From Candidatus Saccharimonadota bacterium (GTDB lineage Bacteria > Patescibacteriota > Saccharimonadia > Saccharimonadales > Saccharimonadaceae): a stretch of DNA of 32,000 nucleotides. Both the position numbers and the translations under genes were made by a program. The notes beneath the pieces were generated by a model. That model was not told where the DNA came from. It saw only the letters and a list, made by a program, of their open reading frames with translations, and made no database searches. The DNA lies in the NCBI GenBank assembly GCA_016700015.1, contig CP064995.1, positions 840,001 through 872,000 of the forward strand, in the 5' to 3' direction. Shown here in pieces: positions 1 to 32,000 of the stretch (position 1 is its first letter; each line of letters begins with the position of its first letter).

Positions 1-66
1 ACTACCTCGCTATTTATGCAATACCACTTACAATAGATCTTCTGGTCTGTTATATAATTAGTGTTG

Positions 67-1053
67 TTATTTGCGCAACGACTTAACACGCCGTACGAAT
101 TTTTTAGCGGTCGGCAGGCCCTTCGACCAGACCCAGTACAGGGGTGAGAGCGGGTAATCATAGGTACCGACTAGCTTGTCCTCATGGCTAGCAAAGCCCT
201 GCTTGAAACTACTTACCCCGTCGTTTAGTAGGCCGTTCATGTCATAGCGGGCAAGCCCCCACTCTTTGCAAGTAGTAATAGCGTGCCACTTCAGGCCATA
301 GTTAGCTCGTAGTTCTTGTCCCTCTTGGTTCATGCCACCATAAAGCTCAAATGCAGTGCGGCTGCTGATCGCCAACCACACAAACGCTATAGGTTTTTCA
401 CCTTTAAATGCCGCAAATATTACCGATGAATCACCAAGATAACGATGAACGTCATAATAATACTTGTCGGTATGAAGGTCGAAGCCGGCGCGTTCAGCAG
501 TGTCGTGATAGATTGCGAGGCATTGGGCAATTTCTTCATCTGTTTTAACCTTCCGAAACACCAGCGCTTCCCTACTCGATTTGCGGATATATTGTCTGGT
601 TTTTTTGCTCATAGCCGTTTCAAGATCAGCCAGTGAACTAGCGAGGTCGAGAATAATTGTACGCGGCAAAAGAATCGTGTTCGTCGTAGGGTGCCATGGG
701 TGGTAGACATCCATCTCACTGTCGTCTGGTTCGATCGATAGCACAGTTCCCGGCAAGTGCTGCTTCGAGTACGCAACGAGCGCCTGGAGTACTTCCCTTT
801 CTTTACCAACCCGCCACACCGGCCCTCGTGGTACATAGTCAAGGCGACGAAATGGCCCAGGCAGACGGCGCACAAGTATCTGTGCCGCACCTTGCACATG
901 ATCCTCGTCATCAACAAATAGCACACGGTGCGCCAGCCAGTTGTTTGCCGCTTTTAGCTCACCCCACCCCCATAGTTGCAGCGGGTGACCGCCCATATCA
1001 TGAACAATTTCATCCCACAGTTCTCTCTCTTCACACACCTTCCCTATCGTCAT
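67..1053 (-). CDS. FemAB-family peptidoglycan interpeptide-bridge transferase (FemX-like)
   Basis: ORF 67..1137 trimmed to the ATG at 1053 (MTIGKVCEE...). FemAB-like blocks run along the whole length (HPLQLWGWGELK, TRQYIRKS, FELYGGMN, ANYGLKWHAI, YDMNGL). A TATAAT box (1061-1066, minus strand) lies 7 nt upstream of this ATG, so the longer 1137 start would include the promoter. Confidence 0.8.
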   Translation of the reverse strand: MTIGKVCEERELWDEIVHDMGGHPLQLWGWGELKAANNWLAHRVLFVDDEDHVQGAAQILVRRLPGPFRRLDYVPRGPVWRVGKEREVLQALVAYSKQHLPGTVLSIEPDDSEMDVYHPWHPTTNTILLPRTIILDLASSLADLETAMSKKTRQYIRKSSREALVFRKVKTDEEIAQCLAIYHDTAERAGFDLHTDKYYYDVHRYLGDSSVIFAAFKGEKPIAFVWLAISSRTAFELYGGMNQEGQELRANYGLKWHAITTCKEWGLARYDMNGLLNDGVSSFKQGFASHEDKLVGTYDYPLSPLYWVWSKGLPTAKKFVRRVKSLRK

Positions 1054-1191
1054 GCTGCATATTATACACCTAATAGCCATAGGCAAATTTGCATAATTTC
1101 GCATGAAGTGTGCTATACTAAAGTAGAACATAAACACGTGGAAAAAATGGCGGTCTTATAGAGGTGTCAGGTATTGACAAATTTTAGAAAT

Positions 1192-1255
1192 GTTTTCACG
1201 TGAAAACTTTCTCATTGATACCTATTGTTTTTATTTGCCTTTTTTCGCGTGAAAC
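1192..1255 (+). promoter_or_regulatory. Two related palindromic boxes upstream of valS (candidate operator)
   Basis: GTTTTCACGTGAAAAC (1192-1207) is a perfect 16-bp palindrome. A near copy, TTTTCGCGTGAAAC, lies at 1242-1255, 24 nt before the valS ATG. No binding protein is identified. Confidence 0.3.
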
Positions 1256-1278
1256 TAAATAGAACACTACGAGGTTGC

Positions 1279-3837
1279 ATGAAGCTATCTAAAGCCTATA
1301 CCCCAAATGACTACGAGCCGACAATTTACGCTCTATGGGAGCAGGCTGCGGTATTTGCGCCGAGCGGCAAGGGAGATCCCTATGCCGTCGTCATGCCACC
1401 GCCCAACGCCAACGGCAATCTGCACATCGGACACGCCTTAGGGACAGCTGTTCAGGATATTTTAGTCCGCTACCATCGGGCCAGGGGCTACGACGCCGTT
1501 TTCGTCCCAGGAGCCGATCATGCTGGATTTGAGACCTGGGTTGTGTACGAAAAAGAACTTGAGGCACTAGGGAGGTCGCGTTTTGAATACTCACGCGACC
1601 AACTTTACTCACAAGTATGGGATTTTGTTGACAAACATCGTGGCAATGTGGAGTTACAGCTACGGGCCCTTGGGGCAGGGGTGAGCTGGAACGATTTGGT
1701 GTTTACTCTCGACGCCAAAGTAATAGACACCGTTTACAATACGTTCAAGCGCATGTGGGATGACGGACTGGTATACAGGGGTGAGAAAATTGTCAGTTAC
1801 TGTACCAAGCACCATACGAGCTTCGCGGATATTGAAGTTCAGCACAAAGACGAGAAATCGAAGCTGTGGAAAATTGCCTATCCAACTCTCGACAAAATCG
1901 GCGAGATTGTGGTTGCAACCACACGTCCCGAAACCATGCTGGGTGATGTTGCTGTCGCCGTTCACCCCGATGACGAGCGTTACAAGCACCTAGTGAGCAC
2001 AAAAGTACAGCTACCTATCACTAATAAAGAAATTCCGGTTATCGCGGATAGCTACGTCGACCCCGCATATGGCACTGGCGCCGTGAAGATTACCCCTGCC
2101 CATGACCCCAATGACTATGAAATGGCCCAGCGGCATAATTTACCAGCGGTGCAGGTGATAGGTTTTGACGGTAAAATGACCAACGTCCCACAGCAGTATC
2201 TTGGCAAAACACCGGAAGAAGCTCGCAAGAGCATTCTCGCAGCATTAGAAGCCGAGGAACTACGTCGTGGCGAGGATGATATCGTGCATGCTGTGGCACA
2301 TTGCTACAAGTGTGGTACGGTTATCGAACCACTTCTCAAAGAACAATGGTTTCTTAAAATGGAAACGTTAGCCGCACGTGCAATTGCAGCGATCGAGGCC
2401 GGTGAGGTTAGCTTTACGCCAAGCAACAAAGGAAGTGTGGTCATCAACTACCTCAAACAGCTGCGCGACTGGAACCTAAGCCGACAAATCCCGTGGGGGA
2501 TACCGATTCCAGCGTTTCAGAGTACTACAAACCCCGATGATTGGATATTTGATCGGCGTGTCGATGAAAAACAAATTGTTGTCAATGGCACAACATATAT
2601 CAGAGAAGAAGATACCTTTGACACCTGGTTTAGTAGTGGCCAGTGGCCGTTTATCACCACCGATTTCCTAACTGGCGGTCGCCTGGCAAAATTCTACCCC
2701 AACGCTGTTATGGAAACGGCGGGGGACATTTTGTTCGCCTGGGTGGCACGTATGATTATGCTTGGCCTCTATGTTACTGATACTGTGCCGTTCCGTCACG
2801 TCTATTTACATGGTCTGGTACTTGACGAGCGGGGCGTGAAGATGAGCAAAAGTAAGGGTAATGTTATCAACCCCATGGAAATCGTTAGTGAATATGGCAG
2901 CGATGCACTGCGCTTTGGTATTGTATCGGCCCGTAGCGCAGCCCAACCGCAAGCGTTTAGTGCTGGCAAGGTGGTTGCCGGGCGCAACCTCTGTAATAAG
3001 TTGTGGAATGTTGCACGGTTCATCGAAGCTAGCAGCGGTGAAGTGGTCGTAAAACCCCACCCTGAACCCCGTAGCCTTGCCGACCACTGGATTATCCATC
3101 GCCTTAACCTCGCCACCGAGCAGTTGCAGGCTCAGCTCGATGATTATCGATTTGCCGAAGCGGCCGAAACAGTCTACCACCTGATTTGGGATGATATCGC
3201 CGACTGGTATATTGAGGTCAGCAAAGTCGAAGCAAATGTCAGCATGAGCGCCTACGTGCTCGATACTGCTCTTAAACTGTCACATCCATTCATGCCGTTT
3301 GTTACCGAGACAATCTGGCAATCCCTCGATTGGCACGATGATCTACTCGCCGCGCAGCCGTGGCCACCGGTGACCGACTGTAATGAGCTTGCCGCCGCTG
3401 AATTTGGCCGGCTAAAGCGCCTCGTAACAGAGATACGCTATGTCACAAGCGAGCTACCTGGCAACATTAAATATTCAGTAATCTATGGTGACGATGCACT
3501 TGTCGCTGATAATGCCGAGCTAATACGCCGCTTAGCGAAATTGCAGTCCGTCGTTTATACCGATACACCGCGTGGACTGCGCCTTGCCGCCAGCGGTCGT
3601 GATGCCTGGCTCGACATCGATGCCGAGACACTATATGAACACCAAACAAACCTCGAACGTCGGCTGGCAGAAGCTAACCGCGAGGCTGACATGCTAACAA
3701 CTCGACTGGCCAATGAACACTACGTTGCGAAGGCTCCTGCTAACCTAGTAGAAGAGACCAAACAGCAACTTACCAGCAAAAAAGCACTTATAGAGCGCCT
3801 TGAAGCCGAGCTGACAGTTATCGGTTCTAGTGACTAG
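1279..3837 (+). CDS. valS: Valine--tRNA ligase
   Basis: Class I aaRS signatures are present: HIGH (1423-1434) and KMSKS (2839-2853). ValRS-typical blocks (TRPETMLGD, WNLSRQ) and a C-terminal coiled-coil tail are also present. The start is set at the ATG at 1279 (MKLSKAYTP...), preceded by GAGG at 1271-1274; the ORF-track TTG at 1225 is rejected. Confidence 0.95.
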   Translation: MKLSKAYTPNDYEPTIYALWEQAAVFAPSGKGDPYAVVMPPPNANGNLHIGHALGTAVQDILVRYHRARGYDAVFVPGADHAGFETWVVYEKELEALGRSRFEYSRDQLYSQVWDFVDKHRGNVELQLRALGAGVSWNDLVFTLDAKVIDTVYNTFKRMWDDGLVYRGEKIVSYCTKHHTSFADIEVQHKDEKSKLWKIAYPTLDKIGEIVVATTRPETMLGDVAVAVHPDDERYKHLVSTKVQLPITNKEIPVIADSYVDPAYGTGAVKITPAHDPNDYEMAQRHNLPAVQVIGFDGKMTNVPQQYLGKTPEEARKSILAALEAEELRRGEDDIVHAVAHCYKCGTVIEPLLKEQWFLKMETLAARAIAAIEAGEVSFTPSNKGSVVINYLKQLRDWNLSRQIPWGIPIPAFQSTTNPDDWIFDRRVDEKQIVVNGTTYIREEDTFDTWFSSGQWPFITTDFLTGGRLAKFYPNAVMETAGDILFAWVARMIMLGLYVTDTVPFRHVYLHGLVLDERGVKMSKSKGNVINPMEIVSEYGSDALRFGIVSARSAAQPQAFSAGKVVAGRNLCNKLWNVARFIEASSGEVVVKPHPEPRSLADHWIIHRLNLATEQLQAQLDDYRFAEAAETVYHLIWDDIADWYIEVSKVEANVSMSAYVLDTALKLSHPFMPFVTETIWQSLDWHDDLLAAQPWPPVTDCNELAAAEFGRLKRLVTEIRYVTSELPGNIKYSVIYGDDALVADNAELIRRLAKLQSVVYTDTPRGLRLAASGRDAWLDIDAETLYEHQTNLERRLAEANREADMLTTRLANEHYVAKAPANLVEETKQQLTSKKALIERLEAELTVIGSSD

Positions 3838-4250
3838 TCAACAATCGGCAAATTTGCATTGTCGAAAGCGTGACGACCACCAAACTCAATCTGTTTGAGC
3901 ACGTATTTGTGGTGCGCCTCACGACGGGGAGGCACTGTAGGACTCTGGTATGTAAAGCTGCTCATGAGGGAATTTCGCGCAGCATTGTGATCGGGGTGAG
4001 TGTGTGTATCTGATTCAATGACAGTACGAAATCGCTGGACCAGTTCATCGGTGGTACTAACCGCATCAAAAGGACGATGGAGAGCAGTTGTCGCAGCACG
4101 GTCGACGCGCCCGTCGTGCATAAACACCCCAAAGGCCGTCAGGAGGCTGACAGAGGTCATGACTTTATGTGCAATGGTGGTGAGTGTTTCCATATGTTTG
4201 TTTTGTTGGGTAACACTACCAAATGTAGCATAAACTTTTTGAATTGTCAA
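3834..4250 (-). CDS. Hypothetical protein, last gene of the HIT-rlmH operon
   Basis: 138-aa ORF immediately downstream of rlmH on the same strand. It has no recognisable motifs. The start is uncertain: TTG at 4250 or ATG at 4193. Its 3' end overlaps the valS stop by 4 nt. Confidence 0.45.
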   Translation of the reverse strand: MTIQKVYATFGSVTQQNKHMETLTTIAHKVMTSVSLLTAFGVFMHDGRVDRAATTALHRPFDAVSTTDELVQRFRTVIESDTHTHPDHNAARNSLMSSFTYQSPTVPPRREAHHKYVLKQIEFGGRHAFDNANLPIVD

Positions 4251-4262
4251 TGTGATGTCATT

Positions 4263-4718
4263 TCATAGGTGGTGATAGGGGTGAGCGGTAGCTATACACT
4301 GTGCCCTATACAGCTGCTCAACAACTACCAGCCTCACTAGTTGATGAGGCAGCACCAGCGATGAAAGTGACAAGACTAAGTCAGCACGAGCCCGCAGCTC
4401 TTTATCAACTCCATAAGCACCCCCGATAACGAAAACAAGCTGTTTGCCGCGCACAAAATAATCTACGACCACATCGGACAGGGTAGAGGAGTCGAGCTGA
4501 GTGCCGCGTTCGTCAAGCAAAATAACCGTGTCGGTAGGCGCAAGGCGCTTACGTATGGTGTGAGACTCGTTGTCGCGGGCTCTAGTGCCTTCTTCAGCAC
4601 TGTGTGGTAAAAGTACCCACTCGACATTCCACGGCGCTCTGAGACGCTTAGAGTAGCGTTCGATACCCTCCGCAACCCACGACTCATGCTTTTTACCGAT
4701 GGTAATGATTTTAATCAT
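4263..4718 (-). CDS. rlmH: 23S rRNA (pseudouridine1915-N3)-methyltransferase RlmH (SPOUT family)
   Basis: Size (~150 aa) and motifs fit RlmH: MIKIITIGKK..., YSKRL, VFVIGGAYG, LSLSSLVLPHQLVRLVVVEQLYRA. The start overlaps the HIT gene stop (ATGATTAA). Confidence 0.85.
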   Translation of the reverse strand: MIKIITIGKKHESWVAEGIERYSKRLRAPWNVEWVLLPHSAEEGTRARDNESHTIRKRLAPTDTVILLDERGTQLDSSTLSDVVVDYFVRGKQLVFVIGGAYGVDKELRARADLVLSLSSLVLPHQLVRLVVVEQLYRAQCIATAHPYHHL

Positions 4719-5106
4719 CGAACCGTAGGATAGTCGCTAATTCAGCTAACTCATCTTGAGTCGGCGTGGGACTGTTGGCGTGCTTCCCCATGTATTCCCC
4801 ATAGTTAAATGGCAGTACATGCACATGGGCATGCGGAACGTCAACACCCTTAACTGAAATGCCAATTCGATCTGTTTTTAGCTTCGCCTGATGGTTATTT
4901 GCTACTTTTTTTACGGCAGCCCATACCGCCTGATAGGTTTTATCGTCGAGGTGATTAAACTGATCAACCTGGACTTTTGGTACGACTAGCGTGTGGCCAA
5001 TGACATTGGGTGAGATGTCCAGAAACGCGAGAATATCGGCGTTCTCGTACACTTTATGGCAGGGGATCTCACCCTTGATAATTTTCGTGAAAATTGAGTC
5101 TTTCAT
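4711..5106 (-). CDS. HIT-family (histidine triad) nucleotide hydrolase
   Basis: MKDSIFTKIIKGEIPCHKVYEN... and the histidine triad HAHVHVLP. The ORF is trimmed to the ATG at 5106. TATACT (5114-5119, minus) lies 7 nt upstream of it. Confidence 0.85.
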   Translation of the reverse strand: MKDSIFTKIIKGEIPCHKVYENADILAFLDISPNVIGHTLVVPKVQVDQFNHLDDKTYQAVWAAVKKVANNHQAKLKTDRIGISVKGVDVPHAHVHVLPFNYGEYMGKHANSPTPTQDELAELATILRFDD

Positions 5107-5201
5107 AAATCTTAGTATACTCCATGCTCTTTTTGCATTTTTGCATATTCGTGGTACAGTAATAGTAATTGCATGACATCCACCACTGAGGAGGTGACCC
5201 T

Positions 5202-6080
5202 GTGCTCGCAACGTTCTTTTCATCACTGTCGAGTAGTGGTGCGGTACAAGGCATCACTGGCCTCGTGGGCCTCGTTGCCTCGGCAGCACTGTACAAATTG
5301 TTCATCGACTTCATTCAGCCCTGGGAGCAGGGCATCCGCACACGGAACAACAAGCCCGACATGCGTCACCTTCCTATGGGATGGGCACGCAAGTCTACAC
5401 TCTGGGCTTCGCTACTACTGCTCCTTGCCTTACTCGGCCTGGGGTTGTTCACTGAAATCCTCAGTGGTTGGTTGTTCCTGGCTGGCCTGATCACACTGGT
5501 CACTCTGCTTGTCCTGACGCTCACTTCCTGGCCTCGCGGCGAGAACTGGGCACATAGTGAGCCTGGGATTGTATGGAAGGTGCCGGGGTGGTTCAACTGG
5601 ACCCACATCTCGTTGAAGCGTGAGATCAGGACCCCCGTCATGGAGAACGCCTCTGACGCAACCGGCCTGCCGGTCTACCTTCAGCTGGCCTACCAGTGGT
5701 CGCGCACCCCAGATCACCCAGGGGCGCAGTGGTTGTCCTGGAACGGCATCGAGAACCTCGAAGCCACCATGGACGCACTGGTTATGAGTGTCGCCCAGGC
5801 GGAACTCAAAGCAGTCGCCGGTGCCGCTGCTATGAGCCCGGCACAACAAGCGGCGTTTGTGGAGCGCATCCTTGTGGCGTGTGTCGACGAGTTCTCGGCC
5901 CACATGGGCACGATACTGTACTACGTGTCGGTCGCCGTGTTGGGCCTACCACCCCAGGTGGCTGGCTCGCGCATCATCGCCGAGGCGCTGTCGGCGCTGA
6001 CGCCAGATGAGGCGGCAGAACAACGCGAAGTTCTGCGCGCTGCTGTTGTGGCACTTGATGCCACGCAGTCGAGCACATAG
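5202..6080 (+). CDS. Hypothetical membrane protein, compositionally GC-richer orphan
   Basis: GTG start at 5202, preceded by a strong SD GAGGAGG (5188-5194, 7-nt gap). The N-terminal third has about three hydrophobic helices and the C-terminal part is soluble and Ala-rich. A stem-loop plus T tract follows. Several long shadow ORFs in other frames are the footprint of locally raised GC. Confidence 0.65.
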   Translation: MLATFFSSLSSSGAVQGITGLVGLVASAALYKLFIDFIQPWEQGIRTRNNKPDMRHLPMGWARKSTLWASLLLLLALLGLGLFTEILSGWLFLAGLITLVTLLVLTLTSWPRGENWAHSEPGIVWKVPGWFNWTHISLKREIRTPVMENASDATGLPVYLQLAYQWSRTPDHPGAQWLSWNGIENLEATMDALVMSVAQAELKAVAGAAAMSPAQQAAFVERILVACVDEFSAHMGTILYYVSVAVLGLPPQVAGSRIIAEALSALTPDEAAEQREVLRAAVVALDATQSST

Positions 6081-6087
6081 CTCGCTC

Positions 6088-6127
6088 GCCCTCCCTTGTC
6101 CGCTTGCGGATGGGGGAGGGCATTTTC
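6088..6127 (+). terminator. Rho-independent terminator of the 5202..6080 gene
   Basis: GCCCTCCC (6088-6095) pairs with GGGAGGGC (6114-6121). An inner TCCG/CGGA stem lies between them, and ATTTTC follows. Confidence 0.7.
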
Positions 6128-6159
6128 ATGCGCAGCCTGCTACAATTAGTGATGAGTAA

Positions 6160-6250
6160 GGAGAGGTGTCTGAGTGGTTGAAGGTGCCGCTCTCGAAAAG
6201 CGGTGTGCGGTTTTCCCGTACCGGGAGTTCGAATCTCCCCCTCTCCGCCA
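6160..6250 (+). tRNA. tRNA-Ser (anticodon CGA), CCA encoded
   Basis: Acceptor GGAGAGG/CCTCTCC. Anticodon stem CCGCT/AGCGG with loop CTCGAAA. Long variable arm, T-loop GGGAGTTCGAATCTCCC, and terminal GCCA. Confidence 0.9.
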
Positions 6251-6294
6251 AAGTAATAGGATCCAGCACGGCGCTGGATCCTATTACTTTGGCG
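6246..6294 (+). terminator. Long perfect hairpin that includes the tRNA-Ser(CGA) 3' GCCA end
   Basis: GCCAAAGTAATAGGATCCAGC (6247-6267) and GCTGGATCCTATTACTTTGGC (6273-6293) are exact reverse complements, with a 5-nt loop. No U tract follows. Confidence 0.6.
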
Positions 6295-6331
6295 ACCGAA
6301 CTAGGTATCTTGAGACCGTAGCGACAAGCGA

Positions 6332-7057
6332 CTAATCAATACGGTAGAAGTGCGTACGGATTAATGTTTTGTAAGGATCCCATATTTGCTTGGCTTTTTT
6401 ATGAGTGAGCGTCGACATTTTGACCAAAATCACGAGCAGCATTGTGAGACCAGTACATAGAAGAGCGGCAAGCACGCGGTAAACCGCTCCGTCACCCGCA
6501 TCGAGTAACATGACAAATGACAGTGTGACTGTGAAGAGTACCAACATAATCATCCATTCATTGCTAAAGACTCGGTTTGTCATTTGCATCGCAAAGTTTG
6601 TGCGGTTAAGTTCATTTGCAACAAGCTTTTCAAGAAATTGCCTTATCAAATCTTGATGCTCGCCTCGGTAGTCCACACAATAGCTAATGAGCTTTTCGTA
6701 CCTTTCCTCGCCTTCACCTGCTTTACATTGTTTCGCAGATGCATTGACGTACTCATATAGCAACCTTTTTAGGTCAGCACGAATAGGGTCGGGGAACGAC
6801 TTCAGTGTCAACATCATTGCGAATACCGCATTTGCCTCTTGGCGAACAATTTTATGGAGTTCTTCAATACGCAGTTTTTGTGAAGAAAGGATCGGGGCAA
6901 TATAAAAGCCATAGAGAAAGGAGTTCACTGAAAAAAGTGTTAGTGCAGCACTGTCAAATTTCATCCTTGGCGCGAGAAAAACCACCGCGAAGAAAATGAG
7001 AAAAAAACCTAAAAAATAATGGGTAAGACGAATCTTAGTAAGCAAAAGTTGTTTCAT
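6332..7057 (-). CDS. Integral membrane protein (possibly DUF4239-like)
   Basis: Two N-terminal and two C-terminal hydrophobic helices flank a helical soluble middle. The start is the ATG at 7057 (MKQLLL...). The GTG at 7069 falls inside the -10 box. Confidence 0.6.
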   Translation of the reverse strand: MKQLLLTKIRLTHYFLGFFLIFFAVVFLAPRMKFDSAALTLFSVNSFLYGFYIAPILSSQKLRIEELHKIVRQEANAVFAMMLTLKSFPDPIRADLKRLLYEYVNASAKQCKAGEGEERYEKLISYCVDYRGEHQDLIRQFLEKLVANELNRTNFAMQMTNRVFSNEWMIMLVLFTVTLSFVMLLDAGDGAVYRVLAALLCTGLTMLLVILVKMSTLTHKKAKQIWDPYKTLIRTHFYRID

Positions 7058-7067
7058 AGTAATTAAC

Positions 7068-7097
7068 ACTATACCCGATAAACAAGAGTTCTATCAA
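7068..7097 (-). promoter_or_regulatory. Sigma70-like promoter TTGATA-18-TATAGT for the 6332..7057 gene
   Basis: Minus-strand TTGATA (7092-7097) and TATAGT (7068-7073). Only 10 nt separate the -10 box from the ATG at 7057, and there is no SD. Confidence 0.55.
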
Positions 7098-7236
7098 TAC
7101 ATAGTAACCACGGGTATAATAACCAACATACTACCCACGCATTTCTCAAACGAGAATAATCACGGGTGAACCCCTGATTTCTTCTTTTAATCCCACCGGT
7201 TACGCGTCACACATTCGGCATACTTAATCAGTGCGT

Positions 7237-7281
7237 TACCAAAGAAAATAGAGGTAACAATGACCTCTATTTTCTCTGGTA
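7237..7281 (-). terminator. Hairpin that includes the tRNA-Arg 3' ACCA end
   Basis: ACCAAAGAAAATAGAGGT (7238-7255) pairs with ACCTCTATTTTCTCTGGT (7263-7280). There is one G-U position and a 7-nt loop. No U tract follows on the minus strand. Confidence 0.55.
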
Positions 7282-7353
7282 CACCCGGTACGATTCGAAC
7301 GTGCGACCTTTGGCTCCGCAAGCCAACGCTCTATCCAGCTGAGCTACGGGTGC
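7277..7353 (-). tRNA. tRNA-Arg (anticodon GCG), CCA encoded
   Basis: The reverse complement reads GCACCCG TA GCTCAGCTGGATAGAGC G TTGGC TTGCGGA GCCAA AGGTC GCACG TTCGAAT CGTAC CGGGTGT ACCA. This is an Arg-type D arm with anticodon loop TTGCGGA. It has one C-A mismatch in the T stem and a G1-U72 pair. Confidence 0.85.
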
Positions 7354-7380
7354 ATATGCTGGTAATTGTTACTGTACTGC

Positions 7381-7467
7381 ATGTCGATACAGCTGGATAG
7401 AGCGTTTGGCGTGTCGTGTTCGCTGAAGGCTCTCCAGGCTGAGCCACGGGGCATATGCTGGTGGCGG
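7381..7467 (-). pseudogene. tRNA-Arg-derived remnants (degenerate 5' part plus an inverted D-arm fragment)
   Basis: 7431-7462 (TCTCCAGGCTGAGCCACGGGGCATATGCTGGT) is a degenerate direct copy of 7331-7363, which is the tRNA 5' end plus its upstream flank ATATGCTGGT. 7390-7404 (CAGCTGGATAGAGCG) is a perfect inverted copy of 7328-7342. Confidence 0.45.
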
Positions 7468-7520
7468 TGTAGTGCATGCAACTGACAAATCATAGCACGT
7501 ATCAGAGGTGAAGGCAAGCC

Positions 7521-8219
7521 CTACAACCTAAGTCGGGCGAGTAAGTTGTCAATCATATCTGGCTTAACCTCTTTCATAGGAAGGCGAGTTGCAAGCATAT
7601 CTACGAGCGATTCGCCAACTTCTTCCGGAAAATAAATCGTGTGGCCAATCTGAAAACGACGGCGAGGCGTAAAGACAATCGCATGCTTATCGTCCTTACT
7701 CAGTACTCCAAATGATTTAAATTGATCGTAGGGAAATAGTTTATCGTCGACATGTAACCCCTTGCGGCTCAGCGTATAGTCATGAATTACCGCTGGACGT
7801 TTGACATACACCACGAGAGCGACTGCCATGATGGGAATAAGCACCATAAACGTGATCGATTTCATCAGGAAAAAGGCGATAGCCATCAGCGCCACTACGA
7901 CTACACCTAGTCCTATAAACCATGGTCGCGATTGTTCTTGCTGTACGTATTCAGCCGCCTGCCAGCGCAGTACTGATGCGTCATCTTCATTTATCTCGTC
8001 AGTATCATCCACTATCATAACTTCGGGGTTGCTGGCATCTTCATCCGCTACAGACATATCGACTGGTTCGACTACCGTATCGTCTGGTGGCTGAGCCTCC
8101 AATTCAGTTGGAGCCGGTGGAACGGTGGTTTCGATGGGGGACGCCTGATACGGAGCCGCCGCGGGTGCCTGCGGTGGTTGCTGCCATGTTTGCTGTTCGT
8201 CCTGGGACTGTGGTTGCAT
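7521..8219 (-). CDS. Hypothetical membrane protein with an acidic Pro/Gln-rich N-terminus
   Basis: 232-aa ORF with a low-complexity N-terminal ~90 aa, two adjacent TM helices (FIGLGVVVVALMAIAFFL, MVLIPIMAVALVVYV) and a ~90-aa C-terminal domain. TATACT (8227-8232, minus) lies 7 nt upstream of the ATG. Confidence 0.7.
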   Translation of the reverse strand: MQPQSQDEQQTWQQPPQAPAAAPYQASPIETTVPPAPTELEAQPPDDTVVEPVDMSVADEDASNPEVMIVDDTDEINEDDASVLRWQAAEYVQQEQSRPWFIGLGVVVVALMAIAFFLMKSITFMVLIPIMAVALVVYVKRPAVIHDYTLSRKGLHVDDKLFPYDQFKSFGVLSKDDKHAIVFTPRRRFQIGHTIYFPEEVGESLVDMLATRLPMKEVKPDMIDNLLARLRL

Positions 8220-8333
8220 ACGATTAGTATAACATGAGCAATAAGCCTATGTTCAACCACTGTACCACACTGTTGTTTTGTGCTACAATACTGCGAGCCC
8301 ATACATCTGTTAAGCATATAGCCTTAACTCTAC

Positions 8334-8426
8334 GGAGGAGTACCCAAGTGGCTGAAGGGGACGGTTTGCTAAATCGTTAGTATGGGGAGACCTGTAGCGG
8401 GAGTTCGAATCTCCCCTCCTCCGCCA
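8334..8426 (+). tRNA. tRNA-Ser (anticodon GCU), CCA encoded
   Basis: Acceptor GGAGGAG/CTCCTCC. Anticodon stem ACGGT/ATCGT with loop TTGCTAA. Long variable arm, T-loop GGGAGTTCGAATCTCCC, and terminal GCCA. Confidence 0.9.
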
Positions 8427-8462
8427 ACTAAAATAGGGGTCTTTCGACCTCTATTTTAGTTG
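8425..8462 (+). terminator. Hairpin that starts inside the tRNA-Ser(GCU) CCA end
   Basis: CAACTAAAATAGGGGTC (8425-8441), loop TTTC, GACCTCTATTTTAGTTG (8446-8462), with one G-U pair. No U tract follows. Confidence 0.55.
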
Positions 8463-8600
8463 ATGTAAGGCGCAGCACTATCTCTCGCCGATCCCGTAAC
8501 AATGTTCACATTTTCACCCTAATACCAGTGTGAAGCGTGGTAAAACGGTGTATACTGAAGCGTAGAACCGTACAGATACAATAAGCGGAGAGATTTACAA

Positions 8601-9017
8601 ATGAAACGATCCATAAAATTATTTACAAGCTATGTCGTAGCCGCTTTTAGCGTACTCGCACTTGATGTTGCACAGGCTCACGCCGTGGGCACTATATCCG
8701 ATGGTGCCGGCTCGGCGCGCGGTAAAGATCAGCCCATCGATCTCTTTGGTGATGTCGGCGTGTTTTCAAAAATCAGTAGTGTTCTGTTGTTTATCGTCGG
8801 CGCTATCGCGGTAATTATGATTGTGATCGGCGGCCTTCGCTACGTGGTGTCGGGTGGCGATGCCAGTCAGGTCCAATCTGCAAAAAACACTATCCTCTAT
8901 GCGCTTGTCGGTGTAATTGTGGCTATTTTGGCCTACGCAGCCGTCAATTTTGTTATTGGTAGTTTTGTACCAACTACAAGCACCGGCTCAAGCTCCTACG
9001 GCGCATCAACGCGGTAG
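8601..9017 (+). CDS. VirB2/TrbC-like T4SS pilin paralog P1 (satellite copy)
   Basis: Signal peptide ending AQAHA, then the conserved two-helix core shared with the 12.1-14.5 kb paralogs (LLFIVGAIAVIMIVIGGLRYVVSGGDASQVQSAKNTILYALVGVIVAILAYAAVNFV). The C-terminal tail is Ser/Thr-rich. SD GGAGAGA lies at 8587-8593. Confidence 0.75.
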   Translation: MKRSIKLFTSYVVAAFSVLALDVAQAHAVGTISDGAGSARGKDQPIDLFGDVGVFSKISSVLLFIVGAIAVIMIVIGGLRYVVSGGDASQVQSAKNTILYALVGVIVAILAYAAVNFVIGSFVPTTSTGSSSYGASTR

Positions 9018-10376
9018 TTGTCTTTCTAACAACATATATCCGTTATCCTTTACCCGTGTCTGCCAGCCATCGTCAATCAGGTGTTTGGTTATGCTGCCCT
9101 TTTCGGCGCCAAGAAAGCAGCTGATACGGAAGGCGTTAAACTGTTCTTTTCGGTACTGTTCATCTTTAATAATACGCTCATACTCCGCAAAATAGTCTTT
9201 GCCATTTAGCCGCCAACTGGGCATGCGTCCATCAATAAATACTTTTTGGTTTGGGGCACGCCATATGAGGTAGCCGCCATCATTGTAATCGTTAAACAAG
9301 TTGCCAGTACAGGGGCGAGTAACAAGCGACTGGGCAGCCACCCGGGGATATGCTGACTCGGGGTCAAGCCGAATGTGTTGAAGCCCGTCATAGGCAAGAG
9401 TGGTGACAGCTAGGGCTACCACTGTAATACCGAGGCCAGCAATCCGTTTGTCATCGAGCAACTTCCAGAACGAGCTGGACCTCCCCATAGACTGCAAAAT
9501 AACCGGTAGGCTTGCAAGGGCAAACAGCGGAATATGCCGGGATGCGCTCAGTACAAGCAGTAGTGTGACTGTGTCGAAATGAACAAATGCCCGCCAGCTA
9601 CTTTGCTTGCCTGCTACAGCGCGAGCGACTACCCATAGCCCCACCAGTATTCCCAGCCCTATTTCGAGCTGGAACGACTCCCATTCCCCGATACGGCTAT
9701 GGAGCGCTGTGTCGCCTGCGGTGCGAAATACTTCGGTATAGAGTTCGGTGCCATAAGGGTTGATTAATGTCACCATGCAAGCAACGAGCAGCAATAAAAA
9801 TGTATGCCAGCTTTGATGTTTTAGCCAACAAAACCCAAGATACACGAGTCCGACAATAAATGAACCGTGCATGTTTGCCCATAGCAGCATGAGCGGAAGT
9901 GCCCACACCCAGCGTACTTTTTTTGATTGTCGCATCACAACCATAAGCAGCGCAAGCAGAAATACTGTCCAGGCAGCTGCTCGTACACCGGCGAACGGTA
10001 GTGCTACCAAGGCCGCCAACACCAATAGCGTTTTGTATCGATAAGGCGCAGCTACTAACCAAAATGCAGCCGCCCATAGGACCGCATACACGACAGAGAG
10101 CCCGGTATAGCCAGTAAAGTTATAGATAAGGAAGTTGGCAACATCGGCTAGCCATTCGTGGTGGATCCAGGGGAAACCCGCTGCGGTGTAGGTGAAAATA
10201 TCTGTTTTTGGTATGCCATGTTCGAAGATATATCGACCGGAGGTAATGTGCCAGCCGAAGTCCGGGTCGATGGTAAATCGAGATTTGAGGAAAAATAACA
10301 AAAAGAGAAGGAGAAAGACGACTCGACCGTCGAGCCGGGCAAGCCAATAGAAAAATTGCTTTGGTGAGCGCCTCAT
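9006..10376 (-). CDS. Polytopic membrane protein, GT-C-like (putative glycosyltransferase)
   Basis: The ORF is trimmed to the ATG at 10376 (MRRSPKQFF...). It has more than 10 hydrophobic helices, an early loop motif DPDFGWHITSGRYI...GIPKTDIFTYT...HHEWL, and a soluble C-terminal domain. The functional call is tentative. Confidence 0.55.
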   Translation of the reverse strand: MRRSPKQFFYWLARLDGRVVFLLLFLLFFLKSRFTIDPDFGWHITSGRYIFEHGIPKTDIFTYTAAGFPWIHHEWLADVANFLIYNFTGYTGLSVVYAVLWAAAFWLVAAPYRYKTLLVLAALVALPFAGVRAAAWTVFLLALLMVVMRQSKKVRWVWALPLMLLWANMHGSFIVGLVYLGFCWLKHQSWHTFLLLLVACMVTLINPYGTELYTEVFRTAGDTALHSRIGEWESFQLEIGLGILVGLWVVARAVAGKQSSWRAFVHFDTVTLLLVLSASRHIPLFALASLPVILQSMGRSSSFWKLLDDKRIAGLGITVVALAVTTLAYDGLQHIRLDPESAYPRVAAQSLVTRPCTGNLFNDYNDGGYLIWRAPNQKVFIDGRMPSWRLNGKDYFAEYERIIKDEQYRKEQFNAFRISCFLGAEKGSITKHLIDDGWQTRVKDNGYMLLERQLPR

Positions 10377-10570
10377 TTTATTTACTATACACGGCCAAGC
10401 AAAACGACCCAGCTTGAAGAGGGTGGGGTCGCCTGTGTGTGGGCGAGATGTCGCTATCACTCCTCCGCTTGTTTGAAAAATGAGCAAGCTCCTTTTTCGG
10501 CACTGCGCTCCGCCGAACTCGCGGTTGTCCGCCAAGTGGCGGACCCGCGAGCACGTATCTGCGCCTATTC

Positions 10571-10612
10571 CGCCAGACAAAGCGACCCCTTTCGGGGTCG
10601 CTTTGTCTGGCG
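10571..10612 (-). terminator. Hairpin that includes the tRNA-Ser(UGA) 3' CGCCA end
   Basis: CGCCAGACAAAGCGACCCC (10571-10589) and GGGGTCGCTTTGTCTGGCG (10594-10612) are exact reverse complements. The loop is GAAA on the transcribed strand. No U tract follows. Confidence 0.6.
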
Positions 10613-10695
10613 GAGAGGGCGAGATTCGAACTCGCGGTGAGTTGCCCCACGACGGTTTTCAAGACCGTTACCATCAACCACTCGGTCACCTCTCC
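10608..10695 (-). tRNA. tRNA-Ser (anticodon UGA), CCA encoded
   Basis: The reverse complement reads GGAGAGGTGACCGAGTGGTTGATGGTAACGGTCTTGAAAACCGTCGTGGGGCAACTCACCGCGAGTTCGAATCTCGCCCTCTCCGCCA. Anticodon loop CTTGAAA and a long variable arm. Confidence 0.9.
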
Positions 10696-10727
10696 ATGGT
10701 AACTCCGAAATTATACCAGTAGTGGGG

Positions 10728-11417
10728 TCATTTTTCCAGAGGTTGGCGGGCGAGAACAACTAGCCAAACGTCTGTCGCGCCCGCTTCGCGCAGTTTCCGT
10801 GCCGCGTACTGTGCCGTTGCGCCAGTTGTAAGCACGTCGTCCACTAGTAGATATGTCTTTGGTACACACGCCTGGGAATTAAATGCTTGTTTTGCCTGTT
10901 CAATGCGCAGTTTACGTGAAGCGCCTTGCTGCCGCGCTGATGTTCGGCGAGATAATACGGCTCGGTAGGTTAATCCACGACGCTTTGCGAACTCCTGTGC
11001 AAGCAGCGCTGTATGGTCATAGCCACGTTGACGGATATGAGCGCTCACCGTCGCAACCGGTGTCACAATACAATCGGCAGGCAGAACTGGCAGGGTCTGG
11101 TCGAGTAACTCGGCCATAACTCGATATGCTTCCTTACTCCTGTTGAACTTGTAGGCATGGATAACTGCTTCCAGCGCCGCCCGCTTTTCGCCGAGGCACC
11201 ATGCCCTTGAATAGGCGACACGATGGGACGAACAGACACCATATCTCCACCCTTCCACACCCCCACACAGTACGCAGGCACTAAATCCATCACTTTCGAT
11301 GTCATATTTACAATATTCACACAAAATAGCTCCAATGCTGCCGCAAGAGCGACAGTAGTGGGGAGCAAGCATGTCCGAAAGCCGTCGAAGCATTGTATTT
11401 TTTACGTTCGCAAGCAT
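10728..11417 (-). CDS. comFC: ComF-family protein (phosphoribosyltransferase-domain competence protein)
   Basis: N-terminal Cys-rich zinc-finger region (CRSCG...CEYC...CVLCGG) and a C-terminal PRTase motif (YLLVDDVLTTGAT), as in ComFC/GntX. Confidence 0.8.
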   Translation of the reverse strand: MLANVKNTMLRRLSDMLAPHYCRSCGSIGAILCEYCKYDIESDGFSACVLCGGVEGWRYGVCSSHRVAYSRAWCLGEKRAALEAVIHAYKFNRSKEAYRVMAELLDQTLPVLPADCIVTPVATVSAHIRQRGYDHTALLAQEFAKRRGLTYRAVLSRRTSARQQGASRKLRIEQAKQAFNSQACVPKTYLLVDDVLTTGATAQYAARKLREAGATDVWLVVLARQPLEK

Positions 11418-11424
11418 TGTTTTA

Positions 11425-11453
11425 TTGATTATACCGCAACCGTTAGCTATAAT
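11425..11453 (+). promoter_or_regulatory. Sigma70-like promoter TTGATT-17-TATAAT for hsp20
   Basis: TTGATT (11425-11430), a 17-nt spacer, and TATAAT (11448-11453), about 45 nt upstream of the hsp20 ATG. A minus-strand TATAAT (11428-11433), 10 nt before the comF ATG, overlaps it. Confidence 0.65.
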
Positions 11454-11500
11454 GTATCCAGACTAATTGTCAACATGCCAATGAGAAAGTGGAGGATATC

Positions 11501-11974
11501 ATGGCCCGTAAACAGAATGACGATCTGTTGATCGAAGACGAACTCGCTGCTGCGTTTCTAAACGATGACAGTATGGCAGACGATCAAACATCTGCACCAC
11601 AACCACAAGTAGCTGACGATGCGAACTGGGGCGAAGCTGAAGACGACTTCCCAGGTCAGTTAGCGGTAGACGTATACGAAACCGATGACCAATTGGTTGT
11701 CAAGGCTCGTACTGCCGGCGTGAACAAAGAAGACCTCGATGTCAGCATCAGCGACGGTATTCTAACCATCAGCGGCACGCTCAGCAGCGGTGACGACTCG
11801 GTCGCTACCAACTGGCACATCCAGGAATGCTACTGGGGCGAATTTAGCCGCACACTTGCGCTACCCGTACCAGTAAAGGAAGACGAAGTAGCGGCTGTCC
11901 TAAAGGACGGCGTACTCACCATCAACTTTAGCAAAATTAGGCAAGAACAAGCCAAGAAGATCCCTATTCAGTAG
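11501..11974 (+). CDS. Hsp20/alpha-crystallin family small heat-shock protein
   Basis: Alpha-crystallin domain (LAVDVYETDDQLVVKARTAGVNKEDLDVSISDGILTISG...GEFSRTLALPVPV...AVLKDGVLTINFSK). ATG at 11501 follows SD GGAGGA (11491-11496). The N-terminal extension is acidic. Confidence 0.88.
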   Translation: MARKQNDDLLIEDELAAAFLNDDSMADDQTSAPQPQVADDANWGEAEDDFPGQLAVDVYETDDQLVVKARTAGVNKEDLDVSISDGILTISGTLSSGDDSVATNWHIQECYWGEFSRTLALPVPVKEDEVAAVLKDGVLTINFSKIRQEQAKKIPIQ

Positions 11975-12056
11975 GGATTATCTGTACTAAACAGTCAATA
12001 CCGTCTTTAGGGGCGGTATTTTCGTAAGAAGTATGGAAGATCCAAGACGCATAAAA

Positions 12057-12085
12057 ATATACCGGCGCTTAAAGCGCCGGTATAT
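12057..12085. terminator. Bidirectional terminator hairpin between hsp20 and pilin P2
   Basis: Perfect 29-nt palindrome ATATACCGGCGCTTAAAGCGCCGGTATAT between two convergent genes, flanked by A/T-rich sequence. Confidence 0.7.
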
Positions 12086-12103
12086 GGTTTGAGTCAGTCG
12101 ACA

Positions 12104-12529
12104 CTATACCGCGTTGTCTTTGTTTGCAAAGCTACTTATGACAAAGTTGACGGCTGCGTAAGCAAGGATCGCAACAACAAGCCCAATGATTGCGTAAAGA
12201 ATTGTGTTCTTCGCAGAGGTGACTGCTGAGCTATCGCCTTGCGATACGGTGTAGCGAATACCACCGATGATCAGCATAACAACCGAGACCGCGCCGATAA
12301 TGAACAATAAGACATTGGTGACAGTTTGGAAGATACCACCAGTGCCAAAGAGGCTATCTGGCTGGTCCTCACTTTTTGCGCATGATGCCGATTGGCTAAG
12401 GCTGAGGTTGGCGGCATTACAGTCGACAGCAGCGACCGCAACTGCAGACGAAACCGTCACACAAAGGCCAAGCATCACGAGCGGTGCAGTCACAGCTGAC
12501 CGAATCCGCATCTTGAGAGTACTATTCAT
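12104..12529 (-). CDS. VirB2/TrbC-like T4SS pilin paralog P2
   Basis: Signal peptide, a Cys pair in the mature N-terminus (VDCNAANLSLSQSASCAK), and the core LLFIIGAVSVVMLIIGGIRYTVSQGDSSAVTSAKNTILYAIIGLVVAILAYAAVNFV. It has its own promoter, an SD (AGGAAAGGAA) and a terminator. Confidence 0.8.
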   Translation of the reverse strand: MNSTLKMRIRSAVTAPLVMLGLCVTVSSAVAVAAVDCNAANLSLSQSASCAKSEDQPDSLFGTGGIFQTVTNVLLFIIGAVSVVMLIIGGIRYTVSQGDSSAVTSAKNTILYAIIGLVVAILAYAAVNFVISSFANKDNAV

Positions 12530-12572
12530 TTTTTGGTTCCTTTCCTAATTACTGGAATTACTCTTGACTCTA

Positions 12573-12601
12573 TATATACCAGATAACACGCCGGTTGTTA
12601 A
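12573..12601 (-). promoter_or_regulatory. Sigma70-like promoter TTAACA-17-TATATA for pilin P2
   Basis: Minus-strand TTAACA (12596-12601), a 17-nt spacer and TATATA (12573-12578), in the 75-nt gap between P3 and P2. Confidence 0.55.
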
Positions 12602-12604
12602 CTG

Positions 12605-12979
12605 TTATTTAGTAAAATTGTCTACCACAAAGTTAACAATGGCGTAGGCCATAATAGCGACGACCAGTCCAATGACAGCATAGAGTATGGTATTTTTCGC
12701 CCCTGTAACCGCGCTCGTGTCGCCGTTTGATACAGTATAGCGAATGCCGCCGATAACAATCATAACGACAGCAATGGCGCCAAGAATAGTGAGAAGTACA
12801 TTAACTATTGTTTTCACAAATGAACTAACGGATTTTGTATTGCCTCCTGGATTTGTCGCATTGACCGATTCTTTGAGACAATTTGCCGGAGTGTCGCAGG
12901 CCGCATAGGCAGGCACTGCCACAAGACTAATTCCTAGCGCCATCAGTAGGGCAGTAAAGATAGGTTTGATGTTTCGCAT
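12605..12979 (-). CDS. VirB2/TrbC-like T4SS pilin paralog P3
   Basis: Signal peptide ending AYA, Cys pair (ACDTPANC), and the core LLTILGAIAVVMIVIGGIRYTVSNGDTSAVTGAKNTILYAVIGLVVAIMAYAIVNFV. SD AAGGAGAA lies upstream. Confidence 0.8.
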   Translation of the reverse strand: MRNIKPIFTALLMALGISLVAVPAYAACDTPANCLKESVNATNPGGNTKSVSSFVKTIVNVLLTILGAIAVVMIVIGGIRYTVSNGDTSAVTGAKNTILYAVIGLVVAIMAYAIVNFVVDNFTK

Positions 12980-12988
12980 AGTTTCTCC

Positions 12989-13360
12989 TTATCCAAAAAA
13001 TTTGGTTACTAATAGCACGACCGCTTGGCCGATAAGCGCAACAACGAGACCAATAACCGCATAGAGTATCGTGTCCTTTGCTGATTTTGTCCCACTTGAA
13101 TCGCCGCCCGATACCGCATACTTGATGCCGCCGATAACAATCATTAATACCGATACAAGACCCAGTATACCAGTTGCTACACGTATGGCTTGCCAAACAC
13201 CGCTTGCCCCATTGGCATAATCGAGCTTATTGTCTTTGACCACATTACAGCTTGAGTCAGTACAGTTCTTAAACAAATCAATGGCCGCAACGGGAGGGGC
13301 AATAACAAGACCGGTCACACTCATTGTGGCAAGAACCAGGGCAGTGCACAGTCGCTTCAT
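12989..13360 (-). CDS. VirB2/TrbC-like T4SS pilin paralog P4
   Basis: Signal peptide, Cys pair (NCTDSSC), and the core GLVSVLMIVIGGIKYAVSGGDSSGTKSAKDTILYAVIGLVVALIGQAVV. The start is coupled to the P5 stop (TAA-T-ATG). Confidence 0.78.
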   Translation of the reverse strand: MKRLCTALVLATMSVTGLVIAPPVAAIDLFKNCTDSSCNVVKDNKLDYANGASGVWQAIRVATGILGLVSVLMIVIGGIKYAVSGGDSSGTKSAKDTILYAVIGLVVALIGQAVVLLVTKFFG

Positions 13361-13361
13361 A

Positions 13362-13652
13362 TTAAAACCCCCCTAGAACTATATTTGTAATGGTGAATGC
13401 ACTAAGAATAACAATCAGTCCTACTGCGGCGCCAATCACTGCATTACGGGCACGAGTTACTTGCTGAGGATTGCCGTTCGAAGTAACAAACAAATAACCC
13501 GCCACTAAAATAACGATGATGGCAATAACCCCGCCCCAGAAGTAAACTGGCATCAAAATATTTTTTATAATGCCAGTGTCAGACTTCGGCCCCGTAAAAG
13601 AGACGTCATTTGTATTTAAAAGTGCTGCAAATTGATAAAGATAAGGTTTCAT
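13362..13652 (-). CDS. Divergent VirB2-like two-helix protein P5
   Basis: 96 aa with no obvious cleavable signal and no Cys. It has the same helix-loop-helix layout (VIAIIVILVAGYLFVTSNGNPQQVTRARNAVIGAAVGLIVILSAF) and is tightly coupled to its neighbours. Confidence 0.65.
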   Translation of the reverse strand: MKPYLYQFAALLNTNDVSFTGPKSDTGIIKNILMPVYFWGGVIAIIVILVAGYLFVTSNGNPQQVTRARNAVIGAAVGLIVILSAFTITNIVLGGF

Positions 13653-13653
13653 G

Positions 13654-14082
13654 CTATTTAATTACTCCTGCGACAGCGTTAACGATAGAAGCGGCAAGCA
13701 GAGAGATTACCATGCCGATGAGCGCGTTTGTAATTGTTTTCTTGGCACTCGACATTCCTTCTGGTGAGCCAGCAGCCGTAATGTATCCGAATCCACCCTT
13801 TATAATGAAAAATATTGTGACGTATGCCACGACGACCAGTAGTGCCTGAATAACATTGAGTGCAATTTTTAGAATTAGCTGACCAATGTCAGGCTTGCCA
13901 TTGCTCTCAGGTGCTTTGAAATTGCACGATCCGTCCTGCATGCCTTTATACCACGCTGGAATCATAAACACCGTATCAGTACATGCCGCTCGAGCGGGAG
14001 TCGATAACACAGTGGCAGTACCAACTGAGGTAAAGGCCATCCCAAGTATAATGATGACACTCGCGAATACATTCCGAATCAT
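13654..14082 (-). CDS. VirB2/TrbC-like T4SS pilin paralog P6
   Basis: Signal peptide ending ARA, Cys pair (ACTDTV...GSCNF), and the core LLVVVAYVTIFFIIKGGFGYITAAGSPEGMSSAKKTITNALIGMVISLLAASIVN. There is a 4-nt ATGA overlap with P7. Confidence 0.72.
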   Translation of the reverse strand: MIRNVFASVIIILGMAFTSVGTATVLSTPARAACTDTVFMIPAWYKGMQDGSCNFKAPESNGKPDIGQLILKIALNVIQALLVVVAYVTIFFIIKGGFGYITAAGSPEGMSSAKKTITNALIGMVISLLAASIVNAVAGVIK

Positions 14083-14543
14083 CCTATTACTCCCCCCGGC
14101 ACCAACCAGTTAAGTGCAAGTACCATGAGGGAATAGGCGATAATTCCGATAACAGTGTCGGTAATAAGCTTTTTCGACTTGGTAACCTGTTCTTGGCCGC
14201 CACCAGCACTTGAATACAATATTCCTGCGTACACCAGTGTGCCAACTGCGGCGATCCCTATACCCACACTCAGAAGTTGCAATACCCACTTGAGAATCAT
14301 GAAAATCCCCGTTGATTTGGCGTCAGTAGATGTGCTTGATGATGTCGAACATATCCAATCAGGTAAAATAGCACATTTGCCCTTTGCTTTGTCGTCGGGG
14401 ACCGAGCCGTTTGCTGTCGTGGTTGTTGCCGGAGTTGTTGTGGGAGTTGTTTCGGCAGCTACCGACACGGGAATCGTGGTCGTTGAGACGATGGCAAATG
14501 CTGCAATAGAGACAGTGGTAATAATTATTTTTTTTATCATCAT
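14079..14543 (-). CDS. VirB2/TrbC-like T4SS pilin paralog P7 with a Thr/Pro-rich linker
   Basis: The ORF is trimmed to ATGATG at 14543 (MMIKKIIITT...). It has a signal peptide, a TTPTTTPATTTT linker, a Cys pair (KCAILPDWIC) and the core SVGIGIAAVGTLVYAGILYSSAGGGQEQVTKSKKLITDTVIGIIAYSLMVLALN. Confidence 0.7.
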   Translation of the reverse strand: MMIKKIIITTVSIAAFAIVSTTTIPVSVAAETTPTTTPATTTTANGSVPDDKAKGKCAILPDWICSTSSSTSTDAKSTGIFMILKWVLQLLSVGIGIAAVGTLVYAGILYSSAGGGQEQVTKSKKLITDTVIGIIAYSLMVLALNWLVPGGVIG

Positions 14544-14631
14544 ACTTCTTCTTCTAGTACATAGTGTAGCGGTAATGGCTAGTATATGCAAAGCTATTGT
14601 ACCAACAGATGTAAAAAATACCTTATGTCCA

Positions 14632-14660
14632 TTGACTTTTTTAGCCAAAAATGGTAGTAT
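14632..14660 (+). promoter_or_regulatory. Sigma70-like promoter TTGACT-17-TAGTAT for the first VirB6-like gene
   Basis: TTGACT (14632-14637), a 17-nt spacer, and TAGTAT (14655-14660) preceded by TGG. Only 9 nt separate the -10 box from the ATG at 14670. Confidence 0.6.
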
Positions 14661-14669
14661 TGAAACGAT

Positions 14670-17600
14670 ATGTGGGAACTGCGCAAACAGCTTCCGCACG
14701 GTAGAATATCCGTGCGGCGTGTTTCTCTGTTCGCCAGCCTATTGGTGCTGGCATTTTTCACGCAACTCACGCTATTTTCAAACACGGCGCTAGCGGCTGA
14801 TGTCACACGGACTGGTGACTCAGTTGCGTATGGTGGTAACACTTATGGGCTCGCAATAAATGCCGACATTCCTGCCGGACTACCCGCTGGCACTTCTGGG
14901 TACGTTTACCGTGACAGCGGGACTGGAACTGCCTCGTTTATCTTGACTAGTGGTGATGCTGCAAAAGCGACCACTGGTCAATATGTCGTTTATCCGCTCA
15001 ATCCCGATGGCTCATTGGCCGGCGCACCAAGGGCACCTCCTGTAAGTGTTTCAATTGCCGATACTGCACCAAATTCGCTCGCAAGCACCACCAAAGGGGC
15101 ATCGAGCTGTGACGGCTCTCTTACTGGCGGAGCTGGTTGGATTATTTGTCCAGTCACTAACTTCTTGGCGAATCGTATGGATGACCTCTATAAGATCCTG
15201 ACTAGCTTCCTTGAGGTTCGCCCCGTCCAGTCCAACCCGAACAGCTCACTTTACCGCATGTGGGCAATCGTTCGTGATATTGCCAATATCTGCTTTGTGA
15301 TTGTGTTCCTCGTCATCGTCTACTCGCAAGTCACCAGCATGGGAATTAGCAACTACAATCTCAAGCGTATGCTGCCGCGACTTATTATTGGTGCAATTCT
15401 TGTGAATACCTCATTTTGGATTGTTGCACTAGGCGTTGATCTCTCAAACATTCTTGGCTACTCTGTTTACGATCTCATGATGGGGGTCCAGCGTAGTCTG
15501 GCGGGTGCAGGGCAATACAATACCACAGTACCAACCTGGCAGGTTATTACTGCGTATGTTCTCTCGGGTGGCGGGGCGGCTGTCGGCCTTACTGCTGCGG
15601 TGATTGGTGCTGGCGGTTTTGGTGCCGCGCTAACACTACTCATTCCCACCATTTTGATGGTATTCCTCGGTGCGCTCGCGGCCGTAGCTATATTGGCGGC
15701 ACGACAGGCACTCATTACCGTCTGTATCATCATCGCCCCGCTAGCATTTGTGGCCTATGTACTCCCAAGCACCGAAAAGTGGTTCGGGAAATGGAAAGAT
15801 CTTCTGACCACCATGCTAGTCATGTTCCCTATGTTTTCACTTATATTTGCCGGTGCTCAGCTAGCCGGCCTTGCCATTATTCAAAACGCCACCTCAATCG
15901 TGCAAGTAATTATCGGCATGGCGGTACAGGTCGCCCCTGTCGTGGTGACACCGATGCTTATCAAGCTTAGTGGCTCACTACTTGGCAAAATTGCTGGTAT
16001 TATCAACAACCCCAATCGCGGACTGATTGATCGCACGCGCAACTGGTCAAAAGACCGTGCTGCACTGCACGCTGCTCGCGTACGCGCAGGGCAAGAGCGT
16101 ACTAGGGTATTCAACCGTAACCCCGTCAACCGCGCCGTCCGTAGCCGTGATATGGCTCGCCGTCGCCGCGAAGGATTAAAGAGTGCTTATGAAGCCCAAG
16201 CGGCCAATGACTTTACCGAGCGCGATAATCGTCGCTACCGCAACAGCGAGCAAAGTATCGAAGCCATGACTCGCCGCACCGCTGTACGTAAACAGCAGAT
16301 CGAAAACAACTTTGGCCGCACTGCCGTGGCTCAGCGGCTTGAGTTTGATAAACGCATGACAGAAGCCGACAAGGTAGATGTCGAAAATACATTTAGCCGA
16401 ACCCACCTAGGCCATAGCGCCGAGATGCGCACACGCCACGTACACGACCAAAAGAAAGTTATCGAGGCTGAGCACGAGAACGATTACCTTGTTAGCGCCA
16501 ACGGCCGCACAAATCAGCTCGAAATTCGTCACCTTCAAGATCGTAAAAAGATTATCGACTCCGATCAGGGTTATGACTATGCAATCAGTCAGCGTGGTCG
16601 AGACAATGAACTTCATATAAGGGGTCAGGAAAATCGTGAATCTGGGCGCAAAGCCCGTGCAGACAGGCACTTTTCTGAACTGACTTCTGGTAATTCAACC
16701 GATGGCTACTATGGTGATTTTGCTACGAATGGCCACCTACAGGTCCAGGGGCAAGCGCTTTCCGCTAATCTTAAAGAGGTAAGCGTACAAGTGTCTCTCG
16801 ACAATATGGCCAAACGCAACGCCGAGTTTGCGCTGCAAAGCGACATCGCAAAAACAATCGAGAGTAGTGCGACGCACCTCAATCTCGGCGGCATGACTGC
16901 TCGGGCATACGCATCGGGCGTCGCCGGCACACAGGGCGAAGCCTCAGCACTTGCAAGCGCCAGGTCGACTGCCCGTGAGCAATTTGGTAAATTCAGCGCC
17001 GAGTACGAAGAGCTGCGCAATCAGTACATGCCACCAATCGGTGATGTTAAAGAATTTTTGCGCGGCAACCAGAATCTCCAATTCAAAGACGAGAGCGGCA
17101 ACGTGGTGCTCGAAGTTGACGGCAGCAACATGTATGCGGTCAATGCCATGGTCAAGCATATTACTAGTGTTGGTATTGTCGACGAAGTTGATGAGATGAT
17201 TAAACTATCCGGTAAGGGTCAGCCCCTTCATGACTACCGCGAAACAATCGCCGATGTACTGGCCCAGAAGGGCTATGGCGGCCGCAGTATCTACGAAGGT
17301 GGGCAGGTTATTGAGCGAGTTCGACAGGGCGAAATATCATCAGAAACCGACCTGCTTGAGCATATTCAAGAACAGACCGCAAAGGGTAAGGTTTCGCCTG
17401 CCGACCTCGCTACGATGGACGCCGTCGCAATTGGACGCTTTATCAGCTCTATCAAGCACAACCGTCGAGCCGGCAGCACCAATGACGCCGGTATAGCCGT
17501 AAACGACCTTGGTCCCACCTATCTCGAAGAGGTGGCGAAGTTAGTCGAGAGCGCCCACGATGCCCTGACCGATGATCGTCTAAAGGGTACGGTAAAGGGC

Positions 17601-17720
17601 AACGCCAAGATACAGCTCTACAAACTTGAGCACGCCTACCGTACGCTACCAAAGAACACTCTGGGCGATATTGATCTAAGTGGTCTCAGCCTCCACCAAA
17701 TCCAGAGCCTGTTGCCATAG
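14670..17720 (+). CDS. Giant VirB6/TrbL-like polytopic membrane protein, paralog A (1016 aa)
   Basis: Signal peptide, a ~150-aa ectodomain, the GWIICPV motif (15135-15155), and about 6 TM helices (residues ~195-440). The ~575-aa C-terminal extension is basic and holds tandem ~30-aa repeats. The TM core is strongly similar to the 18792..21602 product. The VirB6 assignment rests on topology and context, not on a recognised signature. A GTG start near 14712 is an alternative. Confidence 0.6.
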   Translation: MWELRKQLPHGRISVRRVSLFASLLVLAFFTQLTLFSNTALAADVTRTGDSVAYGGNTYGLAINADIPAGLPAGTSGYVYRDSGTGTASFILTSGDAAKATTGQYVVYPLNPDGSLAGAPRAPPVSVSIADTAPNSLASTTKGASSCDGSLTGGAGWIICPVTNFLANRMDDLYKILTSFLEVRPVQSNPNSSLYRMWAIVRDIANICFVIVFLVIVYSQVTSMGISNYNLKRMLPRLIIGAILVNTSFWIVALGVDLSNILGYSVYDLMMGVQRSLAGAGQYNTTVPTWQVITAYVLSGGGAAVGLTAAVIGAGGFGAALTLLIPTILMVFLGALAAVAILAARQALITVCIIIAPLAFVAYVLPSTEKWFGKWKDLLTTMLVMFPMFSLIFAGAQLAGLAIIQNATSIVQVIIGMAVQVAPVVVTPMLIKLSGSLLGKIAGIINNPNRGLIDRTRNWSKDRAALHAARVRAGQERTRVFNRNPVNRAVRSRDMARRRREGLKSAYEAQAANDFTERDNRRYRNSEQSIEAMTRRTAVRKQQIENNFGRTAVAQRLEFDKRMTEADKVDVENTFSRTHLGHSAEMRTRHVHDQKKVIEAEHENDYLVSANGRTNQLEIRHLQDRKKIIDSDQGYDYAISQRGRDNELHIRGQENRESGRKARADRHFSELTSGNSTDGYYGDFATNGHLQVQGQALSANLKEVSVQVSLDNMAKRNAEFALQSDIAKTIESSATHLNLGGMTARAYASGVAGTQGEASALASARSTAREQFGKFSAEYEELRNQYMPPIGDVKEFLRGNQNLQFKDESGNVVLEVDGSNMYAVNAMVKHITSVGIVDEVDEMIKLSGKGQPLHDYRETIADVLAQKGYGGRSIYEGGQVIERVRQGEISSETDLLEHIQEQTAKGKVSPADLATMDAVAIGRFISSIKHNRRAGSTNDAGIAVNDLGPTYLEEVAKLVESAHDALTDDRLKGTVKGNAKIQLYKLEHAYRTLPKNTLGDIDLSGLSLHQIQSLLP
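16182..16679 (+). repeat. Five to six degenerate tandem ~30-aa repeats inside the paralog A C-terminal extension
   Basis: Protein-level periodicity, for example GHSAEMRTRHVHDQKKVIEAEHENDYLVSAN / GRTNQLEIRHLQDRKKIIDSDQGYDYAISQR / GRDNELHIRGQENRESGRKARADRHFSELTS. Weaker copies precede them (EQSIEAMTRRTAVRKQQIENNFGRTAVAQ, RLEFDKRMTEADKVDVENTFSRTHL). Confidence 0.55.
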
Positions 17721-17726
17721 GCGCTA

Positions 17727-17755
17727 TTGACAAATATAACCATATGGTGTATAAT
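17727..17755 (+). promoter_or_regulatory. Perfect consensus sigma70 promoter TTGACA-17-TATAAT
   Basis: TTGACA (17727-17732), exactly 17 nt, and TATAAT (17750-17755) preceded by TG. It lies between the paralog A stop and the lipoprotein gene. Confidence 0.75.
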
Positions 17756-17847
17756 GAAATTATAACCATACTCGTGTAGTAAATTACAAAGGAGAATGCA
17801 TAATTATTATGGTAAAACGTGATCCATCACCACGAAAAGGTAACTTT

Positions 17848-18720
17848 ATGAGTCGCCGCGGCTTCTTAGAGGTAGGCACACTCCTCGGCATTACGGCACT
17901 CGTATCTGCCTGTAGTCCCTCGGGCGATAAACAAGGCCCAACCCCAGCGCCAACAACCAGCTCAGCTGATAAAACTCCTGGAACAACCTCTGTGGCTACA
18001 GAATCAGGAACAAAGACTCCTGAAACAGGTGCTCGTGCAGTTCGCAATGCGACGATAGACAAGCTTGAACATAGCGACCTCTACGCTTCACTTAGTCCCG
18101 AAATGAAAAATAAATTCCAGTATCTTCACGATATGGATCTTACTCACTTTGAGCAGCAGCCCCTACAAGATCGCCTAGCCTATGCTCAGTTTGTGTACGA
18201 TACATACCATGACATGATGAAAGCGCAGGTCATTGCGCGTAAGGGCACCTGGGAAGAACATAGTACTAACCCTGATTCATGGTACGAACCAACCATTCCT
18301 TCCGCAGATGATACCGCCAAGAAAATAGTGGTTCAGCATTCCGACACGATGGCAACGTGTGTCTATGCAATCGCTCAAGCAAGTAATGGTCCTTCCAGCC
18401 CAAGGGTTGAATCCAAAGTTCTAGACGCTCAAAAATGTTCCGTACTCTTCAATGCAGACCCATCTATGCCTCAATACCGCAGATTTGTTAATGAAATCGC
18501 TAGCCAGGCAGATGTTACTAAAGATAATGATGGCTACATCGCACTCTCACCTGATGATGGTTTCAAAACCGCCAAAGTCGTTAGTGGTATGCCAACGATG
18601 GAAGTCCGGATGGACTACCTTGCTGCAGGCACTACTGCAACACACAGGAAAGTTTTCTTCGAATTTACTGACCTGCTTGGTGCCAAGCGCGGCACATGGT
18701 CAAGTACTAAAATCGTATAG
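17848..18720 (+). CDS. Lipoprotein with a twin-arginine-type signal peptide, function unknown
   Basis: MSRRGFLEVGTLLGITALVSAC has a SRRxFL Tat motif and a lipobox Cys at residue 22 (17911-17913), followed by a Pro/Thr/Ser linker and a ~220-aa domain. The start is taken at 17848 (AAAAGG 7 nt upstream) rather than 17809. Confidence 0.65.
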   Translation: MSRRGFLEVGTLLGITALVSACSPSGDKQGPTPAPTTSSADKTPGTTSVATESGTKTPETGARAVRNATIDKLEHSDLYASLSPEMKNKFQYLHDMDLTHFEQQPLQDRLAYAQFVYDTYHDMMKAQVIARKGTWEEHSTNPDSWYEPTIPSADDTAKKIVVQHSDTMATCVYAIAQASNGPSSPRVESKVLDAQKCSVLFNADPSMPQYRRFVNEIASQADVTKDNDGYIALSPDDGFKTAKVVSGMPTMEVRMDYLAAGTTATHRKVFFEFTDLLGAKRGTWSSTKIV

Positions 18721-18737
18721 TTAGTCATCCATGTAAT

Positions 18738-18773
18738 AAAGCGACTGCTCAACAGAGTGGTCACTTTATTTTT
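18738..18773 (+). terminator. Rho-independent terminator after the lipoprotein gene
   Basis: AAAGCGACTGCTC (18738-18750), loop AACA, GAGTGGTCACTTT (18755-18767). There is one mismatch and two G-U pairs, and ATTTTT follows. Confidence 0.65.
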
Positions 18774-18791
18774 ACGGCATTCTGGTGTTAA

Positions 18792-21602
18792 ATGATAAAC
18801 GTAAGTATGATAGGTATTCGACTGCGAGCATGGGCATTAGCCGTAATACTTGTTGCATCAATTGTAGCTGGTCTGTTGAATAGTACATCGGTTTCGGCAG
18901 CAGGCGAGAAATACCAGTATGACCTGTTAGAGCGAAGCAAAGCATACGTTTGGGGAAGCTGGTTAGTAGCTTGCTATACAGGTATGTCGGGGTTTGATAT
19001 GAGCTCTAGTGGCGCAGGAGATGGTACGATTTATGCAAAACTTACCGGTAAGTCATTCAATCTAAACCCTATCCTCAGCCCCGATATCATAACGCCAAAC
19101 TGTAACGATAGCAACAAGATCAAGCAAGCACTCGACTATTTTGGCATCAGCACTTACGACTTTATCTGTGATATCCTCGGTGGTCAGCGCCACAACGGAG
19201 CTGACTGTAAAGACACGGGCAGTACTGCAGACTGGACAATACCTACACCTGATGGGACTAAGGTAAAAAATGGAATGGTATCAAAAGTTGGCTTTGATGT
19301 GTTTAACGTAATTGATGCGCAGCGTTATGTGTTTTTCCGTCAAACGTTTATTGCTGGCTGCGAGGTAAAAGATCCTGCCGGCACAGCTTTGAGTGCAATT
19401 ACCAACCCCAGCGACGCCGCCGTTGGAGATTTGCGCTACCAAATAAAATCTCCAAATGCCGATGCAAGCGCACTTGAACCATATGTTTTTAATACAGGCA
19501 AGGGTGGTAAGGTAAATATATCGTTTGTTGCAAAGACCAATCCAGTAGGGTTTAGTAGTGAGTATAATTGTGAGACCTTGGCTAAGAATGCCAATGACTA
19601 CGCCGATGCGTATCTTAAGTTTTTAAAAACATTACCTACTTGTGATAATCAATATCAGAGAGATGGTGTAGACGTAATCGCCGCTTGTCAGTACGGATTC
19701 AGCCAAAAAGGTTCAGGCGACCCCATCCAAATATGTGCCACTAAGTATCCGGCCCCAGATGGTCCTGGCGGTCCCAGCTATAGCCGTGATCCGCGACAAA
19801 AAGCATTTTATGATGCTTGTTATTGGGGAGCAACGAGTGCTTATGCGGCCAGCCTTAGTGGTGCTGTGACGCTACAAGATGGCGCGAAGGGTAATCAGGG
19901 CAATGTAGCTGCTAAGTCAACCTGCGGTATCACCGGTGTCGGCTGGATTATTTGCCCTGTTATGACATTTCTTTCGGAAGTAATGGACAACACCTTCAAG
20001 TTCCTCGCCGATAGTTTCTTGTCGACAGACCCAGAGGTGTTTAAAATTGGTTCGCCCACGCAAAAAGCCTGGTCAATATTTCTAAGCTACGCCAATGTTG
20101 GTTTTGTCATTGCTTTTATGATTATTATTTATTCGCAGATCACAAGTGCCGGTATTAGCAATTACGGTATCAAGAAAATGCTGCCAAAACTAATTGTTAG
20201 TGCAATATTGGTCAATATTTCGTATTATTTATGCCAAGCGGCGATCGATCTGAGTAATGTGCTTGGCTATAGTATTATGAATTTATTTAGTGCTATTGCA
20301 AAAGACCCGTCAATCGCTAGTTCGACTGCTGCTACGCTTAACTGGAATGGTACAATTACCGCTATTTTGGCTGGTGGTGCTGCCATAGGATTGCTCGTTG
20401 CTGTCGGCGGTACATTTTTACTGGCAGCACTTTTAGCTGCCGCAACAGTGGTACTTATTTTACTGGCGCGCAAGGCACTTCTTATTTTGCTTGTTGTGCT
20501 GGCGCCGCTAGCGTTTGTCGCCTATTTATTACCAAACACTTCGAGCTTATTCACAAAATGGCGCAAAATGTTCACTTCGCTACTGCTTGTTTTTCCGATC
20601 GTCGCCTTACTGTTTGGTGCTAGCAAGCTTGCAGCTGCAATTATATCTTCGTCCGACCCAAGCAATACTGTGGCTCAGCTGATGGCGCTCGCCATAGCCG
20701 TGATTCCGTTGTTTGCAGTAGTGCCACTTCTTAAAGGCGCAGTGAATGCCATTCCGGTAGTTGGTAGCAAATTGCAGGGCTGGGGAAACAAGGCAACTGG
20801 ACGAGCTAGTGCTGCCGGGAAAAAGGGGCTGGGTGATGCCTATCAAAACTCAACGCTCGGTCGCTATAACAAATATAAAGCTGGGGAAAAATCAAAACGA
20901 AACTCTCTAATACAGGCCGGGGTCTATAAAGGGAAGGGTGGTGTATTCAACCCCCGCAATCTACGCTCTAAATCCAGGAATCGATTTAATAACTCTTGGG
21001 TAAGTGGTGGTTTCGGTGACAAAACTGCTGCTGCAGGAGCGGCGGCGGCAAGCAAAATCGAGCAAGAAGAGGTTGATAACGAAGTAACAAAAATGGGTAA
21101 GAGCTTTAATGGTCCAGATCAAGAGCTCAAGGAGGCTACCGATGCTTACAATGCGGCGCTTCATTCGGGAGATGTAGTGCGTGCACGTGCAGCACAAAAA
21201 ATATTGCTTAGTAAGGGGTCTGCGGGCGTACAGGCAATCCGGGATGTTGTAGGTGGAAAGAAAGACTCAGCAGGCAACGAAATATACAAAGGACTAAGTG
21301 GTATAAAGAATGGTGCCGTCTCATACGCTCGAAGCGACCTAGCTTCTGCTGGCATAAAAGGGAAAGATGCTGGCTTAAATACCTGGAGCTACGACGATAA
21401 GAATCGAGATCTGGCAGATGTTGATGCTAGTGCCAGTACGTATACTGGGCTTACCGATAGTGAACTTGCCGGCCAAAGTGCAGCTGTTCTACGAGCAGCG
21501 GTGGCCGCAGGGCACATTGACCGTGCGCGCCGAGATGCAATGCTTGCAAACCAAACAATTGAGGCGCAGTTGTCTGAAGACAAGAAGGCCATACTACGAT
21601 AA
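18792..21602 (+). CDS. Giant VirB6/TrbL-like polytopic membrane protein, paralog B (936 aa)
   Basis: Signal peptide and a ~380-aa ectodomain with 12 Cys. GWIICPV motif at 19941-19961. The TM core is collinear with paralog A (MLPKLIVSAILVNISYY...IDLSNVLGYS, LAPLAFVAYLLPNT). The C-terminal extension is Lys/Gly/Ala-rich. An alternative start is the ATG at 18807. Confidence 0.6.
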   Translation: MINVSMIGIRLRAWALAVILVASIVAGLLNSTSVSAAGEKYQYDLLERSKAYVWGSWLVACYTGMSGFDMSSSGAGDGTIYAKLTGKSFNLNPILSPDIITPNCNDSNKIKQALDYFGISTYDFICDILGGQRHNGADCKDTGSTADWTIPTPDGTKVKNGMVSKVGFDVFNVIDAQRYVFFRQTFIAGCEVKDPAGTALSAITNPSDAAVGDLRYQIKSPNADASALEPYVFNTGKGGKVNISFVAKTNPVGFSSEYNCETLAKNANDYADAYLKFLKTLPTCDNQYQRDGVDVIAACQYGFSQKGSGDPIQICATKYPAPDGPGGPSYSRDPRQKAFYDACYWGATSAYAASLSGAVTLQDGAKGNQGNVAAKSTCGITGVGWIICPVMTFLSEVMDNTFKFLADSFLSTDPEVFKIGSPTQKAWSIFLSYANVGFVIAFMIIIYSQITSAGISNYGIKKMLPKLIVSAILVNISYYLCQAAIDLSNVLGYSIMNLFSAIAKDPSIASSTAATLNWNGTITAILAGGAAIGLLVAVGGTFLLAALLAAATVVLILLARKALLILLVVLAPLAFVAYLLPNTSSLFTKWRKMFTSLLLVFPIVALLFGASKLAAAIISSSDPSNTVAQLMALAIAVIPLFAVVPLLKGAVNAIPVVGSKLQGWGNKATGRASAAGKKGLGDAYQNSTLGRYNKYKAGEKSKRNSLIQAGVYKGKGGVFNPRNLRSKSRNRFNNSWVSGGFGDKTAAAGAAAASKIEQEEVDNEVTKMGKSFNGPDQELKEATDAYNAALHSGDVVRARAAQKILLSKGSAGVQAIRDVVGGKKDSAGNEIYKGLSGIKNGAVSYARSDLASAGIKGKDAGLNTWSYDDKNRDLADVDASASTYTGLTDSELAGQSAAVLRAAVAAGHIDRARRDAMLANQTIEAQLSEDKKAILR

Positions 21603-21620
21603 TGAGGGTGTTTATGGTAT

Positions 21621-22640
21621 ATGGCAGTCTATAAAGTAGCCCAAGACGTAGAAGCCGACGACAAGCTCATTGGCCCGTTTAGCTTTCGGCAATTTGTATA
21701 CCTGATTATTGTTGCGCTGGCGATTGCTCTTGCGTGGGGGCTCAGTCGGCTGTTCATCGGGCTTATTGTTATACCCATGCCGATTATTCTGTTTTTCGGC
21801 GCACTGGCGTTACCGCTACGCAAAGATCAGCCAATGGAGATCTATATGGCGGCCATCGTATCGTTTTATCTGAAGCCACGCAGGCGCCTGTGGATACCAG
21901 ATGGAGTTGAGTCCCTAGTTGAAATTACTGCACCAAAAGTCATCGAAGTGCAGCGTGTAAAGGACATTTCACAAACAGAGGCCGAGCGCCGGCTCGGCTA
22001 TCTGGCCGATATTGCCGATACCCAGGGATGGGCCGTGCGGCATGTGGCACAACCGGCGGGCAGTTCTATGGTAACTGACGCTTTCTACGCCGCCCAGCAG
22101 ACCGAGGACATTCTCGACGAAAGCGGCGGACTAGCTTCGAGTATCGACACTATGATGGCACACGCCGACGAGCGTCATCGCCAAGAAGTTGTCGAACGCA
22201 TGAAAAACCCAGCCCCCACTGCTCCGCAACCAGCCCCAGTTGTTGACCCTATGGCTACTACTCCCATACCCGCAACCAGTGCGATGAATGATCCGCTAGC
22301 AGCTCAGTATGCTACTAGTTTTAGTTCTCCTGTCGCTCAACAGCCCACCGCCGATGACATAGCAGCCCTTCAATACAATCCGTATCCGACAGAAATTCAC
22401 CAGATGGTTATCAATCCACTCGAACCAGCTGAGGCACTCGTAGCGTCAGCGCCAACCGTGCCCATACAACAGCCAAACAATAACACGACAAGCACTAGCG
22501 AAACTACTGTCTCACCTGATATAATTAATCTTGCAACTAATCCCGATTTATCTATCGAGACAATTTCGCGTGAAGCGGCGAGGATCCAGAAAAAAGCCGA
22601 CGAAGACGCAGGTGAAGAGGTCTTTATCTCACTCCACTAG
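21621..22640 (+). CDS. PrgI/VirB3-like small membrane component with a long Pro/Ala/Thr-rich tail
   Basis: The N-terminus VAQDVEADDKLIGPFSFRQFVYLIIVALAIALAWGL..., followed by a second TM helix, is the PrgI-family layout. The gene sits immediately upstream of VirB4, as in Gram-positive T4SS loci. Confidence 0.6.
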   Translation: MAVYKVAQDVEADDKLIGPFSFRQFVYLIIVALAIALAWGLSRLFIGLIVIPMPIILFFGALALPLRKDQPMEIYMAAIVSFYLKPRRRLWIPDGVESLVEITAPKVIEVQRVKDISQTEAERRLGYLADIADTQGWAVRHVAQPAGSSMVTDAFYAAQQTEDILDESGGLASSIDTMMAHADERHRQEVVERMKNPAPTAPQPAPVVDPMATTPIPATSAMNDPLAAQYATSFSSPVAQQPTADDIAALQYNPYPTEIHQMVINPLEPAEALVASAPTVPIQQPNNNTTSTSETTVSPDIINLATNPDLSIETISREAARIQKKADEDAGEEVFISLH

Positions 22641-22673
22641 TTTCGACGATAGGTTGGCATAAGGGAGTGGGGA

Positions 22674-23543
22674 GTGCCACCAAACAATCAAATGCCTGTT
22701 AATCAGCCACCGCAAGTTCCAGCGCCCGCCGCTGGTGGTTTTGGTGGGGCTACAGCAACGAGTCCCGACGCCAAACAGCCCGAGAAAAAGGCTGCTAGTA
22801 CACAGAATAGTCTGTTATTGTCTGAGCTTCGTGACGGTATGATTATTATGGCCGACGGAACATTCCGAGCGGTAATCGCCTGTAAATCGATTAACTTCGA
22901 TCTTATGAGTAGTCGCGAACGCGAAGGTGTAGAATTTAGTTACCAGAACTTCTTGAACGCTTTGTATTTCCCAATCCAAATTTTCATCCGGAGTCAGCGC
23001 GTCGATATTGGCCCGTATCTTGATCGGCTCGAAGAAATCCGTCGCAACCAAGATAATATGTTGCTCAATGTCCTGATGGATGACTATATTCAGTTTATCG
23101 ACGTACTGTCGCAAGAAGCCAATATTATGGATAAAAGTTTTTTCATTGTCGTACCATATTTTCCGGCCGGTGACGTGAACAATGTTGTCGACCAAGGGAA
23201 GGGATTCTTTAGTAAAATCTTGGGGGGTGGAACACGGCAAACGCAAGTGACCCGTATCGACAAAGTGACGTATGAGAAGGCAAAAGAAGAAATTCGCAAC
23301 CGTGTCGATAGTGTGATCAGTGGGCTCACTCAGGTTGGTGTGCAGGCAGTGCAGTTGACTACCAAAGAGCTCGGCGAGCTGTATTATAATGTGTATAACC
23401 CTGATACCGCGGTGCGCGAACCACTTGGCGACTTTGACAGTATCACGAGTACCTATGTTCGCAAAGGTGGAGCACCACTAGCAGCACCAACAGCTGCACC
23501 CGCAACCCCCATACTACCGCCAGCGCAAACGGGGGGACAGTAA
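22674..23543 (+). CDS. VirB4 N-terminal domain encoded as a separate ORF
   Basis: GTG start after GGGAG. After a Pro-rich leader comes the block LRDGMIIMADGTFRAVIACKSINFDLMSSREREGVEFSYQNFLNALYFPIQIFIRSQ. This block resembles the extreme N-terminus of single-chain Gram-positive VirB4 proteins (Tn916 Orf16/TcpF/PrgJ type), as recalled from family knowledge. Confidence 0.65.
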   Translation: MPPNNQMPVNQPPQVPAPAAGGFGGATATSPDAKQPEKKAASTQNSLLLSELRDGMIIMADGTFRAVIACKSINFDLMSSREREGVEFSYQNFLNALYFPIQIFIRSQRVDIGPYLDRLEEIRRNQDNMLLNVLMDDYIQFIDVLSQEANIMDKSFFIVVPYFPAGDVNNVVDQGKGFFSKILGGGTRQTQVTRIDKVTYEKAKEEIRNRVDSVISGLTQVGVQAVQLTTKELGELYYNVYNPDTAVREPLGDFDSITSTYVRKGGAPLAAPTAAPATPILPPAQTGGQ

Positions 23544-23544
23544 T

Positions 23545-25392
23545 ATGGCAAAGAAGCTCGATCCAGTCGATATCGCCGCCGCCCAGCGCGCTCGTGAACA
23601 GGCCGAGGTAGAGCAGGCTTTCCTAAAAGGAATGACCACGCTACGCGACCTGATTGCACCTAGCAGCCTCGAAATTCACAGTAGTCACTTCCGGCTCGGT
23701 ACTAAGTATGGTCGCACCCTGTATATCTATGGCTACCCCCGTGAACTGTACACCGGCTGGCTGAGTGGGCTCATCAATATTGATCAAGTGCTCGATATCA
23801 GTATGTTCGTTTACCCAGTCGAGACCGAAGTTGTGCTCAATAATCTCCGTAAAAAGGTGACGCAGCTCGAAGCTGATATGTCAATTAGTGGTGAAAAAGG
23901 GAAAACACGCGATCCGGCCCGTGAAGCGGCCCTCGCTGACGCCGAAGAACTCCGCGACCAACTACAGGTAGGAGCCGAGCGATTCTTCCGCTACGGACTC
24001 TATGTCACCATATATGGCGAAAGCCTCGAGGAGCTCGGGTTTGTGCAGCACAGCCTCGAAACATTGTTCGGTCAGCAGCTTGTCTACAGTAAGGTTGCGA
24101 GTAGTCAGCAAGAACAGGGTCTTAACAGTACTGTGCCACAAATGACCGATCAGCTGCAAATTCGTCGCAACATGAACACTGGCGCTATTAGTACAAGTTT
24201 TCCGTTTACGAGCGCTGACCTAACACAAGAAAAGGGTGTGTTGTACGGCATCAATATGCACAACAATGGTCTCGTCATCTTCGATCGCTATAGCTTGGAA
24301 AATGCCAATATGGTGGTATTTGCCAAGTCGGGTGCTGGTAAATCATTTGCTGTTAAGCTCGAAGCGCTTCGCAGTATGATGACAGGTGCCGATATTTTGA
24401 TCATCGACCCAGAAAACGAGTACCAAAAACTAAGTGACGCGGTTGGCGGAAGCTATATTCGTCTTAGCCTAAGTAGTGATACTCGTATCAACCCGTTTGA
24501 TTTGCCGCGAGTTATTGACAGCGAAGAGGCTGAAGATGCGCTCCGTGCTAATCTTGTCACACTACACGGACTACTAAGACTGATGCTCGGTGGCACCATG
24601 GCGGGCGGGCAAGCCATCGGGGCTTTATCACCAGCCGAAGAAGCCGATCTCGATCAAGGACTGATTGACACCTATGCCAGAGCTGGTATCACCAGTGATC
24701 CACTAACGCATAATTCTAAACCGCCGACCATTGGCGACCTGTATGACACCCTGCTTCATATGGGTGGCACCGGCCCGGCACTTGCACAACGACTGCGCAA
24801 ATACACTAGCGGCACCTTTGCAGGCATTTTCAGCCAACAAAGTAATATTGATATCAACAACAACATGGTCGTGTTCAATATTCGTGATCTTGAGGACGAG
24901 CTTCGCCCGGTAGCGATGTATATCGTACTGTCACATATTTGGAACATTACTCGCACACAACAGAAGAAACGAATGCTTATTGTTGATGAAGCGTGGCAGT
25001 TGATGAAATATGACGATAGTGCAAACTTTTTGTTTAGTCTTGCGAAAAGAGCTCGTAAGTACTACTTAGGCCTCACCACCATCACTCAAGATGTAGAAGA
25101 TTTTATGGGGAGTAAAATGGGGCGGGCAATTGTTGCTAACTCCAGTATGCAGCTACTGCTCAAACAGTCGAGTAGTGCTGTCGATGTACTTGGTGACGTG
25201 TTTAAACTCACCGAAGAAGAACGTAAACGACTATCAAACTTTCCTGTAGGGCAGGGGCTGTTCTTTGCGGGGCAAAACCATGTACATGTGCAGATTATTG
25301 CCAGCGAAACCGAAACTGGACTCATTACCACCAACCCGCAGTCCGCACTCCAACAACAAATCCAGCCAAGTAACCAACCACCACAGGGGTAA
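23545..25392 (+). CDS. virB4: VirB4/TrbE-family T4SS ATPase (middle and ATPase domains)
   Basis: LIAPSSLEIHSSHFRLGTKYGRTLYIYGYPRELYTGWL block, Walker A GAGKS (24331-24345), Walker B MLIVDEAW (24973-24996), and C-terminal motifs (GLTTITQD, LLLKQ). Confidence 0.88.
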   Translation: MAKKLDPVDIAAAQRAREQAEVEQAFLKGMTTLRDLIAPSSLEIHSSHFRLGTKYGRTLYIYGYPRELYTGWLSGLINIDQVLDISMFVYPVETEVVLNNLRKKVTQLEADMSISGEKGKTRDPAREAALADAEELRDQLQVGAERFFRYGLYVTIYGESLEELGFVQHSLETLFGQQLVYSKVASSQQEQGLNSTVPQMTDQLQIRRNMNTGAISTSFPFTSADLTQEKGVLYGINMHNNGLVIFDRYSLENANMVVFAKSGAGKSFAVKLEALRSMMTGADILIIDPENEYQKLSDAVGGSYIRLSLSSDTRINPFDLPRVIDSEEAEDALRANLVTLHGLLRLMLGGTMAGGQAIGALSPAEEADLDQGLIDTYARAGITSDPLTHNSKPPTIGDLYDTLLHMGGTGPALAQRLRKYTSGTFAGIFSQQSNIDINNNMVVFNIRDLEDELRPVAMYIVLSHIWNITRTQQKKRMLIVDEAWQLMKYDDSANFLFSLAKRARKYYLGLTTITQDVEDFMGSKMGRAIVANSSMQLLLKQSSSAVDVLGDVFKLTEEERKRLSNFPVGQGLFFAGQNHVHVQIIASETETGLITTNPQSALQQQIQPSNQPPQG

Positions 25393-25410
25393 TAGGAGTA
25401 TACTGATAAC

Positions 25411-28329
25411 ATGCCCGTAAAGGTTGACGATCCCACTGATATCCAAAGCGCCTACGACGATTTCGGTGCTTCTTCGCTTCACAAAGCCGAGACGAGTGGG
25501 GCGCTCGACGGGTCACACGACGCAATTCCGGGTTACGACCGCTCGTCTGACGGCTTAGATGACTTAGAAAGCCAATTTGGCAACGAGTCTGAGGCAGCTA
25601 CAGTACGCGATGCTGAGTCGGAAACTTCTGGTGCTTGGCAAAACAATGTCCAAGAATCTCCGCAGAAAAGTGGTGGTAACCGGCTTGTTAGTGGCCTCAA
25701 AAAGAGCGGGCCAATTGGTGGTATTGTTGGTGTTTTAATCGCGCTTTCTTCACTAGTGAGCTTTTTTGGCGGGCCCGGACTATTACTTGTTCATATTGCC
25801 GAAATCATTACCGAGAAAACTAATCTTCAGCTCGCCTCACTCGAAAAACGAAAGACACTTCTGCTTGAAGCTAAAATTAACAATACTACTGCCGGTTTCT
25901 GTAAAGGCGCTGTTAGCGTGCGTTGTAAGTTTGGTACTATGTCTGACGCTAATATACGAGCGTTCAAAAATGCTGGTATCGAAGTGGTCACTGACGGTAA
26001 ATCAGTAATCGGTCGAAATAAAGTGTCTCATATGATATTTACCGATGCTGGTGGTAATAAGGTCCGGATCGATCCAAAAGACTTTAGTAAGTTTTCGCGT
26101 ACTAATGCTACGTTCAGCCGTGCCCTCTTGACGGCGTATAACAGTAATTTTTTTGGTCTACACGACAAAGTACTACACAAATCACTCTCACGCAGTAAGA
26201 CGTCAAAAGCCAGCCCGTTTGAAGGGATTAAGGGTGAAGACGAAGAAGCAAACAAGTCTCGCCTAAAAAAGTTGATTGATATTACCCGCTACGGCATAAG
26301 TTTCACAAAAAGATCTACGGTGAAACAGCCTGATAGTTGTGACGCAAAATGTGTCGAGGATACAAAAAAGCAAAACGCGAGTATTAATGCCGAAAATAGC
26401 CTTGGCACCAGTGCAGAAGATGTGGCTAAAAACAATCTCAAGGCGGTACAACCAAATGGCTTTAAAGCCGTCGTGGGCGCGGTCAATGCATTCAGTGTGC
26501 TCGATAACGTTTGCATGATTCCAACTATGGCAAATGCCATCGGTATGGGAGCTAAGGTTATTCGGTCTCAACAAGAAATTCGCTTTGCAATGACGTTTCT
26601 GGCAGTCGCAAGTATGATTAAGGCAAATAAAGCAGTTCCTGGTGATGTGAGTTTCCAGGCAACACTGCTGACTAAAACGGTAAGTTATAGCAATGGAACA
26701 AAATCACTTCCTTGGGACAGCTCGACCGCCTGGAAGCATGTCGCCTACGGTGACAAGGGTATTGGTAAAGACGCAACACCGTTTCTTGTTGGTGGTGGAC
26801 TGGGTGGGGAGTTTAGCGGCGTAGCAAGCGGTGTGCTAAAAGCAATAGGGGGCGGTGATGCAAAACGCGGTAAGACCGCGTGTAATATAGCTGGTAATGC
26901 AATCACACAAACAGTTGGTACTGCAATTTCATTCATCCCCGGTGTTGGACAGGCCATCAAAGGCGGTGCGGCCGCCGCCAAACTCGCAATAACGCAACTA
27001 CTCAAGGTACTTCTCAGGGACGTTGTCAAGGGTGCGGCCGAAGGTGCCGCAATGGACTACGTACTAGGCTTTCTCATCGCTATCGCGACCGACATGGTCG
27101 CAGGTATTATTATTGACGAGAATACCATTGGCGATGCAGCTGGCAGCGCATTTACTATTGGAGCAGCAGATATGCTTAGCCAGACAGCCGGGTTTGGTGG
27201 GAATGGCGTGTTAAGTCCTGCTCAGGCAGTGGTTTACAACGACCTTAATAACCAGATTGTCGCACAGTATAAAGACGTCGAGCGCGCTACCAAAAGTCCA
27301 TTCGACGTCAATAGTACCGCGACATTTATGGGCTCTCTTTATACCGGTCTCATGCCCTACCTTGGTCGTTCTAGCTCTATGACCGGGGCAATATCGTCAG
27401 CTGGGGCAATTGTCACTTCGACATTTGGCAATTTATTCGGATCGACAAAAGCTTCTGCGCTATCAGAAAGTGACTATACCCAGTGTGAAGACTATGAATA
27501 TCGCGATCTCAACGTCGCAACTTCGGCAACCTGTGTTGTCCAACGTGGTATTCCTGTCAAGTACCTAGACATTGGTCCTGAACAAGTTAATGAGGAATTA
27601 ATTGCAAAAAATCACATCAACCCTGAATCGCTTGAGCCGGTGAGTGATCAATATATGAAGTGGGTGCAGGCATGTACAACAGGGGCTATCGTTGAAGATG
27701 ATACCTGTATGTATGGGGGGAGTGATGAGCGACTCAAGGCACTGTTTAGCCTCCATTTTGTCGACCTTCGCGTACAGGATGTACTCGAAAATGGTACTGA
27801 AGATACATCTGATTTAAGTGGTGTTAGCACCCCCCAGTCAAGCTCTGTAATCCCTGCGTCTGGCAATGATCAGGAACTTGCCAAGCAAATTCTTGCTAAC
27901 AAAAGTATCACCATATCGTCTAAGTATCGATACCAGTTCGAAGCATACGCCCGGGGAGAATTCGGATGTCGTATTGATTCCGGTATCCTGAAATTAATCG
28001 CAAGTCTCGGTACCACACGATCAATATACATCTCATCACTTAACAGGCTATGTACTAATACCTTCACTACATCGACTAGCCTCCACTGGGTAAACGGTGG
28101 TGGTAGTGCTGTTGACATTGCAATTGTGGATGGCGCAGCTTCAACTGGCGCAAGACCTGCAGATATTAAAGTTTACCAAGATGCACTTACAATCTTGCCA
28201 GATAAAAAATTGCAACTTGGACAGGTTGACTGCCGTGCTGCAGACGCTGTCATCATCCCACCTGGTAATAGATCCATACAAATTTCCGACACATGTAACC
28301 ATGTTCATATCGGTATTTACCCTAACTAG
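25411..28329 (+). CDS. 972-aa membrane protein with a C-terminal LAS-type (M15-like) zinc peptidase domain
   Basis: SD TAGGAG. Acidic disordered N-terminus, a TM segment (PIGGIVGVLIALSSLVSFFGGPGLLLV), a Gly/Ala-rich hydrophobic middle, and a C-terminal SLHWVNGGGSAVD (His codon 28084-28086) ... CNHVHIG (28300-28308). This matches the H-x(n)-D ... H-x-H zinc ligand pattern of LAS peptidases. Confidence 0.6.
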   Translation: MPVKVDDPTDIQSAYDDFGASSLHKAETSGALDGSHDAIPGYDRSSDGLDDLESQFGNESEAATVRDAESETSGAWQNNVQESPQKSGGNRLVSGLKKSGPIGGIVGVLIALSSLVSFFGGPGLLLVHIAEIITEKTNLQLASLEKRKTLLLEAKINNTTAGFCKGAVSVRCKFGTMSDANIRAFKNAGIEVVTDGKSVIGRNKVSHMIFTDAGGNKVRIDPKDFSKFSRTNATFSRALLTAYNSNFFGLHDKVLHKSLSRSKTSKASPFEGIKGEDEEANKSRLKKLIDITRYGISFTKRSTVKQPDSCDAKCVEDTKKQNASINAENSLGTSAEDVAKNNLKAVQPNGFKAVVGAVNAFSVLDNVCMIPTMANAIGMGAKVIRSQQEIRFAMTFLAVASMIKANKAVPGDVSFQATLLTKTVSYSNGTKSLPWDSSTAWKHVAYGDKGIGKDATPFLVGGGLGGEFSGVASGVLKAIGGGDAKRGKTACNIAGNAITQTVGTAISFIPGVGQAIKGGAAAAKLAITQLLKVLLRDVVKGAAEGAAMDYVLGFLIAIATDMVAGIIIDENTIGDAAGSAFTIGAADMLSQTAGFGGNGVLSPAQAVVYNDLNNQIVAQYKDVERATKSPFDVNSTATFMGSLYTGLMPYLGRSSSMTGAISSAGAIVTSTFGNLFGSTKASALSESDYTQCEDYEYRDLNVATSATCVVQRGIPVKYLDIGPEQVNEELIAKNHINPESLEPVSDQYMKWVQACTTGAIVEDDTCMYGGSDERLKALFSLHFVDLRVQDVLENGTEDTSDLSGVSTPQSSSVIPASGNDQELAKQILANKSITISSKYRYQFEAYARGEFGCRIDSGILKLIASLGTTRSIYISSLNRLCTNTFTTSTSLHWVNGGGSAVDIAIVDGAASTGARPADIKVYQDALTILPDKKLQLGQVDCRAADAVIIPPGNRSIQISDTCNHVHIGIYPN

Positions 28330-28336
28330 AAATATT

Positions 28337-30295
28337 ATGAAAATACTCGCAATTAACCAAACTATTTACACGAAACACTCTTACACAGTTAGTGTGGTTA
28401 GGTGTATCGTACTCAAATCTAACCACATCAATTTACGTCGGGTTATGTGTGTTAGCCTTAGTATCGTCCTTTCTATCGTGACATCAATCATGCCACTTCA
28501 AGTCGCCCGCGTATATGCACAATCAGACACTTGTGATTTGAAGGGTACAAAGGAAGATAAAGAAGCTTGTTATAAATTCTATAGCGACAATAATATCCTT
28601 TATTACGATCCCTATGCGCAGCGGTGTAGTATGGGTGGTACAAATGAGTCGATAACAGCGGGTAAAATTACCGGCACACAGGAGACTTTTGTCAAAGCAT
28701 ATGTCGACGCAGCTTACGCGGTTGGGCCAGCGCAGGGGATACCCTGGGAGATTATTCTTGCACAGGGCGGTCATGAGTCTGGATGGGGGGGATCGAAGCT
28801 CACCACCCAGGCAAATAACTTCTTTGGCATAAAGGCGAGTAGTGGGTGGACAGGCCAAACTATTACAATGCCGACGAAAGAGTTCGTCAACGGCACATGG
28901 ATAACTGTCAATGCAAGTTTTCGTGCTTACCCAGATGCACAGGCAGGATTTGCTGGATATGCTGACTTTATTCACAGTAATTCACGGTATGCTCCGGCAC
29001 TGGCTTATCCTAATAATCCAGATGAGTATATACGAGCAGTTGCTAAAGCGGGCTATGCAACAGACCCAGCCTATGTCACAAGTGTTATTCGAGCAAAAGA
29101 AGCCGTTATTAAAATTCTAGGCTCCGACTACGGCACTAAATACCAAAAATCGTCAGATGTTACACCAACTGTAACACCAGCCGTAGGCAGTACCGCTTCG
29201 CAGCCTAGTGCAACCGATGGATTATCTGCTTGCCAATGCCCCACATCTGTGACAAACAATAGTACAAATATTGGAGTGGGCGAGGGGTCACTTGTTGGCA
29301 ATAATGATGCGGAGAAGGCGTTTAATTTTTTCTTGAGTAAGGGGATTAGTAAGGGTGGGTCAGCGGGAATTGTTGGTAACTTGATGCGTGAGACAGGCGG
29401 AGATACCTACACGCTCAATACAAGAGCGAGTAATGGGAGTCACTGGGGAATTGTGCAATGGGATAGCGGAAGATGGAGTAACCTCAAGAACTTTGCCTCT
29501 TCAACCAATGCCGATATCTACTCACTCAGCGTCCAACTTGCATTCGCGTGGAAAGAAATGTCAGAAAGTAGTACCTACCGCAGCGTAATACCCCTACTAA
29601 AATCGGCACTCAATACACCAGAGGGAGCCGCCCAGGCGGCTGTCGATTACAGTCGCATTGTTGAAGTTAGCGGCGAGTACAGCCTCACCGGTCCGCGTGC
29701 GACGAATGCTCAGCGTGCACTCGTCGACTTTCAAGACAACGAAGCGCCTGGTGCTAATTCAACATCCGGTAGCTGTGGCAGTGCGCTTGATTCTGGGTAC
29801 AAGAACCCCTATCGAGATGTAGCTGGCCTTTGGTCTATGCGCATAGACCAAGGGATCGACATGGGAGGGGAGGGGCCGATTTATGCAGTAGGGCCAGGTG
29901 TCGTAGAAGTAGTAAGAAAAAACAAGGCCGAAAGCGGTTGGCCTGGCACTCCTGGTTCATTCATGACATACAAACTAACAGCCGGTCCTGCCGCTGGTAA
30001 ATCAATATTCTTTGCAGAGAACTGCGTCATTACGGTTAATGTAGGAGATATAGTTGATGCAAATACAAAGATTTGTGATCTACACGGTATGTTTACCGCA
30101 TGGTCAGAGAGTGGCTGGGCGGTCAATGGGCGTACGGCTGCAAAAGTCGTTGGCGGTGGCTACTCGGAAGGACAAAGAACTGCAATGGGACAGAATTTCT
30201 CAGACTTTATGAAAAGCATAGGGGGACCCGAAGGCACGATCGGCGGGCGACCACTCACCGGTACGGTACCATCTGATTATCCATCATGGAAATAA
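28337..30295 (+). CDS. Three-domain secreted cell-wall hydrolase (GH73 glucosaminidase + tail-lysozyme-like + degenerate M23/LytM-like)
   Basis: The ORF is trimmed to the ATG at 28337; an ATG at 28445 (signal peptide ...VYA-QS) is an alternative. GH73 motif ILAQGGHESGWGGSKL...NNFFGIK. Second domain GIVGNLMRETGG...WGIVQWDSGRW. C-terminal barrel RIDQGIDMGG...VGPGVVEVV, in which the usual M23 His ligands are not evident. Confidence 0.75.
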   Translation: MKILAINQTIYTKHSYTVSVVRCIVLKSNHINLRRVMCVSLSIVLSIVTSIMPLQVARVYAQSDTCDLKGTKEDKEACYKFYSDNNILYYDPYAQRCSMGGTNESITAGKITGTQETFVKAYVDAAYAVGPAQGIPWEIILAQGGHESGWGGSKLTTQANNFFGIKASSGWTGQTITMPTKEFVNGTWITVNASFRAYPDAQAGFAGYADFIHSNSRYAPALAYPNNPDEYIRAVAKAGYATDPAYVTSVIRAKEAVIKILGSDYGTKYQKSSDVTPTVTPAVGSTASQPSATDGLSACQCPTSVTNNSTNIGVGEGSLVGNNDAEKAFNFFLSKGISKGGSAGIVGNLMRETGGDTYTLNTRASNGSHWGIVQWDSGRWSNLKNFASSTNADIYSLSVQLAFAWKEMSESSTYRSVIPLLKSALNTPEGAAQAAVDYSRIVEVSGEYSLTGPRATNAQRALVDFQDNEAPGANSTSGSCGSALDSGYKNPYRDVAGLWSMRIDQGIDMGGEGPIYAVGPGVVEVVRKNKAESGWPGTPGSFMTYKLTAGPAAGKSIFFAENCVITVNVGDIVDANTKICDLHGMFTAWSESGWAVNGRTAAKVVGGGYSEGQRTAMGQNFSDFMKSIGGPEGTIGGRPLTGTVPSDYPSWK

Positions 30296-30307
30296 GGAGG
30301 AGTTGAT

Positions 30308-31729
30308 ATGGAAGACATACTAGCATCATTACGCTCAGACCGTCGTATACGTATTGGGTTAGTAGTAATTTTATTGGTCATTGCTTTCTTTACTTTCCTA
30401 AGAATCTCAGGCTATGGCTATGTGAGTATTAAATCCGACAATGGGGTGTTATTGAGTGCAATGCCAAGCGGAGGTGTAATCAGCGTCCTACAGGGGACCG
30501 GATCAATCTCTGGTTTCATACCCACCGGCTCATACACCATCAGCGCATCAAAGTACACTAATACGCAACAGAAGGTCTATGTAGTAAAACCTTTTTTCAA
30601 CTCTGAAATAAGACTTGAAGTACCTGAAAATGTCACGGTTAAACCAGTACCCGTAGCACCGATTGAAGTGCAAAACGGAGGTTTTTCTAATACAACGGTT
30701 AAATATCTTGGTATAAACGGCAGTATATCGATATTAAGTAATGATACAAGCATAGTCCCCGTAAGTATCGAACCAAATCTTACATTTGATTCTGGCTATT
30801 GGGCTGATAGCGACCACGCAATCTTCCGCCAACCAGATACGTTATCATTCTACTACTACAACGGGAAAGAAATTATTAAAATAGAGCCACCTACAACTTT
30901 CAAATTCGATGCAAATACTCTATACACAATTGACACGAACGGTCGTATACTCTTTGCTGATAGGGGCACAATCTATACTACATCTAATATCGGAAAAACA
31001 TACAGGAAAGTATATAGAAGCGACAGTAGTAGCATTACTATTAGTTCAACAAAAAATGGTGATTACATCGCCATCCTCGAAAGTAGCCCAGAGCAACGAG
31101 ATGGCGTGTCTAAAGAAGAACCAAAGTTAGTTATTATCACACTTGACGGCAAAAAGATTGCTACTAAGCAAGATGTCGATGCGTATGAGATCGTCCTCTC
31201 GCCCGATGGATCTAAGATCGCGATATCTGGTGACTCAATGAATGAAGTGTTACGTATACCAGACATGTCAACCATCCTCGTTCTACCGGCAGGTAATACA
31301 AATCAGTTAACATGGAAAAATTCGTCACTACTTGTATATAACGATCAGCGCAATATATGGGCGCTAGATATAGAAAAAGGACAATCACGGCTAGTAAGCA
31401 CCGTGCCATCTGGTCAATCTATTTCATATATCGGCCTTGGACAGGACGATATCTATTTCAATTCTCGAGTATCCGGTGATCTATACCAGCTTTCAAAAAT
31501 ATCTTTATCTAGCCCAAAACCAAAGAACGATATTGTTTATCGACTTGCACGTTTTCTTCCAACCGTCATAGATAGTGCATGCTTCATTACATACAGCAAT
31601 GTTACCCAACCAAGAGTATCTATTAGTGGTATCAACGACAATCCAGTTAGCAACTGTTTGGACGAATCAAAGCAATATCTGCAAACAAATGGTATAGATT
31701 TGAATCAGGTTGAATTAGTAGTGGAATAG
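30308..31729 (+). CDS. Membrane-anchored hypothetical protein, probable beta-propeller (TolB/PD40-like)
   Basis: Strong SD GGAGGA. N-terminal anchor IGLVVILLVIAFFTFL and a beta-rich repetitive body containing LSPDGSKIAISGDS-type PD40-like strands. Confidence 0.6.
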   Translation: MEDILASLRSDRRIRIGLVVILLVIAFFTFLRISGYGYVSIKSDNGVLLSAMPSGGVISVLQGTGSISGFIPTGSYTISASKYTNTQQKVYVVKPFFNSEIRLEVPENVTVKPVPVAPIEVQNGGFSNTTVKYLGINGSISILSNDTSIVPVSIEPNLTFDSGYWADSDHAIFRQPDTLSFYYYNGKEIIKIEPPTTFKFDANTLYTIDTNGRILFADRGTIYTTSNIGKTYRKVYRSDSSSITISSTKNGDYIAILESSPEQRDGVSKEEPKLVIITLDGKKIATKQDVDAYEIVLSPDGSKIAISGDSMNEVLRIPDMSTILVLPAGNTNQLTWKNSSLLVYNDQRNIWALDIEKGQSRLVSTVPSGQSISYIGLGQDDIYFNSRVSGDLYQLSKISLSSPKPKNDIVYRLARFLPTVIDSACFITYSNVTQPRVSISGINDNPVSNCLDESKQYLQTNGIDLNQVELVVE

Positions 31730-32000
31730 AGTGTAATTGTTTTAGTCGCACGATGCTTATTAGTTGAGGAAATAATAACTTGGTTATGAACAAAGAACCT
31801 AAGAAGATTTTTTTGTCTTGCAGTATCAAGTTCACCAAATACATCATCGAGTAGTACAAGTGGATATATGTCAGTGTGACGATGAACAATACTCGCTTCA
31901 ATATATTTTAAAGCCAAGACAATAGTACGAACCTCGCCACGCGAGGCAGTGTCCGAGGCATGGCTTGTATTGAGTTCAATCATAAAATCATGGCGATGAG
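31705..32000 (-). CDS. recF: DNA replication/repair protein RecF, 3' part (5' end beyond the window)
   Basis: The frame is open to the window edge (...HRHDFMIELN...). It shows the ABC-type signature SRGEVRTIVLALK and Walker B LVLLDDVFGELD. It converges with, and overlaps, the previous gene by 25 nt. Confidence 0.8.
   Translation of the reverse strand, partial: HRHDFMIELNTSHASDTASRGEVRTIVLALKYIEASIVHRHTDIYPLVLLDDVFGELDTARQKNLLRFFVHNQVIISSTNKHRATKTITLYSTTNST

What the first reader, a model, noticed from the sequence alone, without database searches (positions are those of the whole stretch)
12104..31729. Gram-positive-style type IV secretion-like locus with no DNA-processing module, in a probable CPR/Saccharibacteria genome
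About 20 kb, plus a satellite pilin at 8601-9017, encodes seven VirB2-like pilins, two giant VirB6-like proteins, a Tat-lipoprotein and a PrgI/VirB3-like protein. It also encodes a two-piece VirB4 ATPase, a 972-aa membrane protein with a LAS peptidase end, a three-domain murein hydrolase and an anchored beta-propeller. I could recognise no relaxase, VirD4-type coupling ATPase, VirB11, VirB9/10 outer-membrane core, integrase or flanking repeats. The locus is bounded by housekeeping genes (hsp20/comF on the left, recF on the right). That composition argues against an ordinary conjugative element. It favours a chromosomal, host-interaction or surface-filament apparatus built on a minimal VirB4/VirB6/VirB3/hydrolase chassis. 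Expansion of VirB6 and other parts is established for the obligately host-associated Rickettsiales (rvh system); a similar expansion here would be convergent. Roughly half of the encoded mass has no assignable function: the ectodomains, the C-terminal extensions, the 972-aa protein, the lipoprotein and the propeller.
Basis: partly seen in the sequence, partly recalled or inferred. Interest (0 to 1): 0.85.

Follow-up and report, generated by a model that had tools for sequence, protein, structure and literature searches.

The report
Known Saccharibacteria type IV secretion locus
This 20-kb gene cluster is the chromosomal type IV secretion system that Saccharibacteria need to grow on their host bacteria.

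Summary
Window 12104-31729, plus the satellite gene at 8601-9017, encodes:
- seven VirB2-like pilins
- two paralogous extended VirB6-like proteins
- a Tat-lipoprotein
- PrgI/VirB3
- a split VirB4 (TrsD-like piece plus ATPase)
- a 972-aa membrane protein ending in a LAS-motif peptidase domain
- a multidomain murein hydrolase
- an anchored, probably beta-propeller protein

There is no relaxase, coupling protein, VirB11, VirB9/10, integrase or att repeat. The flanks are housekeeping genes: hsp20/comF on the left, recF-dnaN on the right.

The locus matches SEML1_0003-0024 of Southlakia epibionticum gene for gene. Tn-seq found that system essential for epibiotic growth (Wang 2023). It was surveyed across the phylum by Quinonero-Coronel (2025) and first noted by McLean (2020).

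VirB4 relatives at 83-94% identity occur in at least 570 species-level genomes.

I add three points:
- Conservation falls steeply from the cytoplasmic core to the surface parts.
- The protein after VirB4 carries a swappable C-terminal cell-wall-enzyme cassette (VanY, M23, CHAP or the window's type). It is exchanged between genomes whose N-terminal parts are up to 100% identical.
- The VirB8-like fold of the lipoprotein could not be confirmed here.

Novelty: already known. Function: still unresolved.

The parts
8601..9017 (+). Satellite VirB2-like pilin (138 aa)
   Evidence: Pfam T4SS_pilin 34.5 bits, above the 26.6 cut-off. It is 52% identical to pilin 1. It is the positional orthologue of SEML1_0024, which is non-essential in Tn-seq.
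12057..12085 (-). Terminator-like hairpin ending the pilin operon
   Evidence: 13-bp stem followed by a T run, just after the stop of pilin 1.
12104..12529 (-). Pilin 1 (141 aa)
   Evidence: T4SS_pilin 38.8 bits. Signal peptide plus two hydrophobic helices.
12605..12979 (-). Pilin 2 (124 aa)
   Evidence: T4SS_pilin 44.0 bits and TrbC/VirB2 28.0 bits.
12989..13360 (-). Pilin 3 (123 aa)
   Evidence: T4SS_pilin 33.9 bits.
13362..13652 (-). Pilin 4 (96 aa, no obvious signal peptide)
   Evidence: T4SS_pilin 38.8 bits. Alignment.
13654..14082 (-). Pilin 5 (142 aa)
   Evidence: T4SS_pilin 31.8 bits.
14079..14543 (-). Pilin 6 (about 154 aa from the MMIKK start; the mechanical ORF runs to 14699)
   Evidence: T4SS_pilin 19.2 bits, below the cut-off. 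Same helix-loop-helix build as the other pilins. Start inferred from the sequence.
14544..14669 (.). Divergent intergenic (promoter) region between the pilin operon and the main operon
   Evidence: Promoter-like TTGACT-17-TG-TAGTAT at 14632-14660 on the + strand. Sequence.
14670..17720 (+). Extended VirB6-like protein A (1016 aa): signal peptide, small ectodomain, VirB6-like membrane core (residues 154-440), 576-aa charged C-terminal extension
   Evidence: 40% identical to protein B over the core only. The core is found in 40/40 loci and the extension in 23/40. Orthologue SEML1_0013 has a Foldseek hit to TrbL/VirB6.
17809..18720 (+). Tat-signal lipoprotein (303 aa), fast-evolving
   Evidence: SRRGFL motif plus LVSAC lipobox with an invariant Cys. 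Only 32 relatives among 1.84 billion cluster representatives. AlphaFold pLDDT 47, so the model is unusable. Orthologue SEML1_0012 has a TAT signal and an NTF2-like domain, and is non-essential.
18792..21602 (+). Extended VirB6-like protein B (936 aa): signal peptide, 345-aa ectodomain, VirB6-like core (residues 382-655), 281-aa C-terminal extension
   Evidence: Pfam TrbL E 7e-4 on the core. AlphaFold model with pLDDT 78. The top five Foldseek PDB hits are all TrwI/VirB6. The ectodomain is found in only 1/40 loci.
21621..22640 (+). PrgI/VirB3-like protein (339 aa) with a conserved acidic, Pro/Thr-rich C-terminal extension
   Evidence: Pfam PrgI 43.3 bits. The N-terminal domain is 79% identical in 40/40 loci.
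22674..23543 (+). TrsD-like protein, equivalent to the detached N-terminal domain of VirB4 (289 aa)
   Evidence: NCBIfam TrsD E 1.2e-5; VirB4_CagE model positions 18-196. Precomputed Pfam hit TraC-like, PF26593. 69% identical in 40/40 loci.
23545..25392 (+). VirB4 ATPase (615 aa)
   Evidence: NCBIfam CD1110-family VirB4, 369 bits above the 325 cut-off. 100% identical to an NCBI Saccharibacteria protein. 83-94% identical in at least 570 species-level genomes.
25411..28329 (+). 972-aa membrane protein: acidic N-terminus, transmembrane helix, conserved module of unknown fold (to about residue 780), C-terminal LAS-motif peptidase cassette
   Evidence: The family is present after virB4 in nearly all loci. 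The N-terminal module has no Pfam or PDB relative. The C-terminus has invariant R/S-x-H/G-x-A-x-D/D-x-C-x-H-x-H residues. Orthologues carry VanY, M23 or CHAP at this position.
28337..30295 (+). Anchored murein hydrolase (652 aa): GH73 glucosaminidase, phage-tail lysozyme, M23-like third domain
   Evidence: Pfam 109.5 and 79.5 bits. PDB hits to FlgJ, E 1e-19. Third domain against an M23 profile: E 1.6e-4, with ligand positions substituted. Start taken from the gene call in contig L004.
30308..31729 (+). Membrane-anchored 473-aa protein: N-terminal module shared with the roughly 210-aa proteins at this position in other loci, plus a probable beta-propeller
   Evidence: Residues 10-120 match about 44 short proteins in other loci; there are 5 full-length homologues. 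Only sub-threshold propeller hits.
31705..32000 (-). 3' end of recF (right boundary; dnaN follows outside the window)
   Evidence: Same-species contig L001 carries an identical 473-aa gene, followed by a RecF-like protein (SMC_N) and the dnaN C-terminus.

Best explanation
WHAT IT IS. This is the chromosomal, origin-proximal, vertically inherited type IV secretion system of Saccharibacteria (the Patescibacteria clade of T4SS). It is orthologous to SEML1_0004-0019 of Southlakia epibionticum. It derives from the conjugation machinery of monoderm bacteria but has lost the coupling ATPase and relaxase.

SHOWN (here or in the cited papers):
- the gene content and its order
- the absence of DNA-processing genes
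- the chromosomal context
- the essentiality of the orthologues

INFERRED MECHANISM:
1. The VirB4 hexamer, with its detached TrsD N-domain, docks on PrgI/VirB3 and on a platform made of the two extended VirB6 paralogues.
2. The six divergently transcribed pilins are inserted into the membrane through Sec. VirB4 extracts them and polymerises them into a heteromeric VirB2-type filament or tube. All six orthologues are individually essential in S. epibionticum, which argues for distinct structural roles rather than redundant variants.
3. The two wall enzymes open the peptidoglycan so the structure can cross the epibiont wall and probably reach or breach the host wall. These are the 972-aa protein with its peptidase cassette and the glucosaminidase/lysozyme protein.
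4. The machine therefore works in the coupling-protein-independent, pilus-building mode of a T4SS. It makes a contact or conduit structure to the host actinobacterium.

NOT ESTABLISHED. What passes through it (effectors going out, or host molecules coming in) is unknown.
For: IDENTITY AND SYNTENY
- VirB4 is 100% identical to an NCBI Saccharibacteria protein.
- The gene order is recF / anchored protein / hydrolase / peptidase protein / VirB4 / TrsD / PrgI / VirB6 / Tat-lipoprotein / VirB6 / six pilins / Hsp20 / ComF / tRNA-Ser / glycosyltransferase / satellite pilin. This matches SEML1_0003-0024 in reverse.
- The left flank (FemAB, ValRS, RlmH, HIT) also matches genes found within the first 50 kb of that genome, SEML1_0038-0046.

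FAMILY ASSIGNMENTS.

NO DNA-PROCESSING MODULE
- The window scans found none.
- No att-like repeats were found.
- recF-dnaN lie beyond the right edge.
- The closest plasmid relative is in Embleya (VirB4 37.5% identical). It keeps the order hypothetical 753-aa protein / PrgI / small protein / VirB4, followed directly by a T4CP, a replication-relaxation protein and NlpC/P60. The window has the 972-aa protein and the hydrolase there instead.

CONSERVATION
- The core is present in 40/40 full loci: VirB4 87%, TrsD 69%, PrgI N-domain 79%, VirB6 cores 46-48% identical.
- At least 570 species-level genomes carry a close VirB4.

ESSENTIALITY
- SEML1_0004-0011 and 0013-0019 are called essential in Tn-seq (text).

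PUBLISHED STATEMENTS
- describe the same reading. Reviews speculate about a pilus or conduit, and state that the function is 'completely unknown'.
Against: - No filament has been seen, and no cargo is known.
- The VirB6 assignment rests on three individually weak signals: sub-threshold Pfam hits, a PDB profile hit at E = 9, and Foldseek E of about 4e-3 with TM-scores of 0.31-0.38.
- A VirB8-like part could not be confirmed here (pLDDT 47; no sequence hit). Its S. epibionticum orthologue is non-essential.
- Monoderm T4SSs otherwise lack pili, so pilus formation is an extrapolation from diderm systems.
- VirD4-like genes exist elsewhere in many Patescibacteria genomes. I could not scan the rest of this genome.
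Confidence: 0.8

Rival explanations
1. It is an effector translocator. The apparatus injects proteins from the epibiont into the host actinobacterium to make it release nutrients or tolerate the epibiont. This is compatible with the anatomy above and differs only in the cargo claim.
For: - This is the commonest role of non-conjugative T4SSs, and it has been proposed for this system.
- The orthologues are essential during co-culture.
- Surface parts evolve fast and the enzyme cassettes are swappable, which looks like a host arms race.
Against: - No coupling protein lies in or near the locus.
- The distant T4CP homologue of S. epibionticum is reported as non-essential, while the T4SS is essential.
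- No candidate effector or chaperone genes were recognised in the window.
Confidence: 0.3
2. It is an uptake conduit. The T4SS with its filament imports host molecules (nucleotides, DNA, lipids or others) into the epibiont, as the ComB system of Helicobacter pylori or the archaeal Ced system import DNA.
For: - T4CP-less T4SS relatives include importers.
- NCBIfam gives weak VirB4 matches to CedB and CedD.
- Reviews raise this idea because Saccharibacteria cannot make nucleotides, amino acids or lipids, and comEC is dispensable.
Against: - There is no direct evidence.
- No DNA-binding or channel partner like ComEC is linked to the locus; only the adjacent comF-like gene, whose orthologue is non-essential.
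- The CedB/CedD matches are far below their cut-offs (46.8 bits against 700).
Confidence: 0.2
3. It is an ordinary integrative conjugative element or a decayed remnant of one.
For: - VirB4 belongs to the CD1110 conjugative family.
- A tRNA-Ser gene lies near the left border.
- The closest plasmid relatives are conjugative-type clusters.
Against: - No integrase, relaxase, T4CP or flanking repeats were found.
- The synteny, including the tRNA-Ser, is conserved next to recF-dnaN-dnaA in a different genus.
- The core is under strong purifying selection: VirB4 protein is 92-94% identical where the DNA is only 74-77% identical.
- The orthologues are essential.
Confidence: 0.02
4. It is a Ptl-like toxin exporter. 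On this view the small Sec-signal proteins of the array are toxin subunits secreted by the T4SS, as first suggested for TM7x.
For: McLean 2020 compared the array with the pertussis toxin ptx/ptl locus.
Against: - Six of the seven array proteins pass the T4SS_pilin threshold, and one also passes TrbC/VirB2.
- All have the two-helix pilin build.
- The reported similarity to pertussis toxin S1 was 11%.
Confidence: 0.03

Closest known systems
T4SS of Candidatus Southlakia epibionticum ML1 (SEML1_0004-0019; Wang et al. 2023) and of Nanosynbacter lyticus TM7x (McLean et al. 2020)
   Same: Same genes in the same order next to recF-dnaN-dnaA. Both have six divergently transcribed pilins plus a satellite pilin beyond Hsp20/ComF/tRNA-Ser/glycosyltransferase, two extended VirB6, a Tat-lipoprotein between them, PrgI, TrsD, VirB4, a peptidase-ended giant and a lysozyme-type hydrolase.
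   Different: The window has a 473-aa anchored protein where ML1 has two short proteins (SEML1_0004 and 0005). The hydrolase's third domain is M23-like here, whereas ML1's is annotated 'cysteine proteinase'. The surface domains are not alignable.
Patescibacteria-clade T4SS as surveyed by Quinonero-Coronel et al. 2025
   Same: VirB4 related to MPF-FATA. TrsD, PrgI, VirB6 and a VirB2 array lie near virB4. No relaxase. The locus is chromosomal and close to the replication origin.
   Different: None in kind. That survey reports no VirB8 structural homologue and does not describe the C-terminal cassette exchange seen here.
Monoderm conjugative T4SS (MPF-FATA: pGO1 Trs, pCF10 Prg, CD1110/Tn916-type; Embleya plasmid NZ_CP108778)
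   Same: VirB4 of the CD1110 family, PrgI/VirB3, a VirB6-like polytopic protein and a wall hydrolase combining glycosidase and peptidase activities. TrsD is a separate protein as in pGO1. The order VirB6-like/PrgI/x/VirB4 is the same.
   Different: Those systems have a coupling protein and a relaxase directly after VirB4 and no VirB2 pilins. VirB4 identity is at most 37.5%.
R388 Trw / Agrobacterium VirB (diderm MPF-T)
   Same: VirB2-type pilins. The VirB6 fold is the best structural match of the membrane core. Pilus assembly in these systems does not need the coupling protein (established knowledge of the VirB/VirD4 system).
   Different: No VirB5, VirB7, VirB9, VirB10 or VirB11 here, and the cell has no outer membrane.
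Rickettsiales rvh T4SS with expanded VirB6 paralogues
   Same: An obligately host-dependent organism, duplicated and extended VirB6 proteins with large hydrophilic extensions, and duplicated pilins in relatives such as Anaplasma.
   Different: rvh is a diderm VirB/VirD4 system and so, from established knowledge, keeps VirB8-11 and VirD4. The resemblance is analogy, not shared descent of the expansion.

Membership tests
Saccharibacteria/Patescibacteria chromosomal T4SS (SEML1_0006-0019 type) | VirB4 belonging to the Saccharibacteria group | tested here: met
   100% identical to an NCBI Saccharibacteria protein. 83-94% identical to at least 570 species-level genomes, nearly all labelled Saccharibacteria or Saccharimonadales.
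Saccharibacteria/Patescibacteria chromosomal T4SS (SEML1_0006-0019 type) | TrsD-like gene and PrgI/VirB3 directly upstream of virB4 | tested here: met
   TrsD E 1.2e-5 and PrgI 43.3 bits. Both occur in 40/40 loci at fixed distances from virB4.
Saccharibacteria/Patescibacteria chromosomal T4SS (SEML1_0006-0019 type) | VirB6-like polytopic proteins | tested here: met
   Sub-threshold TrbL hits, the sole PDB profile hit is TrwI, and the Foldseek top five are TrwI/VirB6. Each signal is weak, but they agree.
Saccharibacteria/Patescibacteria chromosomal T4SS (SEML1_0006-0019 type) | Array of divergent VirB2-like pilins in the cluster | tested here: met
   Six tandem genes, five above the Pfam threshold, with pairwise identity of 19-52%.
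Saccharibacteria/Patescibacteria chromosomal T4SS (SEML1_0006-0019 type) | No relaxase or coupling protein near virB4; chromosomal context near recF-dnaN-dnaA | tested here: met
   dnaA itself was not reached.
Saccharibacteria/Patescibacteria chromosomal T4SS (SEML1_0006-0019 type) | Required for epibiotic growth | not testable with these tools
   Shown only for the orthologues in S. epibionticum.
Monoderm conjugative T4SS (MPF-FATA) | VirB4 of the FATA/CD1110 type with VirB3, VirB6 and a VirB1-like hydrolase | tested here: met
Monoderm conjugative T4SS (MPF-FATA) | Coupling protein (VirD4/TcpA) and relaxase | tested here: not met
   None in the 32-kb window. The rest of the genome was not available.
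Monoderm conjugative T4SS (MPF-FATA) | VirB8-like (NTF2-fold) subunit | tested here: inconclusive
   The AlphaFold model of the Tat-lipoprotein has pLDDT 47, and its fold search is meaningless. A profile of 24 homologues finds no VirB8, TraM or TcpC chain. The only lead is that DPAM matched the domain of orthologue SEML1_0012 to template 4EC6, the VirB8-like TraM structure.
Monoderm conjugative T4SS (MPF-FATA) | No VirB2-type pilin; adhesin-based contact | tested here: not met
   Seven pilin genes are present.
Integrative conjugative element | Integrase, att direct repeats, variable presence | tested here: not met
   No integrase family hit. No flanking repeats. The locus is present in every related genome sampled.
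LAS metallopeptidases (M15/VanY, M23, Hedgehog-type) for the C-terminus of the 972-aa protein | Zinc-ligand pattern H-x(n)-D ... H, within the S-x-H-x-x-G-x-A-x-D and H-x-H motifs | tested here: inconclusive
   The motif residues are invariant in 10 homologues, and the domain is replaced by VanY or M23 in orthologues. However, there is no Pfam or PDB sequence hit, and the profile-profile comparison with the VanY set gives E 0.01 over only 33 columns.
Ptl-type toxin secretion | Array genes encode toxin subunits | tested here: not met
   The array genes belong to the T4SS_pilin family.

The most novel reading that the evidence does not exclude
The surface-exposed half of this conserved machine may be a set of exchangeable host-specificity modules. 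The protein encoded right after virB4 keeps an N-terminal module that is up to 100% identical between genomes. Its C-terminal enzyme is swapped by recombination among VanY/M15, M23, CHAP, the window's LAS-motif type and rarer domains (GH43, endonuclease/phosphatase-like, C39-like, C70-like). The VirB6 ectodomains and the lipoprotein turn over in the same way. On this reading the cassette is not a housekeeping VirB1-type enzyme for the epibiont's own wall. It would be a wall-breaching tip tuned to the peptidoglycan chemistry of the host actinobacterium, and so a determinant of host range, organised like the C-terminal domains of polymorphic toxins.
Probability: 0.3. Interest if true: 0.6.

Novelty: already known. 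Interest (0 to 1): 0.3.

Why it matters
This system is one of the few molecular handles on how ultrasmall Patescibacteria live on other bacteria. It is universal in Saccharibacteria and essential for growth on the host. It is also the only reported T4SS of a single-membrane bacterium with VirB2-type pilins. Its cargo and direction of transport are unknown.

The window adds no new kind of system. The comparative results here are concrete, testable leads for whoever works on its function:
- an ultra-conserved ATPase core set against hypervariable surface parts
- a recombining cell-wall-enzyme cassette on the protein encoded after virB4
- six non-redundant pilins

Tried and rejected
1. ICE reading: rejected. 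No integrase, relaxase, T4CP or att repeats were found, and the chromosomal synteny is conserved.

2. Ptl-like toxin array: rejected. The array proteins are pilins.

3. Confirming a VirB8-like fold for the Tat-lipoprotein: failed.
- Only 7 homologues were found by the word-indexed search and 32 by exhaustive HMMER.
- AlphaFold gave pLDDT 47.
- Foldseek gave nothing meaningful.
- A profile search against the PDB matched only the lipoprotein signal and Pro/Thr linker of LpqN.
- Pfam scans of family members gave nothing.

4. Sequence-level proof of the LAS domain: no hits in Pfam, PDB phmmer or PDB profile searches. hhalign against VanY was weak.

5. The N-terminal 740 aa of the 972-aa protein: no relative in Pfam (39 members scanned) or in the PDB.

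6. Retrieving the 1.01-Mb source contig to scan the rest of the genome: the look-up of encoding contigs returned only short contigs. A genome-wide search for T4CP, relaxase or VirB11 was therefore not possible.

7. Rfam: only the four tRNAs.

8. Pfam PF19590, listed for VirB6-core homologues in precomputed data, was not reproduced by the local Pfam copy. I did not use it.

Full report
WHAT IS IN THE SEQUENCE

The window has about 48% G+C and four tRNA genes. From 12104 to 31729 there are two divergent gene blocks.

On the minus strand, six small genes run from 14543 back to 12104. Gaps between them range from a 4-nt overlap to 75 nt. A strong terminator-like hairpin at 12085-12057 follows the last one.

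On the plus strand, nine genes run from 14670 to 31729 with gaps of 1-88 nt, probably as one operon. A promoter-like site, TTGACT-17-TG-TAGTAT, sits at 14632-14660 in the 126-nt divergent region.

FAMILY ASSIGNMENTS

- Pilins. Five of the six tandem small proteins and the satellite at 8601-9017 pass the Pfam T4SS_pilin threshold. The sixth (14079-14543) scores 19.2 bits. All seven share a signal peptide (absent in the 96-aa one), a variable N-terminal part, a hydrophobic helix, a polar loop and a second helix. Five of the seven have a pair of cysteines in the variable part. Pairwise identity is 19-52%.
- PrgI. 21621-22640 is a PrgI-family protein (43.3 bits) with a 245-aa extension.
- VirB4. 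23545-25392 is a CD1110-family VirB4, scoring 369 bits against a cut-off of 325.
- TrsD. The 289-aa protein before VirB4 matches TrsD and the first roughly 200 positions of VirB4 models, while the ATPase starts at about model position 175-237. Together they make a split VirB4. A precomputed Pfam hit calls the small piece 'TraC-like'.
- Hydrolase. Its real start is probably 28337 (gene call in contig L004). It has a GH73 glucosaminidase domain and a phage-tail lysozyme domain. The third domain aligns to an M23 profile built from related loci (E 1.6e-4, probability 51%), but the usual zinc-ligand positions are substituted.

THE TWO GIANTS

The two large proteins share only a 281-aa membrane core, at 40% identity. 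Three signals link that core to VirB6:
- It hits Pfam TrbL/VirB6 below threshold (E 7e-4), and 7 of 22 homologues hit TrbL.
- A profile of the core finds just one PDB sequence, TrwI/VirB6 of R388, at a non-significant E of 9.
- An AlphaFold model of the core (pLDDT 78, pTM 0.71) finds TrwI/VirB6 chains as the five best of 350,542 PDB chains (E 3.6e-3 to 1.8e-2; TM-score 0.31-0.38).

Each signal is weak, but they agree with one another and with the published Foldseek annotation of the orthologues.

THE LESS CERTAIN PARTS

- The 303-aa protein has a Tat motif (SRRGFL) and a lipobox (LVSAC) with an invariant Cys. Nothing else could be shown about it. It has very few relatives, its model is unusable, and no fold or profile search gave a meaningful hit.
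- The 972-aa protein has no Pfam, NCBIfam or PDB relative. Its last 180 residues keep an invariant R...S-x-H...G-x-A-x-D...D-x-C-x-H-x-H pattern in ten homologues. That is the pattern of M15/LAS zinc peptidases. A profile comparison with VanY-type orthologue domains is only suggestive (E 0.01).
- The 473-aa protein has one N-terminal membrane helix. Its N-terminal module is shared with the roughly 210-aa proteins that sit at this position in about 44 related loci. Its C-terminal part gives only sub-threshold hits, all to beta-propeller families, in the window protein and in four homologues.

WHAT IS ABSENT, AND THE CONTEXT

- No relaxase, coupling ATPase, VirB11, VirB9/10 or integrase family appears in any scan of the window's proteins.
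- Repeats flanking the locus do not exceed chance-level short matches.
- Rfam finds only the tRNAs.
- The left flank is FemAB, ValRS, RlmH, HIT, tRNAs, a ComF-like protein and Hsp20.
- The right edge is recF. A same-species contig with an identical 473-aa gene continues into recF and dnaN.

WHERE IT COMES FROM

- The VirB4 sequence is identical to an NCBI 'Candidatus Saccharibacteria bacterium' protein.
- A scan of one genome per species found at least 570 genomes with a VirB4 83-94% identical, nearly all labelled Saccharibacteria or Saccharimonadales.
- The protein is 92-94% identical where the DNA is only 74-77% identical, which indicates strong purifying selection.
- No plasmid in PLSDB has a VirB4 above 37.5% identity. 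The best are from Actinomycetota and Bacillota.
- The best plasmid match, in Embleya, has the order 753-aa protein / PrgI / small protein / VirB4 / T4CP / replication-relaxation protein / NlpC-P60. That is the same core with the DNA-processing genes exactly where the window has the 972-aa protein and the hydrolase.

IT IS A KNOWN SYSTEM

Table S2 of Wang et al. 2023 lists this order for S. epibionticum ML1:
- dnaA, dnaN, recF
- two small exported proteins
- a lysozyme/lysozyme/cysteine-proteinase hydrolase
- a giant ending in a Hedgehog/DD-peptidase domain
- VirB4
- an unannotated protein
- PrgI
- a 'type IV secretion system protein' with ARM repeats
- a TAT-signal NTF2-like protein
- a TrbL/VirB6-like protein
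- six T4SS pilins
- Hsp20, ComF, tRNA-Ser
- an STT3/PglB-like glycosyltransferase
- one more pilin

The window has the same order in reverse.

The paper describes the system as closest to Gram-positive conjugative T4SSs, with essential pilins and no coupling or relaxase proteins. In Table S1, SEML1_0004-0011 and 0013-0019 are called essential. The Tat/NTF2-like lipoprotein (0012), the satellite pilin (0024), ComF and the glycosyltransferase are not.

McLean et al. 2020 first reported VirB4, VirB6, PrgI and the small-protein array across Saccharibacteria. Quinonero-Coronel et al. 2025 analysed 2,474 virB4 genes. They reported TrsD, PrgI, VirB6, VirB2 arrays of 2-11 genes, near-absence of relaxases and a position close to the origin. 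Two reviews state that the function is unknown and speculate about effectors, a pilus-like conduit or uptake.

WHAT THE COMPARISON ADDS

Conservation gradient. Across 40 loci with full flanks, conservation falls from the inside of the cell to the outside:
- VirB4 87%
- PrgI N-domain 79%
- TrsD 69%
- VirB6 cores 46-48%, all in 40/40 loci
- The ectodomain of VirB6 B is recognisable in 1/40 loci.
- The lipoprotein is recognisable in 0/40.
- The hydrolase's GH73 and third domains are each recognisable in 1/40.
- The window's peptidase cassette is recognisable in 6/40.

Cassette exchange. The family of the 972-aa protein is present after virB4 in nearly all loci, but its C-terminal 230 residues vary. 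Among 66 orthologues Pfam finds VanY in 22, M23 in 15, CHAP in 5, other M15 families in 4, and single or double cases of GH43, endonuclease/exonuclease/phosphatase, C39-like and C70. Clustering gives four main classes of 25, 15, 13 (the window's type) and 5.

In one clade of 12 genomes the N-terminal roughly 740 residues are 92-100% identical. Yet 35 of 70 close pairs carry different cassettes. In the pair L021/L023 identity drops from 96-100% to 15-30% at about residue 795, just after a conserved YQIDKR...DGMDEDP linker. The DNA is 96.6% identical before a roughly 600-bp unalignable segment and 91% after it. The same pair is also unalignable across the VirB6 A extension, the lipoprotein and the VirB6 B ectodomain. 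This is cassette replacement by recombination.

HOW IT MOST LIKELY WORKS

Shown: the parts list, the lack of DNA-processing genes, and, for the orthologues, essentiality.

Inferred:
1. VirB4 with TrsD sits on PrgI/VirB3 and the VirB6 pair.
2. It extracts Sec-inserted pilins from the membrane and polymerises them.
3. The wall enzymes clear a path.
4. The structure contacts or penetrates the host envelope.

Two observations support this reading. The gene set lacks the coupling protein, which the diderm VirB/VirD4 system does not need for pilus building (established knowledge). And all six array pilins are individually essential in S. epibionticum, which argues for a heteromeric structure rather than interchangeable variants.

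I put about 0.8 on the identity plus this general mode of action. The cargo question stays open: effector export about 0.3, import about 0.2, the rest contact or adhesion only, or unknown.

VERDICT

A real and correctly read locus, already known as a kind and in this gene order. Interest as a finding is low to moderate. The cassette exchange is the only part I did not find described in the papers read here.

Noticed in passing
window 27750-28326 (C-terminus of the 972-aa protein); L021 14245-14849 vs L023: The C-terminal enzyme domain of this protein family is a recombining cassette (VanY, M23, CHAP, the window's LAS-motif type, and rarer GH43, EEP, C39 and C70 domains). It sits behind a conserved YxIDxR linker. 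It differs in 35 of 70 pairs of genomes whose N-terminal parts are at least 80% identical (91.7-100% in the pairs that differ).
   Followed up: yes
window 14670-31729 vs loci L007-L086: Conservation falls steeply from the cytoplasmic core (VirB4 87%, PrgI N-domain 79%, TrsD 69%) to the surface parts (VirB6 B ectodomain, lipoprotein, hydrolase end domains), which are recognisable in 0-1 of 40 loci. VirB4 protein is 92-94% identical where the DNA is only 74-77% identical.
   Followed up: yes
window 17809-18720: In the fast-evolving Tat-lipoprotein, the Pro/Thr-rich linker after the lipobox (P-x-P-A-P-x-T-S-S-A-D-x-T-P) is nearly invariant in all eight sequences aligned, while the folded part diverges to about 30% identity.
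   Followed up: no
window 9006-10580 (minus strand) and 8601-9017: A 524-aa polytopic protein with no Pfam hit lies between tRNA-Ser/ComF and the satellite pilin. Its positional orthologue SEML1_0023 is annotated as an STT3/PglB-like glycosyltransferase. The pairing with a pilin is conserved between genera, which might mean pilin or surface-protein glycosylation. The mechanical TTG start probably adds a spurious N-terminal extension.
   Followed up: no
window 29734-30295 (third domain of the hydrolase): This is an M23-like domain with the HxxxD and H positions apparently replaced (DQGID, FAEN). It is present in only one of 80 related loci (L013). It may be a non-catalytic LytM-type domain.
   Followed up: partly
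plasmid NZ_CP108778 (L087 8122-18438): The closest plasmid-borne VirB4 relatives (32-37.5% identity for the top six hits) are in Actinomycetota (Embleya, Streptomyces, Miltoncostaea) and Bacillota (Pontibacillus, Priestia). Actinomycetota is the phylum of the known Saccharibacteria hosts. The Embleya cluster keeps the order PrgI / small protein / VirB4 / T4CP / relaxase-like protein / NlpC-P60.
   Followed up: partly
window 6246-6294, 7237-7281, 8425-8462, 10562-10621: Near-perfect hairpins (17-28 nt arms, 4-7 nt loops) lie immediately beside each of the four tRNA genes, presumably as terminators or processing signals.
   Followed up: no
window 1-32000: Genes across the window match genes in the first ~50 kb of the S. 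epibionticum chromosome, but in a more compact arrangement (SEML1_0025-0037 have no counterpart here). The cumulative GC skew has its minimum near 17-19 kb.
   Followed up: no
L010 (JBLMYW010000009) and L045 (JAQBNP010000297): Short contigs binned as Acidobacteriota and Flaviaesturariibacter carry a Saccharibacteria-type VirB4 at 93% and 87% identity. This is probably binning contamination in those MAGs.
   Followed up: no
window 7521-8219 (minus strand): A 232-aa protein with an acidic, Pro/Gln-rich N-terminus, two membrane helices and a C-terminal domain has no family assignment.
   Followed up: no

Follow-up and report, generated by a model that had tools for sequence, protein, structure and literature searches.

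The seven pilin genes of the window, by which I mean the whole stretch of 32,000 nt that was analysed (contig CP064995.1 of GCA_016700015.1, positions 840,001-872,000), are the known, class-wide VirB2-like pilin set of the Saccharibacteria T4SS. With a rough probability of 0.55, I favour the reading that they are the fixed, specialised subunits of a chromosomal, monoderm (MPF-FATA-related) T4SS, which assemble into a filament or conduit; they look like non-interchangeable parts and not like a variable antigen repertoire. The pilin array itself was already known. Quinonero-Coronel and co-workers (Microb Genom 2025; PMC12102498) described 441 arrays of 2 to 11 pilin genes in 383 assemblies of Patescibacteria, abundant in Saccharimonadia and with members that are poorly identical, and the array of the window is one of these. 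New in this analysis are the positional orthology of the genes, the position-specific cysteine pattern, the conservation among orthologs and a promoter-like element ahead of one gene, P2.

The pilin genes and their T4SS neighbours

All seven VirB2-like open reading frames proposed in the earlier note on this DNA are present where it had placed them, with their scores against the Pfam family PF18895 given in brackets:

8601-9017, + strand: P1, distal pilin, class D (34.5 bits)
12104-12529, - strand: P2, last tandem pilin, class T6 (38.8 bits)
12605-12979, - strand: P3, class T5 (44.0 bits; also PF04956, 28.0 bits)
12989-13360, - strand: P4, class T4 (33.9 bits)
13362-13652, - strand: P5, class T3, the shortest copy (38.8 bits)
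13654-14082, - strand: P6, class T2 (31.8 bits)
14079-14543, - strand: P7, first tandem pilin, class T1 (20.1 bits)

PF18895 (T4SS_pilin; gathering cut-off 26.6 bits, whole-protein score) is the best Pfam match for all seven, with P1 to P6 over the cut-off and P7 under it; P7 is recognised at E=3e-25 by a family HMM that was built from the paralogs of the window and iterated on matches in related loci. The TrbC/VirB2 family PF04956 matches P3 over nearly its full length (cut-off 27.9 bits, E=2.7e-6) and P5 at 19.0 bits, while the other five pilins do not match it. The pilins share with both families a signal peptide, a pair of long hydrophobic helices and a short loop of basic character, the sub-threshold P7 being the difference from PF18895. 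In NCBIfam, the model NF045849, for the Mbov_0395 family pilin-like protein of a Mycoplasma ICE, is matched by the two-helix core of P1 to P6 (P5 40.6 bits against a curated cut-off of 40, P3 34.7 bits, P1, P2, P4 and P6 22-26 bits) and not by P7; it differs in being a model of 80 residues for a much shorter protein, with P1 to P4 and P6 under its cut-off. An HMM made from the seven found no eighth copy among the six-frame open reading frames of the window. The longest open reading frame of P7 extends to a GTG at 14699, but since its orthologs begin at the methionine of MMIKK or MIKK, 14543 is the likely start. P3 has 2769 homologs, and among the closest some are named 'pilin' by NCBI; some automated JGI names for homologs differ, such as 'exporter of polyketide antibiotics'.

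The shared two-helix core that the earlier note had seen in all copies is evident in the alignment of the seven, as about 70 residues with a helix, the motif GG(I/L)(R/K)Y...GD...AK(N/D)T(I)L and a second helix, the connecting loop carrying R/K residues. The six other paralogs are 52, 45, 42, 31, 24 and 24% identical to P1. A leader with n/h/AxA layout is present in six of the seven, and P5 has no h-region like that of a signal peptide. P1 has a signal peptide with likely cleavage after AHA, a conserved DQPxDLFG..G.F motif ahead of helix 1 and a Ser/Thr-rich C-terminal tail. P7, whose core is the most divergent of the seven, carries a Thr/Pro linker (the stretch TTPTTTPATTTT, as previously noted) followed by the loop C-AILPDWI-C. 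In the AlphaFold2 model of P3, helices 51-83 and 88-122, of about 33 residues each, are joined by a 4-residue turn at pLDDT >90. Homology to pilins of solved structure could not be shown directly: a PDB sequence search with the pilins gave no match, hhalign of the family alignment against VirB2 of A. fabrum gave a probability of 0.5%, and Foldseek with the predicted fold retrieved unspecific helical hairpins only. I count this, and the score of P7 under the Pfam cut-off, against the favoured reading.

The identification as T4SS pilins, as the earlier note had it, is borne out by the family matches and by the adjoining genes:

14670-17720, + strand: VirB6/TrbL-like polytopic protein 1, 1016 aa (ortholog of 959 aa in the related locus L083 with PF19590 TrbL_3)
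18792-21602, + strand: VirB6/TrbL-like polytopic protein 2, 936 aa (L083 ortholog of 929 aa with PF19590 TrbL_3)
21621-22640, + strand: PrgI, VirB3-like (PF12666, 43.3 bits)
22674-25392, + strand: VirB4 ATPase in two open reading frames (TraG P-loop PF19044, 99.6 bits; NCBIfam TrsD, E=1.2e-5)
28097-30295, + strand: cell-wall hydrolase with glucosaminidase and phage-lysozyme2 domains, VirB1/PrgK-like (PF01832, 109.5 bits; PF18013, 79.5 bits)

The first VirB6/TrbL-like protein, presumed to be the assembly platform, has no Pfam match of its own, and the second has a faint one to TrbL (PF04610, E=0.28). Of the two VirB4 open reading frames, 22674-23543 encodes the N-terminal part, which is TrsD/TraC-like, and 23545-25392 the part with the P-loop; the hydrolase probably starts downstream of 28329. 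Genes of the VirB6 type are constantly syntenic with the pilins in the 59 related loci that hold a complete run of six tandem pilin genes, and in L083 genes of the VirB3 and VirB4 types follow.

It is scarcely conceivable that the seven are generic membrane hairpins (holin-like, YggT-like or fragments of transporters) which cluster here by chance and have nothing to do with a T4SS. Weak, sub-threshold Pfam matches to TctB, DctQ and DUF6112, the unspecific Foldseek matches and some of the JGI names could be read that way, but PF18895 as top match in 7/7 and over its cut-off in 6/7, the constant synteny with VirB6-like genes, and the co-essentiality of the corresponding pilin array with T4SS genes in Southlakia epibionticum ML1 (Wang et al. 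2023, Cell; PMC10633639) refute it for practical purposes.

Array positions and cysteine pairs in related loci

The comparison covered 79 related loci (80 in some counts) with 518 pilins, 59 of the loci having the complete six-gene run. The earlier note regarded a seven-member set as atypical and suggested that copy numbers be compared in related genomes; a locus has 7 pilins in the median, with a copy number nearly constant at 6-8, so that such a set is the norm in Saccharibacteria, as was already in print (PMC10633639; PMC12102498; PMC12857230). Across the related loci the array runs P7-P6-P5-P4/P3-like-P3-P2, with P1 a few kb off (in 35 loci, a class D gene lies 1.3-8 kb from the array), and 59 of 80 loci share this gene order, which is that of ML1. 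The nearest neighbour of a pilin in another locus occupies the same array position in 366 of 389 cases, and cores from the same position have an identity of 0.51-0.72 versus 0.39 between paralogs within one locus; the highest value, 0.72, is shared by T6 (P2) and D (P1). The classes T1, T2 and T3 are deeply separated, the core of T1 (P7) being only 0.24-0.27 identical to the remaining ones, and a single subgroup comprises T4, T5, T6 and D.

The claim that five of the seven copies have two cysteines between signal peptide and first helix proved exact (P2, P3, P4, P6 and P7). They are C37/C50 in P2, of disulfide type; C28-DTPAN-C34 in P3, immediately after the AYA cleavage motif; C33-TDSS-C38 in P4; and C34...C53 in P6, where 18 residues enclose a conserved IPAW motif that is kept, together with both cysteines, in non-redundant P6 orthologs. 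P1 and P5 have no cysteine in this segment. P2 and P4 each have one additional cysteine within the signal peptide, and that of P4 is replaced by arginine in a 97.9%-identical strain.

The paired-cysteine pattern is far above chance. In the 518 homologs from 80 loci, 186 segments contain no cysteine, 11 contain one, 288 two, 3 three and 16 four, and the 11 single-cysteine proteins compare with 167 expected under a binomial model. Clustering at 70% identity leaves 213 even, non-zero counts versus 6 odd ones. Cysteine has a frequency of 0.033 in the segment, versus 0.0009 for the core and 0.0095 for long open reading frames of the same loci. The pattern is also tied to array position: two cysteines are present in T1 in 49/59 loci (four in another 8/59), in T2 in 57/59 and in T4 in 54/59, versus none in T3 in 56/59 loci and none in D in 34/35; T3 moreover has no signal-peptide-like h-region in 49/59. 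This parity suggests that the two cysteines of a segment may form a disulfide. In about ten loci, P7-type proteins of 340-500 aa carry ectodomains with 14-22 cysteines fused to the pilin core, and I count these for an outward display of the N-terminus. Loci of VirB2/TrbC in diderms usually hold one copy, and its N-terminal part usually has no such cysteine pair.

Conservation of the exposed segments and essentiality in ML1

The segments between signal peptide and first helix had been called hypervariable in the earlier note. This is true between paralogs, where the divergence is ancient, but not between orthologs: identity between the window and L083, at saturated synonymous sites (dS >1.3), is 100% in P1, 91% in P2, 90% in P3, 77% in P6, 73% in P7, 66% in P4 and 61% in P5, and P1 as a whole is 91% identical. 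Compared with L080, the locus of the 97.9%-identical strain, the variable segment has a pN/pS of 0.10, the core one of 0.08 and the neighbouring genes one of 0.11, and the P2 protein is 100% identical despite 11 synonymous differences. The exposed segments are thus under purifying selection.

The window region is syntenic with that of ML1. By gene order, gene lengths and family annotation, P2-P7 and P1 correspond to SEML1_0014-0019 and SEML1_0024. In both genomes six tandem pilin genes stand beside a large, divergently transcribed VirB6-like gene, and the third tandem gene is the shortest (312 bp in ML1 and 291 bp in the window). Beyond the tandem pilins both have Hsp20, a ComF-like gene, a tRNA-Ser and a membrane protein of about 460-520 aa, which the 3' end of the seventh pilin gene overlaps from the opposite strand, and VirB4 is split in ML1 as well (SEML1_0009/0008). 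ML1 is another species, and the essentiality data are from ML1 only. There, Tn-seq classed the six tandem pilins as growth-defective or essential (GD, ES, ES) and the distal seventh as non-essential (PMC10633639, Table S1); SEML1_0019, by gene order the counterpart of P2, and SEML1_0013, by synteny that of VirB6/TrbL-like protein 1, are both essential. I count these calls as evidence that the tandem six are not redundant, with the reservations that the genes are small (11-15 insertions each in the input DNA; PMC10633639) and that, in an operon so tightly coupled, a polar effect may account for the essentiality of upstream genes.

These data bear on the alternative that the seven are interchangeable major pilins with a diversifying exposed tip, which would serve evasion of immunity or phages, or host range, as has been proposed for the VirB2 arrays of Anaplasma and Bartonella. 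The earlier note had raised it as antigenic diversification or alternative tips, and PMC12102498, where the arrays are read as tandem amplification plus variation, likewise suggests antigenic or host-range roles; arrays of VirB2 in Rickettsiales are thought to vary antigenically (cited there), and Anaplasma, Bartonella and Rickettsia do have several pilin paralogs in one system, a functional analogy only. The paralogs differ almost wholly in the exposed segment, which class-wide is conserved at 0-35% of positions versus 26-69% in the core. Furthermore, pS between the window and the near-identical strain is 0.10-0.19 in P2, P3 and P7 versus 0-0.06 in neighbours, a mosaic that could reflect exchange of alleles. 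However, gene order and position-specific orthology are fixed over the 59 loci, copy number hardly varies, the exposed segment has a low pN/pS, the segments of P1, P2 and P3 are 90-100% conserved in L083, and each of the six tandem genes is growth-defective or essential in ML1. Together, these observations speak against antigenic diversification, which I consider quite improbable. Fixed order, positional orthology and cysteine pattern, and purifying selection set the Saccharibacteria apart from the picture given in PMC12102498, the main text of which does not treat disulfides or orthologs and mentions 'cysteine' only for a VirB1 domain.

Putative regulatory elements and a possible division of labour

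Three elements flank or interrupt the tandem genes:

12057-12085, - strand: intrinsic-terminator-like hairpin (13-bp stem and T-run) after P2, closing the pilin operon
12573-12601, - strand: promoter-like element in the P3-P2 spacer (TTAACA 12601-12596, 17 nt, TATATA 12578-12573)
14544-14669, strand not assigned: intergenic region from which the pilin operon and the first VirB6-like gene diverge

In the P3-P2 spacer, TATATA is preceded by TCTGG (an extended -10), and the ribosome-binding site AGGAAAGGAA lies downstream; this is the only match to the promoter pattern with zero mismatches in the window. Of the 59 loci, 42 have the exact motif TTAACA-N17-TATA in their T5-T6 spacer, in 29 distinct sequences, while 0.03 are expected from shuffles, and these spacers hold 42 of its 47 occurrences in 1.9 Mb. 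The divergent region, by its layout, presumably holds promoters for both directions, and none of the promoter-like matches within it is individually significant.

P2 is the last tandem gene, is among the two most conserved, and has its own conserved promoter-like element and a strong terminator, which makes it the best candidate for the major (bulk) subunit. The other pilins would then have minor roles, an assignment founded on conservation and promoter logic only. P1 may be a close, dispensable paralog of P2. Candidates for initiating, adapter or tip subunits of low abundance are P7, P6, P5 and P4, which are translationally coupled and of which the first three belong to the deeply distinct classes.

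Six of the seven would be exported by Sec and cut after an AxA-type site, and P5 would insert without a cleaved leader. Each pilin would sit in the membrane as a two-helix hairpin, with both termini outside and the short positive loop (R/K-Y...AK) on the cytoplasmic side. As in the analogous cases of VirB2 on VirB6 in R388 and PrgF on PrgH in pCF10, the hairpins may be pulled out of the membrane and loaded on a VirB6/TrbL-like platform, for which the two proteins encoded next door are candidates. The pilins would polymerise into a tube or conduit across the cell wall, its lumen lined by the loop and its outside decorated by the N-terminal 30-60 residues, with one putative disulfide staple in five of the seven. 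The VirB2-like PrgF of the Gram-positive plasmid pCF10 (Enterococcus) is essential for conjugation and was modelled as a pilus on a pentamer of the VirB6-like PrgH, the loop facing the lumen and the termini pointing outwards (ter Beek et al. 2025, bioRxiv 10.64898/2025.12.18.695078). The likeness is one of architecture and context: in either monoderm T4SS, the gene of a small two-TM protein lies close to one of the VirB6 type. In contrast, pCF10 has one functional VirB2-like protein where the window has a fixed set of seven paralogs, and two giant proteins of the VirB6 type, and ML1, unlike pCF10, has no recognisable relaxase or coupling protein.

Alternatively, the pilins might build the envelope channel of the T4SS only, with the paralogs as layers of a short stalk or of stacked rings that would span membrane and thin cell wall at the contact of epibiont and host, and with no extended pilus. 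In no Saccharibacterium has a filament of these proteins been observed, nor a T4SS pilus on any Gram-positive cell, and PMC12857230 and PMC11665869 call the function unknown. The closest named relative outside the phylum, the 'pilin-like' protein of the Mycoplasma ICE, is from wall-less cells, and seven fixed classes suit a layered machine equally as a filament. However, all studied members of the VirB2 family polymerise into tubes with this two-helix architecture, as does PrgF in its model, and a dedicated, strong-looking promoter for one paralog suggests that one subunit is required in bulk. I regard a channel without a filament as unlikely, though less so than antigenic variation.

Among the three ideas put forward in the earlier note, the findings lend most support to a set that is heteropolymeric or non-redundant in some other way; that this set forms a filament, I infer. 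A bolder version of the favoured reading, which I offer only tentatively and would not bet on, is a heteropolymer of defined order, with a shaft of P2, P3 and P1. Its initiating or tip complex would consist of P7, P6, P5 and P4 and take the place of the adhesin VirB5, which is missing; their disulfide-stapled heads, in some lineages large Cys-rich ectodomains, would touch the host. If true, a filament of seven paralogs with defined order and stoichiometry would be the first heteropolymeric one of VirB2 type, and it would be the essential conduit by which Saccharibacteria feed on their host. A functional analogy, and no more than that, is offered by type IV pili, where minor pilins serve as a priming set and a disulfide closes a surface loop (the D-region); type IV pilins are of an unrelated fold and belong to an unrelated machinery.

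Seven pilin genes and their surroundings

An earlier note on this DNA had described seven open reading frames with a shared pilin core, and this is borne out by ORF coordinates, alignment and HMM searches. The ORF calls, with the regulatory elements around P2, are:

8601-9017, plus strand, pilin P1
12104-12529, minus strand, pilin P2
12605-12979, minus strand, pilin P3
12989-13360, minus strand, pilin P4
13362-13652, minus strand, pilin P5
13654-14082, minus strand, pilin P6
14079-14543, minus strand, pilin P7
12601-12573, minus strand, promoter-like element TTAACA-N17-(T.TGn)TATA in the P3-P2 spacer
12085-12057, minus strand, terminator with a 13-bp stem, 3' of P2

The two-helix core of about 70 residues aligns in all seven products (24-52% identity to P1), and an HMM built from P1-P7 detects no further copy anywhere in the window. 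From P7 to P3 the genes follow each other with a 4-nt overlap and then gaps of 1, 1 and 9 nt, while the spacer between P3 and P2 measures 75 nt. P5 lacks a signal peptide. The C-terminal tail of P1 is rich in Ser and Thr, and the linker of P7 in Thr and Pro; this TTPTTTPATTTT linker (residues ~31-45 of the product of 14079-14543, minus strand) is not conserved, and the P7 ortholog in the locus of a related species (L083) has a shorter VDSTAAPSAS stretch in its place. In the locus of a near-identical strain (L080), the P7 gene shows two indels.

The other features of the window that are considered here are:

6160-6250, 7277-7353, 8334-8426 and 10608-10695, four tRNA genes (Rfam and ARAGORN)
9006-10580, minus strand, polytopic membrane protein beside P1 (524 aa; range given, 464-524 aa)
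17809-18720, 303-aa protein
22674-23543, plus strand, TrsD/TraC-like N-terminal part of VirB4
23545-25392, plus strand, P-loop part of VirB4
25411-28329, plus strand, 972-aa protein (longest-ORF call)
28097-30295, plus strand, cell-wall hydrolase (longest-ORF call)
30308-31729, 473-aa protein

Two giant polytopic proteins are encoded on the plus strand beyond the array, and their orthologs carry TrbL_3, a VirB6-like domain, although Pfam searches at E≤5 with the window's own VirB6-like proteins gave nothing useful. Further plus-strand neighbours are a PrgI/VirB3-like protein and the hydrolase, which is of the glucosaminidase/lysozyme type. The VirB4 ATPase is divided over two adjoining ORFs, a split shared with Southlakia epibionticum ML1 (SEML1_0009/0008). 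The longest-ORF calls of the 972-aa protein and the hydrolase overlap by 233 nt, and for the hydrolase a start codon further downstream is probable. [quoted passage not shown]

The gene order of the window is shared with ML1: FemAB, ValRS, RlmH, HIT, the distal pilin, the membrane protein, tRNA-Ser, a ComF-like gene, Hsp20, the six tandem pilins and then the T4SS genes. In ML1, too, a tRNA-Ser separates the membrane protein from the ComF-like gene. The matching region of ML1 is origin-proximal and starts at dnaA, so that the window is probably near the replication origin. Its tRNAs, three tRNA-Ser (CGA, GCT, TGA) and one tRNA-Arg (GCG), lie between the housekeeping genes and the array, and Rfam and ARAGORN detect nothing else over the window. 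The membrane protein, for which Pfam (to E≤5) and NCBIfam return no match, overlaps P1 by 12 nt at the convergent 3' ends, as in ML1 (SEML1_0023/0024), where both genes are non-essential. It could possibly be a pilin modifier, acting for example by glycosylation.

Positional orthology and selection

Searches with P3, P2, P1 and P4 yielded 79 related loci, which with few exceptions belong to MAGs of Saccharibacteria or Saccharimonadia. When the six-frame ORFs of these loci and of the window are scanned with an HMM, 518 pilins emerge, with a median of seven per locus; where counts are low, the contig tends to be short or truncated. In best-hit classification the tandem order P7-P6-P5-(P4 or P3-like)-P3-P2 is observed almost everywhere, with a gap of 60-160 nt ahead of the last tandem gene and a P1-type gene at 1.3-8 kb from the array. 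In the 59 loci where the six-gene run is complete, the tandem positions were treated as classes T1 to T6 (P7, P6, P5, P4, P3 and P2) and the distal gene as class D (P1). Across these loci, the nearest protein outside a given locus comes from the same position in 366 of 389 cases; core identity is 0.51-0.72 within a position, and paralogs of a single locus share 0.39. T1, T2 and T3 are deeply distinct (0.24-0.40 identity to all others), and T4, T5, T6 and D form one subgroup (0.47-0.63). Judged from these sequences, the paralogs are ancient and not the product of a recent expansion.

The segments between signal peptide and first helix had been called hypervariable, which does not hold between orthologs. 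As dS is saturated against L083 and another related locus, L001 (above 1.3, or undefined), only identities and dN were used for these, and pN/pS was taken from L080, which is 97.9% identical to the window in nucleotides. Against L083, where P3 is 83% identical with dS from 1.3 to above 2, segment identity amounts to 100% for P1, 91% for P2, 90% for P3, 77% for P6, 73% for P7, 66% for P4 and 61% for P5, and the neighbouring genes show 62% (RlmH-type SPOUT), 64% (ComF-like) and 56% (VirB6-like); within the pilins, it is the signal peptides that evolve fastest. The proposed test of dN/dS per segment gives, against L080, a pN/pS of 0.10 for the segment, 0.08 for the core, 0.13 for the leaders and 0.11 for the neighbours. 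Class-wide, positions retained by 70% or more of the orthologs make up 0-35% of the segment and 26-69% of the core. Taken together, the identities to L083, the low pN/pS and the deep divergence describe segments that evolve fast on deep timescales and are nevertheless constrained by purifying selection; diversifying selection is not in evidence.

Synonymous divergence from L080 is mosaic over 10600-16200 of the window, with pS values of 0.19 in P7, 0.135 in P3 and 0.10 in P2, 0.014 in P5, 0.028 in P6 and none at 170 sites in the ComF-like gene; P2 differs at 11 synonymous positions and its protein is 100% identical. This suggests recombined pilin alleles, or a chimeric assembly. The mosaic leaves room for allele exchange. 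Interchangeable pilins would provide antigenic or host-range variation, roles that were proposed for VirB2-like arrays of Patescibacteria (PMC12102498). Against such a role stand the fixed order, the positional orthology, the purifying selection and essentiality: in the Tn-seq data of ML1, the six tandem pilins SEML1_0014-0019 were called GD/ES/ES (GD, growth-defective; ES, essential) and the distal pilin SEML1_0024 non-essential (PMC10633639, Table S1). I consider this explanation improbable. The earlier note's interpretation stands in part only, its heteromeric set being favoured and its antigenic variation disfavoured.

Cysteine pairs and the promoter-like element before P2

The earlier note lists the cysteine pairs correctly; in P2 and in P4, one further Cys lies within the signal peptide. 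Among the homologs across loci, 186 segments have no Cys, 11 have one, 288 two, 3 three and 16 four, whereas a binomial model expects 167 proteins with a single Cys. After clustering at 70%, even non-zero counts are found in 213 clusters and odd counts in 6. A bias towards even numbers of Cys in an exported segment is a classical sign of disulfide bonding, and disulfides would be expected to form in these segments, with loops mostly of 4-22 residues. A lipoprotein reading of AYA-AC and ARA-AC was rejected on inspection of the sequence, as Tyr or Arg at -3 would be unlike a lipobox.

Cysteines in the exposed segment, by positional class
T1 (P7): 2 in 49/59, 4 in 8/59
T2 (P6): 2 in 57/59
T3 (P5): 0 in 56/59; leader usually absent
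T4 (P4): 2 in 54/59
T5 (P3): mixed; 0 in 29, 1 in 10, 2 in 20, some single counts probably reflecting a boundary heuristic that clips a Cys just after the cleavage site
T6 (P2): mixed; 2 in 41, 0 in 18
D (P1): 0 in 34/35

About 10 loci have an extra P7-type gene, the first one where the tandem genes number seven. Its product of 340-500 aa combines a P7-type pilin core with a large ectodomain that has 14-22 Cys, in every case an even count. Pfam recognises the pilin core only and has no match for the ectodomain, which may be an adhesin shown on a pilin scaffold; its presence on a pilin core supports outward display of the N-terminus.

Cys-rich P7-type genes (locus:coordinates)
L019:2834-4342
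L020:6941-8137
L030:6668-7702
L038:2950-4317
L041:6944-8248
L044:7536-8684
L053:1176-2312
L056:7181-8461
L062:7001-8272
L078:1610-2857

The element in the spacer before P2 recurs in the T5-T6 spacers of other loci as TTAACA-N17-TATA(A/T)N; directly 5' of the -10, T-TG-N is invariant, by its sequence an extended -10 arrangement, and a GAAAGGA-type RBS follows ~30-50 nt further 3'. The exact motif occurs in the T5-T6 spacer of 42 of the 59 loci (29 distinct sequences; shuffles expect 0.03), and these account for 42 of its 47 occurrences in 1.9 Mb. The dedicated promoter-like element, the terminator and the high core conservation of P2-type proteins point to P2 as the subunit that would be needed in bulk.

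Family membership and a proposed assembly

The best Pfam match of all seven proteins is PF18895 (T4SS_pilin), with P1-P6 over the cut-off and P7 under it; P3 passes the TrbC/VirB2 cut-off as well, and some of the closest homologs are annotated "pilin [Candidatus Saccharimonas sp.]". That the set consists of generic membrane hairpins, a finding by which the earlier note would have been overturned, is effectively excluded. An AF2 model of P3 from a 74-sequence alignment has helices at 51-83 and 88-122 with pLDDT above 90 and a low-confidence Cys-loop region; in Foldseek against the PDB it retrieves nothing at E≤0.001, and since the best matches are unrelated helical hairpins, the fold is unable to discriminate. 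Sequence searches of the PDB with 7- and 74-sequence profiles found no pilin, only a chance match to a MacB TM (E=0.08), hhalign of the family against Agrobacterium fabrum VirB2 from pTiC58 gave a probability of 0.5%, and tblastn of P3 against 72,556 plasmids had zero matches at E≤1. These searches thus show no direct link to solved pilins. Membership of PF18895 is solid, and the grounds for homology to classical VirB2 are the TrbC match and the genomic context.

In the best-supported reading, the VirB2-like hairpins would enter the membrane such that the basic loop is cytoplasmic and the two termini lie outside, and would be extracted onto a VirB6-like platform into a tube or conduit, the loop lining the lumen and the disulfide-stapled N-termini pointing outward. 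The set would be heteromeric and non-redundant, with P2 as candidate shaft subunit, P1 as its dispensable close paralog, and P7, P6, P5 and P4 as candidate minor, initiating or tip subunits. The same logic was previously proposed for VirB2-type pilins on VirB6, for example in R388, and a model of Gram-positive PrgF assembling on PrgH follows it (bioRxiv 10.64898/2025.12.18.695078). Both the roles assigned to the paralogs and the filament are inferred; a short envelope channel with no extended pilus is a somewhat unlikely, though real, possibility.

Saccharibacteria cannot grow epibiotically without the T4SS, whose role reviews call unknown (PMC11665869, PMC12857230). Within this system the pilin array stands out as the most unusual feature, and Quinonero-Coronel et al. 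counted 441 arrays, each with 2-11 VirB2-like genes, across 383 assemblies of Patescibacteria (PMC12102498). Since the presence of several pilins in an array, their VirB2-like nature and the essentiality have been published before, the increment here is one of detail, not of kind, and sharpens the hypothesis for an essential system. New are the positional orthology, the conserved Cys-pair pattern, the purifying selection and the P2-specific promoter-like element; the Cys pair, disulfides and positional orthology are absent from the Cell paper (PMC10633639) and the main text of PMC12102498, and a literature search on them for these pilins found nothing relevant. With seven orthologous positions fixed class-wide, these observations make a multi-subunit machine the working hypothesis in place of a variable antigen repertoire, and they could give rise to experiments on the P2-type pilin (SEML1_0019) as shaft candidate and on P7- and P6-type pilins as tip candidates, with the Cys pairs as sites for mutation.

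The descent of the family may be approached through NF045849, an NCBIfam model of Mycoplasma ICE "pilin-like" proteins from wall-less monoderms, which matches P1-P6, with P5 as the sole paralog to reach its cut-off. Together with the PrgF preprint, this hints at descent from a monoderm T4SS, and not at the co-option from diderms that was suggested earlier (PMC12102498).

What the first reader, a model, noticed from the sequence alone, without database searches (positions are those of the whole stretch)
14670..21602. Two giant VirB6-like paralogs sharing a GWIICPV motif and TM core but carrying unrelated ectodomains and long cytoplasmic tails
The 1016-aa and 936-aa products are collinear and clearly homologous from a conserved Cys...G(A/V)GWIICPV(T/M).FL element (15135-15155 and 19941-19961) through about six TM helices. 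Examples are MLPRLIIGAILVNTSFW...VDLSNILGYS versus MLPKLIVSAILVNISYY...IDLSNVLGYS, and IAPLAFVAYVLPSTEKWFGKW versus LAPLAFVAYLLPNTSSLFTKW. Before this core, paralog A has a ~150-aa Gly/Ser/Thr-rich ectodomain with one extra Cys. Paralog B has a ~380-aa ectodomain with 12 Cys and no resemblance to A. Both add 400-575 aa of charged C-terminal sequence, far beyond canonical VirB6 (~300 aa). Divergent exposed domains on a shared channel core look like alternative receptor-binding or host-contact modules.
Basis: seen in the sequence. Interest (0 to 1): 0.65.

Follow-up and report, generated by a model that had tools for sequence, protein, structure and literature searches.

The report
Paired giant VirB6 proteins, Saccharibacteria T4SS
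The two giant membrane proteins are the paired VirB6-type subunits of the known, essential type IV secretion system of Saccharibacteria (tiny bacteria that live attached to other bacteria), and the outer domain of one of them, with a neighbouring lipoprotein, is replaced wholesale between closely related strains.

Summary
ORFs 14670-17720 (A, 1016 aa) and 18792-21602 (B, 936 aa) share a core of about 280 aa (40% identity, E 6e-53; profile-profile E 1e-92). The core starts at an invariant Cys...GWIICPV element at exactly the stated coordinates. The N-terminal domains and the tails are unrelated.

The window is a Saccharibacteria chromosome. Its cluster matches the published essential T4SS of Southlakia epibionticum ML1 gene for gene: six VirB2-like pilins, A, a lipoprotein, B, PrgI/VirB3, TrsD, VirB4, cell-wall hydrolases. 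Two adjacent virB6 genes are already annotated in TM7x and ML1, so the pair itself is not new.

VirB6 membership rests on Foldseek (best specific hits are TrwI/VirB6, prob 0.96-0.99), on TrbL Pfam hits in family members, and on synteny. The window's own proteins miss the Pfam threshold.

"Alternative modules" is not supported. A and B form two monophyletic clades, every two-copy locus has one of each, and both are essential in ML1. A's ectodomain is a conserved small beta domain.

The added result concerns B's Cys-rich ectodomain and the body of the upstream lipoprotein. In this clade they are exchanged as one ~2-kb cassette, with the break 8-10 codons before the motif. A host-contact role is plausible but inferred.

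The parts
12104..14507 (-). Array of six VirB2-like T4SS pilin genes, transcribed divergently from paralog A. A seventh pilin gene lies at 8601-9017 (+).
   Evidence: All six ORFs hit Pfam PF18895 T4SS_pilin, some also TrbC/VirB2. The same array is seen in L001, L084, L086 and L087 and corresponds to SEML1_0014-0019.
14670..17720 (+). Paralog A (1016 aa), an A-type extended VirB6. Signal peptide aa 1-42. Beta-rich ectodomain aa 43-146 (nt 14796-15107). Cys147...GWIICPV junction and helical core aa 147-434 (nt 15108-15971). Tail aa 435-1016 (nt 15972-17717): long helices, then a confidently folded helical domain at aa ~700-1016.
   Evidence: sequence, motif. AF2 mean pLDDT 77, ectodomain above 90, C-terminal domain 91-97. 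Foldseek 8rtd_L and 8rt9_F, prob 0.99; invariant C147, G156, C160; charge and Cys pattern.
17727..17755 (+). Perfect sigma-70 consensus promoter-like site (TTGACA-17-TATAAT), just after A's stop codon and 54 nt upstream of the lipoprotein gene.
   Evidence: It is the only such site in the 32-kb window, with 0 in 100 shuffles. A match of at least 11/12 sits at the same offset upstream of the lipoprotein gene in 16 of 69 related loci, against 0.4% background. This is a consensus match only; function was not tested.
17809..18720 (+). 'Mid' gene (303 aa): lipoprotein with a twin-arginine-like signal (SRRGFL), lipobox LVSAC and a Pro/Thr linker, followed by a hypervariable globular body. It is syntenic with SEML1_0012 (NTF2-like/VirB8-like, non-essential).
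   Evidence: lipoboxes across loci; only 7 homologues among 5.8 billion clusters; the profile hits only lipoprotein signal/linker regions in the PDB; annotation and NE status of the ML1 counterpart.
17870..19914 (.). Replaced cassette: the body of the lipoprotein gene, the intergenic region and B's ectodomain. There is no DNA similarity to the closest relative here, while the flanks match.
   Evidence: BLASTN of the window against L001 matches 10441-17870 and 19914-27794 only. Protein identity across the cluster: A 88%, VirB4 96%, B tail 94-98%, B ectodomain 18-34%, lipoprotein 31%. The same break is seen for L084/L085 and L088/L089. Co-variation matrix.
18792..21602 (+). Paralog B (936 aa), a B-type extended VirB6. 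Signal peptide aa 1-36. Cys-rich, mostly helical ectodomain aa 37-377 (nt 18900-19922). Cys378...GWIICPV junction and core aa 378-652 (nt 19923-20747). Tail aa 653-936 (nt 20748-21599), helical.
   Evidence: AF2 mean pLDDT 76, core 85-96, tail 84-96, ectodomain 50-84. Foldseek TrwI/VirB6, prob 0.90-0.96. Pfam TrbL E 0.28 over model positions 24-211; relatives above the gathering score; the ectodomain has 5 hits among 1.84 billion representatives.
21621..22640 (+). PrgI/VirB3-like protein.
   Evidence: Pfam PF12666, E 5e-11.
22674..23543 (+). TrsD/TraC-like protein. It is a separate gene, not a split VirB4.
   Evidence: NCBIfam TrsD, E 1e-5. Orthologues carry PF26593 TraC-like. TrsD homologues next to VirB4 are described in PMC12102498.
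23545..25392 (+). VirB4 ATPase, CD1110 family.
   Evidence: NCBIfam NF045971, 369 bits, above its cut-off of 325. Pfam P-loop_TraG.
25411..30295 (+). A 972-aa protein with no Pfam hit (25411-28329) and a peptidoglycan hydrolase with glucosaminidase and phage-lysozyme2 domains (ORF as listed 28097-30295; the true start is probably after 28329). These are the cell-wall-lytic part of the cluster.
   Evidence: ML1 counterparts are SEML1_0007 and 0006. The C-terminus of the 972-aa protein and the hydrolase also differ from L001.

Best explanation
A and B are the two VirB6-family (TrbL/TrbL_3, 'extended VirB6') membrane subunits of the chromosomal type IV secretion system of a Saccharibacterium. This is the system shown to be essential for epibiotic growth in S. 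epibionticum.

Shown here:
- They share a helical VirB6-like core that begins at an invariant Cys-x(9-12)-Cys element inside the ...GW(I/V)(I/V)CP(V/I) motif.
- They belong to two old, separately monophyletic paralogue groups.
- B, always with the lipoprotein gene directly upstream, is the constant module. A sits in the cluster in about 70% of well-flanked Saccharibacterial loci.
- A carries a conserved small beta-rich ectodomain. B carries a Cys-rich ectodomain that, in this clade, is exchanged as one ~2-kb cassette together with the body of the lipoprotein gene.
- The downstream junction of that exchange lies 8-10 codons before the motif.

Inferred:
- Topology is N-terminus outside and tail inside, with five spans plus one re-entrant segment, as classically described for VirB6.
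- By analogy with R388 TrwI/VirB6, the cores form the membrane platform on which the VirB2-like pilins from the adjacent array are recruited and assembled.
- The N-terminal ectodomains sit where VirB5 sits in Gram-negative systems. No VirB5 was recognised among the genes of this window's cluster.
- B's ectodomain and the lipoprotein form the exposed, strain-specific surface of the machine, facing the host cell or some other selective agent.
- The Cys-free, conserved tails dock cytoplasmic partners such as VirB4 and TrsD, or substrates. No coupling protein was recognised in the window.
- Cassette exchange most likely occurs by homologous recombination between the conserved flanks. Saccharibacteria are naturally competent.
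For: Identity and context:
- Homologues are Saccharimonas/Saccharibacteria proteins, many carrying precomputed PF19590 TrbL_3.
- The cluster equals ML1 SEML1_0006-0020 gene for gene.

VirB6 core:
- Foldseek for A: 8rtd_L and 8rt9_F, prob 0.99, E 0.02. For B: 8rtd_L prob 0.96.
- B-type relatives score 26.7-27.7 bits on TrbL against a gathering score of 25.9, over model positions 7-210.
- The predicted core has the same count of long helices as the seven described for VirB6 in PMC9259494.

Paralogy:
- Two monophyletic clades. 41 of 41 two-copy loci hold one A and one B, in order A-B in 30 and B-A in 11.
- Clusters with B only: L090 and L091.

Non-redundancy:
- SEML1_0011 (B position) is scored ES/ES/ES and SEML1_0013 (A position) NE/ES/ES.

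Topology:
- Signal peptides.
- Family-wide charge pattern and Cys distribution.
- B-type proteins mostly have 5, 7, 9 or 11 Cys before the motif Cys.

Cassette:
- Window against L001.
- Among B-type pairs with tails at least 80% identical, ectodomain identity is bimodal: 71 pairs at 0.5-1.0, 9 pairs near 0.2, none at 0.3-0.4. A-type pairs show no such split.
- L084 against L085: flanks 92-98% identical, 1.8 kb with no match.
- L088 against L089: 99.1% identical from 8 codons before the motif, nothing upstream.
- Lipoprotein body and B ectodomain co-vary in 10 of 10 pairs. The same cassette also occurs joined to different B tails: L003 against L085 is 100/97% in the cassette but 65% in the rest of B.
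- The lipoprotein-B unit has its own conserved consensus promoter-like site. It is inverted as a unit in L086.
- In TM7x, one virB6 and virB8 rise at the initial host encounter, and the other virB6 rises in stable symbiosis.
Against: - The window's own A and B do not reach any Pfam or NCBIfam threshold. B scores 11.4 bits on TrbL (E 0.28); A has no hit.
- A family profile finds no VirB6 by sequence in the PDB.
- The Foldseek E-values are weak (0.02-0.6) and TM-scores are 0.34-0.40. Foldseek describes the entries only as complexes; I assigned the chains to TrwI/VirB6 from their length (261-272 residues), not from a check.
- In the R388 structure only two VirB6 helices cross the membrane, so topology rules based on hydrophobicity may mislead. 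The side on which the tails lie is not proven.
- I had no access to model coordinates and no multimer prediction. Oligomeric state and A-B or B-lipoprotein contacts are untested.
- Linkage of the lipoprotein body and B ectodomain is not universal. In the oral Nanosynbacter-like clade the upstream ORF is replaced while B's ectodomain stays 58-98% identical.
- The ML1 lipoprotein counterpart is non-essential. That argues against it being a core structural VirB8.
- Nothing here shows binding to a host.
Confidence: 0.72

Rival explanations
1. A and B are interchangeable channel cores carrying alternative receptor-binding modules, so a cell uses one or the other depending on the target.
For: The ectodomains are unrelated. 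In TM7x the two virB6 genes peak at different stages, initial encounter against stable symbiosis. The lipoprotein-B unit has its own promoter-like site.
Against: A and B are ancient orthologous groups with one of each per two-copy locus. Both are scored essential in ML1 under a single host condition. A's ectodomain is conserved family-wide rather than variable. The tails also differ completely, which suggests different cytoplasmic partners and not just different tips.
Confidence: 0.12
2. The cassette varies to escape something that uses it, such as phages that adsorb to exposed T4SS parts or host-derived defences, rather than to match host receptors. This would be negative frequency-dependent selection on an exposed antigen-like surface.
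For: Discrete, deeply diverged cassette types are shared across more distant genomes and differ between near-identical ones. That is the pattern expected for long-lived balanced alleles. The pilin genes and cell-wall hydrolases in the cluster are also more diverged than VirB4.
Against: There is no direct evidence for either selective agent. This rival is compatible with the best explanation in everything except the agent of selection.
Confidence: 0.25
3. The proteins are permeases of a non-T4SS transporter. KEGG assigns K01992, ABC-2 type permease, to the ML1 orthologues. On this reading they merely lie next to T4SS genes.
For: Automated KO assignment in Table S1 of PMC10633639. The window's proteins do not pass TrbL thresholds.
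Against: No ABC-2 or other transporter family hit even at E up to 10. The best structural matches are VirB6. Relatives pass the Pfam TrbL threshold. The position between the pilin array and PrgI-TrsD-VirB4 is strictly conserved in dozens of genomes.
Confidence: 0.03
4. The apparent cassette replacement is an artefact of metagenome assembly: chimeric contigs joining strains at a variable region.
For: Several compared contigs are short metagenomic assemblies (L084, L085, L088, L089). One near-identical lipoprotein fragment (P0242) departs abruptly after aa 208, which may be a frameshift or an assembly error.
Against: The same junction, 8-10 codons before the motif, appears in three independent pairs from different samples and assemblers. 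The reading frames stay intact on both sides. The pattern also holds between the window and a 318-kb contig. Identical cassettes recur in independent samples: L003 against L085 is 100/97%.
Confidence: 0.05

Closest known systems
SEML1_0013 / SEML1_0011 of Southlakia epibionticum ML1 and TM7x_00060 / TM7x_00055 of Nanosynbacter lyticus TM7x (Saccharibacterial T4SS; PMC10633639, bioRxiv 10.1101/2022.03.25.485537, PMC12102498)
   Same: The gene order is the same: pilin array, ~1000-aa protein, ~280-aa NTF2-like/'virB8' protein, ~1000-aa protein, PrgI, TrsD, VirB4, hydrolases. The structure-based labels are 'TrbL/VirB6' and 'Type IV secretion system protein', with ARM-like C-terminal domains. Both are essential. 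Two virB6 genes are reported in TM7x.
   Different: I did not have the ML1 or TM7x sequences, so orthology is by synteny and size only. The papers I read speak of 'the virB6 gene' or list two without analysing domain architecture, the A/B split or cassette exchange.
TrwI/VirB6 of plasmid R388 (PDB 7o3v, 8rt9, 8rtd) and A. tumefaciens VirB6
   Same: These are the best specific structural matches to both cores, with about 290 aligned columns. The core is a bundle of long, mostly hydrophobic helices. The genes sit beside VirB3/VirB4 and VirB2-like pilin genes. VirB6 is the proposed pilin recruitment and assembly platform.
   Different: Sequence identity is 13-19% and the E-values are weak. Canonical VirB6 is about 300-340 aa with no signal peptide, no N-terminal ectodomain and no long tail. 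It carries VirB5 on top, and no VirB5 was recognised among the genes of this cluster. The Cys...GWIICPV junction helix has no described counterpart.
Extended VirB6 proteins: PrgH (pCF10), TcpH (pCW3) and Orf15 (Tn916) in Gram-positive systems; the tandem RvhB6/VirB6 paralogues of Rickettsia and Anaplasma (PMC2653234, PMC7648143)
   Same: A VirB6 core enlarged by big hydrophilic domains (review PMC12857230). Rickettsiales carry several tandem VirB6 paralogues with differing extensions (abstracts).
   Different: No sequence similarity of the extensions was detected. Here the enlargement includes a cleavable signal peptide plus an N-terminal extracellular domain. There are exactly two paralogue classes, and one ectodomain is exchanged as a cassette. 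The comparison with PrgH and TcpH rests on my own knowledge and was not tested here.
Amplified and diversified surface components of host-adapted T4SSs, such as the VirB2/VirB5 variants of the Bartonella Trw system and Anaplasma VirB2 paralogues, as discussed for Patescibacterial VirB2 arrays in PMC12102498
   Same: Exposed T4SS parts diversify while the ATPase stays conserved. The proposed link is to host-surface interaction or evasion.
   Different: Here the diversity is allelic replacement of a single-copy cassette between strains, not tandem amplification. It affects a domain fused to VirB6 and a lipoprotein, not pilins or VirB5.

Membership tests
TrbL/VirB6 (Pfam PF04610; related PF19590 TrbL_3) | Significant match of the protein itself to the family HMM, at or above the gathering score | tested here: not met
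   B scores 11.4 bits on PF04610, E 0.28, against a cut-off of 25.9, but over model positions 24-211 of 215. A has no hit. PF19590 is not returned by the Pfam copy searched here.
TrbL/VirB6 (Pfam PF04610; related PF19590 TrbL_3) | Transitive homology: clear relatives of the protein match the family HMM | tested here: met
   B-type relatives P0152, P0149 and P0194 score 27.7, 27.0 and 26.7 bits, above 25.9, over nearly the whole model. Precomputed PF19590 is listed for the closest orthologues of both A (P0001) and B (P0121). A and B cores are homologous at E 1e-92.
TrbL/VirB6 (Pfam PF04610; related PF19590 TrbL_3) | VirB6 fold: bundle of about seven long, mostly hydrophobic helices | tested here: inconclusive
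   The best specific Foldseek hits for both models are chains of the R388 TrwJ/VirB5-TrwI/VirB6 stalk entries: prob 0.85-0.99 for A and 0.80-0.96 for B. E-values are 0.02-0.6 and TMt 0.34-0.40. Chain identity was inferred from chain length only.
TrbL/VirB6 (Pfam PF04610; related PF19590 TrbL_3) | Encoded within a T4SS gene cluster with VirB4 and VirB3 | tested here: met
   PrgI/VirB3, TrsD, VirB4 (CD1110 family, 369 bits) and a VirB2-like pilin array flank the genes. The arrangement is conserved in more than 60 loci.
TrbL/VirB6 (Pfam PF04610; related PF19590 TrbL_3) | N-terminus outside, C-terminus in the cytoplasm, polytopic | tested here: inconclusive
   Signal peptides, charge distribution, Cys parity and Cys-free tails all fit N-out/C-in. 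No experimental or coordinate-based membrane placement was possible.
TrbL/VirB6 (Pfam PF04610; related PF19590 TrbL_3) | Oligomeric (pentameric) platform that recruits VirB2 and supports substrate transfer | not testable with these tools
   No multimer prediction or experiment was available.
Extended VirB6 (review PMC12857230) | Five or more hydrophobic helices plus one or more large hydrophilic domains | tested here: met
   Six hydrophobic segments. Hydrophilic N-terminal domains of about 105 and 340 aa, and tails of 582 and 284 aa.
Patescibacterial/Saccharibacterial chromosomal T4SS (PMC10633639, PMC12102498) | Chromosomal cluster with VirB4 of the Patescibacteria/MPF-FATA type, TrsD, PrgI, VirB6 and a VirB2-like pilin array, with no relaxase or coupling protein | tested here: met
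   Gene content. Housekeeping neighbours are ValRS, RlmH, HIT and tRNAs. No relaxase or VirD4-like hit appeared in the ORFs scanned. Gene-for-gene match to SEML1_0006-0020. The phylogenetic position of VirB4 was not tested.
VirB8-like protein (for the lipoprotein gene 17809-18720) | NTF2-like VirB8 fold in the extracytoplasmic domain | not tested
   Only the syntenic ML1 gene SEML1_0012 has a structure-based NTF2-like (e4ec6D1) label. Pfam and a 27-sequence profile against the PDB gave nothing beyond the lipoprotein signal and linker.
Diversity-generating retroelement target | Template/variable repeat pair and a reverse transcriptase nearby | tested here: not met
   No repeat of 30 nt or more involves the ectodomain or lipoprotein region. 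No reverse-transcriptase hit in the ORFs scanned.

The most novel reading that the evidence does not exclude
The ~2-kb unit made of the lipoprotein body and the VirB6-B ectodomain is the exchangeable, host-facing tip of the Saccharibacterial T4SS. It would be fused or tethered at the position that VirB5 occupies on VirB6 in Gram-negative machines. It would be driven by its own consensus promoter and passed between strains by natural transformation. Cassette type would then set which Actinobacterial hosts, or which host cell-surface variants, an epibiont can exploit.
Probability: 0.3. Interest if true: 0.75.

Novelty: new member of a known kind. Interest (0 to 1): 0.45.

Why it matters
The Saccharibacterial T4SS is essential for epibiotic growth, yet a 2024 perspective calls its role 'completely unknown' (PMC11665869). 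This window holds an ordinary member of that system, so the two giant VirB6-like genes are not a discovery in themselves.

Dissecting them does give concrete handles:
- There are two non-redundant VirB6 classes with different outside and inside domains.
- A conserved Cys...GWIICPV junction separates the variable part from the constant part.
- An extracellular cassette (lipoprotein body plus B ectodomain) is replaced between strains that are otherwise 92-99% identical.

If that cassette governs host recognition, host range in Patescibacteria becomes testable by cassette swaps in the genetically tractable strains. The cassette type could also serve as a marker in metagenomes.

Tried and rejected
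- Direct Pfam and NCBIfam scans of A, B and the lipoprotein found nothing significant.
- Sequence searches of A, B and the B-family profile against PDB sequences found no VirB6.
Ten selected members were scanned instead.
- A diversity-generating retroelement or silent-cassette mechanism was rejected for the window. No template-like repeats were found.
- Site-specific inversion of the lipoprotein-B unit in L086: no flanking inverted repeats were found.
- A 27-sequence profile of the lipoprotein against the PDB hit only lipoprotein signal and linker regions, so its VirB8 status stays untested.
- An exhaustive HMMER search with B's ectodomain found no outside family. It returned 5 hits, all B-type proteins or a fragment.
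- Fetching R388 to confirm which PDB chains are TrwI failed because the accession is not in the plasmid collection.
- One contig look-up, for P0242, failed.
- The idea that 22674-23543 plus 23545-25392 is a split VirB4 was rejected. The first ORF is the separate TrsD/TraC-like gene known from these clusters.
- The Arthrobacter locus L013 was scanned for T4SS neighbours. Only hypothetical proteins and a C5 DNA methylase were found.
Full report
**1. What is in the sequence**

ORF 14670-17720 (A, 1016 aa) and ORF 18792-21602 (B, 936 aa) are both on the + strand. A 303-aa ORF (17809-18720) lies between them.

BLASTP of A against B gives one significant segment: 40% identity over 281 aa, E 6e-53 (A 154-430, B 382-647). 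Profiles were built from 121 A-type and 118 B-type relatives. With these, the cores align with Prob 100%, E 1e-92 over 271 columns. The tails (Prob 0.4%) and the ectodomains (Prob 0.2%) show nothing.

- B's tail is about 284 aa rather than 400.
- The 'six TM helices' are six hydrophobic segments whose charge pattern fits five spans plus one re-entrant segment.

**2. Where the window comes from, and the gene context**

Relatives of both proteins are almost all from Candidatus Saccharimonas/Saccharibacteria assemblies.

The window carries housekeeping genes: FemAB, ValRS, RlmH, HIT and four tRNAs. It then carries a T4SS cluster:
- six VirB2-like pilin genes on the minus strand (12104-14507, PF18895)
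- A
- the 303-aa gene
- B
- PrgI/VirB3 (21621-22640)
- a TrsD/TraC-like gene (22674-23543)
- a CD1110-type VirB4 (23545-25392; 369 bits against a cut-off of 325)
- a 972-aa protein with no Pfam hit
- a glucosaminidase plus phage-lysozyme2 hydrolase

This is, gene for gene, the cluster SEML1_0006-0020 of Southlakia epibionticum ML1, which Tn-seq showed to be essential for epibiotic growth (PMC10633639). In that paper's tables:
- The ~1088-aa gene next to the pilins (SEML1_0013, A position) has a best structural match named 'TrbL/VirB6' and is scored NE/ES/ES.
- The 278-aa gene (SEML1_0012) is 'NTF2-like' (ECOD e4ec6D1) and NE/NE/NE.
- The 998-aa gene (SEML1_0011, B position) is a 'Type IV secretion system protein' and ES/ES/ES.

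A TM7x transcriptome study lists two adjacent virB6 genes and a virB8. TM7x_00055 and the virB8 gene TM7x_00050 rise at the initial encounter. TM7x_00060 rises in stable symbiosis.

The Patescibacterial T4SS, its VirB6 homologues, TrsD, PrgI and the variable VirB2 arrays are described in PMC12102498 and reviewed in PMC12857230. The pair of giant VirB6-like genes is thus already on record. I found no analysis of their domain architecture in the papers I read.

**3. Is the core VirB6?**

Evidence against, or missing:
- The window's own proteins fail the curated thresholds. B scores 11.4 bits on Pfam TrbL (E 0.28), although across model positions 24-211 of 215. A has no hit.
- PDB sequence searches, including a family profile, find nothing.

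Evidence for:
- B-type relatives reach the TrbL gathering score: 27.7, 27.0 and 26.7 bits against 25.9.
- The closest orthologues of both A and B carry precomputed PF19590 TrbL_3.
- AlphaFold2 models built on the family alignments are confident in the core. B has mean pLDDT 75.6 with core 85-96. A has mean 77.3.
- Foldseek against the PDB puts chains of the R388 stalk complex first among specific hits. For A: 8rtd_L and 8rt9_F, prob 0.99, E about 0.02. For B: 8rtd_L prob 0.96, and 7o3v_F and 8rt9_F prob 0.90-0.91. About 290 columns align and TMt is 0.34-0.40.

I take these chains of 261-272 residues to be TrwI/VirB6 and not TrwJ/VirB5 on length alone. I could not verify that.

The predicted core is a series of long helices, in line with the 'seven long alpha-helices, five mostly hydrophobic' of TrwI/VirB6. 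It has an extra N-terminal helix that starts at GWIICPV.

No transporter family matched even at E up to 10. The automated KEGG label K01992 for the ML1 genes therefore has no support here.

**4. Topology**

- Both proteins start with a hydrophobic signal ending in an A-x-A site...NTALA|ADV in A and ...SVSAA|GEK in B.
- Across 239 family members the ectodomains are net acidic.
- The loops h1-h2 (+2), the R/K junction after h3 (+1.0 to +1.3) and h4-h5 (K+R = 3.0) are basic.
- The h2-h3 and h5-h6 loops are neutral to acidic.
- The first 60 residues of the tail carry +8.4 net charge.
- All basic loops fall on one side only if h4 is re-entrant or interfacial. That gives N-out, five spans, C-in.
- Cys residues support this. 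The junction region holds two invariant Cys in both families (A C147/C160, B C378/C388).
- B-type ectodomains mostly carry an odd number of further Cys (7, 11, 5 or 9). With the motif Cys the total is then even.
- The tails contain no Cys at all in any member.

This is inference. In R388 only two VirB6 helices cross the membrane, so hydrophobicity-based rules need caution.

**5. Two old paralogue classes, not alternatives**

I fetched 80 loci from one-genome-per-species assemblies, plus contigs of close relatives.
- Clustering and a neighbour-joining tree of 124 core sequences give two monophyletic groups, with A in one and B in the other. HMM scoring agrees.
- All 41 two-copy loci contain exactly one A-type and one B-type gene.
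- The order is A-lipoprotein-B in 30 loci. It is B-A, with a gap of 24-727 nt, in 11 loci, including oral Nanosynbacter-like genomes.
- In 42 loci only B is seen. Twenty of these have at least 8 kb on both sides, and 17 of those 20 are Saccharibacterial.
- Two B-only loci were inspected gene by gene. They read pilins, lipoprotein, B, PrgI, TrsD, VirB4, with no A.

B with its upstream lipoprotein is therefore the constant module and A the additional one. Whether A lies elsewhere in the B-only genomes could not be checked.

Three things contradict the 'alternative modules' reading:
- the strict one-of-each pattern
- the essentiality of both ML1 genes
- the wholly different tails

A's tail has long, low-confidence helices followed by a helical domain at pLDDT 91-97. 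B's tail is a 284-aa helical domain at pLDDT 84-96. Foldseek hits to ARM/karyopherin folds are weak.

**6. The ectodomains behave differently**

A's ectodomain (aa 45-130) is a confidently predicted beta-rich domain (pLDDT above 90) with nearly invariant Tyr residues. It is recognisable in 94 of the 120 A-type relatives.

B's ectodomain is mostly helical with moderate confidence. It gets BLAST hits in only 15 of 240 relatives. In an exhaustive HMMER scan of 1.84 billion representatives it has only five hits: a near-identical fragment and four weak B-type proteins.

Compared with the closest public relative (L001, a 318-kb JGI contig with the same gene order), identities are:
- A 88%
- VirB4 96%
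- B tail 94-98%
- B core about 44-92%, varying by segment
- B ectodomain 18-34%
- lipoprotein 31%

DNA similarity stops at 17870 and resumes at 19914, which is 27 nt before the motif.

**7. Cassette exchange**

*Bimodal ectodomain identity.* Among B-type protein pairs whose tails are at least 80% identical, ectodomain identity is bimodal. There are 71 pairs at 0.5-1.0, nine pairs near 0.2, and none at 0.3-0.4. Examples:
- P0123/P0124: core 98%, tail 100%, ectodomain 25%
- P0184/P0188: 99/100/20
- P0209/P0202: 98/91/25

A-type pairs show a continuous 0.4-1.0.

*DNA breakpoints.*
- L084 and L085 are 92-98% identical except for 1.8 kb. That stretch runs from about 230 nt into the lipoprotein gene to 10 codons before the motif.
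- L085 matches the more distant L001 straight through the same stretch.
- L088 and L089 are 99.1% identical from 8 codons before the motif onward and unrelated upstream.

*Co-variation.* In a five-locus matrix the lipoprotein body and the B ectodomain co-vary in all ten pairs, for example 28/25, 73/77 and 100/97%. This is independent of the rest of B (58-99%) and of PrgI (79-100%).

*Mosaic tails.* L003 and L085 share an identical cassette joined to B cores and tails that are only 65% identical. The tail side is therefore mosaic too.

*Cassette types.* At least three occur in this small clade. The window's type has no close relative in the databases searched, apart from two near-identical short contigs.

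*Limit on the linkage.* In the oral clade the upstream ORF is replaced (0.25-0.29 against 0.83-0.99) while B's ectodomain remains 58-98% identical.

*Mechanisms excluded.* No template-like repeats or flanking inverted repeats were found. A retroelement or an invertase is thus not indicated. Recombination between conserved flanks is the simplest mechanism but is inferred.

*Further signs that lipoprotein-B is a unit.* A perfect TTGACA-17-TATAAT lies at 17727-17755, unique in the window, with 0 in 100 shuffles. It is conserved (at least 11/12) at the same offset in 16 of 69 loci, against 0.4% background. The two genes are also inverted together in L086.

**8. How it most likely works**

By analogy with R388, VirB6 is the membrane platform that recruits VirB2 at its base, assembles the pilus at its top, and carries VirB5 on top. 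On that analogy I propose the following.
- The A and B cores form the platform for the adjacent pilin array.
- Their N-terminal domains occupy the VirB5 side of the platform.
- B's ectodomain and the tethered lipoprotein form the exposed, strain-specific part.
- The Cys-free tails engage cytoplasmic partners in a system without a recognisable coupling protein.

The cassette pattern argues for strong selection on an exposed surface. Whether the agent is host-receptor matching, or evasion of phages or host defences, cannot be decided here.

The TM7x expression data fit a role of the lipoprotein-B unit at first contact, because virB8 and the virB6 gene listed next to it rise at the initial encounter. 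That holds only if TM7x_00055 is the B-type gene, which I infer from gene order in a Nanosynbacter locus.

The non-essentiality of SEML1_0012 suggests the lipoprotein is an accessory rather than a core structural VirB8.

**9. Verdict**

The finding is a correct description of ordinary members of a known, recently characterised system: the extended VirB6 pair of the Saccharibacterial T4SS. Its interpretation is half right. The 'VirB6-like, N-out, C-in' part holds. The 'alternative receptor modules on both paralogues' part does not.

The part worth a specialist's attention is the discrete replacement of the lipoprotein/B-ectodomain cassette at a fixed junction. This is new as far as I could find, and it is directly testable in the tractable strains.

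Noticed in passing
window 17727-17755: This is the only perfect sigma-70 consensus (TTGACA-17-TATAAT) in the 32-kb window. It sits between A's stop codon and the lipoprotein gene. A match of at least 11/12 lies at the same offset in 16 of 69 related loci, against 0.4% in random windows. This suggests that the lipoprotein-B unit is a separately and strongly transcribed unit.
   Followed up: partly
window 27794-30295 against L001 18956-22382: A second diverged patch between the window and its closest relative. The last ~170 aa of the 972-aa protein are 16-26% identical. The following hydrolase has a different domain set: glucosaminidase plus phage-lysozyme2 in the window, and Glyco_hydro_3, phage-lysozyme2 and Peptidase_M15_4 plus an extra 163-aa ORF in L001. 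The cell-wall-lytic module of the T4SS is therefore also exchanged between near relatives.
   Followed up: partly
L013 8807-12088 (Arthrobacter sp. MI7-26, RefSeq isolate contig of 548 kb), L016 (Microbacterium MAG), L042 (Rhodoglobus MAG): B-type VirB6-like genes of 971-1118 aa occur in high-GC (58-60%) Actinobacterial contigs. They form a small clade nested inside the Saccharibacterial B clade, with L019 as nearest neighbour. No Saccharibacteria-like PrgI or VirB4 lies nearby. The neighbours in L013 are hypothetical proteins and a C5 DNA methylase. This could be gene transfer between epibionts and their host phylum, or a mobile element. It is not resolved.
   Followed up: partly
L086 13287-17489 (JGI contig of 931 kb): The lipoprotein gene and B are inverted together relative to A and PrgI. 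No flanking inverted repeats were found.
   Followed up: partly
L090 and L091, and 17 Saccharibacterial loci with at least 8 kb flanks: These T4SS clusters have pilins, lipoprotein, B and PrgI, but no A-type gene within about 9 kb. Whether A is lost or lies elsewhere in these genomes is unknown. L091 also has a large serine recombinase gene among the pilin genes.
   Followed up: partly
L030, L035, L039, L041, L045, L048, L054 (oral Nanosynbacter-like loci): In this clade the gene order is B then A, with a gap of 24-49 nt. The ORF upstream of B falls into discrete types (0.25-0.29 against 0.83-0.99 identity) at B-core identity of 0.92-0.98. B's ectodomain is only moderately diverged here.
   Followed up: partly
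P0242 against window 17809-18720: A 304-aa protein from a 2.9-kb Logan contig is 100% identical to the lipoprotein for 208 aa and unrelated afterwards. This may be a frameshift or assembly error, or another mosaic. The contig look-up failed.
   Followed up: no
window 14079-14699 (-) against 14670 (+): The longest ORF for the sixth pilin gene (GTG start, 206 aa) overlaps A's start codon. The orthologue in L001 is 143 aa, so the real start is probably near 14507. That leaves about 160 nt of divergent promoter region, with a promoter-like site at 14632-14660.
   Followed up: no
window 25411-28329 and 28097-30295: The listed ORFs overlap by 233 nt. The hydrolase's GTG start is probably too far upstream, since its first Pfam domain begins at aa 205.
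   Followed up: no
P0234 (B-type relative) aa 44-119; P0194 aa 1-36: One B-type ectodomain gives a sub-threshold hit to the Candida ALS agglutinin N-terminal domain (E 4e-4, 20 bits against a cut-off of 25). This is a weak hint of an adhesin-like fold in some cassettes. P0194 begins with a carbamoyl-phosphate synthase fragment, probably a gene-call fusion.
   Followed up: no
window 6160-10695: Four tRNA genes (Ser-CGA, Arg-GCG, Ser-GCT, Ser-TGA) are interspersed with a lone pilin gene (8601-9017), a 524-aa ORF with no family hit (9006-10580, minus strand) and a phosphoribosyltransferase-like gene. The order ValRS-RlmH-HIT...pilin...PRTase-HSP20-pilin array is conserved in distant Saccharibacterial genomes (L086, L087).
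   Followed up: no
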